Positions 1 to 64,000 of a stretch of 64,000 nucleotides of DNA are shown piece after piece; positions within the stretch are counted from its first letter, which is position 1, and each line of letters begins with the position of its first letter. A program made the position numbers and the translations under genes. Under the pieces are notes generated by a model. It was given only the letters and a program-made list of their open reading frames with translations. It ran no database searches and was not told where the DNA came from. The stretch is taken from positions 841,040-905,039 of the forward strand of contig JAHQJS010000007.1 of assembly GCA_019057385.1 (NCBI GenBank), written 5' to 3'. The DNA comes from Candidatus Borrarchaeum weybense (GTDB lineage Archaea > Asgardarchaeota > Sifarchaeia > Borrarchaeales > Borrarchaeaceae).

Positions 1-1
1 A

Positions 2-550
2 GACGGTTTACGATCTAGAGGACATGGCTTAAGAAAAGAAGTTATTGAAGCACAAGCTAAGGCTATCCAAATTCCAATAATCTATGGAAAGGCTACCTGG
101 GACTCGTATGAAGATGAATTTAAGAGGGTAATTAGGGATCTGAAGAACAGAGGAATCGAAGGTGGAGTATTTGGAGACCTAGACTTTCAAGAAAACAGAG
201 ACTGGGTTGAGAAGGTTTGTAGCGAAGTTGGGCTCCAAGTATATGAACCATTATGGAAGCAAAAATACGAAATAGTGCTTGCTGAGTTCATGGATAGGGG
301 GTTTGAAGCTATAATTGTCAGCGCTAAATCCGATCTCATAGATTCCAACTGGATAGGACATCCCCTTAATTGGGATTTTATAGAGTTCCTCAGAAGGCGA
401 AAAATCGATCTGTGTGGCGAAAATGGGGAATATCACACACTCGTAACTAACGGTCCAATATTTAAGCGACATTTGAAGATACTTGAAAGCCGAGAATTGG
501 AAAAAACTGATCGATGGCTTCTTGATATATTGAAAAGTGACATAATTTAG
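2..550 (+). CDS. DUF71/COG2102 (diphthine-ammonia ligase-like PP-loop ATPase), 5'-truncated by window edge
   Basis: Frame is open from nt 2 (DGLRSRGHGLRKEVIEAQAKA...VFGDLD...DLCGENGEYHTLV); close paralog of 11274..11930. Confidence 0.85.
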   Translation, partial: DGLRSRGHGLRKEVIEAQAKAIQIPIIYGKATWDSYEDEFKRVIRDLKNRGIEGGVFGDLDFQENRDWVEKVCSEVGLQVYEPLWKQKYEIVLAEFMDRGFEAIIVSAKSDLIDSNWIGHPLNWDFIEFLRRRKIDLCGENGEYHTLVTNGPIFKRHLKILESRELEKTDRWLLDILKSDII

Positions 551-551
551 A

Positions 552-1667
552 TTATTTGACTGATTCTAATATTAATTCGGCGATATCCATGACCTTAATT
601 TCATCTTCCTTATCCAATGTTTTAACGGCAGCATCGAGAGTAACAACGCAAAACGGACATGAGGTCACTAACAGTTCTGCTCCTACGTCAATGGCATTCT
701 CAACTCTCTTTTCGGCATTATTTGGTCCTGAAACATCGAACCACATTCTACCACCGCCTCCCTCACAGCATAAACTCTGATTTTTGATTCTATCTAACTC
801 AATAAATTCTATTCCTGGAATATTTTCAATTATTTGCCTTGGTTCATCAAAAATTCCGTTATGTTTACCAAGAAAGCAAGGATCATGATATGTGGCTGTT
901 TTTTCGATTCTTTTTGAAAAAGTTAGTTTTCCATTATTGATTAACTCTGCAAGTAGTTGTGAATGATGTTGGACCTTCAAATCTAACTCATATTTGTTCT
1001 TAAACACATTATATCCATGTGGACAGGAAACCAGTATGCTCTTTACGTCATATTTTTCAAATAACTCGGTATTATCCTCAATAAGTAGTTCGAATAATCC
1101 CTGTTCACCCAAACCGAGAATTTCATTACCACAACAATTCTCGTCTTTATCCAAAACTCCAAAATCAACTTCTGTTGTATTTAAACACATTATTAACGCC
1201 TTAGCGATGTCTTGTGCGCGTGTATCATAAGCTGTAGTACATCCAATAAAATAGAGTATATCGGCGCCTTCTGAAATGTGTTTTAAATTGAAAGCAGTCG
1301 CCCATTCCATTCTGCTTGCTCTACTTTGATTCCATGGGTTGCCATGCTTAAAAACACTTTCCAAGGCATCTTTAAGTGTTGCTGGGACTATACCTTCCTC
1401 AACCAAGGTGCTGCGTATATCGATTATCATATCAAGCGGACTTAACTGCTTAGGACACCGAAGTTCACATGTCGAACATGTAGTACAACTCCATATTTGA
1501 TCTTCAGGCGGTATTTTAAGTCTTTTAAAGACGGCAATTTCTCGTAGGATATTTCGCACGTTCAAATAAGATCTTGTGGCTACTGGGCATGAACCTGTGC
1601 ATACCCCACACTGAATGCATTCGTTCAGCAGTAGTTTTTTATTGAATTCTTGGGCGATATTTTCCAT
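552..1667 (-). CDS. HdrD/GlcF-like Fe-S oxidoreductase (2x[4Fe-4S] + two CCG domains)
   Basis: CIQCGVCTGSCP, CTTCSTCELRCP, ENCCG, YHDPCFLG, SLCCEGGGG, TSCPFC. Confidence 0.85.
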   Translation of the reverse strand: MENIAQEFNKKLLLNECIQCGVCTGSCPVATRSYLNVRNILREIAVFKRLKIPPEDQIWSCTTCSTCELRCPKQLSPLDMIIDIRSTLVEEGIVPATLKDALESVFKHGNPWNQSRASRMEWATAFNLKHISEGADILYFIGCTTAYDTRAQDIAKALIMCLNTTEVDFGVLDKDENCCGNEILGLGEQGLFELLIEDNTELFEKYDVKSILVSCPHGYNVFKNKYELDLKVQHHSQLLAELINNGKLTFSKRIEKTATYHDPCFLGKHNGIFDEPRQIIENIPGIEFIELDRIKNQSLCCEGGGGRMWFDVSGPNNAEKRVENAIDVGAELLVTSCPFCVVTLDAAVKTLDKEDEIKVMDIAELILESVK

Positions 1668-1682
1668 GTACTCATCACTGTT

Positions 1683-1862
1683 CTACGACATTGTTATTAC
1701 TTCAAGATACAATATAATGGTCTCTTTTATTCGTTCAATAAGCATACTCAACATTTTTGCTTGTGTATGACAGCCTGAGAGTTCCATAACACATGCAACA
1801 TAATATTCGTCTTCATCTTTTTCAATTTTCAGTGCATATTGCTTCTGCTTAGAATACCACAT
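1683..1862 (-). CDS. HicB-family antitoxin-like small protein (solo)
   Basis: YALKIEKDEDEYYVACVMELSGCHTQAK...IKETIILYLE fits the HicB partial RNase H fold; ATG at 1862 preferred to the upstream TTG. Confidence 0.65.
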   Translation of the reverse strand: MWYSKQKQYALKIEKDEDEYYVACVMELSGCHTQAKMLSMLIERIKETIILYLEVITMS

Positions 1863-2001
1863 GGATATCTCCAAGTTATTCACAATAAAAAGATATGTTT
1901 TAGAGATCGATTGCTCTTTTGAAGATAACATAATTTAAATTCTTTTCTAATCGGCTCCTAAGCAGTGTGAATGCACCTTCATCTGCATTTTCGATATTAT
2001 T

Positions 2002-2049
2002 GTGAACTACCTCATACTAAAGCTGTGGTGCTTTCTTGCTTAGCTACTA
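2002..2049 (-). mobile_element. 48-bp minimal IS200/IS605 derivative (fused left-end/right-end hairpin, PATE-like)
   Basis: Minus strand reads TTAC|tagtagctaagcaagAAAGcaccacagctttagtatgaggtagtTCAC, i.e. the left-end start and right-end finish of the 45485..45688 element. Confidence 0.7.
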
Positions 2050-2145
2050 GTAAAAGAGTAGTATTTTTTGTGTTTGAGTACGAAAAAAGCATGTAACACA
2101 AGGTTTATTAAGAACAAACAGGCAATTCAACGTTTGGTGAAATTT

Positions 2146-2313
2146 ATGCCCTTAATTGAAATTTCAGGTTACGGGTTCTCTGCAGAACAAAAAAGAAATA
2201 TTTCACGGGAAGTTGTTGACGTTATTTCCAAAATATCAGGCAAAGATAAGAAGCTTTTCGTTGTTGTATTTAGAGATATTAAAAGTGAAGACTGGGCGAT
2301 GGCAGGAGAATAG
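2146..2313 (+). CDS. 4-oxalocrotonate tautomerase family protein
   Basis: MPLIEI...SAEQKRNISREVVD...VVVFRDIKSEDWAMAG; N-terminal Pro; GGTGA SD upstream of ATG 2146. Confidence 0.8.
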   Translation: MPLIEISGYGFSAEQKRNISREVVDVISKISGKDKKLFVVVFRDIKSEDWAMAGE

Positions 2314-2338
2314 TCCGTCAAATAGTTATAATTTCTCC

Positions 2339-2374
2339 GCAGGAAGCTCCAACCGTAAGGGTGGGGTAGTTCAC
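2339..2374 (+). mobile_element. IS200/IS605 right-end remnant
   Basis: gcaggaag-ctccaaccgtaagggtgggg-tagttcac: GAAG guide, hairpin and TCAC end as in the other elements here. Confidence 0.6.
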
Positions 2375-2420
2375 GTATGAGTTTTAAAAGTCTAAATTCG
2401 TAAAAAATGGAAGTGTGAAT

Positions 2421-2996
2421 ATGGATCTGACAGTTACATATTTTGAACAAACAGGAAAGTTAAACACTGAAAATGTACTGAATATCGCCAAAAAGCACGC
2501 GAAAAAATTCAACATAAAAAATATCATAATTGCCTCAACAACTGGTTACACTGGGCTTAAAGCAACCGAATTCTTTGATTCAGCAGATTATAATCTTGTA
2601 GTAGTCTCACATTCTGCAGGATTTAAAGAACGTGGTTTCCAAGAACTGGGTGGAGAGGAAAGACATGCGATTGAAGAACGTGGCGCAAATGTATTAACAT
2701 GCACTCATGCTTTTGCAGGTGTAGAACGAGCTTTTAGATTTAAACTAAACATGTGGCAACCAGTTGAAACCTTTGCTCGGACTGTTCGATTCGTTTTCGG
2801 GGAAGGAATCAAGGTGGTAATGGAAATTACGATGATGGCTGCTGACGCCGGACTAATAACTCTCGATGAAGATGTGATTGCTATTGCTGGCACAGGCCGA
2901 GGAGCGGACACAGCATGTATAATAAAACCAGAATATACGTCTAACTTTTTAGATATGAGATTAAAAGCTATCTTATGTAAGCCATTTAATTTTTAG
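2421..2996 (+). CDS. Pyruvate kinase C-terminal-like protein (MTH1675/COG1751 family)
   Basis: YFEQTGKLNT, IIASTTGYTG, FGEGIKV..EI..MAADAG, IAGTGRGADTA. Confidence 0.8.
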   Translation: MDLTVTYFEQTGKLNTENVLNIAKKHAKKFNIKNIIIASTTGYTGLKATEFFDSADYNLVVVSHSAGFKERGFQELGGEERHAIEERGANVLTCTHAFAGVERAFRFKLNMWQPVETFARTVRFVFGEGIKVVMEITMMAADAGLITLDEDVIAIAGTGRGADTACIIKPEYTSNFLDMRLKAILCKPFNF

Positions 2997-3061
2997 CCAC
3001 TTTCCTTTATTTATTTTAGCCAATATAAAAGTAATACAAGCAAAAATCTTACTAAATGATC

Positions 3062-4273
3062 TCATTTTGTCAAATCAAAAAGAAGGGGCATTATTCTTTC
3101 CCCGCGAATTCTTGATAGACCTCCTTTTGAAGCTGCTTTCTCGTTAAATGCTTTTACTTTGTCCTTTTTTATTTTAGTTCCATAAATTGAGATTGGTGTC
3201 GGATCGGCTGTATGATCCTTATAATCTACAGGGGTAGCGTGATCTGACACGAGAATGATATAAAGTTCTTCCCAGGCAATTTGATCAAGAAGCAATCCCA
3301 CCATACAATCTATTTTTTCAATTATTTCCACCTTCCCTTCGAAATCTCCATCGTGACCTGCTTCATCGGGTCCCTCTATATGAAGCAAAACCAAATCGTG
3401 ATCTTCTAGAAGATTTAAAGCAGCACTAGCCTTGGCATAAACATTTGTATCTATGTATCCAGTAGCTTCTGGCACATCAACAACTGTCATGTTGATAAAT
3501 TTGCAAAGGCCTTTAATTAAACTAACTGCGCCTACACACGCTCCTTTCAAGTTCCAGTTATTAGGAGGGGCTCTTAAATCTGAAACATATCCTCCCTTCC
3601 AGGGAATCACCACATTTGCGGGAAATTTATTTTGTGTTTTACGAGTTACATTTATTGAGTGATCACGAAGTAGTTCATACGATGTTTCTATGAACTCATT
3701 TAAGATCTTTGTAGTCCTTATGGCACTCTTTGAATCCTTTACAGGTTTAATTATAGCTTTTTCACCCTCTTGCATGATCTTTGGGCAAATAACTTCTGAG
3801 GAACAGTTTTTGCCTCTTAAAATTAAAGAACCTCTAAAGTCTAGACTTTCTTGAAATAATAATTCAACACCATCAATTTCATTCAATTCTCTTTTGATCA
3901 AATCTGCTAGTACTCTAACTCTTTCTCTAATTCTTCCTGCACGTGCATCAATAATATCATACTCTTTGTTTATCGTTGCAAAATTGCATCTAAATACGAT
4001 ATCACCAATCATGGGGATCAGACCTGCACCTAAAGCTTCAAAAAAACCTCTTCCATTTTTAATTTTGGTATAGTCATATCCGAGCATAGAAAGATGTGCT
4101 TCTGCGCTCCCTGGGGCTATTCCAGGCGCTATTGCATTTAAAAGACCGTTGATTCCTTCCGCTGCTATGTAATCCATATTTGGAGTATTCGCCCATTCTA
4201 ACGGAGTAAAACTTCGTATTTCCGATGTTCTATCCGCCATTCCATCTCCAACAATAAAAAGAAATTTCTTCAT
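3062..4273 (-). CDS. apgM: ApgM-family (cofactor-independent phosphoglycerate mutase-like) protein
   Basis: IVGDGMAD, TPNMD, PGSAEAH, DEAGHDGD, SDHATP..H; ATG 4273 preferred. Confidence 0.75.
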   Translation of the reverse strand: MKKFLFIVGDGMADRTSEIRSFTPLEWANTPNMDYIAAEGINGLLNAIAPGIAPGSAEAHLSMLGYDYTKIKNGRGFFEALGAGLIPMIGDIVFRCNFATINKEYDIIDARAGRIRERVRVLADLIKRELNEIDGVELLFQESLDFRGSLILRGKNCSSEVICPKIMQEGEKAIIKPVKDSKSAIRTTKILNEFIETSYELLRDHSINVTRKTQNKFPANVVIPWKGGYVSDLRAPPNNWNLKGACVGAVSLIKGLCKFINMTVVDVPEATGYIDTNVYAKASAALNLLEDHDLVLLHIEGPDEAGHDGDFEGKVEIIEKIDCMVGLLLDQIAWEELYIILVSDHATPVDYKDHTADPTPISIYGTKIKKDKVKAFNEKAASKGGLSRIRGERIMPLLFDLTK

Positions 4274-4427
4274 GTCTATGCGCTTCCAAAATCCCTTAAA
4301 TCTTTTCTGTAAAGCCTTAGAGCTTATACTGTATCCAATCATTAAAGGAGGCTATTTCCATTTGTCAATGACGTTGGATTCTGCTCTGGATCTAAATACA
4401 GGGAGAGATAGAATGAATATTAGAGAC

Positions 4428-4451
4428 CTAGGTTAATATATCCTACTTCAA
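4428..4451. promoter_or_regulatory. Degenerate copy of the 16265 operator in the apgM/cbiB divergent region
   Basis: ctaggttaatatatcctacttcaa matches 16/24 nt of ctagggtaggttatcctaccctag and is likewise followed by an ATATATA tract. Confidence 0.35.
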
Positions 4452-4680
4452 ATATATAAATATGATATATTCTCTGTAATCGCATAAAAAGAACGACATG
4501 CCAGAAACTTGCCATAACGTTTACAATGTCGATTCTGAAACCCTATGCGATTAAATACGACGTCAAGATTTGAAATGCTACTGTTCGATTGATTAAGAGG
4601 TACGATGAATGCAGAACATTAACATCTTGTCTTTATTTTTATTTTTTGAAAATGTTTTAAGAGCAGATCAGAGACTGCAA

Positions 4681-5691
4681 ATGCTCATAACAATTTTCTT
4701 AGCCTTTTTAATAGATTTAACGGTAGGAGAACCACCAGAATCCATACATCCAGTAGTATTGATAGGAAAAGTGATTAGGAAGTTAAAGAATGCTTTGAAG
4801 CATCAAAATCCACGCATAGAGAAATTCAATGGTTTAATACTAGCAGTAAGCACAATTATAATCTTTGTAATTCCCTTACTTTCATTGTTAATGATTGTTC
4901 GTATATTTCTTGGAATATTGGCCTCGATTTTATTCGCGGCATACCTTCTAAAAACAACCTTCTCAATGAAGTTTTTTATCAGTTTAATATCTCCAATTGC
5001 AAACGCACTCGAAAGAAATGATATTGAGGACGCCAGAAACCTTGTATCACGTGTGGTTGGAAGGGATACGTCAATCTTAGATAGCAGGCTAGTTGCATCA
5101 GCAGCAGTTGAAACGACTGCAGAAGGGATACCTGATTCTTTGATCTCACCAATTTTTTATTTTATTATTTTTGGAGTATTTGGAATTGTAACTGGAATAA
5201 TTGGTGCGTTAGTATTTCGAGCAGTAAGCACTTTGGACTCGATGGTTGGTTACAAAGATTCCGAACATATCAATATAGGTATGGTTTCAGCAAGATTAGA
5301 TGATGTTGCGAATTTCATTCCTGCTCGTCTTTCCGCATTATTAATCGTTATTGCCTCTGCTCTTCTTAGAGAAAATTATAAAAACTCATGGAAAATAATG
5401 TGGAGAGATGGATCTACAACAAGTAGCATTAATTCTGGATGGGTGATGGCTGCTGCTGCCGGTGCGCTTAATGTTCAACTTGAAAAGCCGGGAAATTATT
5501 TGCTTGGGGATGCTATTGAGGTTGTGAACACAAGCCATATTTTTCGAACCACTAAAATATTGAAATTTACGATATTACTCTTTATATTGTTTATATGCTT
5601 TCCACTCATCCTTTTTAGTCCATTTGTCAGCCGTCCATTGCTTAGATTTATTGCTGTATCAATAGCATCGATTTTAATGGTTTATATTTAA
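4681..5691 (+). CDS. cbiB: Adenosylcobinamide-phosphate synthase CbiB
   Basis: D..VGEP...HPVV.IG, VGRDT, STLDSMVGYK, ARLDD.ANFIPARL; membrane protein; ORF is open from 4609. Confidence 0.92.
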   Translation: MLITIFLAFLIDLTVGEPPESIHPVVLIGKVIRKLKNALKHQNPRIEKFNGLILAVSTIIIFVIPLLSLLMIVRIFLGILASILFAAYLLKTTFSMKFFISLISPIANALERNDIEDARNLVSRVVGRDTSILDSRLVASAAVETTAEGIPDSLISPIFYFIIFGVFGIVTGIIGALVFRAVSTLDSMVGYKDSEHINIGMVSARLDDVANFIPARLSALLIVIASALLRENYKNSWKIMWRDGSTTSSINSGWVMAAAAGALNVQLEKPGNYLLGDAIEVVNTSHIFRTTKILKFTILLFILFICFPLILFSPFVSRPLLRFIAVSIASILMVYI

Positions 5692-5721
5692 TGACCTTTA
5701 TAATATCAAAAAGCTATATTT

Positions 5722-6405
5722 GTGATAAAAATGACACCAGATATAGAAGAGATCAAAATTGATGGAATAACTGCTGAGATTAACGAAAATGCCATTATAA
5801 TTAACTCAGATATTCCATTGAAAACTTTAAGTTCAGCAGTTCTAAATGGGGGACTCATTGAAAGTCGAAGCATATTGAACTATCAAGTTCCTTTAGATTA
5901 TTCACATGATGATCCAAAAAAGGACTTAAAACGTGTTTCTGAGGCATTTGATCTTAAACCACCAGTAATTGGGCTGATGACTGGTGTCAATATTAAAAAT
6001 GTTTCAATTAAAAACGAAATGCGTAATAACATATCAACATGTGCAATAATAACAGCGGGGCTTTCTAATCCTGCCGCTGCTGGAGATTATATTCCTATAC
6101 AAGATTTCGGTACGATAAATATTATTGTGTTGATTGATGCTGATTTGACGAATTCTGCATTAGTAGATGCAATTAAAACAATAACTGAGGCAAAAACCTT
6201 AGTATTGCATGATTTAGATATAAGAAGTCCCTATTCGAAACATTTTGCGACAGGTACAACGAGTGATGCAGTAGTTGTTGCATGTACAGGACAAGGCGGA
6301 ACTTATGAATATGCTGGTACTGCAACCAAAGTGGGTTATTTAAGTGCCAGAGTCGTTATAAAGGCTTTAAAGATCGCTCTAGAGAAACAAGAGGGAATTG
6401 TATAG
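5722..6405 (+). CDS. cbiZ: Adenosylcobinamide amidohydrolase CbiZ
   Basis: LSSAVLNGG, GLMTGV, GTINI, TEAK, ATGTTSDAV, YAGTAT. Confidence 0.9.
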   Translation: MIKMTPDIEEIKIDGITAEINENAIIINSDIPLKTLSSAVLNGGLIESRSILNYQVPLDYSHDDPKKDLKRVSEAFDLKPPVIGLMTGVNIKNVSIKNEMRNNISTCAIITAGLSNPAAAGDYIPIQDFGTINIIVLIDADLTNSALVDAIKTITEAKTLVLHDLDIRSPYSKHFATGTTSDAVVVACTGQGGTYEYAGTATKVGYLSARVVIKALKIALEKQEGIV

Positions 6406-6419
6406 CGGAGGCGAAAAAG

Positions 6420-7274
6420 CTGGCATTTAAGAAAATTAAGTATCTATTTTCATTTCTTACAACTTTGCCTGTTAAAGGTCCTGAATCCTTTGAAGAAATA
6501 GCAGATGGCTTCTACATTGCACCATTTGTCGGCTTTATAATAGGCTGTCTCGCAGGTCTCTTAGCTTATATTCTATCTTTAATTTTTCCTCCTTTACTTA
6601 CTGGAATACTAATTTTGGGATTTCTTTTCCTGATAACTGGATTACATCATACAGACGGGCTATTTGATTTTGGCGATGGTTTAATGGCACATGGAGATCC
6701 GGAAAGACGACTAGAAGTTATGACAGACCTAAGAATTGGTGTAGGTGGGATAGGATTAGGTTTAATAATACTAATGACTACATTTCTGTCTATTTCTGAG
6801 ATAATTAGACTCTCCAGTCCATTTTCCGCACTTATTATTCCCGGATCATTTCGTGTTAATACGTTCCTAGAATTCTTTCTTGGTATACCTATGATTATAC
6901 AAGCCTTAATTATAGCTGAAGTTTCAGCAAAATTGTCTATGGTTATGATAGCAGCAGCAGGAAAACCCGCAAAAAAGGAAAGTATGGCTTTAACAGTCAT
7001 TAAAAGAATGAAAAACAAAGGCAAATTCGCAATAAGTATAATTCTTTCGCTACTGTTTCTAGTTCCTTTTCAGTGGATTGGAATAATTGGTTTGTTTACT
7101 GGAATACTAGTAGCACTTTTAATCAACTCTATATCAGTTAAACGATTCAATGGGATTACAGGGGATGTAATGGGTGCAACAAATGACATTTCACGCGTAG
7201 TAACTTTGTTATGCATAATAGCAATCACCGAAATGGTTTGTCCGTGTGCATTGGGCTTTAGGATACCGATCTAG
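6420..7274 (+). CDS. cobS: Cobalamin synthase CobS (probable CTG start)
   Basis: TGLHHTDGLFDFGDG, GITGDVMGA; the conserved FLTTLP lies upstream of the TTG at 6465; GGAGG SD 8 nt before CTG 6420. Confidence 0.9.
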   Translation: MAFKKIKYLFSFLTTLPVKGPESFEEIADGFYIAPFVGFIIGCLAGLLAYILSLIFPPLLTGILILGFLFLITGLHHTDGLFDFGDGLMAHGDPERRLEVMTDLRIGVGGIGLGLIILMTTFLSISEIIRLSSPFSALIIPGSFRVNTFLEFFLGIPMIIQALIIAEVSAKLSMVMIAAAGKPAKKESMALTVIKRMKNKGKFAISIILSLLFLVPFQWIGIIGLFTGILVALLINSISVKRFNGITGDVMGATNDISRVVTLLCIIAITEMVCPCALGFRIPI

Positions 7275-7280
7275 CCAAAA

Positions 7281-7913
7281 GTGAGTAGAATGAAGGTAAC
7301 TGCGTTGATAATGGGAGGGGGCAAAGGTACTAGAATGAAATCTAAAGAAGAAAAAACATTAATTCTATTGAATGGCAAGCCAATAATCTATTGGGTTATC
7401 GATGCGATCCACGCTGCTAAAAATGTTAAGGAAATAATCGTAGCAACTAGTTATGCATCACCACAAACGAGAAAATATTTACATCAACTTGATGTTAAGA
7501 TCATAGATACTCCAGGAAAGGGATTCCATGAAGATATGAAACATGCAATCCTTACTGAACAGATTAAGGATCATGTCTTGGTAGTCGCTGGAGATTTACC
7601 TCTTCTAACAGGAGAGTTAATTGATATAATAGTTGATTATTATGCGACTTTGGAAATCCCGAGCTTGGCGGTTATGGTTCCACTTGAAGTTTTTATAAAA
7701 CATGATTTAACGCCTTCGATAATATTTACCATTGATGAAAAACAAGTAATACCAGTAGGTGTAAATATAAATGATGGAAGTCATATTGATAAGAAGGAAA
7801 TAGATCAAGAAATCATGATTGTCGAAGACGTTAGATTAGCATGCAATGTGAACACCTTGAATGACTTATCTATTGCAAAAAGTCTTTTCCAGCAACTACG
7901 AAAATTAAAGTAA
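7281..7913 (+). CDS. cobY: GTP:adenosylcobinamide-phosphate guanylyltransferase CobY
   Basis: MGGGKGTRM...EK NTP-transferase motif, GDLPL, NVNT..DL; follows cobS. Confidence 0.85.
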   Translation: MSRMKVTALIMGGGKGTRMKSKEEKTLILLNGKPIIYWVIDAIHAAKNVKEIIVATSYASPQTRKYLHQLDVKIIDTPGKGFHEDMKHAILTEQIKDHVLVVAGDLPLLTGELIDIIVDYYATLEIPSLAVMVPLEVFIKHDLTPSIIFTIDEKQVIPVGVNINDGSHIDKKEIDQEIMIVEDVRLACNVNTLNDLSIAKSLFQQLRKLK

Positions 7914-9119
7914 TGAGTCTTTACGCTCCTTTGTTTTGTTAGAAAATGAGATGTTAAGAATCTCTGCTATGGTAGGGGCTATATTCAGGATGTTTCCGTT
8001 TTCATGGAATCCTTTAGATAAATTACTCCCAATAAGCGATAAGAAAATTCCCATATCAGAAGACGAAAGGGATCCATGAATTGCTTTTGCATAGTGAGAA
8101 TCTGTAACTCCTCCCTTAAAACATACAGTAAGATCGCCGATGTCTTTAGTAACAACATAGTATGGACTCAGTTCGTGAGGGCGTGCAACAAATTCAACTT
8201 TAGATCCAAAAGAAGACAGAATTTTGTGTTGAATCTCATTGATGAGTGAATTTGATTCAGAATACAAATAAGAGAGTCCCCCATTTCTAATTATAATTGC
8301 AGAGTTATCCTCAATCGGAAGTGTTATTCTCTCCGTAACTTCTGTTGACCCATGGTCGCTCATTATAAAAATAACTGGAGAGTCGTACTTATTCATAATG
8401 TATGAAAGGAGTTCTTCTATAATTTTTTCCAATAATGGAAGATGATTATTAACTTCTGCTGAATCCTTACCATAATAGTGCTTTAAAAAGTCTAGATAAG
8501 GAAAGTGAAATAATAATAAATCACTAGCATCATTTTTAATCGCTTGTTTTGCTAATTGCATAACCCAGATGTCTGGATTGTCGACATATTTTTGCCCGAG
8601 AGGATCATTAACATCGTCAACATGAAAAGAATAGGAATCGTCTATCTGTTCACTTATCCAATAGGGTACCTTCGATAAAGGTACTTCAAATGGAAATGAG
8701 GCAATATCCTCATACTTGATATAAGTAGGTTCTAGGATTATGTCTGCACCTCTGCCACAGATTCTTCCTACGGCAAAACCAGTGATCATCATCGTTCTTA
8801 AACCATTTTTACTAGCTATTTCAAAGATAGTTTCTGTCGCTATCGCATTTGGATCCCAATTTCTTACGTCCTGAAAAAGCATCTTCTTTTTTTGAGTTCT
8901 ATCATAGAAATTACCGATTATACCATGTTTATTTGGCGGCAAGCCTGTGAGCATACTTGAAATTGACGAAAATGTAAGCGATGGAAAGATTGTCTGTGCA
9001 TTTGGAAAATGCATCGCGTTATTTTTCAGATTGGATAACTGCGGACATTTTTGAAGATCATTATGAGTCAAACTATCAATTAATATGATAAAGACCTTAT
9101 TTTGGTTCATGAGATCCAT
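7905..9119 (-). CDS. Alkaline-phosphatase superfamily nucleotide pyrophosphatase/phosphodiesterase (NPP type)
   Basis: IILIDSL, FPSLTFS (Thr nucleophile), TGLPPNKHGI, LDFLKHYYG, MSDHG, AIHGS, IAPTIA. Confidence 0.8.
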   Translation of the reverse strand: MDLMNQNKVFIILIDSLTHNDLQKCPQLSNLKNNAMHFPNAQTIFPSLTFSSISSMLTGLPPNKHGIIGNFYDRTQKKKMLFQDVRNWDPNAIATETIFEIASKNGLRTMMITGFAVGRICGRGADIILEPTYIKYEDIASFPFEVPLSKVPYWISEQIDDSYSFHVDDVNDPLGQKYVDNPDIWVMQLAKQAIKNDASDLLLFHFPYLDFLKHYYGKDSAEVNNHLPLLEKIIEELLSYIMNKYDSPVIFIMSDHGSTEVTERITLPIEDNSAIIIRNGGLSYLYSESNSLINEIQHKILSSFGSKVEFVARPHELSPYYVVTKDIGDLTVCFKGGVTDSHYAKAIHGSLSSSDMGIFLSLIGSNLSKGFHENGNILNIAPTIAEILNISFSNKTKERKDSLL

Positions 9120-9142
9120 TCCAAACGCCTATAATATAATAT

Positions 9143-10204
9143 CTAGCTAGTTCTTTCACTAACACCTGCATCGGCAAAAGTAGCCATCTCGTTGAGAATT
9201 TTTATGCTTGCTTCGACTAATGGCATGGCTAATGCGGCACCTGTTCCTTCACCTAGTCTGAGATCAAGATTTAAAAGCGGCCTTTTATTAAACGTTTCTA
9301 GAATGATTTGATGGCCACGCTCTACCGATAAATGGGAGGCAATGAAATAATCTTTTACATTTGGCTGTAATTTATATGCTACTAGAGCCCCAGCACTAGA
9401 AATAAATCCGTCTAGTAAAATAGGTATCTTATGTGCTGCTGCTGCTAAAACCACACCAGTAATGCCGCCAATTTCAAAACCTCCAACTTTCGATAATACA
9501 TCAATAGGATCAGTAATATCAGGATTATGCTTCGCCAAGGCTTTTTTTATTACATCGATTTTGTGAGCTAGCATTTCATCGTCAATACCAGTTCCCCGAC
9601 CTGTTACTTGTTCAACGGGTGCTCCTGTAAGGGCAGCTACTATTGCAGAACTTGTAGTTGTATTGCCAATGCCCATATCTCCACAACCAACTATATCAAT
9701 ACCATTCTTAGCCTCTTGCTCAAATACCTCAATTCCCGCTTCAATAGATCTAATTGCCTCATCTTTAGACATAGCATGGTCTTCAGCAAAATTTTTTGTG
9801 CCATAATTGATTTTCTTATTGATAATTTTGCCAGAAGCTTCATTAAGATCGGCTGCAACCCCCATATCTACTACTACGACTTTAGCATCAACATGCCTTG
9901 CCAATACGTTAATGGCAGCTCCACCTCTCACGAAATTGTATACCATTTGTGGTGTAACCTCTTGAGGATACCCCGTAACGCTTTCTTTGACTACTCCGTG
10001 ATCTCCTGCTAGTACAAAAATTACTTTCTTCTTTATCTTATATTCCTCATTTTCAGTTATCGTCAATACATCTTTAGTGATTTCTTCTAGCATTCCAAGA
10101 GAGCCAAGCGGTTTTGTAAGAGCATCTAGACGTTTTTGCGTTTTTGCTTTTAATTCATTCTTAATTGGTGAGATTTGATTTAATGTTTTCTTCAATACGT
10201 CCAT
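9143..10204 (-). CDS. cobT: Nicotinate-nucleotide-dimethylbenzimidazole phosphoribosyltransferase (bacterial-type CobT)
   Basis: LTKPLGSLG.LE, AGDHGV, GDMGIGNTT, LRLGEGTGA, EMATFADAGV. Confidence 0.95.
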   Translation of the reverse strand: MDVLKKTLNQISPIKNELKAKTQKRLDALTKPLGSLGMLEEITKDVLTITENEEYKIKKKVIFVLAGDHGVVKESVTGYPQEVTPQMVYNFVRGGAAINVLARHVDAKVVVVDMGVAADLNEASGKIINKKINYGTKNFAEDHAMSKDEAIRSIEAGIEVFEQEAKNGIDIVGCGDMGIGNTTTSSAIVAALTGAPVEQVTGRGTGIDDEMLAHKIDVIKKALAKHNPDITDPIDVLSKVGGFEIGGITGVVLAAAAHKIPILLDGFISSAGALVAYKLQPNVKDYFIASHLSVERGHQIILETFNKRPLLNLDLRLGEGTGAALAMPLVEASIKILNEMATFADAGVSERTS

Positions 10205-10305
10205 CTTAAACCCTCATTAAATCTTTTTGACAACTCCAACAATTCTATAGCCTTTACTAGGACCAAAGGATGCTCATGTGAATCTATAATCAATTGAAAC
10301 CTTCC

Positions 10306-11256
10306 TTAGTTTTTTACAGGATAGAGACCACATATTTTGCAATAATTCTTATTCATTGCAACTCCTCCACCACATCTTGGGCATATTTTTTCGTTATCAT
10401 TAGGAGGAGGTATCTCCCCAACCGTCTCACGATATATCTTGAAATAATAAGCTTGTTCTTGACTATCTAAAGGAACAATCTTGGACAAATCATTGAATTC
10501 TTCCGTCTCAATACAAAATATTGTACTTAGATTTGTACTTCCGCTTCCTGCTTCTATCGGATACTTGGGCCTCCATACAACATCTGGAGATAAAATCTCT
10601 TCAAACGCTTTTCTTAGTATGTATTTTCCATGAGTTATTCCTTTACGTTCTGCTATTTTGAGCTCAGCAGGAATCTTAAGTGCTAAATCTATTATTCTTT
10701 CGTCAAGAATAGGCTGGAATACCCTTAATCCTAAACTTTCACCTATAGGCTTAGCAGAAAAAGACCAACGTTCTACACCCTCAGTTATCCATTTATCTAC
10801 ATCGCAGGGTTCTAGTTCAAACATGAAAGAATAGCCTGCGAAGAGTTCATCGCCTCCATCACCGGTGAGGACTGATTTAACACCAAACTCTTTTAGATAT
10901 TTCAAACCGATATAGATTGTTATGTCATTTCTAATTTCCATTGGATCGAATGTTCTAAGCGTTTTAATTACATATTCTGCAGCCTCAGCAGCTTCCTCAA
11001 GGGTAAAAAGTTTAACAAAGTTTTGAAATGAAAACCGGTCAGCAACTATTTTTGCATAATAGAGATCAGGTGCGTCGCTATCAGAAAAACCAACTGAAAG
11101 AGTAATCGGCTTAAAATATCGGCTAACTAAAGCTGCTACAATTGAAGTATCAAGACCACCTGAAAGCAGGAAAGCATCGGCATAATAATCTTGAATGACT
11201 TCATTAAAAACTCTTAAAATTTCGTCTGTATACTTCTTTATACTATGTTCTTGCAA
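10306..11256 (-). CDS. Asparagine-synthetase-like PP-loop ligase without glutaminase domain, with C-terminal Zn ribbon
   Basis: LLSGGLDTS, TGDGGDELFAGY, KYILRKAF, WRPK, C-terminal CPRCG...CKICG. Confidence 0.8.
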   Translation of the reverse strand: MQEHSIKKYTDEILRVFNEVIQDYYADAFLLSGGLDTSIVAALVSRYFKPITLSVGFSDSDAPDLYYAKIVADRFSFQNFVKLFTLEEAAEAAEYVIKTLRTFDPMEIRNDITIYIGLKYLKEFGVKSVLTGDGGDELFAGYSFMFELEPCDVDKWITEGVERWSFSAKPIGESLGLRVFQPILDERIIDLALKIPAELKIAERKGITHGKYILRKAFEEILSPDVVWRPKYPIEAGSGSTNLSTIFCIETEEFNDLSKIVPLDSQEQAYYFKIYRETVGEIPPPNDNEKICPRCGGGVAMNKNYCKICGLYPVKN

Positions 11257-11273
11257 GTGTTTTTTACCCCCTA

Positions 11274-11930
11274 CTAGATTACGTTAAAATCCTCTATCTC
11301 AAGAAGCAATCGGTCGTCTTTCACAACTTTTTTGCTCGCTACTATTTCTATACGCCGCTGGAAGAATGGACCATTAGTTACAAGGGTGTGATATTCACCA
11401 TTTTCGCCACACAAATCGATTTCTCGACTTCTGAGGTAATCTATAAATTCCCAGTTAAGGGGATGTCCTATCCAGTCGTCATGTATAAGATCAGATTTAA
11501 CGCTGATAATTTTGGCTTCAAAACCATTATTTATGAATTCCATTAGTAGATTTTCGTATTTTTGCTTCCATAACGGTTCAAAAACATCGAGTTCAGCTTC
11601 TTCACAAACCTTCTCGACCCAATCTCTGTTTTCCTGAAAATCTATGTCTCCAAATACTCCGCTTTCGATGCCTCTATTCCTCAGTTCCTTAATTCTTCTC
11701 TTAAATTCTCGTTCATAATCTTCCCAAGAAGCCCTCCCATAAACTATTGGAATTCCAATTGCTTTAGCTTGTGCATCAATAATTTCTTTTCTTAAACCAT
11801 GACCTCTAGACCGTAAACCGTCTTCGTCAAGCATGTTAAATAGGAATTCAACATGTAAACCGGTTTTCAGAGCTCTAAATAACGCCAAGCTACTTTCTTT
11901 ACCACCGCTCCAAGAAACAAAAACTCTCAA
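11274..11930 (-). CDS. DUF71/COG2102 PP-loop ATPase (B12-salvage-associated subgroup likely)
   Basis: VSWSGGKES, VFGDID, DLCGENGEYHT; lies inside the cobamide operon. Confidence 0.85.
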   Translation of the reverse strand: MRVFVSWSGGKESSLALFRALKTGLHVEFLFNMLDEDGLRSRGHGLRKEIIDAQAKAIGIPIVYGRASWEDYEREFKRRIKELRNRGIESGVFGDIDFQENRDWVEKVCEEAELDVFEPLWKQKYENLLMEFINNGFEAKIISVKSDLIHDDWIGHPLNWEFIDYLRSREIDLCGENGEYHTLVTNGPFFQRRIEIVASKKVVKDDRLLLEIEDFNVI

Positions 11931-11961
11931 CGGATTTCACCTTCTTTATTATGAATTTACT

Positions 11962-13071
11962 CTATTGAATAATTTGATTAAGCGCACCTAAGAGGCGTTT
12001 ATTCTCTTTTTCAGTTCTTATTCCAATTCGAATATGATTATCACCCAGGGGCTTAAATGACGAGCAATTTCTTACTAAAATGCCGAGTTCCCTTAGTTCC
12101 TGTTCAAGACGAGTTCCTGTTAAACCAGTTCCACTAACATCAACAAAAAAATAATTTGCATCTGGTAATTCCGTCTTAAGCCCTCTTATTTTTGCTAAGT
12201 TCTCCATAAGAAATCTTTTTTGTTTATAGAAGAGTTCCTTAGATTTTTCTAGATAAGATATATCCTTTAAAGCCGCAATTGCTGCTACTTGTGCTAAATA
12301 GTTTACGTTCCATTCAAGTTTGGCGCGGCTCATATATGAGATTAATTCCTTAGATCCTATTCCATACCCGACTCTAAGTCCTGGTATAGCAAATATTTTG
12401 GTGAGCGAGTGAATTACAAAGACATTTGTATGTTGTGTAACTCTGATGGCATAACTTACACCTTTTTCTGTGCTGTCTATGAAAACTTCATCGAGAAAAA
12501 CGAGAACCTGTTTTTCATTAGCGTCTTCGACAATGCTTTGAAGTTCATCTGGCGGCATCAATTTTGAAGTAGGATTGTTTGGATTGCATAGAAAAATCGC
12601 TTTGGTTTTATCGGTTATTTTTGCAATTATATCACTTGAATTAACAATAAAATCAGGAGATTTCAATTCTACAAATATAGGAAGTGCGCCCATGAATTCT
12701 GTCGCAACCGTATATTCGTCAAAAGTCGGAATGGGAATAATTACTTCGTCGCCCTCTTCAAAAAAAGTCTCTGCAAATAATCTTATCAGTTCATTCGAGC
12801 CATTCCCAACTATTAGATTTTCCTCATGTAGATTGTAAATCTTGGTAAGTTCCTTTTTAAATTCTGTCGAATGAGAATCTGGATAATGAGAAAGATTATG
12901 CAAATTTCGTCTTATCACTTCTATAACGGATTCTGGGGGTCCAATAGGGTTTATACTAGCACTGAAATCTATTAATTCTATTGCTTGTACATTGGGGTTT
13001 TTCTTATAGTGCCAAAACTTGCCCCCATGAGTGCTTGCCTTCAATTCTATTATAGATTTACGCGGTCGCAT
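11962..13071 (-). CDS. cobD: L-threonine-O-3-phosphate decarboxylase CobD
   Basis: HGG, DFSASINP.GPP, CNPNNPT, SLTKIFAIPGLRVGY, LVRNCSSF; cobamide context. Confidence 0.8.
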   Translation of the reverse strand: MRPRKSIIELKASTHGGKFWHYKKNPNVQAIELIDFSASINPIGPPESVIEVIRRNLHNLSHYPDSHSTEFKKELTKIYNLHEENLIVGNGSNELIRLFAETFFEEGDEVIIPIPTFDEYTVATEFMGALPIFVELKSPDFIVNSSDIIAKITDKTKAIFLCNPNNPTSKLMPPDELQSIVEDANEKQVLVFLDEVFIDSTEKGVSYAIRVTQHTNVFVIHSLTKIFAIPGLRVGYGIGSKELISYMSRAKLEWNVNYLAQVAAIAALKDISYLEKSKELFYKQKRFLMENLAKIRGLKTELPDANYFFVDVSGTGLTGTRLEQELRELGILVRNCSSFKPLGDNHIRIGIRTEKENKRLLGALNQIIQ

Positions 13072-13119
13072 TATTTCACCCTTAATAAATATAGATAAAA
13101 AGAAAGGGCAATAATATCA

Positions 13120-13722
13120 TCATATTGCCTCTTTCACTTTAAGTCCGATCCTATATCCAATTATACCTGCAACAAATCCAAAAATTACACCAACAATTAC
13201 ATTCAAAACAATAAACACGCCGTAGGGTACACCAAAGAAGAATTCTACAAATGCGACATACTCAGGATACGTAATTGTTAGCAAACCCAGCTGGAACGGA
13301 TAGAACACAATTGCTCTTAAGCATGCTCCGATGCCTGCTTTTAGAGAATTATTAGGATATCCACCAGTGATATAGAAGAAAGCCTCTATTAATGCTCCAG
13401 GTAAAATATCAGATGCTAGACCGATTACTGAAAAAATATTTGGAAATAAAACTACTTCAAGAAGCCCATGGAGAAAGAAGATAAGAAAAACTGTTCCTCC
13501 CTTTCTTATTATTGTAGCTGCGAGCAGTACAAGAGTCATCGCTAAGAGTTCATAAACTATAACGGATACTACCCAGCTAAGCGGGGCCGGTATAGCAGCG
13601 AGCCCAATAAACCAAATTTGTTGCACACCATACCAGACGCCAACAAAAATTGCAATAACAACTAAATCAAATGTAGCAAACCGTTTGAAAAACCCTTTTT
13701 CTTGCTCAGTTTCCATTGTCAC
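13120..13722 (-). CDS. ECF transporter S (substrate) component, probably corrinoid-related
   Basis: About 200-aa hydrophobic multi-TM protein directly after ecfT/ecfA. Confidence 0.65.
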   Translation of the reverse strand: MTMETEQEKGFFKRFATFDLVVIAIFVGVWYGVQQIWFIGLAAIPAPLSWVVSVIVYELLAMTLVLLAATIIRKGGTVFLIFFLHGLLEVVLFPNIFSVIGLASDILPGALIEAFFYITGGYPNNSLKAGIGACLRAIVFYPFQLGLLTITYPEYVAFVEFFFGVPYGVFIVLNVIVGVIFGFVAGIIGYRIGLKVKEAI

Positions 13723-13742
13723 TGTTTCACCTCCTTAGTTTT

Positions 13743-14573
13743 TCATACTACTATTTGCATTAACTCTACGCTAATATTCTGAATAGAAAAGACTTCAATC
13801 AAGACAATAATAGATAAAGCAACCAGAAGGACTGAAAAAACCAACATGAGATAATCTCTACTTCCTAATTGAAGGGTCTCCATCGTAGTTGGATTTTTTG
13901 TAGCTCGAAAGCCTCGTGCATCTAGAGAATACGCTAATTGCATACTTCTACGTATCGAATGAATAATTAAAGGCGTAAACAATCTTTTGATTGATTTAAT
14001 ACGCCCTATTATACCACTTGTTTCAATTCCCCGAACATTTGCAACTGCTGTTAACTTCTTCCATTGTTCAATTGCGAGTGGAATGAAACGAATCGTAATG
14101 ATTACCATGATTGTTAGCTCATAAGGACAACGTAGTTTTCTAAGTGCACTCACCATTCTACTGGGTTCTGTGGTAAGGGAAACCAATAATGCCATTGAGA
14201 CTAATGATAATGTTCTGAATGAAAATGTAATTGAAGCAAGAAGAATCTCGGTGTAGATTCCAGAACCACCTATTATCGGAATCACTGCGGGAATTACTTC
14301 TATGTACGTTAAACGTTCTTTAGGCGCAATTCTTGAAAATACTGTTGAAGAAACAAACATAAAAGCAAAAAGTAACGCTATACTTTTAAAAAAGTAACTA
14401 ACGGTCTTAATAGGTAACTTTGCAAGTAACCAAGCGCAAAGAACGGCGATAAATGAAAGAAATAGAATAAGTGCATCGTGAATTGTACTTATTAGCATCA
14501 AGAAAGACATCGAAGTTATCAACTTAACTCTAGGATCCAAGCTTGATGAACTAAAATTTATACTATTCTGCAC
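13743..14573 (-). CDS. ecfT: ECF transporter T component
   Basis: LDPRVK, IRFIP, VRG and LDARGF motifs. Confidence 0.88.
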   Translation of the reverse strand: MQNSINFSSSSLDPRVKLITSMSFLMLISTIHDALILFLSFIAVLCAWLLAKLPIKTVSYFFKSIALLFAFMFVSSTVFSRIAPKERLTYIEVIPAVIPIIGGSGIYTEILLASITFSFRTLSLVSMALLVSLTTEPSRMVSALRKLRCPYELTIMVIITIRFIPLAIEQWKKLTAVANVRGIETSGIIGRIKSIKRLFTPLIIHSIRRSMQLAYSLDARGFRATKNPTTMETLQLGSRDYLMLVFSVLLVALSIIVLIEVFSIQNISVELMQIVV

Positions 14574-14587
14574 TTATCTCGCCCTTC

Positions 14588-16099
14588 TCAGTTTTCCATT
14601 ATTGGTAGTTGCACATTTTCTGTCGGAAATTGCCTAGAATTATTTTGTGCCATGTTTTGGTTAATGTGAGTTTCCATTATTTTCCCATTTTCTAATAAAA
14701 GTACTCTATTTGATATTGCACTGAGAAATTCCAAATCATGTGAGATTGTAATTAATGTGTGTGTTTCATTCAATTCTTGAGCCAATTTGATGAAATCTTG
14801 CTTATGCTTATAGTCTTGTCCAGTTGTAGGCTCATCGAAAATCAAAATATTCGGTTGTGATACTAATAACGAAGCAATTGCAACCCTTTCTCTTTCCCCA
14901 TAACTTATTTTAAAAGTACCTTTGTTATCGTAACCCTTAAGATTCAATAAATCGAGGGTTTCGTTTAAAAGCTTGTTTTTCTCATCCTCACTCAATCTTT
15001 GAATCCAAGGCGCGTATAAAATTTCATTTGAAACCTTGGTCGTCAGAATATTATCGTCTGGGTTTTGAAAGAGCACACCGATTTTCCTTATTGCTTGTTT
15101 ACGTTTATAACTCCCGATCAGCTTTCCATCAATCATTATAGAGCCTTGTTTTGGCTTAAGAACGCCTGCTAAGATAAGTGCAAGAGTCGTTTTTCCAGAA
15201 CCATTCTCACCCATTATTCCCAGGGATTCTCTTTCAAAGATTGAAAAAGAAATGTCAGTTAAAACGGAGTAATTATTATAGGAGAATGAAAGATTTTCTA
15301 CTTGCAAGATTTTAGATCCATTAGTAATATTGGATTGTAGTGAGGGGTATATGGTCGTATTCAAAGGCTGTATTCCATAAGTGTTACAAAATTTTGTGTC
15401 TGTTAATATTTGAGGATCATCTGCAACTATTTCTCCACGATTTAGAACGATAACCCGATCGGTAATTTTACTAACTTCTTTTGTCCTATGCTCTGCAATT
15501 ATAACAGTGATATTTTGATTTTCGCTGATTTGATCGATTAATGCTAGTATTTTTCTACCTGTTTTAAGGTCAATATTTGAAGTGGGCTCATCAAAAACCA
15601 TTATAGCTGGACGAAAAGCAAGCATAGACGCAATACAGACTCTCTGTTGCTGTCCCATTGATAGTTCTGTCAATGGTTTTTCGGCAAATTTCTCCATTTC
15701 TACTGCTTCAAGTGCAAAATAAACCCTTTCTTGTATTTCCTCAGGAGGCAATCCTAAATTCTGTGGACCAAACGCTACTTCATCTTTAACCTTTAGAGAA
15801 AATAGTTGGGCCGATGGATTTTGGAGCACAACACCAACTTTATTTTTTAAGTGATAGGGAGGTGTTCTTTGGAGATTTTCACGTCCAACAGTTATATTGC
15901 CTTTAATTTTTCCTTCGGAATAAGAGTGCGGTATTAATCCGCTTATACATAATACTAATGTTGACTTGCCGCATCCGCTGGGTCCAACAATTAGTAAACG
16001 CTCACCTTTATTGACTTTCAGATTGAAATCCTTCAAGGCAGGTTTCTCTGTGTTCGAATAACAATAAGAAAAATTCTCAACATGAATAAGCGGATTCAT
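14588..16099 (-). CDS. ECF transporter fused double ATPase (A-A')
   Basis: Two Walker A (GPSGCGKS, GENGSGKT), QNP loops, two DEPT motifs. Confidence 0.88.
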   Translation of the reverse strand: MNPLIHVENFSYCYSNTEKPALKDFNLKVNKGERLLIVGPSGCGKSTLVLCISGLIPHSYSEGKIKGNITVGRENLQRTPPYHLKNKVGVVLQNPSAQLFSLKVKDEVAFGPQNLGLPPEEIQERVYFALEAVEMEKFAEKPLTELSMGQQQRVCIASMLAFRPAIMVFDEPTSNIDLKTGRKILALIDQISENQNITVIIAEHRTKEVSKITDRVIVLNRGEIVADDPQILTDTKFCNTYGIQPLNTTIYPSLQSNITNGSKILQVENLSFSYNNYSVLTDISFSIFERESLGIMGENGSGKTTLALILAGVLKPKQGSIMIDGKLIGSYKRKQAIRKIGVLFQNPDDNILTTKVSNEILYAPWIQRLSEDEKNKLLNETLDLLNLKGYDNKGTFKISYGERERVAIASLLVSQPNILIFDEPTTGQDYKHKQDFIKLAQELNETHTLITISHDLEFLSAISNRVLLLENGKIMETHINQNMAQNNSRQFPTENVQLPIMEN

Positions 16100-16264
16100 T
16101 TTAGTAACATCAATCTCCTTTAAGGTAGTTCTTCATCTCCATATAGACAGATGTCATACACTCCAACCAATAGATGGTACTTTACGTAAGTAAAGAGGTA
16201 GGCACTTTAAAGGATCAAAAGGAGAGATAGAATTTGTAAGCATGAAATTGTAAAAGATACCTAC

Positions 16265-16288
16265 CTAGGGTAGGTTATCCTACCCTAG
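16265..16288. promoter_or_regulatory. Perfect 10-4-10 inverted repeat, candidate repressor operator of the ECF-cob operon
   Basis: CTAGGGTAGG-ttat-CCTACCCTAG directly beside a minus-strand TATA-like tract at 16289-16298. Confidence 0.6.
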
Positions 16289-16548
16289 ATATATATAGTT
16301 TTCGATTGTCCGCGCACGTATCCATTAGATGATTTATGTCGAAAAATAAACCATTGAATTTATTACAGATTTTACTCCAATTTTGTAGGTACAATTCGAT
16401 CTGGTTCCATTAAAGAGGATTTCGCCGCGTAAAACGGTCTATTGATAGGAATCTTTCCTAGAAATCCCCTTTTTTTCATTATTTTTCAATTTCAAAACGG
16501 TTTCGTGCCAATATACAGTGTTTACCCCTCGATAGGTTAAAAAATACT

Positions 16549-18399
16549 TCATTTTCTAGAGATCCTATCTTTGTGAGGGATATACATAGATTTAGCATAC
16601 TCTCTTGTAAAATCTGGATCAAGCACAAGTTCCAAATAACGAACTTTTCGGCCAATCTCCTCTGACATTTTCCTAGATTCTTTGGATAGAAGTGCCATCC
16701 TTGCACCGGTTCCCGCAGCGTTCCCTACCGATTTAATTATTTCTATAGGAAAGTTAGGAATCATCCCGATAGTGATGGCTGCCTCTGGATCTACATAGCA
16801 CCCAAAAGCGCCAGCAATAAAAACATGCGCAACATCATCAATTTTAATTCCTTTATTTTTTAATAAAAGTGCGGCTCCGGCATGCATTGCTGCTTTAGCT
16901 AGTTGCAATTGTTTTATATCTTCTTGAGAAATAGCGAGGTTTTCTTCAAGAACTGTTTCATCTTTCCGCAAGAGTATAAATTTAGACTCTCCTTTTTTGT
17001 CGACAATCCTTGGAGTGGGAAGAGAAACGTTTATACGCCCTCTGTGATTTATAATTCCCGCCTTAAACATTTCCGAAAGGGCGTCAATTATTGCTGAACC
17101 ACAGATACCTCTAGGTTTCGCATCATCTATTGTTTTATAGGTGACTTCAAAAGTTACAGGATCGATTTTTAAGCGTTCAATTGCCCCAGTCGATGCACGT
17201 ATTCCATGCTTGATATACGCACCTTCAAAGGCGGGCCCTGATGCACAAGAACACACAAGTATATCATCTTTATTTCCAAGAGCGATTTCTGTATTCGTAC
17301 CAATATCTAAGGTCAAACATATTTCATCAGATTTGTATATTTCTGTAGCTAATATTTCAGCGACTTTATCTCCTCCCACAAAGCCCGCTATTATAGGAAG
17401 AAGGTGAACATTTCCATAAGAATATATATCAAGTTTCAACTTTTCTGTGGGAATATCCAGCGAATTTTTCACCACTGGAACATACGGTGCTATCGGTAAA
17501 TAATCAGAAGGGATACGTAAGAATGTATGATGCATAGCAGTATTTCCGACCGCACAGATCTCATAAACCTCGTATAATTTCACCTCTGCTTTTTCACAAA
17601 GTGACTCTATGAGTTGATTTATTCCTTCAACGATAATATCAGACATTAAATTTGGGTTCTTTGTTGCAAAAGTGATTCTTGAAACAACATCTTCTCCATA
17701 AGGGATTTGCGGATTCATAATAGAGTCAGCAGCCATCAAACTTCCATTATAAAGATTGATCAAATAGGCAGCAATCTTAGTAGTTCCAATATCTAGTGCT
17801 ACCCCATAATTTTTCTCGAATGTCATCCCACGCTCAATATCAATGATCTTTTGGTTATTCCAAATTGTTACGGTCACAACCCAATCTCCATCTCTTAAAA
17901 CGTGAGGAATCTTTTTGAGAATGTTAAAGTCTATTCCAATATTGTGTCCAAGAATGTTATGAACTTCATCCATAATTCGCTCTGCATCAGCTCTAAGATC
18001 CTGAAGAGCTGGTGGGGTCATCTTCAACACTACTTTCTGAACAAACGGATCAAATTCTATAGGAACTTCAATACCTTCAATCTGAAGCCGTTGTTTTCCA
18101 GTTCTGCTGTTTATTGGTATTTCTACAGTGACATTTCCTTTTGGAACTGTGCAACACGCCAATCTGTATCCTTTTTGAATTTCTAGTTGAGTGAGAATTC
18201 TTTTTTCATCATCGGTAATTAGGTTGACAGCATTTTTTTCTGAATTTATTATAATCTTACATTTACCACATATTGCGGTTCCTCCACAAATAGCTTGAAT
18301 ATCTATGCCTCCCTTTATTGCGCCTTCCAATATGGTTTCGCCGTTGGCGATGGTAACCCTTTTTCCATCAGGTTGAAATGTTATTTCACTTTGATTCAT
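16549..18399 (-). CDS. ATP-dependent reductive activator of corrinoid proteins (RACo/RACE; 2Fe-2S + ASKHA)
   Basis: CGGTAICGKC, RLACC, DIGTT, GFVGGD, DIGTNTE, GPAFEG, GICGS, AGAFG, GNAAG. Confidence 0.9.
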   Translation of the reverse strand: MNQSEITFQPDGKRVTIANGETILEGAIKGGIDIQAICGGTAICGKCKIIINSEKNAVNLITDDEKRILTQLEIQKGYRLACCTVPKGNVTVEIPINSRTGKQRLQIEGIEVPIEFDPFVQKVVLKMTPPALQDLRADAERIMDEVHNILGHNIGIDFNILKKIPHVLRDGDWVVTVTIWNNQKIIDIERGMTFEKNYGVALDIGTTKIAAYLINLYNGSLMAADSIMNPQIPYGEDVVSRITFATKNPNLMSDIIVEGINQLIESLCEKAEVKLYEVYEICAVGNTAMHHTFLRIPSDYLPIAPYVPVVKNSLDIPTEKLKLDIYSYGNVHLLPIIAGFVGGDKVAEILATEIYKSDEICLTLDIGTNTEIALGNKDDILVCSCASGPAFEGAYIKHGIRASTGAIERLKIDPVTFEVTYKTIDDAKPRGICGSAIIDALSEMFKAGIINHRGRINVSLPTPRIVDKKGESKFILLRKDETVLEENLAISQEDIKQLQLAKAAMHAGAALLLKNKGIKIDDVAHVFIAGAFGCYVDPEAAITIGMIPNFPIEIIKSVGNAAGTGARMALLSKESRKMSEEIGRKVRYLELVLDPDFTREYAKSMYIPHKDRISRK

Positions 18400-18425
18400 A
18401 GATATATGCTCCGATTATGTATTAT

Positions 18426-19343
18426 TTAGAATATTCTGTAAAGAGGATGGTTCTTGGTTCTAGTTTTTATACGATCTTCTCGCATTGCATATGCAATTAT
18501 TGCATCAGTCATTGCGGCTGCAGGAAATATTATCTCTGCATTTTTTATTGGACCATATAGGATAAAATTGGCTCCTGCATTTTGAAGAATCGTCACACAA
18601 CCTGTCATACATGTTTTCTTTGCATCCATTCCATATTCCTTTAGGCGCGTCCATTGCAGAAGTTGTCTGTATGGTGATCCTCCAGCCGGTAGGCCAAACT
18701 CTTCTTTAATTAAAGGGATTGCTTTAGCCACTAGGCCAACACCTGGTATATCGCAAGGTGACCCATCGATTAACGTATTTTTGACCCCTGATCTCTCTGC
18801 AATTGTTAAAAGACCTTCCTGACGCGAGGTCCCATTTAGTATTTCAACTCTTCCTGCTGGCTTGGGACTCGAGAGATTAAAGGAGTAGATTATAGCAGAG
18901 TCCACCCCTGCCTCTTTTATAGCCATTAATTCCTCTTCTTTTGTAAAATAAGCTATGTGATTATAAACAATTCTATCACTTAAACCTACCTCTGCAGAGT
19001 GTTGGACGGCCGAAATTTTTACATCCATCTGGGGACTATAAAGCAATATAGGAGCATCGGTGAGATTCGCTACAAAATCAATATATTTACAAATGGCTTC
19101 AGGGCTTGTACCTACAACATCTATCATTATAGGGTTGCCGGTTTTTTCCGACAACTCAGATTGTTTTTCTATGAATTCTTCTGCTTTCTGCTTGTCGAAT
19201 GCCCCTGTTTTTTCGTTTTCAACGATTTTATCGCCGTGATAGAAGATTGTTCCAATTAATACAGTAGGGAGTTCTCCTAGCTGTCCGCCCACTTCAACGT
19301 TTCCTATACGAAATACTTTCTGTTCATTCTCAAATTTAAACAC
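18426..19343 (-). CDS. MtrH/MtgA-family methylcorrinoid:pterin methyltransferase, paralog 1 (degenerate motifs)
   Basis: MFKFENEQK...GGQ.GELPTVL.GTIFY...LYGPI...HPLYRIF. Confidence 0.85.
   Translation of the reverse strand: MFKFENEQKVFRIGNVEVGGQLGELPTVLIGTIFYHGDKIVENEKTGAFDKQKAEEFIEKQSELSEKTGNPIMIDVVGTSPEAICKYIDFVANLTDAPILLYSPQMDVKISAVQHSAEVGLSDRIVYNHIAYFTKEEELMAIKEAGVDSAIIYSFNLSSPKPAGRVEILNGTSRQEGLLTIAERSGVKNTLIDGSPCDIPGVGLVAKAIPLIKEEFGLPAGGSPYRQLLQWTRLKEYGMDAKKTCMTGCVTILQNAGANFILYGPIKNAEIIFPAAAMTDAIIAYAMREDRIKTRTKNHPLYRIF
19141..19262. repeat. 122-bp identical tract shared with 20171..20292 (mtrH paralogs)
   Basis: Direct comparison by eye; a second ~80-bp near-identical tract lies at ~18481-18560 / ~19508-19587. 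Confidence 0.85.
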
Positions 19344-19452
19344 GCTGTTCTACTCCTGAAAGAAGAAATGCTTTCCATTAGGGAGTTAAAGACATATTAT
19401 CTCCCAATTCATCGTTTTTAAACCTAAGGACCTTGTTGACTTTTAAAATGAT

Positions 19453-20382
19453 TTAGAAAATCTTGTAAAGTGGGTGTTCTCTAGTTCTCGTTTTAACCTT
19501 ATGTTTTCGCATTGCATATGCAATTATTGCATCAGTCATTGCAGCTGCAGGAAATATTATCTCTGCATTTTTTATTGGACCATATAGAATGAAATCGGCA
19601 CCTGCCCTTTGTAGGACTGTCACAGAACACGCCATACAAATTTTCTTTGCAAGTTTCCCATATTCCTTTACGCGTGTCCATTCTAGGACAGCATTGCAAG
19701 GAGCACCTCCTGCGGGTAGGCCAAATTCCTGTTTAATTAGTGTAGCCGCTTCGGCTACTAGTCCAACACTTGGCACGTCAAACGTTGCTCCATCTATCAA
19801 AGTATTTTCGACCCCTGTTTTCTCAGCAATTTTTAATAGGCTCTGATCGTTTGATTCTTTTCCATACAGCATTTCAAGTCTACCTTTAGGCCATGCATTA
19901 GATGGATTAAAGGTTAAAAGTAACGCGGATTTAACACCTACCTCTTTTATTGCTGTTAATTCCTCCTCGTAGGTCTTGTACCAAATAGAATTATAAACAA
20001 TTCTATTGAGTAAGCCAACTTCTGCAGCGTGTTTGATGCCTTCGATTTTTACATCCATAAACGAACTATCTACTAATATAGGAGCATCTGTGAGATTCGC
20101 TACAAAATCAATATATTTACAGATAGCTTCAGGACTTGTGCCTACAACATCTAGCATTACAGGATTACAAGTTTTTTCCGACAACTCAGATTGTTTTTCT
20201 ATGAATTCTTCTGCTTTCTGCTTGTCGAATGCCCCTGTTTTTTCGTTTTCAACGATTTTATCGCCGTGATAGAAGATTGTTCCAATTAATACGGTAGGTA
20301 ACTCCCCTGGCTGTCCACCCACCTCAACGTCTCCTATATGAAAAATTTTCTGTTCATTCTCAAATTTAAACAAATTTATCAC
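19453..20382 (-). CDS. mtrH: MtrH/MtgA-family methyltransferase, paralog 2 (canonical motifs)
   Basis: GGQPGELPTVLIGTIFY, ILVDSS, YNSI, APCNA, LYGPI, HPLYKIF. Confidence 0.88.
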   Translation of the reverse strand: MINLFKFENEQKIFHIGDVEVGGQPGELPTVLIGTIFYHGDKIVENEKTGAFDKQKAEEFIEKQSELSEKTCNPVMLDVVGTSPEAICKYIDFVANLTDAPILVDSSFMDVKIEGIKHAAEVGLLNRIVYNSIWYKTYEEELTAIKEVGVKSALLLTFNPSNAWPKGRLEMLYGKESNDQSLLKIAEKTGVENTLIDGATFDVPSVGLVAEAATLIKQEFGLPAGGAPCNAVLEWTRVKEYGKLAKKICMACSVTVLQRAGADFILYGPIKNAEIIFPAAAMTDAIIAYAMRKHKVKTRTREHPLYKIF

Positions 20383-20710
20383 TATCCCTTGACGTTTACA
20401 TATGAGTTCACGTTAGCTTATTAAAGAAAAATATTACTCTACTCTATTTTTATAGTTGAATACTATAGATTTATATAAGTTGTCTTTGTAGGAATTCATG
20501 ATAAATTCGTTAAAAAACCTGGGATATGGAAATTTTTGAAATTAAAGTTCCGCAGTTCTAAAATGAAAAAAAGGCCATGAACACAGTATTTATAGCTGAA
20601 AGTGACAAAAAGTGAGTCTACATTACTTGAATCGTAGTATCTTAATTACGTAAGTTTATTAATTGTATATGATCCACAAAAAGTTTATGAATCGTTAATG
20701 CAACAACTGC

Positions 20711-21073
20711 ATGATGAGAAAAAACCTTATAAGAGATCTAAAGGTGGAAGTTATGGAAATTGCCATAGAGTTTTCAGATGAAGAACTCAAATTAGTAAAA
20801 AAGTTACTAACGAGTAAAAAAGATAAGCGTCCAACAAAAGAAATTTTAGAGGAAAAATTTCGTGATTATAAAATAGGTCTGGTTTTTAGTGCACACCACA
20901 AACTAAGTGAAATTTGTCCAAAGTGCGGCTCAATTGAGACCACACAAGATATGGATTGGAACTCGATTGACGATGGAAATGGAAAAAATATAATATTTTT
21001 AAAATGTAAAAATTGCAGTAACAAATTCAGTATTATTTGGAATCCTTTTGAAACAGATCCCCCCTCATGGTAA
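20711..21073 (+). CDS. Hypothetical protein with C-terminal Zn ribbon (paralog A)
   Basis: CPKCG...CKNC; similar to the adjacent ORF; the real start may be the later ATG (MEIAIEF). Confidence 0.7.
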   Translation: MMRKNLIRDLKVEVMEIAIEFSDEELKLVKKLLTSKKDKRPTKEILEEKFRDYKIGLVFSAHHKLSEICPKCGSIETTQDMDWNSIDDGNGKNIIFLKCKNCSNKFSIIWNPFETDPPSW

Positions 21074-21088
21074 GCAAAGAAACAGTAC

Positions 21089-21469
21089 TTGGTCCTAATG
21101 AATAAAAAAATAAATGGAGCACTTGTTATGAATAGTCTAAGGGAATCATTGAAAATAAAAGTAATTTTCTCAAAAGAAGAAATCGAAATATTCAAAAACC
21201 TATTAGAAGGGAGAAAAGAAATACGCCCTCTAAAAAAGATCTTGGAAGAGAAAATAACAGAATACCAATTAGGACTAATTTATAATGCAAAAGTAATACT
21301 GAATGATGCCTGCCCAAGCTGCGGGTCACTAAACACAAAAGAGGATCATAATCGTCCGCCGACACTCACAAAGGGTGGAAATTTTATAATATATCGCCAA
21401 TGTTGCGAATGTAACACAAAATTCAGTGCACATTTTATACCATCCTTCGAAGCTGACTATAGTATTTAA
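21089..21469 (+). CDS. Hypothetical protein with C-terminal Zn ribbon (paralog B)
   Basis: CPSCG...CCEC; shares FS.EE, RP.K.ILEEK..Y..GL and KFS with paralog A; start uncertain. Confidence 0.7.
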   Translation: MVLMNKKINGALVMNSLRESLKIKVIFSKEEIEIFKNLLEGRKEIRPLKKILEEKITEYQLGLIYNAKVILNDACPSCGSLNTKEDHNRPPTLTKGGNFIIYRQCCECNTKFSAHFIPSFEADYSI

Positions 21470-21651
21470 GACCTGTCTTTCATTGTTAAACATTTCTAGA
21501 ATGCGTCTTCACGCAAATCGACTTTGTGAGGTATGTAAAATAGTTTAGAAAGCAAGATCAAGAAGGAAACTCAATGATCGAGAGGAATTTTTCAATAAGA
21601 TTTTCTTTAATAAGATAAATACATACTCATATCGAATAGAAGGGAGATATA

Positions 21652-22626
21652 TTGTTAAAATTTGAAAAGCCACAAGAAATATTTAGAATTGGTAATGTTG
21701 AGATCGGAGGGCAACCTGGAGAATTGCCTACCGTATTAGTTGGAAGCATATTCTATTATAAAGATAGAATTGTTGAGAACCAACATCAAGGTATTTTTAA
21801 GAAGAAAGAAGCACTACGAATAATCAATAAGGTAGATACCATATCCATGAAGACAGGAAATCCCTACGTGATAGATATAGAAGCAATTAGTAATCGTTCA
21901 ATTGAAAAATTCATAGACTTTGTTTCGGAAGTAACAGAGGCACCCTTTTTTATAAATAGCACTAATATCCCAGTCAGGCTACATGGTGCCAAGTACGTAA
22001 ATGAAAAAGGTCTCCAAAATAGGACAATCTACGCTTCTATAAATTTCAAGGTAGAAAAAAGTGAAATTGAAGTGCTAGAACAATCAAAAATAGATGCTGT
22101 ACTAGTTCAAGCATTTAACCCTCAAAACCCGTGGTCTAAAGGAATGATGAAGATTATGAGAGAGGGACTCAATGGAGAAGGACTTGTAGATATGGTAATA
22201 AAGGCAGGAATAAAAAAACCCCTCCTCTTTGCAAACATCTACGATGTACCGAGCATTGGTATCGGTGGAGAAACTGTCTACATGTTAAAAAATGAGTTTG
22301 GTTTGCCGAGTGGTACAGCTCCGGTGGGTGTAGTCGGTGTATGGGGGAAAACGAAAGAGGCCAAAGAACTATATGCGCAAATAACCAGTATTTGTGGCGC
22401 AAACGCCGCAGTTTTCTCAAAACTCATGGGATCAGATTATATACATTACGGTTCTTTGAAAAGAGCCGCAAAAATTTTTCCATCAGTTGCCATGATTGAT
22501 GCTATAATAGCTTATAATGCAAAGTTATACGGAGTTGAACCAAAGATAATAACACCTGCCTTACAAGATTTTTTTGATACTCCTGACAAAACAGTACCTC
22601 CGAAATACTTGCACGCTGAAAATTAA
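21652..22626 (+). CDS. MtrH/MtgA-family methyltransferase, paralog 3 (divergent)
   Basis: MLKFEKPQEIFRIG..GGQPGELPTVLVGSIFY; GGGAG SD upstream. Confidence 0.82.
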   Translation: MLKFEKPQEIFRIGNVEIGGQPGELPTVLVGSIFYYKDRIVENQHQGIFKKKEALRIINKVDTISMKTGNPYVIDIEAISNRSIEKFIDFVSEVTEAPFFINSTNIPVRLHGAKYVNEKGLQNRTIYASINFKVEKSEIEVLEQSKIDAVLVQAFNPQNPWSKGMMKIMREGLNGEGLVDMVIKAGIKKPLLFANIYDVPSIGIGGETVYMLKNEFGLPSGTAPVGVVGVWGKTKEAKELYAQITSICGANAAVFSKLMGSDYIHYGSLKRAAKIFPSVAMIDAIIAYNAKLYGVEPKIITPALQDFFDTPDKTVPPKYLHAEN

Positions 22627-22818
22627 AATAAGAACATATAGGACGATATCGAGGGAGAATGTCTATTCAATATGCACGACTTGATACGACATCTATGGTT
22701 CATCTTACGAATTGAAAGAGATGATGCGGGAAAGAATTAAGTATAGTTTATTGAGTAGACATTTTGGATGATGAAAAACCTCTTTTGAGATGAAAAATCT
22801 TTTATAATGACGTGTCTT

Positions 22819-24546
22819 TTAGAAGACTGTATATTTTTTCTCGTGATCTTTATACTGTGGCAAATGGCTCGCAGACAAAAAGCCAGGCAATTGTCGCCCT
22901 ATGGCATCGGGGGGGATCTCTTCTTTCTTTTCCTTTTTTAAATTGAGCATATCGTCAATCCTCAAAATCGATATAGCTGTCTCACACGCTCCTTTGAATA
23001 TTGCTTTAGTAACTGCCAATGGCATAATGATACCAGCGTTCATCATATTATCAATTTTCTTACCTAACGCATTATATCCATACCACATATTGGCAGACTG
23101 TTGATGTTCCGCAATGAGGAAAGGTAGAATATCTAATGAATTCAACCCTGTATTTGTCACCAACGCTCTTGGAATGCAAAGCAGAGCATCTGCAAAGGCT
23201 TTTACAGCAAATTGTTCCTTACCGTGAAATTCTCGTGAAAACTCTGTCAGTCGTTTTTTCAATTCTACCTCAACAGCCCCGCCGCCAGCAACTATCTTAT
23301 TACATTTGAAAAGATTTGCTGTAGCGTAAAGAACATCAAGCACTGTTTTTTCGACATCCTCCATTATTTCTTTCGAAATGCCACGTATTAATATACACAC
23401 TGATTGCGGGGTTTTGCATCCCTCAATAACAACAATTTTATTATCACCAACTTTTCTCTCCTCAACCAAATTGGCTGATCCTAAATCCTCTTCCTTTAAG
23501 TCGTCAAGATCTCTAACTATATTTGCATTACAAGCCTTGGCAACCCTTAGTATAAATTTTTGCTTTGCAGCCCATCGATATAGTGTTACAGCCATAATTC
23601 CAGCTCTGGCCAGAAAATATGCCGCCAAATCATCAATACGTTTTTCACAGAAAACAACGTTTGCACCTGCTGCCTTTATCTTATTTACCCAATCTTTTAA
23701 GATCTGTGCCTTCTTATCTATGAAAGGTTTGATTAATTCTGGATTATTTATTTCAATCTTTCCCTGAACTGTAGGAGGGTGATGTTCAAGTTTTTCTATC
23801 TCTAAAGGATGAGTAAGAACTGCAATCTTCGGATTTTTGACGTGCTTCGGCATTTGTGGATGAATCAATTGTTCATCCATAACCATTCCGCGTACAAAAA
23901 TTGAATCGTTAACGGTCTTACCAGGTTTTTTAACGATATGAACCAGATCAATATTAGCAATCCAGTTGTTGTCTCTTTTTTCCTTGATTCGTTCAATAAC
24001 ATCAAGAACGATATCTGTTAATACTAAACTAGCCTTTGCACCCAGTTTGGTAGACATGATGGTATAGACTACTTTTTTGAGAATCTTTCTATCAGCAGAC
24101 TCTATTTCTACTGCAATCTCGTCCAGAATCCTAAGTGCTTTCTTTAATGCCTCCTTGTATCCATGAATAATAATTGAAGGATGTATCTTATCGTCTAATA
24201 GTCTCTCTGCGCGTTCTAGAAACTCGCTTGCTAATACAACGGACGAAATAGAGCCATCACCCGTTGTATCCTTTTGAGCGGTTGCCAAATGGATCAGAAT
24301 CTTTGCTACAGGATGCCATATGCTCATTCTTTTAAGTATCGTTGCCCCATCACAAGAGATAATGAAGTATTTGAGACTATCTACAAGGAACTTCTTCGAA
24401 CCGCTAGGACCAAGACTTTTCTGTAGAATAGCTCTAATTATCTTTGCGATCAAAATATTACTCTTTACTAACTCTGAGCCATTTAACTGACTTATACCTT
24501 CTCTAATCAGTGGAGAAGTCATTAGTGCAGCATCTATGTTTGACAT
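22819..24546 (-). CDS. Divergent group II chaperonin (thermosome-like) subunit
   Basis: SLGPSG, DGATIL, HPVAK, GDGSIS, IHPSIII.GY, AGGGAVE, ILRIDD; ATG 24546 follows a GGTGA SD. Confidence 0.85.
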   Translation of the reverse strand: MSNIDAALMTSPLIREGISQLNGSELVKSNILIAKIIRAILQKSLGPSGSKKFLVDSLKYFIISCDGATILKRMSIWHPVAKILIHLATAQKDTTGDGSISSVVLASEFLERAERLLDDKIHPSIIIHGYKEALKKALRILDEIAVEIESADRKILKKVVYTIMSTKLGAKASLVLTDIVLDVIERIKEKRDNNWIANIDLVHIVKKPGKTVNDSIFVRGMVMDEQLIHPQMPKHVKNPKIAVLTHPLEIEKLEHHPPTVQGKIEINNPELIKPFIDKKAQILKDWVNKIKAAGANVVFCEKRIDDLAAYFLARAGIMAVTLYRWAAKQKFILRVAKACNANIVRDLDDLKEEDLGSANLVEERKVGDNKIVVIEGCKTPQSVCILIRGISKEIMEDVEKTVLDVLYATANLFKCNKIVAGGGAVEVELKKRLTEFSREFHGKEQFAVKAFADALLCIPRALVTNTGLNSLDILPFLIAEHQQSANMWYGYNALGKKIDNMMNAGIIMPLAVTKAIFKGACETAISILRIDDMLNLKKEKKEEIPPDAIGRQLPGFLSASHLPQYKDHEKKYTVF

Positions 24547-25146
24547 CTCTCTCACCTATGCTATTCTTACTCGAAACTTAATGATTATCATACCGATCAA
24601 TGAATCCAGTCCTTTTACTTATATTATTTCAGAAATCACTTTGCTAATGACTCCATATACCTTTTTGTGCAAAATCACATTTTTGAAAGATTTTAAGAAT
24701 GTATTTAAGACGTCATTTTACATGTTTGTAAATAATTTACTTGGAACTAAGCCATAGATTGCACTTTCCTTTGATTTGCAAATAAAGGACTAACTCACTT
24801 TGGCTTTAAGCAAATTTCAAAAAGATTCTATAAATTCACAATATATAGAGATACAAGTCTGGGAATGAAACGAGGAGTTATTCTCGAAGAGCTGGAGAGG
24901 CAGCATATATATATACTTATGCGTTGGCAAACACCAGAGTTCAAAACTGTTTTGATCCTCCCTTTTAATTTTGAGGATATGTACATTCATTGATAGGTTC
25001 ATTTGAGCAAAGAGCAATCCGAGGTGGTAATTGTCTACTATCAAATGTTATAAAGTTTTTTACTCGAACGAATACGCCAATAACTCAAGAGGAATTTTGT
25101 AGGGATCGTCTCTTTGCAAGGCTTAGTGTGATTGTACATGCATATA

Positions 25147-25593
25147 CTACGATTTACTTTTTTTTCTTCTTTTTTTAAATGAAAGTAAACAATTCTGAAA
25201 TTCATCAAAAGATTTTTTGGAAATAATGCCGATTAAATTACCATCGTCATCAACCACACAAAGCCTGTTTATCGTAGTCCTCTCGAATTGGGACGCAATA
25301 TCAAAGACTCTATCATTTGAGAATACGGAATATATGGACGACACCATCACATCTTTTGCTATAAATTCGCAAGGATTCTTGCCTTCCGAGATTAATTTGA
25401 CAATTACTCCTTCGGTAATAATACCAACAGGCTTGTTCGAGTTTATAACAAGAATGCTATCAACCTGATGGCTGATCATTAATTCAGCAACTTTTGTTAA
25501 GTTATCTTCCAGATCACATGTAACAATATCTATAACCATATCAATCGCTAAGGGAGCGATCTTATTAATTTCTTCACTCATTTTCTTCACCAT
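25147..25593 (-). CDS. CBS-domain pair protein
   Basis: PVGIITE, RLCVVDDDGNLIGIIS. Confidence 0.8.
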   Translation of the reverse strand: MVKKMSEEINKIAPLAIDMVIDIVTCDLEDNLTKVAELMISHQVDSILVINSNKPVGIITEGVIVKLISEGKNPCEFIAKDVMVSSIYSVFSNDRVFDIASQFERTTINRLCVVDDDGNLIGIISKKSFDEFQNCLLSFKKRRKKSKS

Positions 25594-25709
25594 GTTTTTA
25601 GGTTCTTCCTAATCAAATTAGATCCGATTATTTTTTGCTGTGAATGCCGGAAAAAGAATTATCAATTCCTTTAAAAAATAAAAAAGGTTGAGGGGAATTG
25701 TCAAAGTCG

Positions 25710-26972
25710 CTAGAAGGGCTTTGCAATTCTTTTTATTTCTGCTGTGCTTTCCGTGGGTTGAAGCGCCTCTAAATCAATTGGAAATGTACCGTATTCTTTT
25801 ACCTTTCTGATAAGGTATTTGAATCTTTGCATTGTACATGCAGGTGAAACCGTGTCCAGTTTGACAGGTACAGAGCCTCCTCCTGGTGCTGTATCTCTTA
25901 TATGTCTTCTTACTCGTTCATCTAAGATCTCCAAGGCAGCATAATTGATGGTTTCAGCATCGGTTCCGACAACCCAGAGTTTCTTGTTTTTCGCAGATAT
26001 TTTTTTTGCAGCAGCTAAGTCAGCTATTCGTGTATCCATCCCATACATGAACACAATGAATCCACTATTATCCATGTAATGTTGCCAAAAGTTTTTCCAG
26101 TCATCAACAGCTTCGTAAAATCTGAATACGCCCCAGTTGTTATAGGGTGTTCTCTTTATGACCTTCATAGCAGCTGGCATTGCGAATTCTTCCCAGTTCT
26201 TTGTACCGATCAGCGGAACGTCGCATGCGGCAGCCCACATGAAAGGAAATAGTGTTGGTGCATGGGGCTTTACAACTTCTTCGTATTGAAACTTACCATA
26301 GTCGGTCGCTAAATCCACGTATAAGTCTAAGACTTTCCACAAGAATTCAGGATCTCTGCGTGCCCATTTAATAAGTCTTGTGAATCCCATAGTCTTAAAT
26401 GCGATGTCCCAAGGGGTAGCTTGGAAGTAGAAGGGTGTAAGACGACCGGGTAAGGTCTCAAATATTGTCTTCATTATACCAGCAAAAAATGGTCCTCTGC
26501 CCTCTGTACTTAAGTCGGGTACTCTTAATTTGTCAAAATCTGCCTTCTCTTTGATTATTTCTCCATCTGGTGCTACACAGGGGTACGACGTTGTTGGACG
26601 GAGGAGTTTGCACCCTAGTACTTCAGGCTCGATGTTGTATACATCAAAGTCAGCCTGTGGAAACTCATGTTCCAGCTTGTCTACAACCCAATATTGACTC
26701 GCCACGAGTTTTTTATAGCTATAGCAGCACTCAAGTAAAGGAATTTTTGAGTGGTGTGAGGCAAACGTTTCCATAAGCCCAGTAGGCCCAGGTATTCGCC
26801 ATTTAGGTTCTTTATAGGTTGCAAGTCTTGCTATGGCTTCAGCAGGTGTCTCAGGATATTTATCAATTCTAGCCTTGATTTTTTCTGTGTGTTCTTGGAT
26901 TCTCTTTTCCATTTCTGGCTCTGTCTTTTCCTCGTATACTTTCTCACCAAATATAGTTTCTCCAAAACCCAT
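25710..26972 (-). CDS. UroD/MtaA-fold substrate:corrinoid methyltransferase (MtoB/MtgB-like candidate)
   Basis: E.LGCK, FDKLRVPD..EGR, PWDIA...MGF...RDPE, APGGG, VKEYG; 16 nt downstream of the corrinoid protein gene. Confidence 0.7.
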   Translation of the reverse strand: MGFGETIFGEKVYEEKTEPEMEKRIQEHTEKIKARIDKYPETPAEAIARLATYKEPKWRIPGPTGLMETFASHHSKIPLLECCYSYKKLVASQYWVVDKLEHEFPQADFDVYNIEPEVLGCKLLRPTTSYPCVAPDGEIIKEKADFDKLRVPDLSTEGRGPFFAGIMKTIFETLPGRLTPFYFQATPWDIAFKTMGFTRLIKWARRDPEFLWKVLDLYVDLATDYGKFQYEEVVKPHAPTLFPFMWAAACDVPLIGTKNWEEFAMPAAMKVIKRTPYNNWGVFRFYEAVDDWKNFWQHYMDNSGFIVFMYGMDTRIADLAAAKKISAKNKKLWVVGTDAETINYAALEILDERVRRHIRDTAPGGGSVPVKLDTVSPACTMQRFKYLIRKVKEYGTFPIDLEALQPTESTAEIKRIAKPF

Positions 26973-26988
26973 TTTTTATACACCTCTA

Positions 26989-27630
26989 TTAAACTGCTCC
27001 TATTAGTCTTTTACACTCGCGTACAGCATCAGCTGCATCTCTGCCGAATCCGTCCGCATTGTATTGAATTAACATATCACGATATGCGCCAGCACCACCG
27101 ATTATATATTTTACTTTGTCCCTAACACCAGCCTCAGTAAGTGCCTTCTCAATTGCTGGAAGCTCTATATCAGCTGTTGATGTAGAATAGGCGGAAGCCC
27201 CAATTAACTCTGGGTTGTATTTCTTTATTGCCTCAACGAATTTTTCAGGATAGACATCTGAGCCCAAATCAATGACTTTAAATCCAGCACCTCTCAGAAA
27301 TGCACCAACAAGGTTTTTTCCGATGTCATGAACATCTCCTCTAACAACTCCAAGAACTATCGTCGCAATAAAATCTGCGTTACCACTTTTTTCCAATTCA
27401 GGAAGGACAATATTCAGGGATTTTTTCGCAGCTTCACCAACCATCATTAGATCAGCAATGAAGTACTCTTTTTGCTCAAGTCTTTTCCCTGCAACTGTCA
27501 AGCCATTTTTCATCGCATCGATGACTTCCATTGGCTTTGCACCTTCATTAACCGCACGTTTTGTCAGCGCTTCTGCATCGTCATCTTCGCCCTCAAGAAT
27601 AGCGTTTTCTAAGTCCTTTAAAGTAGACAT
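26989..27630 (-). CDS. Methyltransferase cognate corrinoid protein (MtaC/MtbC-like)
   Basis: Cap domain plus GDVHDIGKNLV, DLG.DV, IIGGA. Confidence 0.92.
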   Translation of the reverse strand: MSTLKDLENAILEGEDDDAEALTKRAVNEGAKPMEVIDAMKNGLTVAGKRLEQKEYFIADLMMVGEAAKKSLNIVLPELEKSGNADFIATIVLGVVRGDVHDIGKNLVGAFLRGAGFKVIDLGSDVYPEKFVEAIKKYNPELIGASAYSTSTADIELPAIEKALTEAGVRDKVKYIIGGAGAYRDMLIQYNADGFGRDAADAVRECKRLIGAV

Positions 27631-28286
27631 TTTTTCTATCTCTCCTAGTTTTGATCCATTTTACATATTTTTTGGATGAACCTCTATTTTCAAGAAGTCC
27701 ATTTAAGTTATAGCGAATTATTATTATAGTTTTACTATAAAAAGTTTATTACTTAATAATAATTTTTTTGTATTTATGATATAATTTATTATAATTATGA
27801 ATATGCTTTTTTCAAATAACAATTTAATACATCCAATCCTGGTGTTTCCTTTTTACGAAAAAATCGTACTATGAAGTCGGTATTCTACATCGGATCGATA
27901 TTCATTCGGGCGAGCCCTTCAGGGTATTTTAATAAAGAATAATTTTCTTACAATTAGTTTATAAGCTCCGCGTAGTGTAAAAATATAAGAATGCCAATAT
28001 TAACGGAAAGAAGTCACAGGTTACATTCTGCATGTGAAACTGGCATAACAAGAAGGATCCTTTGTCAGTTGCATATTTTATTTGAGCTCCTGCAAATCAA
28101 CCAATTTCACTCTTTAAAGGATTAATGGAATCGTGAATTCAAACATTTTAAAAATGTACTTACCTTAATACTTATAAATATGGATTAGATTTTTATTATA
28201 ATTAGTTTGTATTTCCCTAATATAATATTTGAAAACGAGATTATGTAGCGGAAACTATTATTCGCATTATCTATAGAGTGATTGCA

Positions 28287-29423
28287 ATGGACGTATCGAT
28301 ACTCAAAATTAAGGAAGACCTTTTAGAAAAGGTAAAACTAGCAGTAATTGATGGCAACGATATTATAATCGGTAAATATATATTAAACGTATTGAATTCG
28401 AACATTCCAAATCCATTTGACTCTATTATGACCGTTCTTATTGAAGGCATTAAAAGAGTTGCAGATATGTACGAAACAGGAGAATGTGAGCTGCCAGATT
28501 TGATACTAGCGGGGGAATCACTCAAAGAAGCACTTAGTATTATAACAAATAACGTGCGCGACCCCTCTAGTTTTTTACAAATAAAAAAAGGAAAAGTTAT
28601 CCTAGGAACTGTAGAAGGTGACACTCATGATATCGGCAAAAATGTCGTTGCAGCCATGCTTCAAGCTAATGGTTTTGAAGTTATAGATCTCGGACAGAAC
28701 GTACCACCTCAGATATTCGTCGAAAAGGCAGTAGAAGAAAAGGCGAATATTATAGGGGCCTCTTCATTTATGTCAAGCACTAGAAATTCTCAAAAAAAGA
28801 TTTTAGAAGAATTAGAAAAGGTGGGACTTAGAGATAAAATTATTTTTCTCATCGGTGGGGCTGCGGTCTCAAAAGATTATGCCAAAACGATTGGTGCAGA
28901 TGGATATGCGAAAGACGCTTTTGAGACAGTTGAACTGCTTGAGGGCTTGGTTAATAACCAAAAGAAAATTACACCAGAAAAAAATCACAAATTATTACTT
29001 AAAATGGAAGAAAACAGAAAAATGATTGAACAATTAGCTGATCAAGTCAAACAGTTTCAAGATATTATTGGGAAGACAACTAGTAGAGAAGTGAATGTTG
29101 ATAAAAGTCGCCTTTTAATTTCGCAGAAGTTCATAAATGTCAAAAATATAACGTTTTCAGAAGAAAAGGTTTACAAAATATTATCAAGTTTGTCCAACAA
29201 AGTTCGCTTAAGGGTTCTTATGGCTCTATGGCAAAAACCTTTACATTTTTCCGAAATCGAAGAAGTCATATCAGTTAAAGGCGGTCATCTTCAATTTCAC
29301 GTGGGAAAATTAAAAAACGAAGGATTAATTGAACAAAAGAAGAACCGAGGAAAATACTCAGTTACTCAAAAAGGCAAAAAAGTAATAATGATAACAAGTC
29401 AATTATCATCGCTTGAGAATTAA
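28287..29423 (+). CDS. Corrinoid-binding protein fused to a C-terminal ArsR-type winged-helix DNA-binding domain
   Basis: Cap domain plus GDTHDIGKNVV, coiled-coil linker, then LSNKVRLRVL...FSEIEE...GHLQFHVGKLKNEGLI...GKYSVTQKG. Confidence 0.82.
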   Translation: MDVSILKIKEDLLEKVKLAVIDGNDIIIGKYILNVLNSNIPNPFDSIMTVLIEGIKRVADMYETGECELPDLILAGESLKEALSIITNNVRDPSSFLQIKKGKVILGTVEGDTHDIGKNVVAAMLQANGFEVIDLGQNVPPQIFVEKAVEEKANIIGASSFMSSTRNSQKKILEELEKVGLRDKIIFLIGGAAVSKDYAKTIGADGYAKDAFETVELLEGLVNNQKKITPEKNHKLLLKMEENRKMIEQLADQVKQFQDIIGKTTSREVNVDKSRLLISQKFINVKNITFSEEKVYKILSSLSNKVRLRVLMALWQKPLHFSEIEEVISVKGGHLQFHVGKLKNEGLIEQKKNRGKYSVTQKGKKVIMITSQLSSLEN

Positions 29424-29454
29424 CACACACTTAGAATATTCTTGGCAAGAGTAA

Positions 29455-29742
29455 GTGACATCCTCCCCAGCCGTTCGGCTGGGGCTTACAGCTTTCCATC
29501 GTGGTCTCGTTCCCTCACGGGAAGCGATGTTTCGCCTACTTCTATGGGCTTACGGAAACTTACCAGGTTGCACACGCTGCTCAATCACTATCCTGCCCCT
29601 TATTCAGGGGAATTTCTTGCGATGCTGGATAGCGACCTCATGCACGGGCTTCCTCACGCTTACCCCTGTCACTACGCTGACTGGTCGCTTATGGGAGGAT
29701 ATGCCTCCACCCCAGTCGGAAGGGGACTTCCCACCGCATAAG
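29455..29742 (-). mobile_element. Non-autonomous IS200/IS605-like element or structured ncRNA (omegaRNA/HEARO-like)
   Basis: GC-rich island in AT-rich DNA with several hairpins; minus-strand end gccccagccgaacggctggggaggatgTCAC; left boundary approximate. Confidence 0.6.
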
Positions 29743-30276
29743 TTAAAAAGTAAATCGCCAAAAAAAATCAAATCGAGTTTCGTGTGGGCTTATTTTATTA
29801 ATCATCTAATTAGTTCCAGCGTCTATTAGGCAATTTACAATGTGGCTGAATGATAGGATATAGACCCCTTCTACCTGGGCAGTTTTCGCTGAAGGAGGTA
29901 TCTACTCGCCTTTAGACTGTGACAGTTCAAAAAGAAATAATATGTGCGTAAGGATAGTTGAGTGATATCTAAACTAAAGACCTCTAAAATCAAAAACATG
30001 CATTTACTCATTTCTTAAACAGTTTAAACGAAGCAAGATTGCCTTGATAGAGAAAATTCTCCAGATACCCTTGGAAGCGATACGAAGATGATCGCATAGT
30101 GAATATAGAGAATTTTGCTGGTTTCAACGAGAGATAAAAATTATTCAAAAAAATTGAAGTTTTTAAAGCAAAATGTGATGAATCGTGATTATATCAATGC
30201 CAGCTTTGACCTTTGGCTGGAAATGAACATATCTCCTGATAACAGAGCAAAGGGGCAAAAAATTGCTTATGATTCA

Positions 30277-30960
30277 TCAAATATTATATTCGCAGTGTTG
30301 GGTAAGAGATTCACCGCTAAAAGATTTCTTTCGGTATTCACAAGTTCTTGGACAATATTGGCAGGCAAAGTATTCTTCTGGTGTGGCCGCGAAAATGCCT
30401 GAAAGTGATTTTCTAGGTATCATTAAAAAACTGGGCGTAAGATGAACCCCTATAGTCCCAGTCGGATTCAAAATCTGAAAAATAACCTCTTGTTGCTTGA
30501 TATCAAAGAGTTTACCTGTTCCAGATCCCGGAGTAAAGTTGGATATTGTGCTTCCCAATTTTTCTTTCATTAAAGATCTGACGTAGGCAGCTGCTTTCTC
30601 TACTGCGTAATCTGCTATACACTCCATGATAAATCCTCGAAGTATGCTACTTTTAGTTTCTTCTGAAGCTTTTTTTTCCAGTCCTGGTCCAATTGTAACT
30701 ATATAGGGAACTACTGTTTGATTAACTTTTAATACTTCACCAAGGATCGAACTCTTTAGAATGTATTCGCTTTCTAATTGGATTTCATCCTTCTTAATAC
30801 TAGTCACTTTTAATAAGGTGTATACTGTCGTAGGTTCAATCAATCGACGGCAGTCCTCTATAAGCGGTACTACTTTCGTCTCCTTCATTCTTCTGTTTTT
30901 TAGAGTTCGTATTAAGTCCCTAGCATCTAAATCAATAGGTATGAAATCAATTACTTCCAC
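30277..30960 (-). CDS. B12-dependent methionine synthase reactivation-domain-like protein, paralog 1
   Basis: YIVTIG..LE, F.PG.G, IGV.LT.SFLMIPRKSLSGI, C-terminal CQYCPRTCEYR. Confidence 0.75.
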   Translation of the reverse strand: MEVIDFIPIDLDARDLIRTLKNRRMKETKVVPLIEDCRRLIEPTTVYTLLKVTSIKKDEIQLESEYILKSSILGEVLKVNQTVVPYIVTIGPGLEKKASEETKSSILRGFIMECIADYAVEKAAAYVRSLMKEKLGSTISNFTPGSGTGKLFDIKQQEVIFQILNPTGTIGVHLTPSFLMIPRKSLSGIFAATPEEYFACQYCPRTCEYRKKSFSGESLTQHCEYNI

Positions 30961-31791
30961 GAAAACGCCTCCTTAATTAAAGCAATTGTGAGTTTGTGGC
31001 GGAAGTTCTGTATCCCTGGAAGTAATATAAGAATATCGGGTCTAAATAAAAGGAGTCCGTTTTCAATACCCGATAAAACTTTATAACAATGTCACATCCT
31101 TTTGCAAGAGACTTGAGGGACACCATACTCACTTTGTCGATAGTCTCTAGCGCATTATCCAATAGGCTTCTCAAATTAGTAAGATTTGCTTTCTTCTCTT
31201 CTAATTGCAACGAGAAGAATTTCTGAGAATTCATCCACAGACTCAAGCTCGTGGCTTTCTTGAGGTGTCTCATAAGAAAAAATAGGTACTTATTTTGAAT
31301 AATGAAGGTAGGCACACCCAGGATCATGTAAAGGAGAGATAGACTTTATCAAAATCCATTGGAGGGATATGCCTACCTTAGGTGCGACCACTTCATTGCT
31401 GTATAAAAGTCTTATTGTACAACATTCAGCAATCAAATCCTTCTGAAATAAGTTACAATTTAGTATGTTTTCTGCGTCGAAGTCGAAGCGAGGGGCATCG
31501 ATAATAAATTTGAAGATTATAAAAGAGAGATATAGAACAAAATGGGTGATACTAGAGGATAAAAAAGACAATAAAAATCAACATATTGCAAAAACTTACG
31601 TTTTAAGATTTCGTTCATATTCATTCGATTTGTAGTTTACTCAGGAAAATTTTATATCCATAAACCTTAATATTACATCTCTACAAATTTTTTATTAATG
31701 TACTAGAAGTTTTATATAAGTCTGAAAAACTTGTGATATTTGAAGAGCACAATTATTAGAAATATTATCTCACAAGAAGGTGATATTACAT

Positions 31792-32622
31792 TTGATAAAA
31801 ATCTCCATCGTTAAAGCGGGTAATATCGCTACGTCAACAGTTATTGATATTATTTTAGATGAACGAGCTCATAGAGAAGACATCATGATTAGAACCTTTG
31901 GCACTGGCTCAAAAATGCAATTAGAGTATATTAAAGAGGTTGTAGAAATTGCTGTTGCCATTGATCCCGATTTACTAATTTTTGTAGGACCAAATATTTC
32001 CTCAAAACGGAATATAGAAACTGCAAATATCTTAAAAGAATTAAATATGCCAATTATTTTGATAGGAGATGCAAAAGACCTCAAGATTACTGAAATACTA
32101 GATTCATTCAATATCGGTTATATTATTTTGGAAGGCGATCCGTTACTTGGGGCTAAAAGAGCAATACTTGATTCTACAGAAATGGTATTATTTAATGCTA
32201 ATATATTGAAAGTGCTTTCAGTCTCGGGAACAATCCGTTTATTGCAACATGAATTGAATAAAGTAATCACTAGTCTGAAAGATAAAGGAATCCATCTCCC
32301 TAAAATAATAGTGAGTTCTGATCTTGCACTGCAATATGCTGGTATCAAAAATCCCTACGCTCATGCAAAAGCAAAAGCCGCCTACGAAATGAATATCCTA
32401 GTCCACAAGTTAAATTACCAAGGTTGTTTTGTTCTTAAGAAGAAAGATGAATACATCCCCTGTGTAATTAGTGCACATGAATTGGCGGAGTCCGCTGCAG
32501 ACCTGGCGCAAACAGCAAGGAATATTGAAAAAATCAATGATTCTATTTTAAGAGATCCCCATGATCGATTTGGACAAATATTGAAAAAGACAAGTCTCTA
32601 TGAAGATTTATCTGTCATTTAA
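31792..32622 (+). CDS. mtd: F420-dependent methylene-H4MPT dehydrogenase
   Basis: K.GNIATS..ID..LDERA.REDI, GTGSKM, GAKRA.LD.TEM, NPYA.AKA, QGCF, SAHE, R.PH; TTG 31792 follows a GGTGA SD. Confidence 0.9.
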   Translation: MIKISIVKAGNIATSTVIDIILDERAHREDIMIRTFGTGSKMQLEYIKEVVEIAVAIDPDLLIFVGPNISSKRNIETANILKELNMPIILIGDAKDLKITEILDSFNIGYIILEGDPLLGAKRAILDSTEMVLFNANILKVLSVSGTIRLLQHELNKVITSLKDKGIHLPKIIVSSDLALQYAGIKNPYAHAKAKAAYEMNILVHKLNYQGCFVLKKKDEYIPCVISAHELAESAADLAQTARNIEKINDSILRDPHDRFGQILKKTSLYEDLSVI

Positions 32623-32829
32623 ATCGAGAGCGATGTAACTTCAAACCAATCGCTTATTTCTTTGTTAATAAACGTTTTAGAAGTTAGTAGAATCTCAAAT
32701 GATCATAGAAATGTGTTAGATCTTTTAACGAAAAAATAAGTTAACTAAGCACTTTTATAGGAGTTCTGAGTATTATAGAATGACTAAAGTGACATAGACG
32801 ACAAGTAGTTTTTACTCTAAGGGATTAGT

Positions 32830-33762
32830 ATGATAGAAAAATTTGACATTATCATCATAGGTGCGGGGTGTGCTGGTCTAGCTGCTGGGATATACGCTGG
32901 GCGTTTTGGATTAAGCACTGCGATATTTGATAAACAACTTCCTGGTGGTCAGATAAACCTCACGGATGTTGTTGAAAACTACCCTGGATATGAAATGATA
33001 TCAGGACAAGATCTATCAGAGATAATGGTGAAGCAAGTAGAGAATGCCGGTGCAAAAATCTTTGAATTTGAAGAGATTCGTGATTTAGATCTCTCGCAAC
33101 CAATAAAAAAGGTAGTTAGTGAGATGGGAGAATACGAAGCTAAGGTTGTAATTCTTACAACAGGATCAAATTACAGAAGATTAGGTATTCCTGGTGAGAA
33201 AGAATATACAGGAAAAGGCGTGAGTTATTGTGCAACGTGTGATGGCCAACTTTATAAAAAAAAGAAGGTCATAACAGTTGGGGGAGGAGATGTCGCTGCA
33301 ACTTATACAAGATATCTTAAAGAAATTGACGTTAATGTGCGTTTAGTCCATAGAAGAGATCAATTACGTGCTAAAGAATCATTGCAAAAGGATTTAGAGC
33401 GTCTTGGTGTCGAGATTATCTGGGATACTATAGTTACAGAAATCTTTGGCGATGATGAAAGCGTTACTGGTGCGAAACTGAAAAACATCAATACAAGTGA
33501 AGAAACAAAAATGGAGCTGGATGGCGTTTTTATCCATATCGGGAGCCTGCCAACTAACGACTTATCCAAAAAAGCGGGTATTGAACTTGACGAGCGTGGA
33601 TACATTATTGTCAATAAAAAGAATGAAACAAATATACTAGGAATTTATGCTGCAGGAGATAATACTGGAAGTGAAGCTCAGTTAGCGATAGTAGTTGGTG
33701 AAGGTGTTAATGCCGCTATCCATGCCTATCAGTATATAAAAGGGGGATGGAATGGCTCTTGA
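32830..33762 (+). CDS. trxB: Thioredoxin reductase
   Basis: IIGAG.AGL, ENYPG, GVSYCATCDG, VHRRD, YAAGD. Confidence 0.88.
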   Translation: MIEKFDIIIIGAGCAGLAAGIYAGRFGLSTAIFDKQLPGGQINLTDVVENYPGYEMISGQDLSEIMVKQVENAGAKIFEFEEIRDLDLSQPIKKVVSEMGEYEAKVVILTTGSNYRRLGIPGEKEYTGKGVSYCATCDGQLYKKKKVITVGGGDVAATYTRYLKEIDVNVRLVHRRDQLRAKESLQKDLERLGVEIIWDTIVTEIFGDDESVTGAKLKNINTSEETKMELDGVFIHIGSLPTNDLSKKAGIELDERGYIIVNKKNETNILGIYAAGDNTGSEAQLAIVVGEGVNAAIHAYQYIKGGWNGS

Positions 33763-33868
33763 ACGAAACTACTACTAGATACTGGCTTCCTATTTCACAA
33801 ACAATACTTGATTTCGTTAAAGGTGCTTTTATCATTAATGAAAACTGAACAAAGAAATCATTTCGAGC

Positions 33869-34552
33869 TCAATAGGTATCTTGTTCACATTGGTGACCAA
33901 TATACTCGCCGCTGTACTCTTTCCTTCTATGTTCACACTTACGAGGGCAGTATTCACACGTCACATAATCATTAGGAGTTGCAGCAAAAACTCCTGAGAT
34001 TGATTTTTTGGGCAACATTAAATAAGTTGGCGTAAGACGGACTCCGATTGTATTTGGATCTATGATCTTAAATAATACTTCTTGCTGATTGATATTAAAG
34101 AGTCTACCTGTACCTGTTCCTGGTGAAAAATTGTTTATATCGTTCCCTAGTTTTTCCTTAGCTAGAGAGCTTATATAAAGCCTTGCCTTATCTAAAACAT
34201 AATCTGCTATCTGTTCCATAACGAATGCTTTAAGGATATTAATCTTTGACTCTTTTGATGTATATGTTTCAAGTTGAGATCCTATTGTAACAACATGAGG
34301 AACAATTGTTTGATCATTTTCTACTGAGTCTCCAAGGATTATACTCTTTATACTGTATCCATTGTCTACTTGGATCTCGGAATTATTAACCTTGGTTACT
34401 TGCACGAACTTGTAAACAGCTTTTGGCTCAATTAGTTCTATACATTCATCTATAAGCGGTACAACATCTTTTTCTCTTATCCTTCTTTTACCTAGTGTTT
34501 CCAGTAAATCATCAACATCCAATTCGAAAGGGATAGGATCGATTACTTCCAT
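33869..34552 (-). CDS. B12-dependent methionine synthase reactivation-domain-like protein, paralog 2
   Basis: Clear paralog of 30277..30960; LMLPKKSISG, CEYCPRKCEHR. Confidence 0.75.
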   Translation of the reverse strand: MEVIDPIPFELDVDDLLETLGKRRIREKDVVPLIDECIELIEPKAVYKFVQVTKVNNSEIQVDNGYSIKSIILGDSVENDQTIVPHVVTIGSQLETYTSKESKINILKAFVMEQIADYVLDKARLYISSLAKEKLGNDINNFSPGTGTGRLFNINQQEVLFKIIDPNTIGVRLTPTYLMLPKKSISGVFAATPNDYVTCEYCPRKCEHRRKEYSGEYIGHQCEQDTY

Positions 34553-34721
34553 GGCAACGCTCTCCTTAATTTACATAAACTCAATTCATTGTAGATGATA
34601 TATTGCCAGTGACATATAACAATTTCGATATAACAGTTGAGGTTGATCAATTCATTTAGGAATATATCAAAACCAAAAAGATTAGTAAAACTTTAAATAA
34701 TGATGATGAACGACATCTGAG

Positions 34722-36635
34722 ATGAGGCATTTAAATCAAGAGTCATTTAAAATTGAGGGACCTGTATTGCCAAAATACTGCAAAATCGTTTTACAGCCTA
34801 GTGGGCGTCGAGGGACGTTTCCCTGCGAAACAAATCTTCTAACTGCAGCATTAGAACTTGGTGAACCCATTGAATCGTTATGCGGAGGTAAAGGCTCCTG
34901 CGGAAAATGCATGGTTTTTATTAATAAGGGAATTGAGAATATTTCTGATTTAACTGATATCGAAAAGCAGATTTTAACAGAACAAGAAATCTCACAACAC
35001 TATCGCCTTGCCTGTATGACAAAGGCTATCGGGGACGTAGAAGTCACTGTTCCCGAAGAAAGTCGACGTAGAGAACAAGTAATTCTGACTGAAGGTCGAA
35101 AGACTGATTTCACCATAGATCCGACTGTTAAAAAATATTTCTTAACCATACCTTTACCATCATTAGAGGATCTTTTGGCAGACCAAGAAAGACTTGCAAA
35201 GATTCTCGCACAAACTCATGGCTTGGAGAACTTGACCATCGATTTCCCTTTGGTTAAAAGATTGCCTAAATTGCTAAGAGAAAACAAGGGAAAAATTGCT
35301 GTAACTGTATGGAATGATCAGGAAATCATTGATATAGAGCCTGAGAACGCCTCAAAGAGTTATGGATTAGCCATAGATATTGGCACGACGACTGTTGTTG
35401 TCTACCTACTCGAACTCGATACCGGTAATCTCATCGGAATAGAGTCGATGACGAATCCACAAGTCACTTTTGGTGAAGATATTATCTCTAGAATATCCTA
35501 TGTAATAAATAATTTAGATGGTCTTCAGAGACTTGGAGATATCATAGTAACAGGGATCAATAGCTTGATCGAGCAATTAGCCAAGAAACACAAAATAGAC
35601 TATAATCAAATTGTAGAAGTCACTATCGTTGGTAATTCAGTTATGCATCATCTCTTCTTGAAAATTACACCAGAATTTATAGGTAGATCGCCTTTTGTAC
35701 CAGTTACCCACAATTCAATGACGCTGAAAGCAAGGGATGTAGGGATAACTGTCAATCCTTCAGGGTATGTGCATATGTTGCCTATCGAGGCTGGATTTGT
35801 TGGTGCAGATAATGTCGGCGTATTAATAGCGACTGAAATTTACAAATCTCCAGATGTTTCGCTCGTTATTGACATCGGTACAAATGGAGAACTCGTTCTG
35901 GGCAATAACGAAAAACTCTTTTCAGTCTCAACAGCCGCAGGACCTGCTCTTGAAGGGGCTCATATCAAATTTGGAATGCGAGCTGCTGCTGGGGCAATTG
36001 AACGCGTGAAAATTGATGAAACCTTTGAACCGAAATATAAAACAATCGGTGATGAGAAACCGAGAGGAATCTGCGGTTCAGGCATTATCGATATCATTGC
36101 AGAATTATTTCGCGTTGGTATAATTGAGAAAAACGGCCGTTTTGCAGATTTAGACACTCCTCGCCTACGTAGAAACAATAAAGTAAATGAATATATCTTA
36201 GAATGGGCTTCAGAAGCTGCAATAAATTCAGATATTGTAATTACACAGAAAGATGTCAGAGAAGTTCAACTAGCTAAAGGTGCAATGTATGCGGGTGCTG
36301 TTATCTTAATGAATAAATTCGGTTGTACAAAACTAGATAGAATAATGCTTGCAGGAGCTTTCGGTAATTATATAGATAAGAAGTCTGGAATGTTGATAGG
36401 CTTATATCCTGATTGCGATTTAGAAAATGTTGTTAGCATTGGGAACGCTGCAGGTGAAGGAGCTATAATGGCATTGTTGTCAAAGGAGAAAAGAGGAGAA
36501 GCTATGCGGATTGCAAGATCTGTGCAATATGTTGAACTTACCCTAGAAGAAGATTTTGAACCTGAATTTATGAACGCAATGTACTTTCCTCATAGGACAG
36601 ATGATTTCCCTCATCTTAAAGAAATACTTGATTAA
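34722..36635 (+). CDS. ATP-dependent reductive activator of corrinoid proteins, second copy
   Basis: CGGKGSCGKC, RLAC, DIGTTT, GFVGAD, DIGTNGE, GPALEG, AGAFG. Confidence 0.9.
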   Translation: MRHLNQESFKIEGPVLPKYCKIVLQPSGRRGTFPCETNLLTAALELGEPIESLCGGKGSCGKCMVFINKGIENISDLTDIEKQILTEQEISQHYRLACMTKAIGDVEVTVPEESRRREQVILTEGRKTDFTIDPTVKKYFLTIPLPSLEDLLADQERLAKILAQTHGLENLTIDFPLVKRLPKLLRENKGKIAVTVWNDQEIIDIEPENASKSYGLAIDIGTTTVVVYLLELDTGNLIGIESMTNPQVTFGEDIISRISYVINNLDGLQRLGDIIVTGINSLIEQLAKKHKIDYNQIVEVTIVGNSVMHHLFLKITPEFIGRSPFVPVTHNSMTLKARDVGITVNPSGYVHMLPIEAGFVGADNVGVLIATEIYKSPDVSLVIDIGTNGELVLGNNEKLFSVSTAAGPALEGAHIKFGMRAAAGAIERVKIDETFEPKYKTIGDEKPRGICGSGIIDIIAELFRVGIIEKNGRFADLDTPRLRRNNKVNEYILEWASEAAINSDIVITQKDVREVQLAKGAMYAGAVILMNKFGCTKLDRIMLAGAFGNYIDKKSGMLIGLYPDCDLENVVSIGNAAGEGAIMALLSKEKRGEAMRIARSVQYVELTLEEDFEPEFMNAMYFPHRTDDFPHLKEILD

Positions 36636-36668
36636 ATCCACCGTTTGCTTAATAAAGAGAGGTGGCAG

Positions 36669-36919
36669 GTGAACTACCACCCTACAAGTAGGCTGGCTTC
36701 CTGAATCATTCATTCCCCAACGGGACATGTCAAACAGGCTCTACGGGCAGTTCCTGCCCTGCATGTATGGTTAATATGAGAAGTGGCGAGTGTGACCTCA
36801 GCTCAATTCTAACTACCAGAGGTACCACACCTTATTTAAGTGTTGGGGACCACTGTGAAAGTGAACACGTAACATGATTCATCCCCCCAACAAGTAGAGG
36901 GGTCTTCTCGCGAGTTCTG
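36669..36919 (-). mobile_element. Non-autonomous IS200/IS605 element retaining an omegaRNA-like right part
   Basis: Left-end hairpin cccctctacttgttgggggg and right-end ggaagccagcctacttgtagggtggtagtTCAC share the loop CTACTTGT; left boundary approximate. Confidence 0.7.
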
Positions 36920-36929
36920 ATAAATTTAA

Positions 36930-37880
<951 letters not shown>

Positions 37881-37887
37881 AAAAATA

Positions 37888-39297
37888 CTACTCTTTCTCT
37901 ATTGGAAGGATATCTGTTCTATCAGGATAATCTCTAACTAGATATCCCAACTCTTTAATTTTATCTCGAAGTTCGTCTGATTTTTTCCAGTCTTTTTGTT
38001 TCCTTGCTTCTTCCCGTGCCGCAACCAATTTTTTAACTTCTTCGGGAATCTCTTTTTCCCTACGTTCATTCTGAAATAGTCCAAAAATTCTGCCAAGTTC
38101 ATTAATCGTATCCAAAAATGTCTGCAGTATTTGTTTGTCTGCATTTTGAGTAATCGCTTGATTCGCAGATTTTATCAATTCAAAATATTGTGCTAACGCT
38201 TGAGCAGTGTTGAAGTCATAATCCATTGAATTGAAGAATTCTTGTTTAATTTTTGATATTTCCTCTAAAAATTCACTTTTTGCTCCATTCAACTGATTTG
38301 AGGCTATTGCGTTTTCTAACAAGCGTTTTACATTATAAATACGCTCTAGATTTTGTTCCGCTTGATTCATAGATTCTTCACTATAATCAATTGGATTCCG
38401 ATAATGGGTTGATGCGACAAACAAACGAAATGCTTCGGGGTCAAACTTTTCAAGCAATTGACGAATTGTTATGAAATTCCCCAAAGATTTCGACATTTTT
38501 TCTCCATCTATCGTCAAAAAGCCCGTGTGTATCCAATATTTTACAAATGGTTTCTTTCCGGTGTACGCCTCGGATTGCATTATCTCGTTTTCGTGATGTG
38601 GGAATATTAAATCTCTAGCGCCGCTGTGGACATCAAGTTGTGACCCTAAATACTTCATGCTCATTGCTGAGCATTCAATATGCCATCCAGGTCGTCCCCG
38701 ACCCCACGGAGAGTCCCAATAAGGATCGCCCTCCTCTGAATTTTTCCAAAGTGCAAAATCATAGGGATTTCGCTTTCCTTCTCTTATTGCCACTCTTGCT
38801 CCAGATCTCATTTCTTCTAATTTCTGTCCTGAAAGTTGGCCAAACTCTTCAACAGTCGAAACATCGAAATAAACGTCACCATTGGATTCATACGCATTTC
38901 CTTTCTTAATCAGTGTTGAAATAAATTCAATAATCTCCGGAATAGTATCCGATACTCTCGGATAGAAATCTGCTTTTTCGATTCCTAATGCGTCCATATC
39001 CTCATAGTAAATCTGCTCAAATCGATCAGCTAGTTCCTGAGGATCTTCATTATTCTTCTTTGCTCGTTTGATTATTTTGTCATCGATATTTGTAATGTTA
39101 ATAATAGTCTTAACATTAAAACCTATATATTTAAGATAACGGATAATTATGTCAAAAGCTAAATATGTTCTGCCATGACCCAAATGCGGATAATCGTAGA
39201 CGGTTGGACCGCACACATAGATTTTGACCTCTTCCTCAGAAATGGGTTTAAATTCTTCTACCTTGCGACCTAGAGTGTTATAAACCATGATATTCAT
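37888..39297 (-). CDS. cysS: Cysteine-tRNA ligase
   Basis: CGPTVY..HLGH, GRPGWHIEC, FPHHENE, KMSKS. Confidence 0.96.
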   Translation of the reverse strand: MNIMVYNTLGRKVEEFKPISEEEVKIYVCGPTVYDYPHLGHGRTYLAFDIIIRYLKYIGFNVKTIINITNIDDKIIKRAKKNNEDPQELADRFEQIYYEDMDALGIEKADFYPRVSDTIPEIIEFISTLIKKGNAYESNGDVYFDVSTVEEFGQLSGQKLEEMRSGARVAIREGKRNPYDFALWKNSEEGDPYWDSPWGRGRPGWHIECSAMSMKYLGSQLDVHSGARDLIFPHHENEIMQSEAYTGKKPFVKYWIHTGFLTIDGEKMSKSLGNFITIRQLLEKFDPEAFRLFVASTHYRNPIDYSEESMNQAEQNLERIYNVKRLLENAIASNQLNGAKSEFLEEISKIKQEFFNSMDYDFNTAQALAQYFELIKSANQAITQNADKQILQTFLDTINELGRIFGLFQNERREKEIPEEVKKLVAAREEARKQKDWKKSDELRDKIKELGYLVRDYPDRTDILPIEKE

Positions 39298-39476
39298 TTA
39301 TTATCACCAATTTGCGAATAATAAAACAGCTTATCCTATTAAAAAGTGTTAGTTCTTAACATAACTATTTAGATTTTCAAAAAACCGATTTTTCTCCATG
39401 ATACTCTATCAAAATCTTATAGCATTCTTTTAATATTTCACTAACCAATTGTATACCCTCGAACACGTAGATTACA

Positions 39477-40295
39477 TCAAGAATTACAGTTTGGGAGTTC
39501 TTTAGCAGTTATTGTGTACTTTTCTGCATATTTAGAAAAATATCTTGTTCCGCCACCTTCCATAATAGATCTAAATGCTTTTTCTATATCAATAAAAGTC
39601 ATACCACTGACTGCATCTATTCCGAGTTGAAAAGCGACATCTGGGATCCACGATGCTGTTGGACCTACAACCATTCTGAACACAGCATTGGACGCTGCCT
39701 TCAGAGGTTCTATGAGAGAATGCTCAATTACGGTAGATCCTGTAATAATCAAGATATCTGAGTCTTCTACATCCTCAATTTTTCTAGAAAGTTTTACATT
39801 CTTTCCAAGAGAACCCTCTGTAAGAGCAGGGTTATCATCTATAATAGTGACACCAGCAGAGTTCTTTGCTAAAAAACTAATGAAAGGACCTATCCTACCG
39901 ACCATTCCAACTTTTGAGTCTTTTTTCAATGGAAGATATTTCAGAGTGTCAAGATCAGTAGATCTATGATAATCTTCATGTTTAGATGCAATTATTAACT
40001 GGCTTAGAGCATTAACACCAGCAAGACCAACTGCTCTTTCGAGAGAATCATCAGAAAGGACCATATCCGCTAAATCCGTTGCAGAAGTTTGGTGTAATTC
40101 CCCAGGTTCCTTGAAGACAGTACAAGTAGCTGTCGCCTTTCTAGGAGCATAACCAACGCCCATGGTTCCTTCAAGTAACACCGCCTGGTAAATTCTTCCT
40201 ATGATGACTTCACGAGTATCAGGAATATGGATCCCTTTGAGCTTTGATTCTAACACTGCTCTTGTTTTTTTCAAGAAATTTGACATGACATCCAT
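39477..40295 (-). CDS. DUF364-family protein (enolase-like N-terminus + Rossmann-like domain)
   Basis: ERAVGLA.VNALSQ, KVGMVG.I.P, LIITGST, VGPTAS, EGGG. Confidence 0.7.
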   Translation of the reverse strand: MDVMSNFLKKTRAVLESKLKGIHIPDTREVIIGRIYQAVLLEGTMGVGYAPRKATATCTVFKEPGELHQTSATDLADMVLSDDSLERAVGLAGVNALSQLIIASKHEDYHRSTDLDTLKYLPLKKDSKVGMVGRIGPFISFLAKNSAGVTIIDDNPALTEGSLGKNVKLSRKIEDVEDSDILIITGSTVIEHSLIEPLKAASNAVFRMVVGPTASWIPDVAFQLGIDAVSGMTFIDIEKAFRSIMEGGGTRYFSKYAEKYTITAKELPNCNS

Positions 40296-40397
40296 CCCTT
40301 TTTCAGTAGCAGATTAAGATAGTCTCTTTAATCTAAAAACTTTAAGTTGTAGAAAATCCTGCTATGTGGAGAATCAAAAATAAGTCTGATATAAGAA

Positions 40398-40472
40398 TGG
40401 TGCCGGGGGAGGGATTCGAACCCCCATAAAACGGTTTTGCAGACCGTCACGTCACCTCTCCGTCACCCCGGC
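40398..40472 (-). tRNA. tRNA-Cys(GCA), CCA encoded, A73 discriminator
   Basis: GCCGGGG/CCCCGGC acceptor stem, ACGGT-CTGCAAA-ACCGT anticodon arm, GGTTCGAATCC T arm, ends ACCA. Confidence 0.9.
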
Positions 40473-40597
40473 GCATATGAAGAAAACGACATCAAATCAG
40501 GTATTTACTTCTAGTATTTGTAAGTGATATAAAAAATATTTGTTTGGAACAATAAAAAAAATAAAGGAAAGAGTGAATTCTCTTAATAAAGAGTAGT

Positions 40598-40750
40598 TTA
40601 ATTAAGAAACTTTTCAGGATCCTTTTCAAAGTGTCTCTTGCAGCCTGGGGCGCAGAAATAATATTTTTCACCCTTGTATTCGGAAACTAATCCTTTTGTT
40701 TCTGCATCTTTTTCATCTACGTCCATGCCACAAACAACATCCTTAGCCAA
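40598..40750 (-). CDS. 50-aa YHS/TRASH metallochaperone (not in the ORF track)
   Basis: TTG start after GGAGGA: MAKDVVCGMDVDEKDAETKGLVSEYKGEKYYFCAPGCKRHFEKDPEKFLN; directly downstream of copA. Confidence 0.88.
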   Translation of the reverse strand: MAKDVVCGMDVDEKDAETKGLVSEYKGEKYYFCAPGCKRHFEKDPEKFLN

Positions 40751-40823
40751 GTTTATTTCCTCCTATCTAATTTTGTTAATTTTTATAATAATGATTAGGA
40801 AACCTATCCCAAAAAATAAGGGA

Positions 40824-43286
40824 TTAGATCACATGCATCGGCTGAAATCTTTTGAGCCATAATGAACTGGAAACTACTGATACCGAACTCATAGCCATTG
40901 CAGCGGCAGCAAACATGGGTAATAGCAACCCAAGAGCAGCTACTGGGATGAACACCGTATTATAAAAGAACGACCAAAAGAGATTTCGTTTAATAGTTTT
41001 CATTGTCTTCTTACTCAAAGCAATCGCACCTACAACTGCTCTTAAGTCTTCACCGATTAATGTGATATCAGATGATTCAATTGCTACATCAGAGCCTGAT
41101 CCTATAGCAATCCCGATGTCTGCTTGAACCAAAGCTGGCGCGTCATTAATACCGTCTCCCACCATACCGACAACTTTTCCTTCGCTTTGTAGTTTTTTGA
41201 CCATGTTAGCTTTATCAGCAGGTAGTACTTCTGCAAATACACGTGTTATGCCTATCTGTTTTGCAATGGCATGAGCAGTCTTTTCATTATCACCGGTCAG
41301 CATGATGACTTCTACGCCCATCTTTTGAAGTTTTTTAACTGCTTCCTTCGAATACTCTTTCAATGTGTCAGCTACTGCTAAAACACCTGCTGAAGTATTA
41401 TCAATTGCAACTACCATTGCTGTTTTGCCTTCACTTTGTAGCCTATTTATTGCGTCTCTAAGTGATTCGATATTTATGTTATTTTCACTCATCAATTTTT
41501 CATTGCCAATGAACACAGTTTCTTCATTCACAGTTGCCTTAACTCCGTGACCTGGAATTGCCTCAAAGCCGTCTACATCTATGAATTGGATGTTTTCTTG
41601 TTCAGCTCCCTTTACGATTGCTTCACCTAGGGGATGTTCTGATCCTTTCTCAATACTTGCTGCATATGTCAAGAGTTTATTTTTATCATAGCCATTTGAT
41701 GTAACAACGTCTGTAAGTTCTGGTTCTCCTTTAGTGAGCGTACCCGTTTTGTCAAAAATTACTGCATTCATCTTATGGGCCGTTTCTAGACTCTCGCCAC
41801 CTTTGATAAGGATTCCATTTTCTGCGCCTTTGCCCGTACCAGCCATAATAGCGGTCGGAGTTGCCAATCCTAAAGCACAAGGACAAGCAATGACTAAAAC
41901 TGCAACCATTGCCAACATGGCAAAAGTAAAAGCGTCTGACGCGCCTAAGGGGATTCCAATTAGTTGAGAAAGTCCGAAGAAATACTGAAGAACAAAGGTT
42001 ACAAGTGCTATAACAATCACTGATGGAACAAAATATCCCGCAACGGTATCTGCAAGTCTTTGAATAGGTGCTTTTGATCCCTGCGCGTCTTCAACGATTT
42101 TTATAATCTGAGCTAAAGCAGTATCTTTGCCGACCTTCATTGCTTCAAATTTCAAAGTCCCTAGTTTGTTTAAAGTCGCACCAATTACCTCATCGCCTAC
42201 ATTTTTTTCGATGGGTAATGATTCCCCAGTAAGCATTGATTCATCAACGCTAGAACGTCCTTCTCGAACAATTCCATCTACTGGAACCTTATCACCTGGT
42301 TTTACAATAACCAAATCTCCTACTTCTACATCTTCTATAGGTATCTCGATTTCTTTCCCATCTCTGATAATAGTAGCGGTTTTGGCTTGTAGATCTAGCA
42401 GTTTTTTGATTGCTTCTGACGTTCTTCCTTTTGCTACAGCTTCCAGATATTTGCCAAGTGTGATTAGTGTCAGAATCATGATAGCAGAATCGAAATATAC
42501 CTCGCCTCCCAAGAAAAATGTGATTACAGTACTATATCCGTATGCTGCAGAAGTTCCCATTGCGATTAAAGTGTCCATATTAGCCCTTAAATGTAATAAG
42601 CGTTTATAAGTCCTAACATAATACTGCCTGCCAATAATTGCCTGACCTGGCGTTGCTAGAGCAAACAGTACTAAATTTTTGAAAAACTCGCCTCCGAACA
42701 CTTCAAAAGGTAATAGCATTCCTATGAGCATTATTGGTATGCTAAGTGCGGTACCCAAAATAACTAGTAACTTTTGTCTTTTGATCTCTTTTTCTCGCGC
42801 GACTTTCTCTATATCTATCATTCCGCCCTCTTCGGGGATCGCTAATACATCGTATCCTGCATCAATAATCGCTTTTTTTAAGATGGATAAATTAGTAATC
42901 GTCGGGATATATTCCACTGTAGCCTTTTCGGTTGCGAAGTTAACAACTGCAGATTTAACTCCTTCAACCTCATTTAAAACTTCTTCAATAGTTGCTGCAC
43001 ATGAACTACACGACATGTTTCCTATGGCAATTGTTACTTTACCAGTTGCAACACCGTAGCCAACATCTTCAATAGTTTTAACAAAGTCTTGAAGTTTTAC
43101 TCTACTTGGATCGTACATTATTGTTGCTCTTTCCACATTGAAGTTTACTGACGCCTTCTTTACACCAGGTAAATTTGCTAGTTCCTCTTCGTTAGTCAAT
43201 GCACAAGTTGCGCAAGTCATGCCTGTGATGCCTAGTGTGATCTTCTTAGATTTTTTTTCTACAGAACTCTTAGTGGTTGTTGTCAT
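40824..43286 (-). CDS. copA: Cu(I)-exporting P1B-1 ATPase with two HMA domains
   Basis: MTCATC and [45 protein letters not shown]. Confidence 0.95.
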
Positions 43287-43361
43287 TTTCCTTATTCTCC
43301 TCTTTTTAATCTTCAGAATTGAAATACTAATGATATGACAGTATTATAAATATTTCTTTTA

Positions 43362-43373
43362 AAGATATATCTT
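43362..43373. promoter_or_regulatory. Palindromic operator AAGATATATCTT upstream of copA
   Basis: Perfect 12-bp palindrome downstream of a TTTATATA box; the core is repeated upstream of the PadR-TRASH gene. Confidence 0.5.
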
Positions 43374-43670
43374 GTGTGAACCCGATTATAGAATATAACT
43401 ATATTATATATAAACCTAACTTTAGAGGAATATTCTTAATGTCTTTACATAATTAAAAATCTTTTTAAAGTAATAAAGTTATTTCTTGGGTTAGCTGAAT
43501 AAAACAAATTGAATAATATGTATTAACAAGACATTTAGATTAATTAGCGTGTATTATTTTAAGAACAATAAAACAGAAAGATAAATGAAACAGTATGTAC
43601 TTTTGAACAATATCAATTCGCATCTGAATGGAGATTTCAATAAGACGAATGATGAACTAGAAGTGATTTC

Positions 43671-45440
43671 ATGAATACAATAGATCCTGTCTGTGGAATG
43701 CCTATCGATCCAGAAATCACTGAATTCAAAGTAGAGCGTTGGGGGAAGACATACTACTTTTGTAACGAGTTCTGTTTGCATAGTTTTCTAGAAGACCCTA
43801 AAATTGCGTATTTCTCTATGGAAATTGGAATTATAAACGAAATTCCAACATATAGCGGTGGTCTAGGAGTTTTAGCTGGAGATACGATAAGATCCAGTGC
43901 AGACTTAAAAATCCCCTTAGTTGCGGTGACCCTTATTAGTCGTAAAGGATACCTTAAACAAACGATAACCGAGAAAGGAGAACAGTTGGAACACTCAGAA
44001 GAATGGGATCCTTCTAAATGCATGACTTTACTTCCGACTAGTGTATATGTACAAATTCAAGGAAGACCTGTAAAAATTAGGGCTTGGTTTTATGAACATC
44101 AAAGCCCGACGGGCGGAGTAGTCCCTATATTTTTCCTCGACACGTCTGATGAAGAAAATGCTTTTGAAGATAGAATGATCACCGACCATCTTTACGGTGG
44201 CGACGGTAAGAACCGTTTAAAACAGGAAATTGTCTTAGGAATTGGCGGCGTAAAGATGCTTAAAGTACTAAATTTCAAAATAAAGAAGTGCCACATGAAT
44301 GAAGGACATTCAAGCCTACTCACTTTAGAGCTATTAAAGGATAATGAGATGCGACCTGACAGCGTGAAAAATCTATGCGTTTTTACCACCCATACGCCCA
44401 TAGCAGCAGCATTTGATAAGTACTCGTATGATCTCGCCTACGAATTATTAGGAAATGAGTACCCTTTGGAGCTGTCTAAAAAATTTGCGGGGCAAGATAA
44501 CTTGAACATGACTCTGCTAGCCTTAAATTTAAGTAGAGCTGTGAATGGAGTCGCGAAGTCGCATATGAATCATTCAAAAAAACTTTTCCCAGGATATATG
44601 ATAAGCGCAATAACAAATGGTGTTTACTCATACATGTGGACTTGTCAGCATTTTAGAGAACTCTATGACAAGTATTTACCAGGTTGGGCTAACGAGCCTG
44701 AACTCCTTGTGAGAGTTGACTCAATACCAGACGATGAGATATGGGATGCTCACACGGAAGCAAAAAAGGATCTAATTGACTTAGTAAGAGAGAAAACGGG
44801 CAAAGAATTGGATCAAAATATCTTAACTTTGGGTTTTGCTCGGAGAGCTACAGGATACAAACGGGCTACTTTAATTTTCTCTGATTTGAAGAGACTAAAA
44901 AATGTAAATAAGAGAGGGAAAATACAGTTAATTTTTGCCGGGAAAGCGCATCCACGCGATTTAAGTGGTAAGGAACTGATAAAGGAAATCTATAAATATG
45001 GAGAGCTATTGAAAGACGAAATTTCAATCGTTTATCTCGAAAACTTTAATATGGATATTGCTGCCAAACTTACATCTGGGGTTGACGTTTGGCTGAATAC
45101 ACCATTGCCCCCCCTCGAAGCTTCTGGGACAAGTGGAATGAAGGCTGCTCACAATGGTGTAATAAATTTCAGTGTATTAGATGGTTGGTGGCTTGAGGGC
45201 TGTATAGAGGACGTTACTGGTTGGTCTATAGGACCCTCACCACACGAAGTAGTTGGAGATGAAGAAAGGAGAACCCGTGAATTAGATGATCTGTACTCTA
45301 AAATGGAATACATAATCATTCCTGCCTACGATAGAAGAGATCAATGGATCGAATTAATGCAAAATTCTATTGGAAAGATCGCTTATTATTTTAACAGCCA
45401 CCGCATGATGCGAAGATATGTCACAGAAGCCTATCTTTAA
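43671..45440 (+). CDS. glgP: Alpha-glucan phosphorylase with N-terminal YHS domain
   Basis: DPVCGM...YYFCNEFC..F..DP fused in frame to IAYFSMEIG, YSGGLG.LAGD, HMNEGH, GKAHP, EASGTSGMK. Confidence 0.9.
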   Translation: MNTIDPVCGMPIDPEITEFKVERWGKTYYFCNEFCLHSFLEDPKIAYFSMEIGIINEIPTYSGGLGVLAGDTIRSSADLKIPLVAVTLISRKGYLKQTITEKGEQLEHSEEWDPSKCMTLLPTSVYVQIQGRPVKIRAWFYEHQSPTGGVVPIFFLDTSDEENAFEDRMITDHLYGGDGKNRLKQEIVLGIGGVKMLKVLNFKIKKCHMNEGHSSLLTLELLKDNEMRPDSVKNLCVFTTHTPIAAAFDKYSYDLAYELLGNEYPLELSKKFAGQDNLNMTLLALNLSRAVNGVAKSHMNHSKKLFPGYMISAITNGVYSYMWTCQHFRELYDKYLPGWANEPELLVRVDSIPDDEIWDAHTEAKKDLIDLVREKTGKELDQNILTLGFARRATGYKRATLIFSDLKRLKNVNKRGKIQLIFAGKAHPRDLSGKELIKEIYKYGELLKDEISIVYLENFNMDIAAKLTSGVDVWLNTPLPPLEASGTSGMKAAHNGVINFSVLDGWWLEGCIEDVTGWSIGPSPHEVVGDEERRTRELDDLYSKMEYIIIPAYDRRDQWIELMQNSIGKIAYYFNSHRMMRRYVTEAYL

Positions 45441-45484
45441 ATATCTTATAAAAAGAGAGTTCAAATCCTCTTCTGAGTATTTAC

Positions 45485-45688
45485 TTGAAGAAAAGCAAGA
45501 AAGCACCACTGCTTTAGCGTGGTGATGAATTGCGTGGTGTTTATAAAGTTTAGTGGTAATAAAGTCTATGAGTACCTACGGGGCGTAGGGATGTTAAGCC
45601 TGTGGAGATAAGACCTCCGTAACCCGCAAGGGGATCGAGTCTGTCGGAGAAGCAGGAAGCCTCGATGCTTTAGCACGAGGTAGCTCAC
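45485..45688 (+). mobile_element. 204-bp non-autonomous IS200/IS605 element with omegaRNA-like segment
   Basis: TTAC target, AAAG at +16..+19, left-end hairpin caccac-tgctttagc-gtggtg; ctacggggcgtagg...gcctgtggaga...gaagcaggaag; right-end hairpin; TCAC end. Confidence 0.8.
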
Positions 45689-45895
45689 TTGTATTTATTA
45701 TGAATCCTGTTATTAATAATAAGAAGGAATCCAATTTCTATTCTGAGGCCTCCTTCTTTATATGTAATTTTTTTGACCTTTTCATACTTTCTATCCCCCA
45801 GCACACGAATGGTATCAATTGGCAAAATTCTTGTCTTAACAGTATCTGGTCTAATCATCAGTTAATCTTCACGTCTATCACTTTTTCGTCTTTTT

Positions 45896-48292
45896 TTAAT
45901 TTTGTGTAAAGGGCTCAAGCAGTAGCATAATATCATTATAGATTTCGCAGATTAGTGCTTCTTTAGATTTGCCCTTCCAAGAGACATCTAGCGCGTGTAA
46001 CCATGCTTCATCTAGTTTTCTTAGAGGATGCTTCTTATCACCTTTTGCCATAAGAATCATTTCCAAGTAGTTGCTCCGTTTTGATAGAGGTATGGAATTC
46101 CATCCTTTAGAATAACTGAGAATTTTATCCTTGTTCTTGCGTTCTATTCGTTCAAATTTAGGGACTAAACGAGACTCTAAATCTTTTGGTAATAATTGTC
46201 CAACACTACCTGACTCTATTCTCCTTGAACAGAGGAAATCTAATAAAAAGATTGAAGATGACAAGTACGCAAATAAGAACTCTGCTAAATCGGGATTCTT
46301 TATTCGAATTCCATAGAAACCGCTACTCACTAGAATTGGTTTATTACACAAGAATACTATGCTTCGGTTATTCTTCAGATTTATTTTCCGGACTATCATC
46401 AACTGCGTTCTTTTTTTCTTAAATCCATTTATTTGAACACTCCAGCGACCTAAAGGATTCTTGGGTAGTTTTCCAGCACTAGCCAGATTCTCATAAGTTG
46501 TCCAGTTCTTCCGATTAAAGTCCCAGTATTCCTTTGCCCCATCTGTTCTATTAGTTTTGTGACCTAGAAAGAAATAAGATTTTAGATCAGTCTCATTAAA
46601 CATAGGTGAAAGATCTAGATCCATCGCTTCTCTTAGCACATGAACTGTTTTTGATAAAAATGATTTATCAATCGCGAGTGTTCTATCATTTTCAACATTT
46701 TGAATCAAAACATGATTCTCAGTGTCTTCTTTAATTTTCCAGCTTTTATTTGGGATTCTAAAGCATTCTTTTGGCCTTGGATCGTGATACTGAAATGATG
46801 ATGCATAATTACATAATGATACAAAATTATGTGAAATCAGGGCGAAGATTGCTGAAGATGAAAATAGATCTTTCCAAACGATTGTATTCTTCATTTGAGA
46901 ATACGGGATTGTTCTTAAAGTTATTTTATCATTACTTATGGTGATTTTCTTCTTAATAAGTGAAATTAGTTCATTTAATTCATTATCAGACAATTTCAAT
47001 AGCGATTTCTTAAAGGTTACAACTTTCGCGTTTCCTTCATAATTCTTTTGTGCAATTAGCATAACCTCTTGAAGTTCACTATCACTAAAGGCTGAATCTA
47101 CTTCAGAGCGAATAAGATATTTGACACTAAAGTCTTTTTGAAATTCTTTAATTACGTTTTCCATCGCATGAGCGAACGTTACAGAATTTGGTAAAATGAA
47201 AGCAAGAGCTCCGTTTTCCTTCAACAATTTCGTTGCATATAGAAGAAAGCAAGCATGTATACCTATTTTATCTAACTCTATTTGAGTCGGCATAATACCA
47301 TAAAGAAATTCTCGATATTTGCGAGTGATTCTATTTCCTCTGGTGAACGGAGGGTTTGAGATTAACACATCGAAATATGGAATTTCAACTGGTTTATCAG
47401 ATTCTTTTTCATTGGGAGAGCCACCTGTCATCAGAGACTCTTCCCAAGAACTTGTTTCGCGATCAGAAAAAGAAATAAATTTTCTAGGTTTAAGTTTAAA
47501 CGCATCTTCATGAATGATATTACATTTATCAGTGAATTCGAACGGGGATTGTATTGCTAAATTGACTGCTGCTAGTTCGCATGCAAAAGCAGAGATATCT
47601 GACCCCCATATTTGCTGCAAACGTTTTCTATGAGAGTTGTTTCCAAGATTTTTTAAGCGGTTATATGACTGAATTAGGAGAGTTCCTGAACCGCACGCAA
47701 TATCACCTACGATTTGATATTTATTATCAATTGCAAGATATGCTAATAATTTCGCTGGCTTTGGGAGCGTATAAAAGGCTGCTAATCGTCTTCTTAAGGT
47801 TAAAGGTAAAAGACGCTGAAAAAGCTGTCCCAAAAAATCCCTTTTGATAACTTTCTCTAGCGGCAAATTAGAAATTGTGTGAATAAAATCACTTAAAATG
47901 TTCTTGCTATCTTTCGGTAATTTTGATGCTACATCGATCTTAAAGACAACTCTGAAGCCGATTTCATCCATAACTCTCTGAAAGAAATCAGTTAAGATTG
48001 AAGGACAGGTAATTTTCCCTATCATAGGCAATTTAAATGCTGGAACTTCTTTCTGAAGGATAATATAAAAAACCAATTGAGAGATCACAATGAATGCTGC
48101 CACTTTGTAGGATGCTAATTTTAATTCTTCTTCTTGTGATTTTGTTGAGAGTTTTATATCAAAATTTTTTGCAGAAAATATACCAAGTTCCCTTTCAAGA
48201 GTTTTCAAAGGAATTTGTTTTGTAAAAAATTCTAATTCTGTCATTGTTGCATTTAAAATATCTGCTAGATCTTTTTCAGAACTAATTGTCAT
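45896..48292 (-). CDS. N6-adenine DNA methyltransferase with TRD (type IIG/Eco57I-like); no nuclease domain evident
   Basis: AFYT, DIACGSGTLL, ISNPPF, AFILP. Confidence 0.75.
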   Translation of the reverse strand: MTISSEKDLADILNATMTELEFFTKQIPLKTLERELGIFSAKNFDIKLSTKSQEEELKLASYKVAAFIVISQLVFYIILQKEVPAFKLPMIGKITCPSILTDFFQRVMDEIGFRVVFKIDVASKLPKDSKNILSDFIHTISNLPLEKVIKRDFLGQLFQRLLPLTLRRRLAAFYTLPKPAKLLAYLAIDNKYQIVGDIACGSGTLLIQSYNRLKNLGNNSHRKRLQQIWGSDISAFACELAAVNLAIQSPFEFTDKCNIIHEDAFKLKPRKFISFSDRETSSWEESLMTGGSPNEKESDKPVEIPYFDVLISNPPFTRGNRITRKYREFLYGIMPTQIELDKIGIHACFLLYATKLLKENGALAFILPNSVTFAHAMENVIKEFQKDFSVKYLIRSEVDSAFSDSELQEVMLIAQKNYEGNAKVVTFKKSLLKLSDNELNELISLIKKKITISNDKITLRTIPYSQMKNTIVWKDLFSSSAIFALISHNFVSLCNYASSFQYHDPRPKECFRIPNKSWKIKEDTENHVLIQNVENDRTLAIDKSFLSKTVHVLREAMDLDLSPMFNETDLKSYFFLGHKTNRTDGAKEYWDFNRKNWTTYENLASAGKLPKNPLGRWSVQINGFKKKRTQLMIVRKINLKNNRSIVFLCNKPILVSSGFYGIRIKNPDLAEFLFAYLSSSIFLLDFLCSRRIESGSVGQLLPKDLESRLVPKFERIERKNKDKILSYSKGWNSIPLSKRSNYLEMILMAKGDKKHPLRKLDEAWLHALDVSWKGKSKEALICEIYNDIMLLLEPFTQN

Positions 48293-48471
48293 TTCCCTCT
48301 ACCAATACAAACAGACTCATTCCAAATTTATCATTGGTTTCTATAATTGGAATTCTATAAATTATATCTACGAGAGGAAGACTTAGAAATTAATTATTGT
48401 AAGAATTGTCCTTGTTTTCACATAACACTGGGTAGTGAACAAATTAAAGTAGTCAAAGAGAGGCGATCTTA

Positions 48472-49323
48472 GTGGAAGAACATTCTGCAAATCTTGAGAA
48501 TGATGACAAACTTATGAAAAATGACGTTAGAGATTCAAAAAGATTGAACGCTCTTGATGGTAAAACATGGACACGCTATTCTATTAGTGTGTGGGATACA
48601 GTAAAATCTCCTCAAGAAATGAAATTAAGACACCCTGCTATGTTCCCTGCTGAACTCGTAAAAAGACTGATCAATATCTATACAAAAAAGGGTAATGTAG
48701 TATTGGATACATTCATGGGTAGTGGCAGTACAGTACTTGCTGCGAGAAACCTTGGTAGAAAAAGTATTGGATTTGAGATTTCTGAAGAATTTGTTAAATT
48801 AGCTAAAGAAAGATTGGCACAGCAACACCTTTTTTCTTCTAATAATGAAGAAGAACCAAAGATATGCCAAGATGATGCACGAAACCTTCGAAACTATTTA
48901 GAAACTAACTCAGTAGATCTAGTTATTACATCGCCGCCTTATTGGGATATACATCGACAGAAAAGAACGGCAGATCGGAAAATTATTCGCCCCTATACTG
49001 ACTTAGAAACTGACCTTGGGAACATAACGGATTATTATGTGTTTATTAACGCACTTAAAGAAGTTTTTCAAGAAGTATATAAAGTGTTAAAGCCGGAAAA
49101 ATGGTGTATTATAATTGTGATGGATCTTCGAAAGAAGAATAAATTCTATCCACTTCATATAGACACAGCAAGAATGATGATGGAAATTGGATTTGAATTT
49201 GAAGACGTCATAATTTGGGATCGGAAGCGAGAATACAGCAATTTGAGACCTCTCGGCTACCCTTATGTTTTCAGAGTTAACAAAGTCCATGAATACATTT
49301 TAATTTTTAAAAAAATCGGTTAA
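48472..49323 (+). CDS. Site-specific DNA methyltransferase (N4-cytosine-like, SPPY)
   Basis: HPAMFP, LDTFMGSGS, ITSPPY, HEYILIFKK. Confidence 0.85.
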   Translation: MEEHSANLENDDKLMKNDVRDSKRLNALDGKTWTRYSISVWDTVKSPQEMKLRHPAMFPAELVKRLINIYTKKGNVVLDTFMGSGSTVLAARNLGRKSIGFEISEEFVKLAKERLAQQHLFSSNNEEEPKICQDDARNLRNYLETNSVDLVITSPPYWDIHRQKRTADRKIIRPYTDLETDLGNITDYYVFINALKEVFQEVYKVLKPEKWCIIIVMDLRKKNKFYPLHIDTARMMMEIGFEFEDVIIWDRKREYSNLRPLGYPYVFRVNKVHEYILIFKKIG

Positions 49324-49373
49324 ATTTAACTAAAATGATGAAAGGAATGATACCGCGATACTAAAAGTATTAT

Positions 49374-49808
49374 TTATTCAGTTTTGTACGTCGCTGCACA
49401 ATGTTTGCAACAAAATGTGAGTTTTTTACCTTTTATTGTTTCTATATGTGCTCCTTCGTACACTTTACATCCGCAATGTGCACAGACATCCAAACTTGGT
49501 TCTATAGCAGTAGATACAATACTGGAAAATCTTTTGAATAATCTTGTTATAAGCTCTTTTCCTCTCTCCGTAAGTTCGTATACCTTCCTTTCTTTTTTTC
49601 CTACTGGTTTTAAGGTGGATTTTAGATGACCTTTTTCCTCTAGAAGCTGCAAGAAGGGATAAACAAGGCTTGGGCTAATATCTTTTTTTAGTCTTTTTTT
49701 GAATTTGTCAATAATGCTGTAACCGTGAGCTGGACCTTCATAAAGAATTGTAAGAATATAGAATCTTGAAAAGTCATAAACGATCCCATCGAAATCAGTA
49801 TTACTCAT
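49374..49808 (-). CDS. PadR-family regulator with C-terminal TRASH-like metal-binding domain
   Basis: HGYSI...SLVYPFL..LE...RKVYELTERG plus CAHCGC...FCCKHCA. Confidence 0.85.
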   Translation of the reverse strand: MSNTDFDGIVYDFSRFYILTILYEGPAHGYSIIDKFKKRLKKDISPSLVYPFLQLLEEKGHLKSTLKPVGKKERKVYELTERGKELITRLFKRFSSIVSTAIEPSLDVCAHCGCKVYEGAHIETIKGKKLTFCCKHCAATYKTE

Positions 49809-49846
49809 TTTTATCGTCTCTACTAAATTATTTTAGCATCTACATG

Positions 49847-49856
49847 AGATATATCT
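49847..49856. promoter_or_regulatory. Palindrome AGATATATCT upstream of the PadR-TRASH gene
   Basis: Same core as the copA operator, about 20-30 nt downstream of a minus-strand TTTATATA box. Confidence 0.5.
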
Positions 49857-49982
49857 TTGAGAGATATTAAATATTACTATATAAAGATTATAATGTGAAT
49901 AGATAAATAACTCGTTTTAAAGCCCCATTTTAAGCAATTATGGAGAAATAATCTACAAAAATCGTTTGTAGGGATAAAAAAA

Positions 49983-50468
49983 ATGAATGAAATTAAGTAT
50001 AGACCAATTGGAATTATCTATTCACCTTTTAAAGAGCCTAAAGGAACACCTATACAACCCACGGCAGCTAAGGGCATCAATGGAAAAGTTGAAGTGTTCC
50101 CAGAGTACGCTGACGGGTTGCTAGATATCGACGGATTCTCTTATATTATTTTATTATATTATTGTCATTTAGCCACAGGATTTTCCTTGAAAGTAAAGCC
50201 TTTTCTGGATGATAAGTTGCATGGCGTCTTTGCAACACGAGCTCCAAGAAGACCGAATTCAATTGGTCTTTCAATTGTACGTCTTATCAGAATTGAGAAA
50301 AACATTATCCATATTCAAGACGTAGATATTGTCGATGGAACGCCCCTTTTAGATATTAAGCCGTATGTCCCAAGTTTTGATATAAGAGAAGTAGAGAGGA
50401 TAGGATGGCTTGATAAAAATGTACATAAGCATGAAACATCAAAAGATGATGGTCGATTCGCAAAATGA
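49983..50468 (+). CDS. tsaA: tRNA m6t6A37 methyltransferase TrmO/TsaA family
   Basis: PIGII.SPF, GVFATRAPRRPNSIGLS, DGTPLLDIKPY. Confidence 0.88.
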   Translation: MNEIKYRPIGIIYSPFKEPKGTPIQPTAAKGINGKVEVFPEYADGLLDIDGFSYIILLYYCHLATGFSLKVKPFLDDKLHGVFATRAPRRPNSIGLSIVRLIRIEKNIIHIQDVDIVDGTPLLDIKPYVPSFDIREVERIGWLDKNVHKHETSKDDGRFAK

Positions 50469-50493
50469 TTTATGTGACCGAATTTTGCTTCTA

Positions 50494-50937
50494 CTAATAT
50501 TCCTTATTTTCTAAGTACTTGGCAATATGTTTGGCAAAAATATCCAAATCTACAAGTTTTTCACTTAAGTATCTTTGAAGTATCTTTAAATCAACATCTT
50601 CATATAAATGGACGAGGACGTTCCAAAATCCCGCGATTGGAGCAAAATTCTCTGCAAAATCCTTTGGAATCACATTATTTTTTCCTAAGATTAAAAATAC
50701 GCTCTTATAGTCCTCAGGTTTTTCGAAGTTTTCTTCAGAGATCAATATTTCACCAATATCAAGTGCTGATTCTATTGCAAGATGGAAATTTCGCTCAATA
50801 GCGCTTTTTATAAGATGATTTTCTTCCAATTCACGAACAGACAAATTTTGGTAGGTCCGCAGAAAATCAACGTTCTTTTTCATATACTGCAGTTTTCTAG
50901 CGATCTTTTCTTTGATATACATAAAATCAATCCTCAA
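50494..50937 (-). CDS. HepT/DUF86 HEPN toxin with the catalytic Arg replaced by Trp
   Basis: AIER.F..AIE..LDI, P..Y, GFWNVLVHLY (consensus GFRN.LVH.Y). Confidence 0.8.
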   Translation of the reverse strand: MRIDFMYIKEKIARKLQYMKKNVDFLRTYQNLSVRELEENHLIKSAIERNFHLAIESALDIGEILISEENFEKPEDYKSVFLILGKNNVIPKDFAENFAPIAGFWNVLVHLYEDVDLKILQRYLSEKLVDLDIFAKHIAKYLENKEY

Positions 50938-51362
50938 AAAGCTAGACCTTTCTTCCTTACTTTAGACAGAAAGATCTCTGTAGCCCTCAGATCATAATAC
51001 CTCCTATCAAGGTATTTTGACATAATTTTATGTTCCAATTCAATTTTCTTTTCTCTATTTCTTATAAAAATAGGAGAATTCGCTTTGATAATTTCAAAAT
51101 TTAATACTATTTGAGTATCATTCATAATAACAAGGTCAATTTTATCGGACTTTAAGAGTAAAGATATCTCGCTTAGCAATTTCAGACGTAGATTAAAACG
51201 TTCACCTTTATCGAGTTTGTCGTTTAAATACACGCCGATATCGATATCACTTAACTTTCCTTCTTTTTTTTCAACTGTTGAACCGTACAAATAAGCAAGT
51301 TCAACGTAACGCTCTTTTTCAAAGAAGGTTCTTAGTAAAGCATTCATAGAATCATTCACCAA
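50934..51362 (-). CDS. MntA-type minimal nucleotidyltransferase antitoxin
   Basis: AYLYGS...SDIDIGV, IDLV. Confidence 0.85.
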   Translation of the reverse strand: MVNDSMNALLRTFFEKERYVELAYLYGSTVEKKEGKLSDIDIGVYLNDKLDKGERFNLRLKLLSEISLLLKSDKIDLVIMNDTQIVLNFEIIKANSPIFIRNREKKIELEHKIMSKYLDRRYYDLRATEIFLSKVRKKGLAF

Positions 51363-51431
51363 ATAGTATTAGACAATTATAATGATATAAATATTAGTCA
51401 ACATAGTCCTTTCTTACTTTTAGAGTTAAAA

Positions 51432-52790
51432 TTATTTAATTTTCTTCCAAACTGACTCCACGATTTCCATTGCTGTGTCCACATGCTCTTCCTGGATAAT
51501 CAACGGAGGACATAATCTTAGAGAATTCTTTCCAGCACCAAGAAGTAACAAACCTTTCTTAAAGGCTTGCTTAATAAGATTATTGCGAAGTTTGGCATCT
51601 GGTTCTCTAGTCTCAGGATCTTTGACAAATTCCACGCCGACCATGAGACCCACGCCCCGAACGTCGCCCACTTCGGGATGTTTCTCTTGGAACTCTTTCC
51701 AGCGCTTCTTAAGATAAGCACCTTGCTTCTTAGCATTTGCACGTAAGTCTTCTTCTTCCATGATGTCCAAAACTGCACTTGCAGCCGCTAATATTACTGG
51801 AGAACCGTTTAGCGTCCCCTCATGCGCACCACTCCACCAATCTTGCATCTCAGCACGACTGATGAATGCACCGCAAGGTAATCCAGCCGCCATAGCTTTG
51901 CTAACCATCATCACATCTGGTTCGATATTGAAGTGTTGGCATGCAAACCATTCGCCTGTTCGCGCAAATCCAGATTGAACCTCATCAACCATAAAGGAAA
52001 TACCTTGTTCATTGGCAAATTTCTGTAGTTTCTGGAGCCATTCGGTTGGAGGAACTATATAGCCGCCTGCCCCTTGCACTGGTTCAAGGAGAAAGAAGGC
52101 TACATCATCAGCATCATAAGCCTTTTCGAAAAGGACATCAGTAATGTAATCAAGACAGAAAAGACCGCATTCTGGATAGCGCTGCCCAAAATAACAATGA
52201 TAACAGTCTGCATATGGCACAATCACATTTCCAGCATACATTGGCCAGAATGATTTTCGAGCACCCTTGCCAGTTGTGGTAAAACTTACCGCCCCCATTG
52301 TCCGTCCATGGAATCCACCTAGGAATCCAAATCCGTAATATCCGCCCCGTCCCATTTTCCTGTTATAATATTTTGCACACTTAATTGCACCATCTACGCT
52401 TTCGCTTCCAGAATTAGTGAAGAATACACGTTTCTTAAAATTCCCGGGTGCTATATTCACAAGACGCTCAGCATAATCAACTTGTGGAACGGTGTAATAA
52501 TCCAAACTGTTAGCAAAGATTAATTGTTCAGCTTGTCTCTTAATCGCATCTACAACTTTCTTGTGAGTATGACCAACACCCGCGACTGCAATGCCAGCAC
52601 CAAAATCAAGAAAGACGTTGTCATCGAGATCTTGGACGAAAACACCATGTGCGGCTTTACCAACAAGTTCGCTAGCTCTGCTAAGTGATTTTGACATTAT
52701 CTCGCTATCCCGTTTAATAAACGCTTGAGATTTGGGACCAGGGGGCTCGACTTTGATTTCAGGTTTTGTCCATTCCATTTTCTGTTTCAC
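51432..52790 (-). CDS. Class III PLP aminotransferase (GabT/ornithine aminotransferase-like)
   Basis: NSGSES, FHGRT, EPVQGAGG, DEVQSGFARTG, SKAMAAG, VRGVGLM. Confidence 0.9.
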   Translation of the reverse strand: MKQKMEWTKPEIKVEPPGPKSQAFIKRDSEIMSKSLSRASELVGKAAHGVFVQDLDDNVFLDFGAGIAVAGVGHTHKKVVDAIKRQAEQLIFANSLDYYTVPQVDYAERLVNIAPGNFKKRVFFTNSGSESVDGAIKCAKYYNRKMGRGGYYGFGFLGGFHGRTMGAVSFTTTGKGARKSFWPMYAGNVIVPYADCYHCYFGQRYPECGLFCLDYITDVLFEKAYDADDVAFFLLEPVQGAGGYIVPPTEWLQKLQKFANEQGISFMVDEVQSGFARTGEWFACQHFNIEPDVMMVSKAMAAGLPCGAFISRAEMQDWWSGAHEGTLNGSPVILAAASAVLDIMEEEDLRANAKKQGAYLKKRWKEFQEKHPEVGDVRGVGLMVGVEFVKDPETREPDAKLRNNLIKQAFKKGLLLLGAGKNSLRLCPPLIIQEEHVDTAMEIVESVWKKIK

Positions 52791-52992
52791 CTCAAAACAA
52801 GAAAAACTAGATTCAAGCTAGATGAGGAATTACATGAAATTAGTAATGACCTCATTTTTTTACTTTGCTGATTTTAGAATGTTTTGTAGAAGCAATTGAA
52901 AGTAACAATGATGAATTAGAGGAAAAAAACCGCGCTACTTAGGATTTATTTTTACTTCTTCTGATAATTTCATACAAGGGGCTCACTTATTG

Positions 52993-53063
52993 CATAATAT
53001 ATTCATAGAGCACAGTATAGATACAAGTTAACGACAAAAATTTATACCTCTGTGCAGATAAGA
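52993..53063 (+). repeat. Duplicated promoter block shared with 56936..57006
   Basis: About 71 nt with roughly 8 mismatches, including cgacaaaaaTTTATAcc (BRE/TATA-like). Confidence 0.75.
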
Positions 53064-53158
53064 CATTTAGGAATTTATCGACAAAGAAATGTTATTATAA
53101 TTTAATCTTTTCCAACTGATGTTTTCTCTTGTTATTAACTTCTAGGAAGCCTCTCAAT

Positions 53159-56100
53159 ATGAAAGATGACGACAAGACAAAAGATCAAATCATAAGTGAA
53201 CTGGCAGAAGCACGTCATCGAATTACTGAATTGGAAGTATCAGAAACACTGCGAGATCGAATAGACGAAGCTTTGCTGAAGTCTGAATCACAATATCGCT
53301 CAACACTCGATTCGATTGGTGAAATTATCCATATTATCGATACTGAACTACAATTTCTTTTATTCAATACGGCTTTTAAACAACTTAATATCGAACTGGG
53401 ATTTGAAACTGACGTAATAGGTAAAAAAATTTCAGACATGTATCCATTTTTATCAGACAAAATCTTTGAAGAATATACTCAGGTGTTCAACACTGGAAAA
53501 ACTCTTGTTACTGAGGAAAGGACCACAATTAGAGGCAAAAAATTCATTACTGAAACACGAAAAATACCGATCTTTGAGGAAGGAAGAGTTACAAAAATCG
53601 TTACTGTTATCCGCGATATTACTGAGCGTAAGAACGCGGAGGAAAACATAAAAAAGATGAAAGAAAAATATGAGAACCTGATCAAGAATGTTCCTGATGT
53701 CATCTATTCTGCATTAGCTGATGCAACTAGCACGACGACTTTTGTTTCAGAACGGATCACAGACTGGACAGGGTACACTCCTGCTGATTTTTATGAAAAC
53801 GAGAATCTATGGGCCGAATGTATTCACCCAGAGGATAGACAACAAGCCGTCGAGGGGTTCATTAACGCCTATAGAAATAAGAAAGAGTATATTTTCGAAT
53901 ATCGAATGGTTCACAAAGAGACAGGACAAACATATCATCTCAATGATCATGGTGTACCCATCAGAGATGACGAAGATCAGATCATAAGATTTGATGGGAT
54001 CTTGACTGATATCTCAGAGCGCAAGCAGGCGGAAGAGGCATTGCTTGAAAGTGAGGGGAAATTTAAACTGATAAGTGAGAATATTCCTGTTGTTGTGTAT
54101 TCAGCACTGCCAGACGAGCATTCTACGAGCCTTTTTATTTCGGGAAGGGTTGAGGAACTAACCGGTTATACCGGTGAGCAATTCCTGGCGGATTGGACTC
54201 TGTGGGAGCGAGTTGTTCATCCGGATGACATTGGATATGTATGGGAAGCAATCGAAACACATCGCCTGAAGAAAGAACAGCTTGATGTAGAATATCGTAT
54301 AATAACCAAAGATAATATCATCAAGTGGGTAAGAGATAGGGCAATTCCTGCCCTTGATGAACGAAATCAACTTGTAAGAATCGATGGCTATATGGAAGAT
54401 ATCACTGAGCGAAAACAGGCGGAAGATGCGCTAAGAGAAAGTGAAGAAAAATATCGATCCCTCTTCCAGGATTCAAGAGATGCAGTCTATATTATTCAAA
54501 AGGACAATATCGTTGATGCTAACAAAGCTATGCTAGAACTCTTTGGATATTCCCGAGAAGAGATGCTAAGGATGTTAGTCACCGATGTTTATGCCAACCC
54601 TGAAGACCGCGCTAAGTTTCTAAAGGAGATAACTCGAAAAGGATCCGTCAGAGACTATGAAGTTAAATTCCGCAAAAAAGATGGAACAGAAATCGACTGC
54701 TTACTTACTTCTTCTCTAAAACGGGATGAGAACGGGGATATTATAGGCTATCAAGGTATCATCCGTGATATCACGGAACGAAAAAAACTGGAACAGCAAT
54801 TAATTGAGTCGGAAGAGAAATATCGAACGCTTGTAGAGAAAGATCCAAACATGGTTTTTTTAATCAAAGATGGCAAGTTCGCATTTTTTAACCAAGCGCT
54901 TTTGAATACTTGGGGATATTCAGAGCAGGAAATACGTAATATAGATTTAGAGTCGATGCCACACATCATTCCCGAACATAGGCAATTTGTTAAAGATCGA
55001 TATCTAAAACGACTTGAAGGAAAACAGGTACCAGAGTCTTACGAATTTTCTATTCTAACAAAAAATGGCAAAATAATTCCCTGTTTACTTAATGTAACTA
55101 CAATTGAAATGGAAGGAACGCGCGTTGTTCAAGGTGTCCTGACTGATATCAGTAAAATCAAAGAATTGGAAGCAGAACTCAAAAAGTCAGAAGAGCGCTA
55201 TCGTGGTTTGTATGAGTCATCCATTGATGGCCTTGTTTCAGCATATATTGGAGGAGATATAATAGAATGTAATCAAGCATTCGCAGATATGCTTGACTAC
55301 ACTAAGGAAGAACTTTTTAAGTTAAGACTTCGAGATCTTATACCTGATAAATGGCAAATGCTTCTTGACAAAATCATAAATGAACAATTACTGAAAAAGG
55401 GATATACTGAAGAATTTGAAATTGAACACATCAAGAAAGATAGTACGATCTTTCCAGCATCAGTAAGAGTCTGGCTTATCAAAAATAAAGTTGATGAGCC
55501 AATGGGATTGTGGGCCATCGTTCGTAACATCACCGAAAGGCGAATATTAGAAGAAGAACTTCAAAAGTTCGAAAAACTTGAATCAATCGGAATTCTTGCT
55601 GGTGGCATCGCACATGACTTTAATAATATCCTAACTGCTATTCTAACAAACATTTCAGTTGCGAAAATGGCTTCAAAATCAAATGAAGTCGTATCCAAGC
55701 GCTTGACAGAGGCAGAAAAAGCCTCGATTCGTGCGAAAGATCTGACCCAACAATTGCTTACTTTTTCAAGAGGCGGCGCACCCATTAAAAAGATTACATC
55801 CTTATTCGAAATCCTCAAAGATACCGTTAAGTTTGCTTTAAGTGGAACAAACGTCTCATCCCGATTCTATCTGTCAGACGAACTTTGGTCAGTTGAAGTT
55901 GATGAAGGACAGATCAGTCAAGTCATCCACAACTTAGTAATCAATGCCGATCAAGCTATGCCGGAGGGAGGGATAATTGAGATTCATGCAGATAATATTA
56001 CTGTTGGATCTGAATCAGGACTACCACTAAACGTGGGAAAATATATTAAACTTGCTATAAAAGATCATGGAATCGGCATACCAAAGGAATATCTTTCAAA

Positions 56101-56704
56101 GATATTTGATCCTTATTTTACTACGAAACAAAAAGGGAGTGGTCTAGGGCTCACGGTTGCATATTCAATAATAAAAAATCATGACGGACTTATTTCAGTA
56201 GAATCAGAATTGGGTAAAGGCACAGTATTCTATATCTATATTCCTGCGTCAAAAACGCAGATTCATGCAAAGAATGATGCAGAAAGAAAACCAATTACTG
56301 GCAAAGGGAAGATCTTGGTTATGGATGATGAAGAAATCATTAGAGATGCTTTAGATGAAATATTAACAATTCTAGGTTACCAAACTGACTTTGCTAAAAA
56401 TGGCGAAGAAACTATTGCACTTTTTAAAGAAGCGAAAGAATTAGAAGAACCATTTGATCTTGTCATTATGGATTTAACTATAAAAGGCGGGCTGGGAGGT
56501 AAGGAGGCAATTAAAAGATTAATTGAAATTGATCCTGAAGTTAAGGCAGTTGTTTCAAGCGGGTATTCTACTGATCCTGTAATGGCAAATTTCAAGAAAT
56601 ATGGATTTCGTGGCGTCATTGCCAAACCATATGACATTAACGAATTGAGTAAGACACTACATAAGATTATACAAAGACAAGATCAATACTTTCTTGAAAA
56701 TTAG
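53159..56704 (+). CDS. Cytoplasmic hybrid histidine kinase: 6 PAS + HisKA/HATPase + REC
   Basis: Six DITERK-type PAS ends, LAGGIAHDFNN, FDPYFTTK.KGSGLGL, MDDE, MDLTI, AKPY; ATG 53159 by homology to the next gene. Confidence 0.92.
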   Translation: MKDDDKTKDQIISELAEARHRITELEVSETLRDRIDEALLKSESQYRSTLDSIGEIIHIIDTELQFLLFNTAFKQLNIELGFETDVIGKKISDMYPFLSDKIFEEYTQVFNTGKTLVTEERTTIRGKKFITETRKIPIFEEGRVTKIVTVIRDITERKNAEENIKKMKEKYENLIKNVPDVIYSALADATSTTTFVSERITDWTGYTPADFYENENLWAECIHPEDRQQAVEGFINAYRNKKEYIFEYRMVHKETGQTYHLNDHGVPIRDDEDQIIRFDGILTDISERKQAEEALLESEGKFKLISENIPVVVYSALPDEHSTSLFISGRVEELTGYTGEQFLADWTLWERVVHPDDIGYVWEAIETHRLKKEQLDVEYRIITKDNIIKWVRDRAIPALDERNQLVRIDGYMEDITERKQAEDALRESEEKYRSLFQDSRDAVYIIQKDNIVDANKAMLELFGYSREEMLRMLVTDVYANPEDRAKFLKEITRKGSVRDYEVKFRKKDGTEIDCLLTSSLKRDENGDIIGYQGIIRDITERKKLEQQLIESEEKYRTLVEKDPNMVFLIKDGKFAFFNQALLNTWGYSEQEIRNIDLESMPHIIPEHRQFVKDRYLKRLEGKQVPESYEFSILTKNGKIIPCLLNVTTIEMEGTRVVQGVLTDISKIKELEAELKKSEERYRGLYESSIDGLVSAYIGGDIIECNQAFADMLDYTKEELFKLRLRDLIPDKWQMLLDKIINEQLLKKGYTEEFEIEHIKKDSTIFPASVRVWLIKNKVDEPMGLWAIVRNITERRILEEELQKFEKLESIGILAGGIAHDFNNILTAILTNISVAKMASKSNEVVSKRLTEAEKASIRAKDLTQQLLTFSRGGAPIKKITSLFEILKDTVKFALSGTNVSSRFYLSDELWSVEVDEGQISQVIHNLVINADQAMPEGGIIEIHADNITVGSESGLPLNVGKYIKLAIKDHGIGIPKEYLSKIFDPYFTTKQKGSGLGLTVAYSIIKNHDGLISVESELGKGTVFYIYIPASKTQIHAKNDAERKPITGKGKILVMDDEEIIRDALDEILTILGYQTDFAKNGEETIALFKEAKELEEPFDLVIMDLTIKGGLGGKEAIKRLIEIDPEVKAVVSSGYSTDPVMANFKKYGFRGVIAKPYDINELSKTLHKIIQRQDQYFLEN

Positions 56705-57101
56705 CTTTGCGAAACATTTTATTTAGGTCCAATTTTGTAGGAATGTGTTCTATTTTTTTGCTTTTGTGATTCATCTTTTCTATGCAATATGTAGTTGCTG
56801 ATAACTTACATTTACACTAACATCATCTATTTTTCAAACACATTCTTGTAATGAAGATTTCTTTTTTGAATTGGAGGTATGGTAGCTAAATATGTAGCGT
56901 ACTACATTCAGAGAGCAGGAAAAACTTAGACATTTCATAATATGTTCATAGAGCAAAGCATAGAAACAAGTTAGCGACAAAAATTTATACCTCCGTGTAG
57001 ACAAGAAATATAGAAACAAAATGATAAAGAAAAATGATAATAAGTCAATCTTATGAGAAGAGTGCCTTTATTAAGTATTGATCCACTAGGAGCCTCTCAA
57101 A

Positions 57102-60100
57102 ATGAATTATGAGGATAAGACGAAAGAACAACTGGTAAATGAACTTATAGAGCTGCATCAACGTATAACTAATTTAAGAATATCTGAAGAATTGCATGAG
57201 AGATTCAAGGATGCACTAGCAACAAGTGAAAGGCGGTTCAGAGAGTTGGCTGTGCTCTTACCAGTAACTGTTTTTGAAATAGACTTGAATGCAAAGCTCA
57301 CTTTTGTTAACCGTGTTGCTTTTGACATTTTTGGTTATTCTCAAGAAGATTTTGATAGGGGGATCAATGCCTTTCAGGTGATTGCTCAAGAAGACCATGA
57401 GAGGCTTAAAGAAAGCATTTCTAGATTATATAACGGAGAAGATATTGGAATAATTGAATTTACTGCTCAGAAAAAAGACGGAAGCAGGTTCCCAGTTATT
57501 GTTCATAGTAACGTGATTAAGAATGAAGGTGGGCCTCCTATTGGCTATAGAGGGATTTTAATTGACATTACTGAGCGCAAAAGGGCTGAGGATGCCTTTA
57601 AAGCAAGTGAAGAGCGCTATCGTGGATTATATGATTCTTCAAGAGACGGCATTTTTTCGGTGGACATGAACGGAAGAATTGTAGAGTGTAATCAAGCAAT
57701 GGCGGATATACTTGGCTATACTAAGAAAGAACTGTATAATTTTACTGTTTATGACATTGTACCCCAAAAATGGCATGATTTTGGGAATAAAATTATTACT
57801 GAACAAGTGTTCAGAAGGGGCTATTCTGATGAGTATGAATTAGAGGCCATCAAAAAAGATGGTTCCAGCCTCCCGGTTTCTATAAGAACTTGGATCATCA
57901 AAGATAAGGATGGTAAACCAGTTGGAAGGTGGTCCATCGCTCGCGACATCACTGAACGCAAGCAGGCTGAAGAGGCTTTAAAGGAAAGTGAAAAGCGTTA
58001 TCGCGGGTTATATAAATCTTCCAGAGATGGTATTATCTCTGTAGATATGGACGGAAACATTATAGAGTGTAATCAGTCTTTAGCGGATATGCTCGACTAT
58101 ACTAAGGAAGAACTTTATCGTTCAAAATTCCAGGATCTCATGTCTAATAAATGGCTTGCAAAGACGGCACAAATTCTCAATGAGCAGATAATACCTCGTG
58201 GCTTTTCTGATGTAAATGAGATGGAAGCAATTAAGAAAGATGGGACAATTATACCTATTTCTGTGAGGACGTGGCTCATTAAAGATAGGGATGGCAATTT
58301 AACAGGAACATGGGCTATTATCCGAGATATTAGTAAACGAAAACGAGTTGAAGAAGCATTTAAAGAGAGTGAGAAACGTTATCGTTCCCTTTTTGAGGAT
58401 TCAAGAGATGCTATATATTTTACCACCCGAGAAGGTAAACTAATCAATGTTAATCAAGCATTAATTGAATTGTTCGGTTTTAGCAGAGAAGAGTTGCAAA
58501 AAATAAACGTCCGAGAGTTATATATTGATCCTACAGATCGTTCAGTATTTCAACGAGAGATAGAACAAAAAGGATCAGTCAGAAACTATGAATTAAAATT
58601 GCGAAAGAAAGAAAATACAGAGATTGATTGCTTGCTTACTGCGACAGTACGGCGGGATAATGATGGAAAAATTATAGGATACCAAGGCATTATTCGTGAT
58701 ATCACTGAAAGAAAAAAACTGGAGCGGCAATTGGTTGAGTCAGAAGAGAAATACCGAACGCTTGTAGAGAAAGATCCAAACATGATTTATTTAATTAAAG
58801 ATGGGGAGCTTACATTCGCTAATCAAGCACTTCTGAATACCTTAGGATATTCACTTAAGGAAATACTTGACATAAGCTTAGATGATTTGTCACCAATTGT
58901 TCCTGAACAGAGACTGATGATAAAAGAGAGACTGAAAAAAAGAATTGCTGGAAAAAATGTGCTTGAATCTTATGAGTTTTCTGTGATGACAAAAAACGGT
59001 GAGATAATTCCTTGTCTTCTTAATACAACTTCTTTTGAATTGGAAGGAACGCGTATTATTCAAGGTGTTTTGACTGATATCAGGAAAGTTAAAAAATTAG
59101 AAAAAGAACTCAAAGAGTCTGAGGAACGCTATCGTGGGCTTTACAATTCCACTATAGACGGTATCGTTTCTCAAGATATAGAAGGAAACATTTTAGATTG
59201 TAACCAAGCTTTTATAGACATGCATGGTTATACGAAAGAGGAGATATATCAGTTAAAGCTCAAAGAACTGATTCCCAGTAAATGGAACAAAATAATTGAA
59301 AGAATGATTAACGAACAACTCATTCCATATGGCTATTCGGACGAGTTCGAGTTAGAATGCATTAAGAAAGACGGAACAATTTTTCCTGTCTCCGCAAGAT
59401 CTTGGCTCACCAAGAATAAAGAAGGCAAACCTTTAGAAGTATGGTCTATTATACGTGATATTACAGAGCGTAAGCGCGCTGAAGAAGCTTTAATTGAGTC
59501 AGAAGAGCGTTACCGAGGATTATATGAATCTTCAATAGATGGCATCGTCTCCGCAGATGGTGGAAATATTATAGAGTGCAATCAGGCTTTTGCGAATATG
59601 CTAGGCTACACAAAAGAAGAGATCAAAAAAATGAACTATATGGATCTCGTGCCTAGTAAATGGCATAATGAATTAACAAAAGTACTTATCGAACCTAGGC
59701 AAAAAAAAGGATATTCAGATGAACACAAACTCGAAATTGCGAAGAAAGATGGTTCATTAATCCCTATTTCTATTAGGGCATGGCTGATGAAAGATAAAGA
59801 GGGTTTTGCGAGCAAAGGATGGGCTATCATTAGAGACATCTCCGAAAAACGTAAGATGGAGGAAGAACTTCACAAAATAGAGAAACTTGAATCGCTTGGT
59901 ATTCTTGCAGGCGGCATAGCTCACGATTTTAATAATATTCTTACTGGGATTTTAGGCAATATCACTCTTGCAAAAATGTATGCTCCATTCAGAGAAAAAG
60001 TGCTAGAAAGGTTGAGTGAGGCAGAAAAAGCCACAATACGGGCAAGAGATTTGACCCAACAATTGCTTACTTTTTCCAAAGGCGGCGCTCCGGTCAAAAA

Positions 60101-60992
60101 AACCGCTTCTATTGACGAATTACTCAGAGATACAACCGTTTTTACCTTGAGTGGATCCAATGTCAAGTGCAAATTTTCCATTCCTGAAGATATTTGGTCA
60201 GTCGAAATTGATGAAGGACAGATCAGTCAAGTCCTAAATAACCTTATTATCAATGCTGACCAAGCTATGCCAGATGGGGGAATAATCAATATTAGTGCTG
60301 AAAATGTGATTATTGGAACAAAAGATATTTTGCCGTTACAAGAGGGACGCTACATAAAGTTAAGTATAAAAGATCAGGGGATCGGTATTCCAGAAGAATA
60401 TCTTCAAAAGATATTCGACCCCTATTTCACTACAAAACAAAAAGGAAGCGGTTTAGGACTTACGATCGCTTATTCAATAATAAAAAATCATAAGGGGCAT
60501 ATTGTTGTAGAATCAAAACTTGGCGCTGGTTCAAACTTCTCTATTTATCTTCCTGCTTTAAAAACACAAGTCCCGAAAGAGAAAGAAGCGGAAAATAGAC
60601 CTATCACTGGCAAAGGAAAAATTATGGTCATGGATGATGAAGAGGTCATCAGGGACTCTTTAGGTGAGATATTAACCTTTTTAGGGTACGAAGTTGGGTT
60701 TGCTAGAGACGGTGAAGAAGCAATAACAATATACAAGAAAGCTAAAGACACAGGACAATCTTTCGATGCTGTTATTCTTGATTTGACTATTCGGGGTGGT
60801 ATGGGTGGCAAAGAAACTATTGGAAAACTCATTGAAATTGATCCGAAAGTCAAAGCTATAGTTTCAAGCGGATATTCAACAGATCCTGTTATGGCTGATT
60901 TTAAAAATTATGGTTTTAGTGGAGTAGTTGCCAAACCATATGATATCAAGGAATTAAATGAAGCATTAGACAGTGTTATTAATGGAATTTAG
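57102..60992 (+). CDS. Cytoplasmic hybrid histidine kinase: 7 PAS + HisKA/HATPase + REC
   Basis: Seven PAS ends and the same kinase/REC motifs; tandem paralog of the previous gene. Confidence 0.92.
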   Translation: MNYEDKTKEQLVNELIELHQRITNLRISEELHERFKDALATSERRFRELAVLLPVTVFEIDLNAKLTFVNRVAFDIFGYSQEDFDRGINAFQVIAQEDHERLKESISRLYNGEDIGIIEFTAQKKDGSRFPVIVHSNVIKNEGGPPIGYRGILIDITERKRAEDAFKASEERYRGLYDSSRDGIFSVDMNGRIVECNQAMADILGYTKKELYNFTVYDIVPQKWHDFGNKIITEQVFRRGYSDEYELEAIKKDGSSLPVSIRTWIIKDKDGKPVGRWSIARDITERKQAEEALKESEKRYRGLYKSSRDGIISVDMDGNIIECNQSLADMLDYTKEELYRSKFQDLMSNKWLAKTAQILNEQIIPRGFSDVNEMEAIKKDGTIIPISVRTWLIKDRDGNLTGTWAIIRDISKRKRVEEAFKESEKRYRSLFEDSRDAIYFTTREGKLINVNQALIELFGFSREELQKINVRELYIDPTDRSVFQREIEQKGSVRNYELKLRKKENTEIDCLLTATVRRDNDGKIIGYQGIIRDITERKKLERQLVESEEKYRTLVEKDPNMIYLIKDGELTFANQALLNTLGYSLKEILDISLDDLSPIVPEQRLMIKERLKKRIAGKNVLESYEFSVMTKNGEIIPCLLNTTSFELEGTRIIQGVLTDIRKVKKLEKELKESEERYRGLYNSTIDGIVSQDIEGNILDCNQAFIDMHGYTKEEIYQLKLKELIPSKWNKIIERMINEQLIPYGYSDEFELECIKKDGTIFPVSARSWLTKNKEGKPLEVWSIIRDITERKRAEEALIESEERYRGLYESSIDGIVSADGGNIIECNQAFANMLGYTKEEIKKMNYMDLVPSKWHNELTKVLIEPRQKKGYSDEHKLEIAKKDGSLIPISIRAWLMKDKEGFASKGWAIIRDISEKRKMEEELHKIEKLESLGILAGGIAHDFNNILTGILGNITLAKMYAPFREKVLERLSEAEKATIRARDLTQQLLTFSKGGAPVKKTASIDELLRDTTVFTLSGSNVKCKFSIPEDIWSVEIDEGQISQVLNNLIINADQAMPDGGIINISAENVIIGTKDILPLQEGRYIKLSIKDQGIGIPEEYLQKIFDPYFTTKQKGSGLGLTIAYSIIKNHKGHIVVESKLGAGSNFSIYLPALKTQVPKEKEAENRPITGKGKIMVMDDEEVIRDSLGEILTFLGYEVGFARDGEEAITIYKKAKDTGQSFDAVILDLTIRGGMGGKETIGKLIEIDPKVKAIVSSGYSTDPVMADFKNYGFSGVVAKPYDIKELNEALDSVINGI

Positions 60993-61032
60993 CCTTCTTA
61001 ACTAATTTAATCCGTATTTAAAACTAGAATAT

Positions 61033-61497
61033 CTACAGATCCAGTTTCTCAAGAATTTTAATTGAGTATTCCTCGATTTCATCAGCACATCTTCGAAACG
61101 CTTCCGTTGAGAGCCCATAAGGGTCGTCTACATCTAAATCGTCTGTTTCTCCACCGCATTCTTTCAATGTAACCACCTTTTTTGAATCGTTGGTGTAGTA
61201 CGATAGTATATGCTGCTTAACACTTTCATCTAGCGTTAAAATAAGCTCTGCTTCTCTTGCCATCTCTTTCGTAAGTTGTACACCGCCATATCCTGAAATA
61301 TCGATTCCTCGTTCTTTGGCTACTTGTATGGATTTAGAATGTGGTGGTGAACCTTCGTAAGCATGGATCCCTGCTGAGCGGACAATTATGCTATCTGATT
61401 TTTCACTGTTTTCTAGTAGTTGTTTGAAGATTCCTTCGGCAAGAGGGCTTCGACACAGATTTGCATAACAGACAAAAATAATATTCATTGGAGACAA
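61033..61497 (-). CDS. Low-molecular-weight protein Tyr/Arg phosphatase
   Basis: FVCYANLCRSPLAE P-loop, SAGI, DDPYG. Confidence 0.9.
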   Translation of the reverse strand: MSPMNIIFVCYANLCRSPLAEGIFKQLLENSEKSDSIIVRSAGIHAYEGSPPHSKSIQVAKERGIDISGYGGVQLTKEMAREAELILTLDESVKQHILSYYTNDSKKVVTLKECGGETDDLDVDDPYGLSTEAFRRCADEIEEYSIKILEKLDL

Positions 61498-61542
61498 ATG
61501 CTACACTCCATTCGCACAATTAAAAAAGGTGAAAAAGGCGGA

Positions 61543-62049
61543 TTACTTGCGACTTTCTTCGTACGCTTTCTTTACTTCGTGTACATCTTTTTCCTTACGC
61601 AAAGGATATAGATCATCTGGCCAGTCATCCGGTAAGACTAATCGAGTCAAGCCTGGATGTCCCTCAAAGTTAATTCCAACGAGGTCATGAACTTCGCGCT
61701 CATATAGTACTGCTCCTGGAATGACACTTGTAATTGAAGTGACAGTCGGATTATCTTTTGGCAGAAGTACTCTTACTGTAACTTCTATCTCTATCTCGCC
61801 CAAACCTTTTGGTCTTGTAGCCATATGATAGAGAACTTCAAAAGATTCTTCTGCTTCTAAACCTGTAATTGTACTAACATGTGTTCCACCAAATTCTTTC
61901 TTCAGAAATGATACCCCATCAAGAATAGACTCTTTATTGAATGTGAGGTAGACTCTCCTAGGGCGTTCAATTTTTGAATCCGTTAATCCGTCTCCAAATT
62001 TTGATTTTGCAGCGTTAACAATTTTATTCTCTATTTCTAACTCACTCAT
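61543..62049 (-). CDS. NuoC/30-kDa subunit of a complex I-like or hydrogenase complex
   Basis: YEREVHDLVGINFEGHP.L.RL.LPDDW...YPLRK; ATG 62049 preferred. Confidence 0.85.
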   Translation of the reverse strand: MSELEIENKIVNAAKSKFGDGLTDSKIERPRRVYLTFNKESILDGVSFLKKEFGGTHVSTITGLEAEESFEVLYHMATRPKGLGEIEIEVTVRVLLPKDNPTVTSITSVIPGAVLYEREVHDLVGINFEGHPGLTRLVLPDDWPDDLYPLRKEKDVHEVKKAYEESRK

Positions 62050-62524
62050 TTTATTCACATTCCTTGTGACTATTGCCTTGTAAATTTCAATTTCCAAATT
62101 ATTATCAAGAAATGATGATACCTTAGATGAAAGGTATTGAAATTTAAATTTTACTTTTTAGGGGGAATATGCAGTCTTGTTAACAATTAGAGTAATATTC
62201 AAATATAAATGAACGTTAGGGGGCATCTATATGATATAACGCGTTCTTTCTTTAGTGATAACCTGTATATCAAATTATCTCTAATTTAAGGCAGTATCAG
62301 GGAATGAGATATATGTTGGGTTGTTTTAGGAAAGGATAAATTCATATATTGGACTGTATATGACAGTGGAGTAAAGATACTATTTGTCATTATCGTTCAT
62401 TATATATTTTCGTGAAAAGCTTACTTAGAAGAAAACTTTATATGGAAAAAGTTAGTGATGGCTGTTCGTTTTAGAAAGATTGATTTTGAAATATATCAAA
62501 ACCATAAACTAGAACGGTGAGATT

Positions 62525-62788
62525 ATGCAGATTGCGTTTATGAGTATTTGGCATTTAATTATACTTGTTGGACTTATTGTAACTGCTATTTTAGCCATCG
62601 AGTCTCGCTCTATAGTGTATTGCGTGATCTCATTGGCAATAATGAGTGTTTTATTGGGTGTACTCTTTTTTCTCTTGGACGCCCCATACGTTGGGGTTTT
62701 TCAAATCGCGGTCTATGCTGGTGCGATAACTATACTCATGCTAGCAACTATTAGCTTAGTATCTCAAGAAGAACGGGAGGTTAAATAA
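62525..62788 (+). CDS. NuoJ N-terminal-like membrane subunit
   Basis: LDAPYVGVFQIAVYAGAI. Confidence 0.75.
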   Translation: MQIAFMSIWHLIILVGLIVTAILAIESRSIVYCVISLAIMSVLLGVLFFLLDAPYVGVFQIAVYAGAITILMLATISLVSQEEREVK

Positions 62789-62789
62789 A

Positions 62790-63083
62790 ATGGCAGGCAA
62801 GAGTTCAGTTAGTAACGTGAGAATTGTCTTTGAAATAATTGGTGCTCTGCTTGGAATTGCATTCTTTGTTCTTTTATTTTCGAGCATCTACACGATAACT
62901 CCCTTCATCTATGGTCAGCCGCCGCTTTCTGTAGAGCTTGGAAACATTCCACAAACTGTTACTCAGAATCTATGGAGTAATCGCGGAATTGATATGATCT
63001 TACAGGCATTCTTATTATTCGCAACCGCAATTGGAGCGGCTGCTCTGTTTAGAGAAGAACTCAAAAGGAGGAATGAAGAATAA
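62790..63083 (+). CDS. NuoJ C-terminal-like membrane subunit
   Basis: LWSNRGID...QAFLLF..AIGA; lies between the J-like and K-like genes. Confidence 0.6.
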   Translation: MAGKSSVSNVRIVFEIIGALLGIAFFVLLFSSIYTITPFIYGQPPLSVELGNIPQTVTQNLWSNRGIDMILQAFLLFATAIGAAALFREELKRRNEE

Positions 63084-63409
63084 TGGCAATACCACCTCTA
63101 AGCATCGAGTTCTATTTAGGAACAGCTATTGTCCTTTATGTAATCGGTTTTTATTGCTTTGTTAGTAAGCGCAACATGATTAAGCTCATTATAGGTCTTG
63201 AAATTCTAATCGACGGAGCGCATCTTAATTTTATAGCATTTAGCGCGTATGCTAATGGTGGACTAATAGATCCTTTGGTGCACGCGATCGTGATTACAAG
63301 TATTGTAATCGGTGGTTGTATTGCAGCTATTGCGATGGCGCTCATTCTATCGGCTTACCGTCAGTATAAAACAATCAATATTCGCGAACTAAGGCGATTA
63401 AAGGAGTAG
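63083..63409 (+). CDS. NuoK/MnhC-like membrane subunit
   Basis: KRNMIKLIIGLEIL, three TM helices, YRQYKTINI. Confidence 0.8.
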   Translation: MAIPPLSIEFYLGTAIVLYVIGFYCFVSKRNMIKLIIGLEILIDGAHLNFIAFSAYANGGLIDPLVHAIVITSIVIGGCIAAIAMALILSAYRQYKTINIRELRRLKE

Positions 63410-63422
63410 AGGTGTTCAAAAG

Positions 63423-64000
63423 ATGTTACCTTACGCACCCTGGCTTTGCTGGGCTATTCCAATGATTGGAGCGGTTTTAACTCCACTTTTTGCAAAAGCT
63501 CATCCAAAAATTAGAGACTATATGGCAGTCCTTTTTTCTTTAGTGGCTGCCGGATTTGCGTTATCTATGATTCCAGATGTTTTAACAGGAAATGTTATGA
63601 ATTATGATCCTCTCTTGTTAAATACGTTGAATGGTACAGAACACGTCCCATTTGATTGGACAGTGCCTTGGATTCCATATATCAATGTAAATGCTGGAGT
63701 CCTGGTAGATCCTCTGTCCGTCTTAATGGCGAACGTAGCCACTTGTATAAGCGCTCTTATAATGATCTACAGCCTTGGGTATATGTCACATGACCCTGAC
63801 CAAACCCGCTACTGGTTTTGGATGCAGTTTTTCATCGGGGGCATGACACTTCTTGTGATCGCTGACAATTTCTTGCAGATGTTCGTTGGCTGGGAAATTG
63901 TCGGTGCATGTTCATATGGATTAATCGGATTCTGGCATAAGAAACCAAATATGATTGATGAACCATACCCAATGCTAAGGAGATCCGAAGGAGATTACAA
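63423..64000 (+). CDS. NuoL/MrpA-like antiporter subunit, 3'-truncated by window edge
   Basis: Own translation from ATG 63423: MLPYAPWL...VDPLS...IYSLGYM...ADNFLQMFVGWEIVGACSYGLIGFW. Confidence 0.88.
   Translation, partial: MLPYAPWLCWAIPMIGAVLTPLFAKAHPKIRDYMAVLFSLVAAGFALSMIPDVLTGNVMNYDPLLLNTLNGTEHVPFDWTVPWIPYINVNAGVLVDPLSVLMANVATCISALIMIYSLGYMSHDPDQTRYWFWMQFFIGGMTLLVIADNFLQMFVGWEIVGACSYGLIGFWHKKPNMIDEPYPMLRRSEGDY

Follow-up and report, generated by a model that had tools for sequence, protein, structure and literature searches.

A sediment Asgard archaeon of the genus Borrarchaeum carries a cluster that encodes one UroD-fold protein, one corrinoid protein, three MtrH-family proteins and two corrinoid activases. 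Which reaction do these proteins perform together, in which direction does the methyl group move, and what is its donor? The window analysed here is the whole stretch of 64,000 nucleotides around the cluster. Gene families were assigned with Pfam and NCBIfam profiles, and every gene that an earlier note had read from the bare letters is present at the coordinates given below. The genome assembly is 4.18 Mb in size, with completeness of 100% and estimated contamination of 7%; despite the latter, the archaeal nature of the contig carrying the cluster is clear, and it shows synteny to Borrarchaeum. The cluster probably represents a corrinoid-dependent methyl-transfer system, which follows the component plan of MtoABCD and runs from donor to tetrahydromethanopterin (H4MPT).

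Components of the methyl-transfer cluster

The putative substrate methyltransferase MT1 (25710–26972, minus strand) matches the Pfam URO-D profile (PF01208) with 67.9 bits, against a cut-off of 23.9. Its predicted model (pLDDT 93) is of UroD fold; the solved structures searched with Foldseek did not include those of CdmB (9RUI and related), and among them MtaA (4AY7) gave the best match (TM 0.85, normalised to target length), UroD structures ranking next with TM of 0.71–0.78. The corrinoid protein gene (26989–27630, also on the minus strand) precedes MT1, from which it is separated by 16 nt. As assigned by both Pfam and NCBIfam, the protein contains a B12-binding_2 cap and a B12-binding Rossmann domain, with the DxHxxG motif present as DVHDIG (residues 99–104). 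It is 46–48% identical to the corrinoid proteins paired with MT1 in the bacterial loci, compared to 36% for a paralog in its own genome, and is the predicted cognate partner of MT1. Directly downstream of MT1, also on the minus strand, lies a CBS-pair protein (25147–25593; Pfam CBS), which has an equivalent of 59% identity at the same position in Borrarchaeum. Transcribed divergently from the corrinoid protein-MT1 operon is a gene (28278–29423, plus strand) that fuses a corrinoid module (B12-binding_2 and B12-binding, with a DTHDIG motif) to an ArsR-like winged HTH (DUF7347/HTH_5); this protein, 70% identical in Borrarchaeum, is a likely candidate for the regulator of the system.

The earlier note counted three MtrH/MtgA paralogs. 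All three genes do belong to the MtrH family, but two of them have lost the residues common with MtgA. MtrH_b (19453–20382, minus strand; Pfam MtrH, 312 bits) scores 290.8 bits with the equivalog profile TIGR01114 (mtrH), exceeding the cut-off of 271.4, and matches MtgA, the methylcorrinoid:THF methyltransferase of Desulfitobacterium hafniense (6SJ8), over its full length with 258 bits. In the alignment, its LVDSS, YNSI and APCNAV motifs are intact; among the three paralogs it is the only one to retain the motifs common with the solved MtgA (DS, YNSI and APxNAV), and it is probably the working MT2, a methyl-corrinoid:pterin methyltransferase. In MtrH_a (18426–19343, minus strand; Pfam MtrH, 303 bits) the motifs are altered to LLYSP, YNHI and PYRQL, and the Borrarchaeum orthologue has the same changes. 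MtrH_c (21652–22626, plus strand; Pfam MtrH, 260 bits) is under both NCBIfam mtrH cut-offs and is divergent, all three conserved motif residues being changed (FINST, YASI and PVGVV). Two paralogous small proteins of 120 and 126 residues (20711–21469, plus strand) adjoin MtrH_c, here and in Borrarchaeum; each has a C-terminal CxxC...CxxC zinc ribbon, with weak matches to zinc-ribbon Pfam families only. Different from MtgA, which transfers to THF, the host uses H4MPT enzymes such as Mtd. The likeness to MtgABCD that had been proposed is loose: MtgB, the MT1 of that system, is an MttB-family protein and not of UroD fold.

Both activases, RACo1 (16549–18399, minus strand) and RACo2 (34722–36635, plus strand), contain Fer2, RACo_linker, Raco_middle and RACo_C_ter domains, and they are 44% identical to each other. 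RACo1, which ends the MtrH_b-MtrH_a-RACo1 run, combines a 2Fe-2S ferredoxin domain with an ASKHA ATPase; it scores 510 bits with NCBIfam AcsV, under the cut-off of 800, and is 74% identical in Borrarchaeum and 35% identical to the bacterial partner. A pair of paralogs with 55% identity resembles the MetH activation domain and gives weak matches to PF02965 (Met_synt_B12): one (30277–30960, minus strand; 38.2 bits) has a Cys-rich C-terminus and is possibly an accessory to corrinoid reactivation, and the other (33869–34552, minus strand; 26.6 bits) is oriented divergently to RACo2. The same part of the cluster encodes Mtd (31780–32622, plus strand; Pfam MTD, 309.9 bits), an F420-dependent methylene-H4MPT dehydrogenase with 93% identity in Borrarchaeum, and a thioredoxin-reductase-like flavoprotein (32830–33762, plus strand; Pfam Pyr_redox_2, 166 bits).

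The adjacent cobamide salvage locus described in the earlier note is genuine. Upstream of the methyl-transfer cluster, Pfam identifies CbiB (4609–5691, plus strand; CobD_Cbib, 283 bits) and CbiZ (5722–6405, plus strand; CbiZ, 200 bits), both of cobinamide salvage/remodelling. On the minus strand follow a CobT-type phosphoribosyltransferase (9143–10204; DBI_PRT, 466 bits), a class I/II aminotransferase (11962–13071; Aminotran_1_2), a 200-residue protein that matches no family (13120–13722), an ECF CbiQ protein (13743–14573; CbiQ) and a double ABC ATPase (14588–16099; two ABC_tran domains), the last syntenic and 93% identical in Ca. Borrarchaeum yapensis. Together, the regions 4609–6405 and 9143–16099 would provide a cofactor-supply context of cobamide salvage and uptake.

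A rare MT1 clade and its conserved neighbourhood

Like MT1, the MtaA/MtbA/MtsA/CmuA enzymes (TIGR01463) have a UroD-like TIM-barrel fold and partner with a corrinoid protein. However, MT1 is not a member of this family: it reaches 29.5 bits where the cut-off is 235.4, it falls in a separate clade of the tree, and the H-x-C...C zinc columns of MtaA-like representatives are occupied by R284, Y286 and T374 in the alignment. MT1 also has numerous invariant aromatic residues. Nor did MT1 group as a uroporphyrinogen decarboxylase. In the tree, which contains no named decarboxylase, own_L009, the best URO-D match of the genome (214 bits, on another contig), served as the outgroup; MT1 is far from it, in a clade of 59 rows with corrinoid-protein neighbours wherever the neighbourhood was examined. 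This position agrees with the earlier reading of MT1 as a substrate methyltransferase. The MT1 clade comprises only 17 sequence clusters among 5.8 billion and was found in a single Asgard genus and a small number of anaerobic bacteria. The relatives above ∼40–42% identity amount to 17 unnamed clusters; where a source name is attached to one of those with at least 42% identity, it is neither Archaeoglobus nor Methermicoccus. By motif searches, the MtoB, CdmB and MtvB signatures were not found in MT1, and its relatives likewise gave no MtoB motif. Compared by motifs and not directly, MT1 gives no sign of orthology to MtoB, for which Welte et al. used a criterion of at least 35% identity, or to CdmB. 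These comparisons place MT1 on a very rare, uncharacterised branch within a known enzyme superfamily; we propose that it is a zinc-less UroD-fold methyltransferase, which methylates the corrinoid protein.

The four-component, MtoABCD-like layout noticed earlier is present and recurs across domains. In Thermacetogenium UBA5472 and a Coriobacteriales MAG, the corrinoid protein gene is followed by MT1 and then MtrH, and a Desulfovibrionaceae MAG extends this order with RACo as the fourth gene. Ca. Borrarchaeum yapensis has the same genes clustered in a rearranged order, RACo and two MtrH followed by the corrinoid protein and MT1. The corrinoid protein-MT1 pair with a nearby MtrH is thus kept in four lineages of two domains. 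Because the gene order recurs in three bacterial lineages and the set recurs in Ca. Borrarchaeum yapensis, the clustering is beyond chance. With a UroD-fold MT1, a corrinoid protein, an MtrH-type MT2 and RACo in a layout conserved across domains, the predicted system is complete. In bacterial relatives of MT1, a DUF1638 protein adjoins RACo. No MFS transporter is present in any of the four loci, nor is any substrate transporter except one AmiS/UreI channel. GC content is even over the cluster, and the "island" of the earlier note finds no support as a mobile element; the corrinoid protein and MT1 are the only pair in the cluster that looks bacterially exchanged.

Route and direction of methyl transfer

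In the route that we favor, MT1 would present a methylated donor to Co(I) of the adjacent corrinoid protein, giving CH3-Co(III), and MtrH_b would hand the methyl group to H4MPT. Whenever the corrinoid falls to the Co(II) state, the two RACo proteins would re-reduce it, perhaps assisted by the MetH-activation-domain-like proteins. CH3-H4MPT would then enter the H4MPT Wood-Ljungdahl route, with CODH/ACS encoded in the genome and Mtd adjacent. We infer the direction of transfer, the H4MPT acceptor and the role of the regulator. A donor-side role fits MT1, because it is apart from own_L009 and the thiol-activating zinc site is missing. There is precedent: CdmB and MtvB are zinc-less MT1 enzymes of the UroD superfamily (PMC13222342), and in the non-methanogen Archaeoglobus fulgidus MtoABCD, composed of the same four parts, loads H4MPT (PMC8359953).

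The host is incapable of methane formation. McrA is absent from the whole 4.18 Mb genome, and MtrA occurs solely as an MtrA-MtrH fusion on a different contig, with no Mtr complex; the absence of mcr and mtr genes, noted earlier for the window, thus extends to the genome apart from this fusion. Because MCR is lacking yet CdhC (CODH/ACS) and Mtd are present, the methyl group could plausibly take a non-methanogenic route. The proposed non-methanogenic methylotrophy holds to this extent; however, the best genome match to Mer (158 bits) is under the family cut-off of 348.7, so that the oxidative branch is incompletely accounted for.

The same architecture could also operate backwards, MtrH_b methylating the corrinoid protein from CH3-H4MPT and MT1 serving on the acceptor side like MtaA to methylate some acceptor, either as a soluble, MCR-independent counterpart of Mtr or in biosynthetic or detoxifying methylation. 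MtaA is itself a UroD-fold protein beside a corrinoid protein, and it is the top solved structural match of MT1; MecC has reportedly been assigned an acceptor-side role as well. The MtrH fusion to MtrA is of a type discussed for other Asgard archaea (PMC11291895). Nevertheless, we regard reverse flow as decidedly unlikely: MT1 lacks the H-x-C...C zinc site by which MtaA-type enzymes activate thiol acceptors and scores far under the MtaA/CmuA cut-off, the corrinoid-paired enzymes of mtoBC and cdmBC are donor-side (PMC8359953, PMC13222342), and without MCR a methylated cofactor would serve no obvious purpose. A chance neighbourhood of B12-related paralogs, with MT1 as a tetrapyrrole decarboxylase, could draw on the URO-D gathering score that MT1 passes and on the tetrapyrrole and cobamide genes close by; given the conservation of the pair with its near MtrH and the position of MT1 remote from own_L009, it is very improbable.

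Candidate methyl donors

The donor-to-H4MPT reading leaves several donors to be weighed, and the cluster can be compared with three known systems. MtoABCD of Methermicoccus shengliensis and A. fulgidus likewise pairs a UroD-superfamily MT1 with the adjacent corrinoid protein and has a RACo-type activase and an MT2 of MtrH type, which presumably loads H4MPT. The system carries out methoxy-aromatic:H4MPT methyl transfer, and one of its hosts is a non-methanogenic archaeon that possesses the H4MPT Wood-Ljungdahl pathway (PMC8359953, PMC8630106). The cluster here differs from MtoABCD in that its MT1 is from another, rare clade without MtoB-type motifs and MFS transporters are lacking; it has three MtrH paralogs, of which two are motif-altered, two activases, two MetH-activation-domain-like proteins and the corrinoid/winged-HTH regulator candidate. 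The three-component chloromethane system CdmBCA of Acetobacterium dehalogenans also has a zinc-less UroD-superfamily MT1 adjoining the corrinoid protein; CdmB is MtoB-like (31% identity to MtoB), and homologues of the system, for which inter-domain transfer is suspected, are described in anaerobic bacteria and Asgard Sigynarchaeales, with no Borrarchaeales entry (PMC13222342). Judged by motifs and the published description, a close kinship of MT1 with CdmB was rejected: the CdmB motif was not found, and CdmA is an MtqA-like MT2 whereas the MT2 genes here are MtrH-type.

In the dichloromethane cassette mec of Dehalobacterium, Dehalobacter and Ca. Formimonas, a corrinoid protein is likewise followed at once by a UroD-family protein (MecB-MecC), with an MtrH-type enzyme (MecF), MecG, a RACo activase (MecH) and MecE. 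In their domains, MecG and MecH are organised like the protein pairs that reactivate corrinoids (10.1101/2021.08.30.458270), and we infer that MecG is itself a DUF1638 protein, as encoded beside RACo in the bacterial relatives of MT1. The cluster here lacks a MecE-type MtaA/CmuA partner, the MecJ antiporter and a PocR-type kinase. As estimated by eye, MT1 and MecC would be ∼25% identical, and several short motifs are common to MecC and the MT1 clade.

The archaeon probably feeds on a methylated compound, and the uncharacterised substrate of the earlier note stands. The four loci, with no substrate transporter but the AmiS/UreI channel, point rather to a donor that is small, neutral and membrane-permeant. 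Halomethanes are a tentative candidate; MT1 would then be a methyltransferase that dehalogenates CH3Cl or CH3Br, with an origin independent of CdmB, CmuA and MecE. Haloalkane methyltransferases are argued to have evolved repeatedly in the UroD superfamily, and CdmB is reported to be metal-free, with an aromatic-lined cavity and no requirement for leaving-group activation (PMC13222342). MT1 is zinc-less with its many invariant aromatics, the loci lack a substrate transporter, near-identical DNA occurs in sediment and marine sediment metagenomes, and the by-eye motifs shared with MecC include EAEILGC, TEGR and YGTFPI. The case is purely circumstantial, however: no MecJ-type chloride/proton transporter is nearby, and the MecC cluster is not among the 150 best representatives, hence no special closeness to MecC.

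Methoxylated aromatics are a doubtful donor; as an archaeal O-demethylase, MT1 would be an analogue of MtoB and the substrate class would not be new. Species of Thermacetogenium can grow with methoxylated aromatics. MtvB is an example of a zinc-less O-demethylase (PMC13222342), and the four-component plan is shared with MtoABCD (PMC8359953, PMC8630106). On the other hand, MT1 has none of the MtoB, CdmB and MtvB signatures, its relatives above 40% identity are only the 17 unnamed clusters, and the MFS transporters of the mto clusters (PMC8359953) have no counterpart in any of the four loci; the published CdmB case also shows that clade proximity does not reveal the substrate. Some other compound is rather unlikely, methylated sulfur compounds are unlikely, and small N-methyl amides or amines are improbable.

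The chaperonin that the earlier note had assigned to the system is present as a thermosome paralog (22819–24555, minus strand; Pfam Cpn60_TCP1, 484 bits). Its tie to methyl transfer is a conjecture, drawn from synteny and paralog divergence: the gene is syntenic in Borrarchaeum, and its product is the most divergent of four thermosome paralogs in the genome, the other three scoring 534–640 bits.

Gene content and conservation of the methyl-transfer cluster

In this non-methanogenic Asgard genus, the cluster encodes a genuine and conserved corrinoid methyl-transfer system of Mto type, whose UroD-fold putative methyltransferase (MT1) belongs to a new, very rare clade. By ORF listing together with Pfam and NCBIfam scans, we recovered every gene that the earlier note had named, each in its place. 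Pfam and NCBIfam assigned two RACo activases, RACo1 (16549-18399, minus strand) and RACo2 (34722-36635, plus), which share 44% identity, three MtrH-family genes, MtrH_a (18426-19343, minus), MtrH_b (19453-20382, minus) and MtrH_c (21652-22626, plus), and the URO-D-family protein MT1 (25710-26972, minus). The corrinoid protein (26989-27630, minus) carries the DxHxxG motif and lies 16 nt upstream of MT1; a corrinoid protein-winged HTH fusion (28278-29423, plus; Pfam) is encoded on the opposite strand. Two MetH-activation-domain-like proteins (30277-30960 and 33869-34552, both minus), each with a weak PF02965 match, are paralogs of 55% identity. Mtd (31780-32622, plus) and a thermosome gene (22819-24555, minus) were assigned by Pfam. 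The cobamide salvage locus is indeed present upstream of the cluster and is accompanied by uptake genes; it contains CbiB, CbiZ, CobT, an aminotransferase and the ECF components CbiQ and ATPase. The chaperonin had also been regarded as the system's own; a dedicated role of the thermosome is conjecture, the evidence being that it is the most divergent of four paralogs and is syntenic in Candidatus Borrarchaeum yapensis.

The genome comprises 4.18 Mb in 8 contigs, with an estimated completeness of 100% and contamination of 7%, and the window forms the end of contig 7. McrA is absent from the whole 4.18 Mb genome, and MtrA occurs solely as an MtrA-MtrH fusion on another contig; CdhC (CODH/ACS) is encoded, and the Mer match is well under the family cut-off. 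The fusion is a 509-aa open frame (G000:C6:269540-270973, locus L001/L010); MCR and the remaining Mtr subunits are missing from the genome. Fusions that it resembles have been discussed for Atabeyarchaeia and Freyarchaeia (PMC11291895). The nearest public genome, B. yapensis, is assigned to the same genus by the genome search, and near-identical DNA is recorded in metagenomes of sediment and marine sediment from three studies.

With the single MT1 protein as query, no related loci were found; an alignment query retrieved four. Their gene orders were derived from tblastn of the window proteins and Pfam analysis of the neighbours. In B. yapensis, the order is ECF ATPase, a second corrinoid protein/UroD-like pair, RACo1, MtrH_a, MtrH_b, corrinoid protein and MT1, followed by a CBS protein, the thermosome, MtrH_c, both zinc-ribbon proteins, the corrinoid-HTH fusion and Mtd. 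In a Desulfovibrionaceae MAG, it is corrinoid protein, MT1, AmiS/UreI channel, MtrH, RACo, DUF1638, B12-binding histidine kinase and AraC-type response regulator; in Thermacetogenium UBA5472, sigma-54 activator, corrinoid protein, MT1, MtrH, DUF1638, a second corrinoid protein/UroD-like pair, B12-type ABC transporter and DUF364; and in a Coriobacteriales MAG, corrinoid protein, MT1 and MtrH. On these gene orders, the predicted functional unit, kept across two domains, is the corrinoid protein, MT1, an MtrH-type methyl-corrinoid:pterin methyltransferase (MT2) and an activase.

The corrinoid protein of the window is 46-48% identical to its bacterial partners and 36% identical to its own-genome paralog, whereas MtrH_b shows the opposite trend (47% to the own-genome paralog, 39-40% to bacterial partners). 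This contrast suggests that the corrinoid protein and MT1 moved between domains as a pair, which may work with a host-type MT2. Through its distribution over two domains, the pair lends itself to studying how modules are transferred between C1 metabolisms based on folate and on methanopterin. We also considered the cluster as a mobile genomic island; the GC content is even across the region, so no such island can be recognised, the gene set is common to the congener B. yapensis, and this reading was dropped.

The second corrinoid protein/UroD-like pair lies beside the MT1 system in B. yapensis (L002 3237-4998) and Thermacetogenium (L004 7894-9737), with the two UroD-like proteins in different sub-clades of the tree; in the window's genome, no such pair is present between the ECF ATPase and RACo1. 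A DUF364/DUF4213 protein is encoded at 39477-40295 (minus), 3 kb past the end of the cluster. The same family occurs beside the B12-type ABC transporter near the Thermacetogenium MT1 locus (L004 14014-14838, minus), and it may be a further corrinoid-linked gene.

Fold, rarity and phylogeny of MT1

MT1 scored 67.9 bits with Pfam URO-D, above the threshold, and 29.5 bits with the NCBIfam MtaA/CmuA family, below the cut-off of 235.4 bits. Sequence searches of solved structures gave no significant match, and the ESM Atlas matches were generic URO-D clusters only. From 64 sequences, AlphaFold2 gave a confident model (pLDDT 93); among solved structures, the model fits MtaA best (4AY7, a corrinoid-dependent methyltransferase), with a TM score of 0.85 by target length, and UroD structures come next. 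In the 64-sequence alignment, the H-x-C ... C columns of MtaA-like representatives are occupied by R284, Y286 and T374 in MT1, so the thiol-activating zinc site is absent. Many aromatic residues of MT1 are invariant.

The family is very small. A word-indexed search of 5.8 billion clusters returned 17 relatives only (42-88% identity), the same with the single protein or a profile. Exhaustive HMMER search of 1.84 billion representatives found one representative for the entire family, at 714 bits; the next match scored 248 bits, and 848 proteins were recovered at E 0.001. Among 400 Asgard genomes, the family is present in two only, this genome and B. yapensis; a sister clade (170-188 bits) occurs in one other Asgard genus, where it also adjoins a corrinoid protein. 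One of 401 genomes of Thermacetogenium's phylum contains the family.

In a maximum-likelihood tree of 74 sequences, the MT1 family is fully supported on a long stem, with an archaeal (n=6) and a bacterial (n=11) subclade. It is nested in a supported 59-row clade of uncharacterised UroD-superfamily proteins, separate from the MtaA/CmuA-like representatives and from both the other paralogs of this genome and its best URO-D match. The earlier note had named grouping with true decarboxylases as one outcome that would speak against a methyltransferase. The MT1 clade lies far from the best URO-D match, so no such grouping is seen in this tree, whose rows are unnamed representatives, with the named references MtoB, CdmB, MtvB, MecC, MecE and CmuA left out. 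Given the conserved corrinoid neighbourhood and the tree position, the reading of MT1 as a true decarboxylase was dropped. Being tiny, sharply set apart from its neighbours and paired with a corrinoid protein in the loci examined, the MT1 clade is well suited to the search for a new substrate specificity within the UroD superfamily.

MtrH paralogs, proposed methyl route and control

MtrH_b aligns in full length, with 258 bits, to MtgA (6SJ8), a methylcorrinoid:THF methyltransferase of solved structure. The motifs xDSx, YNSI and APxNAV are common to MtrH_b, MtgA, the bacterial partners and the genome's other MtrH. At the three motifs, MtrH_a has LLYSP, YNHI and PYRQL, and MtrH_c has FINST, YASI and PVGVV; the B. 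yapensis orthologues of both carry the same changes. We take the conserved motif residues to contact the pterin in this enzyme class. The three MtrH/MtgA paralogs of the earlier note are thus all present as MtrH-family genes, but they are not equivalent, as MtrH_b alone of them keeps the motifs shared with MtgA. Judged by these motifs, MtrH_b is likely to be the working MT2. At the DNA level, MtrH_a and MtrH_b (18421-20289) share long tracts of 77-88% identity, among them perfectly matching stretches of 22 and 28 nt (families D1-D4), despite their differing conserved protein motifs; gene conversion between the tandem paralogs may underlie this likeness.

In the proposed mechanism, the donor bound in MT1 would methylate the Co(I) corrinoid protein, and the RACo proteins would rescue the Co(II) corrinoid. 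MtrH_b would hand the methyl group on, with H4MPT as the presumed acceptor; CH3-H4MPT could then enter CODH/ACS, or could pass through a putative reductase and then Mtd to oxidation. A candidate regulator, with a putative sensing role, is the corrinoid-HTH fusion, which is transcribed divergently from the operon. In the Desulfovibrionaceae MAG, the MT1 operon is followed by a histidine kinase whose N-terminal part is a corrinoid-protein module, and by an AraC-type response regulator (L003 15422-18900). This kinase is a bacterial counterpart of the archaeal fusion, which hints at a sensing logic shared with one bacterial relative.

For Asgard archaea, a group abundant in anoxic sediments, energy sources have mostly been deduced from genomes. 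In a non-methanogenic genus of this group, a methyl-transfer system that is complete and apparently regulated offers a concrete, testable route, which could let these archaea compete with methanogens and acetogens for methylated compounds.

At 53129-60992 (plus), two very large hybrid histidine kinases of 1191 and 1296 aa are encoded in tandem, with numerous PAS domains and with receiver domains at the C-terminus. The motif GGAGAGATAGA occurs at three sites in the window (16217-16238, 27635-27657 and 31321-31343), with GGATC a few bases upstream at two of them. One copy is in sense, directly upstream of the corrinoid protein start codon, and covers its ribosome-binding site; the other two are intergenic on the opposite strand (inverted pairs I19 and I21).

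Known systems and the methyl donor

The component plan equals that of MtoABCD from M. shengliensis and A. fulgidus (PMC8630106, PMC8359953). Different from MtoABCD, MT1 has no MtoB-type motifs, and the MFS transporters of mto clusters are absent here. CdmBCA, a chloromethane system described in a 2026 paper, contains a zinc-less UroD-superfamily MT1 and has homologues in Asgard Sigynarchaeales; however, these homologues are MtoB-like and belong to another order, the MT2 of CdmBCA is MtqA-like, and the tables of that paper hold no Borrarchaeales entries (PMC13222342). In the dichloromethane mec cassette, the UroD-family protein MecC is paired with a corrinoid protein, and the cassette also encodes MecF, which is of MtrH type, and the MecG-MecH activating pair (10.1101/2021.08.30.458270). 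Compared by eye, the supplementary MecC sequence has short motifs common to the clade of MT1, and none of the 150 best MT1-search matches proved MecC-like in fuzzy motif searches; MecC would thus at most be a member of the wider clade around MT1. Metagenome loci with the 11-residue C-terminal MecE motif (P0118) were MtaA-like and contained neither MtrH nor MecC. Among the 401 genomes of Thermacetogenium's phylum, the MT1-profile matches showed no MecC motif, and reductive dehalogenase counts indicated no Dehalobacter-like genome in the sample.

No substrate transporter was found in the four loci, except one AmiS/UreI-family channel. Owing to this, to the absent zinc site and to the many invariant aromatic residues, we lean towards a small neutral donor such as a halomethane. 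Unexpected haloalkane enzymes have recently been found in the UroD superfamily. Methoxylated aromatics, methyl sulfides and small N-methyl compounds are the other candidates. The channel, of a family for small neutral amides or urea, lies between MT1 and MtrH (L003 11327-11818) in one bacterial locus only and gives a weak hint to the donor.

A wider reading joins these points, and we hold it as tentative and, taken whole, rather improbable. The MT1 clade would serve corrinoid-dependent methylotrophy on a donor class new to UroD-fold enzymes, probably small and neutral; anaerobic bacteria and one Asgard genus would have exchanged the corrinoid protein-MT1 module, which would have been joined to host-specific pterin methyltransferases; control would lie with corrinoid-module sensors, a winged-HTH fusion in the archaeon and, in a bacterium, a B12-binding histidine kinase; and the two motif-altered MtrH paralogs would have a new, non-pterin function.

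Elsewhere in the genome, a motif search of a 471-aa UroD-like protein (L027) found no MtoB or CdmB motifs. A second methyltransferase set is present at L006 5327-8399 (G000:C6:451326-454398), in which the genes for a UroD-family protein of 387 aa and for a corrinoid protein diverge from that of a motif-intact MtrH.

Follow-up and report, generated by a model that had tools for sequence, protein, structure and literature searches.

How might an archaeon couple the expression of corrinoid-dependent methyltransferase genes to its B12 cofactor? To our knowledge, two forms of gene control by B12 have been described, riboswitches and the light-sensing CarH/LitR and AerR proteins, and we know of no use of B12 riboswitches by Archaea. 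The question is raised by a gene of the marine-sediment Asgard archaeon Candidatus Borrarchaeum weybense, located within a 64,000-nt stretch of contig JAHQJS010000007.1 (hereafter, the window), which joins a complete corrinoid-protein module to an ArsR-type winged helix-turn-helix (wHTH) domain. Most likely, this fusion is a type of gene switch not described before, which responds to whether its own B12 cofactor is present or to the chemical state of that cofactor. Such a regulator, with a methyl-carrier module as its core, would extend the list above to three forms, the new one being control of transcription by cofactor supply or methyl/redox state and not by light.

Layout and integrity of the fusion gene

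The reading frame, as defined by the ORF and its translation, runs uninterrupted from the ATG at 28287 to the stop codon at 29421-29423 (Table 1). An alternative GTG start at 28278 is unsupported, because the N-termini of orthologs share M-D-(A/V)-S at the position of the ATG. Pfam and AlphaFold2 bore out the original prediction of an MtaC-like module (cap and DxHxxG Rossmann domain) followed by a connecting helix and a C-terminal winged HTH. Pfam matches comprised B12-binding_2 (residues 12-86, 1.4e-10), B12-binding (residues 102-215, 2e-26) and DUF7347 (residues 299-367, 1.3e-8; 35.4 bits, above the cut-off of 27.6); HTH_5/ArsR (residues 305-349) reached 21.8 bits against a cut-off of 22, and the wHTH scored 27.3 bits with NCBIfam NF033788, the threshold of which is 55. 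The AlphaFold2 model (mean pLDDT 85.7) consists of cap helices (3-96), a Rossmann domain (102-228), a single long helix (230-264), a disordered stretch (264-284) and an a1-a2-a3-a4-wing-a5 unit (292-377). The long helix shows a 3-4 hydrophobic repeat, with M240, I247, V254 and I261 in a positions and L236, N243, L250 and F257 in d positions, of which N243 is invariant in the ortholog alignment; from this pattern, a coiled coil in residues 230-264 is plausible. Prediction of the full-length homodimer scored 0.29 against a mark of 0.42, which counts neither for nor against a dimer.

Mis-assembly, the artefact named in the original prediction as fatal to it, was excluded, because nine full-length orthologs align end to end and a contig from a separate study bridges the domain joint. 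This contig of 1020 nt spans positions 28305-29324 at 98% identity, so that B12 domain, linker and wHTH are all covered; another contig, of 1796 nt, spans 27115-28910 and leads from the corrinoid protein (CP) gene across the spacer into the start of the fusion. Altogether, about ten orthologs share 69-70% identity with the fusion. Their C-terminal halves are 62% identical, and the recognition helix (G-G-H-L-Q-F-H-x-G-K-L-K) and the wing are invariant. It should be added that, in one metatranscriptome run, near-identical pieces fell on the CP gene alone (26952-27132 and 27466-27610) and none on the fusion gene, which indicates neither expression nor silence of the latter.

Table 1. Features of the fusion gene and its surroundings in the window (positions count from the first nucleotide of the window)
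Feature	Position	Strand	Basis
Cobamide salvage/transport cluster: CbiB, CbiZ, CobS, CobY-like, CobT, aminotransferase, ECF CbiQ/CbiO	4609..16099		
RACo activase (within 16549..22626)	16549-18399	-	
MtrH-type methyltransferase	18426-19343	-	
MtrH-type methyltransferase	19453-20382	-	
Two paralogous small Zn-ribbon ORFs, 120 and 126 aa	20711..21469	+	
MtrH-type methyltransferase	21652-22626	+	
CBS-pair protein, after the methyltransferase in all Asgard relatives	25147..25593	-	Pfam, relatives' loci
Rare URO-D-family methyltransferase, 420 aa, probable substrate:corrinoid MT1	25710..26972	-	Pfam; phyletic distribution equal to that of the fusion
Stand-alone CP, 213 aa, 38% identical to the fusion module	26989..27630	-	Profile matches
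656-bp spacer common to the fusion and the divergent CP operon	27631..28286		Ortholog alignments
Corrinoid-module/ArsR-type fusion gene, 378 aa	28287..29423	+	ORF, translation, Pfam, NCBIfam, nine orthologs, bridging contigs
Four-helix cap (B12-binding_2), residues 3-96	28293..28574	+	Pfam, AlphaFold2, alignments
Rossmann B12-binding domain, residues 102-228	28590..28970	+	Pfam, NCBIfam, alignment, fold search
Long heptad-pattern helix, residues 230-264, candidate dimeric coiled coil	28974..29078	+	AlphaFold2 models, heptads from sequence
Variable linker, residues 265-291, predicted disordered	29079..29159	+	pLDDT <50; least conserved in ortholog alignment
ArsR/SmtB-fold wHTH, residues 292-377	29160..29417	+	Pfam DUF7347/HTH_5, Foldseek, ortholog alignment
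DUF1638/MetH-activation-domain-like protein	30277..30960	-	Pfam, relatives' loci
Second DUF1638-like gene	33869-34552	-	
Second RACo	34722-36635	+	

A methyl-carrier module joined to an ArsR-type winged helix

The B12 module of the fusion is of the methyltransferase-carrier type (MttC, MtmC, MtaC, MetH) and not of the CarH type. NCBIfam models MtgC/pyl_corrinoid/MtbC matched it at 1e-50 to 1e-45, as compared with 3e-7 for CarH, and the fold search in PDB placed MttC, MtmC, MetH and MtaC at E-values of 1e-15 to 1e-12 against 2e-8 for CarH. The best sequence and fold matches were corrinoid carriers, namely MttC (7XCN), MtmC (3EZX), MtaC (2I2X), those of Moorella (1Y80) and Desulfitobacterium (4JGI), and MtoC of the Mto system; the PDB sequence search with the module returned the same five entries and CarH was not among the matches. 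Identity to carriers amounts to 27-34%, versus 20% to CarH. With TIGR02370 the fusion scored 163.7 bits against a cut-off of 215.3, which is strict for this lineage, because the ordinary neighbouring CP likewise reaches just 161.5. Unlike stand-alone carriers, the fusion has a 150-residue extension of coil and wHTH and an ordinary CP encoded next door; all other Asgard corrinoid matches lie in open frames of 199-260 aa, against 378 aa for the fusion.

The cofactor site is intact. The DxHxxG motif reads D112-T-H114-D-I-G117 (28620-28637), and D112, H114, G117, S159, G190 and G191 are invariant among fusion orthologs and correspond to columns with little or no variation in carriers (111-114 of 114); T165 of the Rossmann domain is retained alongside S159, G190 and G191. 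Y62 and L69, which lie in the cap above the methyl ligand, are likewise invariant among the orthologs; their counterparts in MetH are F708 and L715 (PMC3760249). Three cap residues, A59, C67 and E68, are clade-specific: the carrier G59 is replaced by Ala, position 67 is Cys, and E68 takes the place of the aromatic residue in the carrier motif E-[YIV]-[FY]-[ILV]-P. At position 68, F, Y or W is found in 111 of 114 stand-alone carriers, and every AraC, LacI and enzyme fusion likewise has an aromatic residue; the ArsR fusions all have Glu, and the kinase sensor of the homologous bacterial operon described below has Ser. A non-aromatic residue at this position was rejected as a general signature of sensors, since Y/F persists in the AraC/LacI fusions and departures are limited to the ArsR fusions and two of the four kinases.

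The wHTH resembles the ArsR/SmtB family in its a1-a2-a3-aR-b1-b2-a5 fold, as read from the AlphaFold2 secondary structure. It also matches the HTH_5/HTH_metalloreg profiles, HTH_5 just below its cut-off. The best Foldseek matches were BigR, HlyU, NolR, SmtB and CzrA, with TM about 0.7 over 86-99 residues. By sequence reading, the metal/thiol sensing site (an a3N Cys pair or an a5 His/Asp/Glu set) is absent: residues 230-378 are devoid of Cys, and in a5 (361-377) His, Asp and Cys are all missing and E377 is the only Glu. Unlike in ArsR/SmtB proteins, the sensory input is presumed to be the N-terminal B12 module. The C-terminal position of the wHTH behind a coil is shared with an Asgard family of proteins of about 250 aa, and the coil-plus-wHTH unit is widespread, being found in 204 of 400 Asgard genomes. 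These relatives yield no functional lead, because no methyltransferase genes occur within 1.5 kb of them in other Asgard genomes.

CarH/LitR proteins are MerR-type, AdoCbl-dependent photoreceptor repressors (PDB 5C8D). They share with the fusion a DNA-binding domain and a four-helix-bundle/Rossmann B12 module with a His lower ligand on one polypeptide, and their bound cofactor acts as the sensor, as is proposed here. The architecture is nevertheless different, as originally predicted: the domain order is reversed, the module is carrier-type, and the DNA-binding domain is of the ArsR type and not MerR, with Pfam detecting no MerR and C-terminal DUF7347/HTH_5 as the sole DNA-binding domain. The context, a methyltransferase island in a sediment archaeon, differs as well. 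Furthermore, the fusion scored 29.9 bits with the NCBIfam CarH model NF052513 (cut-off 400), and its cap has no Wx9EH motif, residues 1-314 being free of Trp (the only one is W315); the positions aligned to the motif we take to be Y62 and D71-L72. Judged by sequence, the fusion is not a member of the CarH/LitR family. In Methanosarcina, the Msr proteins, composed of an ArsR-like HTH and DUF1724, are dedicated to corrinoid methyltransferase operons. They are without a B12 domain, whereas in the fusion the HTH is C-terminal and Pfam gave no match to DUF1724 (PF08350). The kinase of the mec cassette uses PocR and is likewise without a B12 module (mec cassette papers).

The methyltransferase island and its bacterial parallels

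The fusion was found in 2 of 400 Asgard genomes, and the 420-aa methyltransferase in the same two only; a PDB sequence search with the latter gave no match. The physical association with a corrinoid methyltransferase system, as first proposed, holds throughout, with linkage within about 8 kb in all relatives. The divergent transcription from the CP/URO-D operon is specific to this strain and is not conserved: in orthologous loci (70% identity) fusion and operon share one strand, with the operon about 8 kb upstream, and the genes directly before the fusion, again on this strand, are the two small Zn-ribbon genes. The DUF1638 gene adjoins the sensor gene both in Asgard relatives, where it is directly downstream of the fusion and convergent, and in bacteria; in the window, a repeat-bearing spacer of 0.85 kb intervenes. 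Mto-type systems have been reported in Lokiarchaeota (PMC8359953). The neighbours of the fusion (MT1, MtrH-type MT2 and RACo) are similar to these.

Within the spacer between the CP operon and the fusion, the last ~140 bp before the fusion ATG and ~170 bp before the CP ATG are conserved in orthologs. The palindrome TATAGTTTTACTATA at 27725 in the CP promoter, with two exact copies in the 4.18-Mb genome, was rejected as a conserved operator, since orthologous promoters are not palindromic there. TAATATT-TT-AATATTA is conserved upstream of orthologous fusions and degenerate in the window. A distal dyad of the CP promoter, TATAAT-AA-ATTATA (about 27765-27778, plus strand of the window), reads TATAGT-AA-ACTATA in the relative L035, a paired change that preserves symmetry; we do not count it as established, because the DNA is very AT-rich and TATA boxes adjoin. 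These palindromes may serve as operators, and promoter alignments and the genome-wide palindrome count defined no conserved operator for the fusion. Two further targets that had been proposed fell away: in 20383-20710, the palindrome at 20452, related to TATAGTTTTACTATA, sits in a strain-specific insertion, and 16265-16288, a GC hairpin next to a leader-like motif, has no link to the fusion protein.

Many bacteria possess carrier-type B12 modules joined to AraC, LacI and histidine-kinase (LytS/PocR) outputs, encoded in or next to methyltransferase operons. The type of operon that encodes a homolog of the methyltransferase (49% identity) has the order CP - MT - AmiS/UreI - MtrH - RACo - DUF1638 and ends with a corrinoid-module histidine kinase and a response regulator, DUF1638 being directly before the kinase; the 213-aa CP of the window groups with the CP of this operon in the tree. 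AraC- and LacI-corrinoid fusions share their operons with methyltransferases of the URO-D or pterin type, and RACo is present in two of the three. Their module is probably itself methylated, because no further corrinoid protein is encoded within 7 kb, and it seems to be the only carrier of its operon. The tree indicates that corrinoid-module fusions with different outputs arose separately. Since output domain, domain order and origin all differ, the bacterial regulators are, by this comparison, a parallel to the ArsR fusion and not a precedent for it. The literature search found no published description of the ArsR fusion or of the AraC/LacI/kinase corrinoid fusions; the system thus appears undescribed, as had been suggested, and it is not one of a kind.

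What the switch may read

We regard the fusion as a probable cobamide-dependent DNA-binding regulator of the methyltransferase island, and we infer its cobamide binding, DNA binding, target genes and, above all, its signal. It would act as a one-component transcription regulator, with the cobamide in the methyl-carrier-type module as sensor and the C-terminal winged helix, probably dimerised via the heptad helix, as output. The switch would be between methyl-Co(III) and Co(I)/Co(II), a state written by the linked pathway: the 420-aa URO-D enzyme (MT1) would transfer a methyl group from its substrate to the regulator's cobamide, an MtrH-type enzyme (MT2) would take it off, and RACo and the neighbouring DUF1638 protein would ensure that the cofactor goes on cycling. 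The helix would then relay a change at the cap/Rossmann interface and so modify both DNA binding and island expression.

Methylation of the regulator's cobamide by the adjacent enzyme, the core of the original prediction, is compatible with all observations and leans on the exclusive co-occurrence and the analogous bacterial fusions. That the signal is the methyl/redox state of the fusion's own cobamide is a tentative reading, somewhat short of an even chance; it is favoured by the carrier-type module, the invariant cofactor-site and cap residues, the pathway-specific co-occurrence, the bacterial parallels, the DUF1638 adjacency and the cap change at E68. Against it, each conserved residue is equally required for mere cofactor binding, no conserved operator is definable, the divergent promoter arrangement is not conserved, and the module may be simply a recently captured carrier, given a stand-alone protein with 69% identity to it in a relative. 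We consider it rather unlikely that a methyl-carrier protein was domesticated as a covalent-state sensor, in which the MT1/MT2 balance sets Co-methyl and reports substrate flux to DNA. If true, the AraC-, LacI-, kinase- and ArsR-linked corrinoid modules, each evolved independently, would all work on this principle, and cofactor methylation sensing would be a widespread, undescribed signalling mechanism, with the fusion as its first archaeal example, from an Asgard lineage. The fusion is small and modular, with obvious in vitro assays; parallel fusions exist in gut and sediment bacteria, so a result on it would generalise, and a regulator beside a rare methyltransferase is a possible handle on the substrate of that enzyme.

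A plain sensor of cobamide availability would account for the data almost as well as methylation, and we rate it a little less likely than the methyl/redox reading. Here only the holo- (or only the apo-) protein would bind DNA and island expression would follow cofactor supply; salvage and uptake genes would perhaps also be controlled, as a protein substitute for bacterial B12 riboswitches. The absence of CbiC from the 100%-complete genome and the island's salvage/transport genes (CbiB, CbiZ, CobS, CobY-like, CobT, ECF CbiQ/O) fit this reading and count against a methyl/redox signal. The sister genome keeps the linkage, with CbiZ about 24 kb from the fusion. Rfam detected a tRNA and nothing else, and no riboswitch, in the whole window, and the segment 27500-30400 was free of matches at E up to 1. 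Moreover, bacterial corrinoid-kinases also carry a separate PocR small-molecule domain, which suggests that this domain detects the substrate and that the corrinoid module signals another quantity, e.g. cofactor supply, in a 'substrate AND cofactor' logic. Precedents exist, as CarH requires B12 to oligomerise and the eut genes of Enterococcus require both ethanolamine and AdoCbl. However, a general B12 sensor should be widespread, whereas the fusion follows the distribution of one rare methyltransferase (2 of 400 genomes, against 341 of 400 with ordinary corrinoid proteins), and this genome itself holds eight further corrinoid proteins elsewhere. The fusion also lies among the methyltransferase genes of the island, with 12-24 kb between it and the transport/salvage genes, and the module of its AraC/LacI analogs appears to be a working carrier. 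A protein sensor in a corrin-auxotrophic Asgard archaeon bears on the budgeting of a scarce, shared cofactor in sediments.

It is improbable that the fusion is not primarily a regulator, being instead a working methyl carrier with a winged-helix tail for dimerisation, docking or nucleoid tethering, or a young, near-neutral fusion. It is confined to one genus-level clade, and the second corrinoid protein in a relative's methyltransferase operon is a stand-alone protein of 228 aa with 69% identity to the module. The C-terminal half, however, is clearly constrained, with its invariant recognition helix and wing, its fold and profile matches are DNA-binding ArsR/SmtB proteins, and the wide distribution of the coil-plus-wHTH unit in Asgard genomes and the repeated independent fusions to AraC, LacI and kinase outputs argue for a role in signalling.

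Alkyl-cobamides are photolabile, and the two-part B12 module is that of CarH (Foldseek E 2e-8); a CarH-like light sensor, in which light would remove the upper ligand (adenosyl or methyl) and thereby change oligomer state and DNA binding, is nevertheless highly improbable, given the lack of MerR and of cap Trp and hence of Wx9EH, the low score with the CarH model, methyl carriers as closest relatives, sediment or marine sediment metagenomes as the recorded source of sequencing runs holding half or more of the stretch, and neighbours that are methyl-transfer and not photoprotection genes.

The fusion gene, its reality and its origin

Translation from the ATG at 28287 gives 378 residues; the orthologs share the same M-D-A-S start, and a GTGAT Shine-Dalgarno-like block lies 5' of the ATG in all orthologs. 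The original prediction of a full corrinoid module with a C-terminal winged helix was borne out by Pfam domains, the lower-ligand motif D112-x-H114-x-x-G117 and an AlphaFold2 model (input alignment of 66 rows, mean pLDDT 85.7; see the table). A heptad pattern runs cleanly through the long helix (a = M240, I247, V254, I261; d = L236, N243, L250, F257), with N243 invariant among aligned orthologs. Modelled separately, the C-terminal part resembled BigR, HlyU, NolR, SmtB and CzrA over the entire domain (TM ~0.7), a predicted fold like that of ArsR/SmtB proteins. The best structural matches of the whole model were methyltransferase corrinoid proteins and MetH (E 1e-15 to 1e-12, 27-34% identity), whereas CarH matched more weakly (E 2e-8, 20% identity), in agreement with the predicted difference from CarH.

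Features of the window and of the fusion protein
Feature	Position	Strand	Source or remark
CbiB, CbiZ, CobS, CobY-like, CobT, aminotransferase	4.6-13 kb (4609-13071)		
ECF CbiQ/CbiO	13.7-16.1 kb		
Leader copy	16200-16240	+	CbiO-RACo spacer
Hairpin	~16262-16278		after leader copy
RACo, three MtrH-type methyltransferases	16.5-22.6 kb		
Two paralogous Zn-ribbon ORFs	20.7-21.5 kb (20711-21073, 21089-21469)	+	
CP, 420-aa URO-D MT, CBS, thermosome	22.8-27.6 kb	-	
CBS-pair protein, thermosome-type chaperonin	22819-25593	-	
Spacer element	27855-27935	-	
Fusion	28.3-29.4 kb (28278/28287-29423)	+	open frame
DUF1638/MetH-activation-like gene, Mtd, second DUF1638-like gene, second RACo	past 29.4 kb		
Insert	29455-30270		first 46 bases, 29455-29500
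B12-binding_2	residues 12-86		Pfam
B12-binding	residues 102-215		Pfam
DUF7347	residues 299-367		Pfam, exceeds cut-off
HTH_5/ArsR	residues 305-349		Pfam, 0.2 bit short of cut-off
Cap	residues 3-96		AlphaFold2
Rossmann domain	residues 102-228		AlphaFold2
Single long helix	residues 230-264		AlphaFold2
Disordered stretch	residues 264-284		AlphaFold2
Winged helix, five helices	residues 292-377		AlphaFold2

Among 5.8 billion proteins, about ten full-length proteins (383-384 aa, one labelled Promethearchaeota) were 69-70% identical to the fusion, and nine aligned end to end. Contigs from marine-sediment runs of another study covered the gene at 98% identity; one independent 1020-nt contig spanned B12 domain, linker and winged helix, and a sister sample gave a 1796-nt contig that runs from the gene of the stand-alone corrinoid protein (CP) across the spacer into the fusion start. 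The fusion is a real gene: the full-length orthologs and bridging contigs rule out the mis-assembly considered beforehand.

The window is the final 64 kb of contig 7 of a 4.18 Mb genome (eight contigs, rated 100% complete). Full-length counterparts of the C-terminal half were limited, across 400 genomes of the phylum, to this genome and one of the same genus (open frame of 388 aa); in others only the winged helix matched, at the C-terminus of ~250-aa proteins. Corrinoid proteins matching the N-terminal half occurred in 341 of the 400 and, the two fusions aside, all of the 150 best of ~1,000 matches lay in frames of 199-260 aa. When 1.84 billion representatives were scanned exhaustively with HMMER, using residues 222-378, only two came from the fusion clade; the remaining 364 were small coil-plus-ArsR proteins with no known domain N-terminal of the coil. 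Because counterparts are so restricted in both searches, the fusion is young and limited to one genus-level clade. It originated by joining a corrinoid protein to a coil-winged-helix unit that many Asgard archaea encode (204 of 400 genomes).

A relative encodes a stand-alone 228-aa protein (P0012), 69% identical to the fusion's module, as the second corrinoid protein of an operon ordered MtrH-MtrH-RACo-URO-D-CP-P0012-CbiO-CbiQ. Its cap carries A59 and C67 as in the fusion, with Ile at position 68, so the peculiar cap is older than, or independent of, the fusion event.

The cobamide island

The whole window is a cobamide island, with the same gene set as Mto-type systems (MtrH-like MT2, URO-D-family MT1, corrinoid protein, RACo), whose occurrence in Lokiarchaeota has been reported (PMC8359953). 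Since CbiC is absent from the genome and CbiB and CobS are present, this archaeon probably lives as a scavenger that salvages corrinoids instead of making the ring. The leftmost genes form a complete archaeal-type cobinamide salvage and nucleotide-loop set, despite the missing CbiC.

Orthologous loci hold the same genes in another order: CP, methyltransferase (MT), CBS and thermosome (all +), MtrH (-), two Zn-ribbon ORFs (+), fusion (+) and DUF1638 (-). Linkage is kept; the predicted divergence of the fusion from the CP-MT operon holds in the window and is absent there, both lying on the + strand. The Zn-ribbon ORFs, 40% identical paralogs with a CPxCG...CxxC pattern and no Pfam family, may be part of the regulatory unit, because they lie immediately upstream of the fusion on the same strand in these loci.

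The 420-aa URO-D MT is rare (17 clusters among 5.8 billion proteins), with no PDB relative in a sequence search. The regulator travels with this MT rather than with B12 use generally, because MT orthologs among 400 Asgard genomes occur in exactly the two fusion-bearing ones, kin genomes that count as one event. Bacterial homologs, 45-50% identical, lie in operons ordered CP - MT - AmiS/UreI channel - MtrH - RACo - DUF1638. Because an AmiS/UreI-type channel gene always comes next in bacterial members of the clade (L044, L046, L053), there are hints that the methyl donor could be a small amide- or urea-like compound. The CBS-pair and chaperonin genes directly follow CP-MT in all Asgard relatives and are missing from the bacterial versions.

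Several minor features should be added. The insert between the fusion and DUF1638 genes is strain-specific (gap in relatives 55-245 bp); its start is a repeat present in many copies or what is left of a mobile element, because many contigs of high depth from three runs cover it. In the CbiO-RACo spacer the corrinoid-protein leader (GGATCAAAAGGAGAGATAGAA) recurs without a gene after it, ahead of a perfect hairpin (ACCTACC-TAG-GGTAGGT); exactly there a relative carries three additional genes (URO-D, CP and a P0012-like CP). In the spacer between CP and fusion, the element at 27855-27935 (GC-rich inverted repeat CCCTGAAGGGCTCGCCC..., then T-run ACGATTTTTTCG) could give rise to a small transcript or act as a terminator separating the two divergent promoters.

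Function, signal and bacterial parallels

The fusion is likely a DNA-binding protein that carries a cobamide and regulates the methyltransferase island. In two related bacterial MT operons, DUF1638 is followed directly by a 615-623-aa kinase (B12-binding_2 + B12-binding (+ PocR) + LytS-type histidine kinase), after which comes a response regulator bearing an AraC HTH; another corrinoid kinase lies near TMA/DMA methyltransferase genes. With the kinase's module as query and matches limited to 342-1091 aa, 3834 fused proteins were returned, the best 120 including 51 AraC, 2 LacI, 4 kinases and 1 PAS protein, plus enzyme fusions. A LacI fusion was found with a pterin methyltransferase and RACo; of two AraC fusions, one lay beside two URO-D genes plus RACo and the other beside three URO-D genes; no separate corrinoid protein lay within 7 kb in these three loci (L049, L050, L051), as if the regulator doubled as carrier. 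In a maximum-likelihood tree, the ArsR-fusion modules formed a separate, long-stemmed branch within the stand-alone carriers, apart from bacterial regulator modules, and the two kinds of fusion are therefore independent; the window's CP grouped with that of the bacterial homologous operon (support 100/99).

The signal is tentatively the methyl or redox state of the cobamide, given that the module is carrier-type, the fusion goes with a single MT1, its neighbours include DUF1638 and RACo, and bacterial fusions seem to be working carriers. Sensing of cobamide availability is a more doubtful reading, which would fit a seemingly corrin-auxotrophic organism with linked salvage genes, the window's lack of a riboswitch and the additional PocR domain in bacterial kinases. 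It is possible, at rather low probability, that the fusion is a carrier with a non-regulatory tail, and a light sensor is very unlikely.

B12-binding domains with MerR, HTH_17, ANTAR, kinase and other outputs have been described in a light-sensing context (PMC8717448), as has the control of the mec methyltransferase cassette by a PocR kinase. B12-domain transcription factors are already known, and the ArsR-linked carrier module is a variant among them; our literature search found no description of ArsR, AraC or LacI domains joined to corrinoid modules of the carrier type. If methyl-state sensing is true, the mechanism would be categorically new.

MetH F708 and L715 cap the methyl ligand (PMC3760249). 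By alignment coordinates, assuming an ungapped stretch before residue 69, Y62 corresponds to F708 and L69 to L715. The position of E68, adjoining L69, is occupied by F/Y/W in 111 of 114 stand-alone carriers and is aromatic in every AraC, LacI, URO-D and S-methyltransferase fusion compared; all eight ArsR fusions have Glu there, and two of four kinases have Ser, that of the homologous operon among them. The altered cap is found in just those two sensor types that have a separate carrier encoded at the locus as well, a suggestive match drawn from few independent cases.

Follow-up and report, generated by a model that had tools for sequence, protein, structure and literature searches.

Regulation of glycogen phosphorylase is textbook allostery, and we know of no described control of the short archaeal phosphorylases. 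Archaeal copper loci of the CopR/CopT/CopA type employ TRASH-domain regulators and chaperones. The class IIIc adenylyl cyclase of Mycobacterium phlei is activated by 1-10 µM copper in a YHS-dependent manner, and the work on this enzyme defined the ligand pattern D/C-x2-C ... C-x3-C (Linder 2015, PMC4626032). The YHS domain of toluene-4-monooxygenase was metal-free in crystals (PMC4626032). The glycogen phosphorylase of Segatella copri (ScGP, 'clade 2') has an N-terminal loop and a helical domain through which the pentamer is assembled, as well as a C-terminal β-sheet domain, and is regulated by AMP; the roles of its residues H316, R507, R508, K513 and K609 have been described (PMC12912991). 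A literature search for YHS-phosphorylase fusions and for clusters of phosphorylase and P-type ATPase genes, which did not extend to the original TRASH paper (Ettema 2003), found nothing relevant, in keeping with the statement in an earlier sequence-only reading of this DNA that no example was known.

The present locus lies in a window of 64,000 nucleotides from Candidatus Borrarchaeum weybense. The sequence-only reading held that an intact YHS domain is here fused in frame to a complete phosphorylase, and this is borne out. The YHS domain matches PF04945 with 50.7 bits (cut-off 30.3). Phosphorylase (PF00343) is also matched, and residues 45-588 cover positions 1-598 of the 600 in the TIGR02094 profile with 519.9 bits (cut-off 191.7); the phosphorylase is therefore complete, and the YHS domain is joined to it without a linker. 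The product belongs to GT35, TIGR02094 subfamily, and has the GT-B phosphorylase fold. Residues H241, R391, R392, K397 and K491, the last being the PLP lysine (codon 45141-45143), align with the five ScGP residues named above (structure 9l6i) and are invariant across 75 aligned sequences. The AlphaFold2 model of the whole protein, YHS included, has a mean pLDDT of 93.2, and its best Foldseek matches are the S. copri structures 20yr/9l6i (TM 0.86, E 2.9e-52). Two artefacts were considered and rejected. A frameshift or gene-call error joining two genes does not fit a conserved junction that has no stop, nor homologs that are uniformly about 590 residues long; an assembly or chance artefact does not fit an architecture that is the same in all 120 best database homologs.

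Features of the copA locus and of the fusion gene (positions in the window)
Feature	Position	Strand	Basis or remark
Class II fructose-bisphosphate aldolase	36960..37880	+	Pfam E 2e-107
DUF364/DUF4213 protein ('putative heavy-metal chelation'), downstream of copA-YHS pair	39477..40295	-	Pfam
Free YHS protein, 50 aa, probable metallochaperone	40598..40750	-	Pfam YHS E 2.4e-13; 73 bp downstream of copA
copA, P1B-1 Cu(I)-type P-type ATPase	40824..43286	-	Pfam: two N-terminal HMA, E1-E2 ATPase, HAD; CPC and MxxSS motifs
Divergent intergenic region copA / fusion gene	43287..43670		384 bp, AT-rich
YHS-alpha-glucan phosphorylase fusion gene (paralog 1)	43671..45440	+	589 aa; ORF translation, Pfam, TIGR02094
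YHS/TRASH-type metal-binding domain, residues 4-44	43680..43802	+	Pfam E 1.7e-13
GT35 catalytic body, residues 45-589	43803..45437	+	Includes PLP lysine K491, H241, R391, R392, K397
PadR-family regulator, Cys-rich TRASH-like C-terminus, candidate copper regulator	49374..49808	-	PadR E 1.1e-16

The presumed metal ligands of the fusion protein, assigned by analogy to the cyclase work (PMC4626032), are D5 (43683-43685), C8 (43692-43694), C31 (43761-43763) and C35 (43773-43775). All four are present; in 26 fused homologs D5 and C8 are invariant, and C31 and C35 are at least 90% conserved. Modelled in isolation, the domain has a pLDDT of about 90, and its top Foldseek matches, all weak (E > 0.4; the domain is small), are eL24, the toluene monooxygenase YHS and the MYM TRASH domain; phmmer relates the YHS to eL24 at E 0.031.

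How widespread is this arrangement? Absence of the fusion from all relatives would have told against the sequence-only reading, and it is instead found in 120 of the 120 best homologs, at 67-96% identity. Fused genes, called by HMM and alignment, occur in Asgard archaea, Bathyarchaeia and Nitrososphaerales, and in a separate bacterial clade. A word-indexed search with residues 1-48, insensitive as a census of architectures, returned 27 proteins, three of them P1B ATPases that bear a YHS domain and the rest near relatives; an exhaustive search with residues 1-60 was swamped by proteins with two to six tandem YHS repeats and gave no fusion count. The fusion clade is large and mainly archaeal, and the YHS-tagged form is often the sole glycogen phosphorylase of its genome. 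Several Bathyarchaeia genomes have fused phosphorylases only, and in the present genome just two GT35 genes were found, both YHS-fused. The second, paralog 2, has glycogen synthase and phosphoglucomutase (PGM) genes as neighbors rather than copA. Because this copy, in a glycogen synthase/PGM cluster, is fused as well, the YHS domain is not an add-on peculiar to the copper locus. Where the sole phosphorylases of a genome bear a conserved metal finger, as in many Asgard and Bathyarchaeia genomes, the finger is an evident candidate for a regulator.

Paralog 1 and copA do diverge from a common intergenic region, as the sequence-only reading stated, and a free YHS gene is indeed nearby; its product is one of only three YHS matches in a profile search of the genome. 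The same reading counted three TRASH-type domains in 10 kb. Two of these are YHS domains, and the free YHS and PadR genes lie within 9 kb; the third, the CxxC...CxxxC tail of the PadR protein, scores 19.8 bits against TRASH_HVO_1752_C, below the cut-off of 27, and is plausible as a TRASH-type domain. The locus is kept among close relatives. In L007 a copA ortholog (1740 bits) occupies the same position and the free YHS protein is identical to that of the window, and on the P0005 contig a 51-aa YHS gene follows copA, with the PadR gene in the same relative place. The divergent pairing of copA and paralog 1 is kept in both of these, in P0007 and probably in P0010, and divergent copA together with a free YHS gene recurs, at 83-92% identity, in every paralog 1 relative with enough contig. 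Linkage to copA holds for paralog 1 and these close relatives, but not for paralog 2 or most of the family.

What, then, are the neighbors of the family at large? P-type ATPases are the commonest neighbor family of the fused loci (13/36), and, with linkage taken as a P-type ATPase within 7 kb of the phosphorylase gene, one is nearby in 25 of 99 pooled fused loci. Where 8 kb or more of flank is available, the count is 20/44 fused versus 4/63 unfused (Fisher p 2.6e-6), and adjacency also differs when fused loci are set against archaeal unfused loci alone (p 0.0014). P-type ATPases occur at 0.033 per kb in the fused flanks and at 0.0017 per kb in this genome; at the latter rate the surveyed flanks, 756 kb in all, should hold about 1.3. 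More than half of the well-flanked fused loci have no pump within 7 kb. The 25 linked pumps comprise eight copper pumps, 12 of the H+ type (P3A) and five of the Ca type (P2A), in varying gene order and strand. Other recurrent neighbors are GH57, pyruvate kinase, PGM, GT5 synthase and aldolase, and the family of the class II aldolase of the window is also found near two other fused genes. In the Asgard family f10, unfused phosphorylases are likewise paired with P3A pumps, so the pairing does not depend on the YHS domain. Nor are the neighboring pumps united by copper. The copper reading first offered for this locus is partly supported, by the intact ligands, the recurrence of the copA pairing and the precedent of the copper-responsive YHS cyclase, but only a minority of the linked pumps are copper pumps, and paralog 2 is not at copA. 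The placement of pumps beside fused genes suggests stored sugar as the pumps' fuel, and repeated siting by copper, proton and calcium-type pumps speaks for energy reserve and ion homeostasis being directly linked.

The explanation that we put forward, tentatively and stopping short of calling it probable, is that the fusion protein is a minimal GT35 glycogen/maltodextrin phosphorylase with a metal-tuned YHS module, feeding the ATP supply of neighboring P-type pumps. The predicted active enzyme, with the module (Asp5, Cys8, Cys31, Cys35) rigidly fixed to the first β-strand of the phosphorylase, would convert glycogen reserve and phosphate to glucose-1-phosphate; ATP hydrolysed by the adjacent pump would be regenerated through glycolysis, and the phosphate released by the pump would be a substrate of the phosphorylase. 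Metal occupancy of the YHS site would tune the activity or the assembly of the enzyme. The genus may have gained its two copies through a lineage-specific duplication, after which one stayed with the glycogen synthase and PGM genes, near the H+ pump, and the other came to lie back-to-back with copA. Beside copA the all-thiolate YHS site would be responsive to Cu(I), for which the small YHS protein of the cop operon is a possible donor. Copper may in this way act allosterically on the phosphorylase, as the sequence-only reading proposed. A copper on-switch fits less well than a metal site that is modulatory or constitutive, because the tagged enzymes are sole phosphorylases, and a switch that is off unless copper is toxic would block normal glycogen use. 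Weighing against the explanation are the metal-free YHS crystals of toluene-4-monooxygenase, the well-flanked fused loci that lack a pump, the preponderance of pumps other than copper pumps, the pump pairing of unfused phosphorylases and the distance of the cop palindrome from the phosphorylase.

An extension of this explanation is considerably more doubtful. The YHS domain might act as an ion sensor tuned through its ligands, whose chemistry would match the adjacent pump (thiolate/His with copper, Asp/Ser with H+), glycogen phosphorolysis then being a demand-driven supply of ATP and recycled phosphate dedicated to P-type pumps. Fused genes linked to copper pumps keep Cys/His ligands in 8/8 distinct loci, and in 7/11 of those linked to P3A pumps, ligand positions are taken by Asp or Ser. 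Placed on the tree, these observations amount to two or three independent contrasts, all concordant and too few for significance. The pump pairing and this possible match of ligand set and pump class extend past a copper-only reading. Glycolysis-pump coupling is known in eukaryotic membranes, and such a dedicated supply, if real, would give Asgard and TACK archaea a prokaryotic equivalent of it.

Might the YHS domain sense nothing? It could be a constitutive structural metal finger, most likely holding Zn, that stabilises the N-terminus or mediates oligomerisation or attachment to the glycogen particle, and that replaces the N-terminal helical domain used by larger GT35 enzymes for assembly; the pumps would then reflect a general energetic pairing of phosphorylase and P-type ATPase, or local synteny. 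The absence of a linker and the modelling of the YHS as a rigid part of the protein are consistent with such a finger, as is the fact that the match to ScGP starts only at ScGP residue 105, the α-helical domain of ScGP being the one that assembles the pentamer (PMC12912991). In a Bathyarchaeia subclade the site is Cys4 (CPVCG...C..C), resembling the zinc/cadmium site of eL24, and these genes are almost never pump-linked (1/20). It also agrees with a structural role that the YHS-tagged enzymes are housekeeping phosphorylases and that the unfused f10 phosphorylases have P3A partners too. Against it, a gene nested inside the fused clade (L044) has lost the YHS with its enzyme intact; some lineages retain the domain with Ser or Ala replacing ligands, and in the bacterial clade it is tethered, unlike an integral structural element, through a linker of about 20 residues. 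Pump adjacency, moreover, is several-fold commoner for fused than for unfused genes, and the ligand set tends to follow pump class. On balance we regard a purely structural finger as somewhat unlikely.

A second alternative accepts the fusion and discounts its neighbor: after a recent duplication, one copy landed by the cop locus and has persisted there through close kinship, with no functional tie to copper efflux. The copA pairing is found only down to about 83% identity, paralog 2 and most of the family lack it, and the two genes are divergent and presumably not co-transcribed. The spacer is also in keeping with such an accident. The palindrome AGATATATCT at 43363-43372, a putative cop operator, lies at the copA-proximal end, with 77 nt separating it from the start of copA and about 300 nt from that of the phosphorylase (glgP); its only other exact copy in the window, at 49847, is 39 nt upstream of the PadR gene. 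Aligned to the corresponding spacer of Borrarchaeum yapensis, the region shows two separate, promoter-proximal conserved blocks. That of the phosphorylase, at about 43570-43599, has no exact copy of the palindrome near it; a ribosome-binding-like AAGTGAT (43661-43667) precedes the phosphorylase start. Accident is nevertheless unlikely, as independent lineages also pair a fused gene with a copper pump, seven loci among them as well as cyanobacterial plasmids on which the fused gene sits inside heavy-metal islands, and pumps flank fused loci far more often than expected. A thiol or redox switch, in which oxidation or metal release at the Cys-rich site would alter the phosphorylase and make oxidative stress, not one metal, the signal for glycogen use, is very improbable: three clustered cysteines in a strict anaerobe, genes for ferritin/rubrerythrin, hybrid-cluster protein and pyridine-nucleotide disulfide oxidoreductase near fused genes (three loci each) and a thioredoxin-reductase-like ORF in the window (32830-33762, translation read by eye) would suit it, but pumps are by far the more frequent neighbors, the domain is retained in lineages that have just two cysteines (DCDC), and a precedent for a YHS redox switch was not found in the literature examined.

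We return to the preferred explanation, a phosphorylase tuned by its metal finger, and to the systems that it most resembles. Against the described archaeal cop loci, the window locus has the same parts list, a copper P-type ATPase, a small TRASH/YHS protein and a transcription factor with a TRASH or TRASH-like tail; its regulator is of the PadR rather than the Lrp type, and a metabolic enzyme here bears the same kind of domain. Unfused TIGR02094 short forms, as in Asgard families f18 and f10, Methanosarcina and Nitrospirota, have a catalytic body up to 67% identical that starts at the same IAYFSME strand; they differ in having no metal finger, and pump adjacency is several-fold rarer among them, though some adjoin P3A pumps. 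ScGP (9L6I/20YR; PMC12912991) is the closest solved structure, at 311-313 bits and 32% identity over residues 40-586. It shares the catalytic residues and the PLP lysine with the fusion protein, which lacks the helical and β-sheet domains of ScGP and has the N-terminal YHS finger instead. The nearest parallel in design is the M. phlei cyclase. In both, a soluble enzyme is joined directly to one YHS domain whose ligands follow an Asp + 3 Cys pattern; in the dimeric cyclase the domain is C-terminal, on a linker of 8-11 residues, whereas in the GT35 enzyme it is N-terminal with none. The YHS-cyclase fusion comprises about 26 sequences (PMC4626032) and the phosphorylase fusion is widespread, a metal response being known for the cyclase alone. 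If the finger does tune the phosphorylase, just two enzymes, this one and an adenylyl cyclase, would have a function assigned to their YHS domain.

The 589-residue reading frame that the sequence-only reading took for an in-frame YHS-phosphorylase fusion, divergent from copA, is confirmed as such by Pfam, NCBIfam, the ORF itself and the domain matches of its neighbours. Pfam places YHS at residues 4-44 (E 1.7e-13) and also finds the phosphorylase domain, and the whole TIGR02094 profile ('alpha-glucan family phosphorylase', NCBIfam) matches residues 45-588 with 520 bits; there is therefore no linker, and the YHS domain joins the first β-strand (IAYFSME) directly. In an alignment with Segatella copri glycogen phosphorylase, the nearest enzyme of solved structure, residues H241, R391, R392 and K397 fall on the catalytic H316, R507, R508 and K513, and K491 falls on the PLP-lysine K609; all five are invariant among 75 aligned sequences. 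The AlphaFold2 model (mean pLDDT 93.2; 84-94 over the first 40 residues) superposes on GT35 phosphorylases with a TM of 0.86. Among homologs the spacing at the junction is constant, and D5, C8, C31 and C35, the four positions proposed as YHS metal ligands (PMC4626032), are invariant or nearly so. It is well supported that the phosphorylase is intact and that its YHS site is intact, conserved and rigidly attached. The nearest named genome, that of the Asgard archaeon Candidatus Borrarchaeum yapensis, has an ortholog with 92% identity across the 125 N-terminal residues. The window is AT-rich (G+C about 36-39%) and belongs to contig C7 of an assembly of 4.18 Mb.

How widespread is the fusion? An architecture search in a collection of 5.8 billion proteins found YHS plus phosphorylase in 120 of the 120 best homologs (67-96% identity), with source names that include Promethearchaeota, Bathyarchaeia and Nitrososphaerales. 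When one genome per prokaryotic species was scanned, the 80 best matches comprised 32 fused loci and 48 unfused ones, which have the same type of phosphorylase without YHS. In the catalytic-domain tree there is an archaeal fused clade (SH-aLRT 97), in which a single nested unfused member represents loss of YHS, and a separate bacterial fused clade (SH-aLRT 96; Nitrospirota, Planctomycetota, Acidobacteriota and Saccharimonadota), in which a linker of about 20 residues tethers the YHS domain. Among 201 sampled Asgard genomes the distribution is patchy, 67 having a TIGR02094-type phosphorylase and only 4 the fused form. YHS plus phosphorylase is a well-supported, family-wide architecture. In the library the YHS segment is matched best by proteins of 180-440 residues that consist of 3-6 tandem YHS repeats (P0135-P0145 and others).

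There are exactly two GT35 genes in the genome, both fused and, by the same tree, products of a lineage-specific duplication (77% identity). The genome's YHS-profile matches number three only: these two enzymes and the small protein encoded after copA. Because this genome and several of the Bathyarchaeia have only fused phosphorylases, the tagged enzyme is a housekeeping one and not a stress-only extra. Paralog 2 adjoins a GT4/GT5 glycogen-synthase-like gene and phosphoglucomutase; no copper genes were found in its neighbourhood, and the sole P3A-type ATPase of the genome is 18.6 kb away (5 kb in B. yapensis). Bathyarchaeia genomes usually have two fused paralogs (L022, L023, L025, L028, L029, L031 and about 14 metagenome loci within L177-L196), one of which has a Cys4 site (CPVCG...C..C), a longer loop, and an adjacent P-type pump in 1 of 20 cases.

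The link to copA is conserved for paralog 1, the window's gene. The divergent pair and, after copA, the small YHS gene recur both in B. yapensis (L007) and on the P0005 contig (homolog with 91% identity); the P0007 contig (85%) ends within a copA that is 88% identical, and at P0010 (83%) a CBS gene is inserted and an HMA fragment stands at the contig end. Three TRASH-type domains had been claimed here: the fused and free YHS domains are matched, but the PadR tail scores below the TRASH threshold. Of the 10-bp palindrome AGATATATCT the window has exactly two copies; the copA copy, which is about 300 nt away from where the phosphorylase gene begins, is kept in B. yapensis, and the motif is a candidate for the operator of a copper regulon under PadR control. 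When the spacer is aligned with that of B. yapensis, the phosphorylase is seen to have a conserved upstream block of its own; it also has a ribosome-binding-like AAGTGAT. Joint regulation of copA and the phosphorylase is possible. A TrkA_N/TrkA_C gene directly follows the phosphorylase on the P0005, P0007 and P0010 contigs; the window has a 455-bp gap there (45441-45895). The two methylase genes between the phosphorylase and PadR genes are in synteny on the P0005 contig; the P0007 contig, too, has the larger one. The HepT and MNT genes (50494-51362) are a typical toxin-antitoxin pair.

Features of the window, paralog 2, and loci (G, sampled genome; C, contig) that pair an unfused phosphorylase with P3A
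Feature	Position	Strand	Remarks
class II aldolase	36960-37880		window's own copy, included in neighbour count
DUF364/DUF4213 protein	39477-40295	-	'putative heavy-metal chelation'; just past copA-YHS pair, same strand
copA	40824-43286	-	two HMA domains; CPC/MxxSS motifs of Cu(I) pumps; 384 bp to divergent fusion gene
50-aa YHS protein	after copA		Pfam YHS
AGATATATCT	43363-43372		77 nt upstream of copA
conserved upstream block	about 43570-43599		phosphorylase spacer
YHS-phosphorylase fusion	43671-45440	+	paralog 1
N6 DNA methylase	45896-48292	-	Eco57I/MmeI-like, 798 aa
N4/N6 methylase	48472-49323	+	283 aa
PadR regulator	49374-49808	-	Cys-rich tail
AGATATATCT	49847-49856		39 nt upstream of PadR gene
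HepT-like RNase	50494-50937	-	4-bp overlap with MNT gene
nucleotidyltransferase (MNT)	50934-51362	-	4-bp overlap with HepT gene
paralog 2, fused	C7:237478-239250		
unfused + P3A	G173:C10:11539-19042		
unfused + P3A	G082:C49:4805-11602		
unfused + P3A	G112:C70:2264-6524		
unfused + P3A	G103:C39:20715-25003		
unfused + P3A	G108:C3:62073-65550		

Is copper the common theme? At 36 fused loci and 84 unfused ones, all ORFs up to 7 kb from the phosphorylase were clustered. Among the neighbours that recur at fused genes, P-type ATPases are by far the commonest (13/36 versus 4/84); next come GH57 at 6 loci, pyruvate kinase at 4 and, at 3 each, PGM, GT5 glycogen synthase, histidine phosphatase and class II aldolase. 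With 63 fused loci added from an independent metagenome scan, the pooled figure is 25 of 99; with flanks of at least 8 kb it is 20 of 44, versus 4 of 63 unfused loci. Per kb, fused loci have 0.033 pumps and unfused loci 0.0043, versus 0.0017 for the whole genome (7 genes in 4,179 kb). For well-flanked loci Fisher p is 2.6e-6 (0.0014 versus archaeal unfused loci only), values that overstate the case since related genomes are not independent. The pairing, in varying order and strand, occurs in Asgard archaea, Bathyarchaeia, Methanoculleus, a Nitrososphaerales-labelled genome and Nitrospira. The 25 pumps comprise 12 of the plasma-membrane H+ type (TIGR01647, P3A, >1000 bits), 8 copper pumps (CPC or CPH types) and 5 P2A Ca-type pumps. 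In the sampled Asgard genomes 9 of 43 P3A genes lie within 7 kb of a TIGR02094-family phosphorylase, mostly an unfused paralog, so the pairing also exists without YHS. In the five Asgard genomes of the table (loci L103, L117, L122) an unfused paralog has a single P3A gene, or two in tandem, at a distance of 0.1-1 kb. From the mixed pump classes and unfused pairings the rule is therefore a short phosphorylase beside a P-type pump, strongest in the clade that carries YHS; the pairing with copA in the window is an example of it. The association of the fusion with pumps and glycogen/glycolysis genes is strong and well supported, and its breadth is the most useful new point.

On three cyanobacterial plasmids, Chroococcidiopsis pA (L130), Stanieria pSTA7437.01 (L131) and Leptolyngbya p1 (L132), the fused gene lies within long co-directional heavy-metal islands with a P1B ATPase, DUF2933, an ICMT-family methyltransferase, DUF5676 and universal stress proteins; two have MerR regulators and one a multicopper oxidase. 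On one plasmid an MgtA-type ATPase starts 4 bp after the fused gene, and on another phosphoketolase is the next gene. The ICMT/PEMT-family membrane methyltransferase stands beside DUF2933 in these islands and, in archaea, recurs between P-type ATPase and fused phosphorylase (L087:4983-5600, L015).

What might the YHS domain do? The main rival to a metal-responsive role is a constitutive structural zinc finger that would replace the N-terminal domain through which larger phosphorylases assemble (PMC12912991). Loss of the domain and the long bacterial linker argue somewhat against it, as do ligand substitutions and their co-variation with the pump. The main ligand quartet, and the window's own, is D-C-C-C; one Bathyarchaeia paralog clade has C-C-C-C, and other lineages D-C-D-C, D-C-S-C, D-C-C-D or D-C-C-H. 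The last three positions are Cys or His in 8 of 8 distinct copper-pump-linked loci, versus Asp or Ser among them in 7 of 11 P3A-linked genes (Fisher p 0.013). In the tree a D-C-S-C/P3A clade is sister to a D-C-C-H/copper clade, one D-C-C-D/P3A gene is nested among D-C-C-C/copper genes, and the D-C-D-C clade is P3A-linked; the three contrasts are all concordant, and too few for significance. The pattern suggests, and does not establish, a functional site with tuned ligands. Three points count against a simple copper on-switch: the cell has no phosphorylases other than the tagged ones, the partner pumps are mostly not copper pumps, and unfused enzymes are also pump-paired.

We infer that the phosphorylase may feed ATP regeneration for the neighbouring pump and consume the phosphate that the pump releases, while metal occupancy of YHS would modulate its activity or assembly. 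For paralog 1 the metal would be Cu(I). The earlier copper reading is partly supported: the copA pairing is kept for that paralog, but copper is not what the family's loci share, copper pumps being 8 of the 25 partners.

A literature search found no paper describing a YHS-phosphorylase fusion, and the accessible part of a 2024 review of prokaryotic alpha-glucan enzymes makes no mention of YHS, TRASH, copper or zinc. The fusion is a widespread, uncharacterised variant of a known enzyme, and its only experimental precedent is a copper-activated adenylyl cyclase with a YHS domain (PMC4626032).
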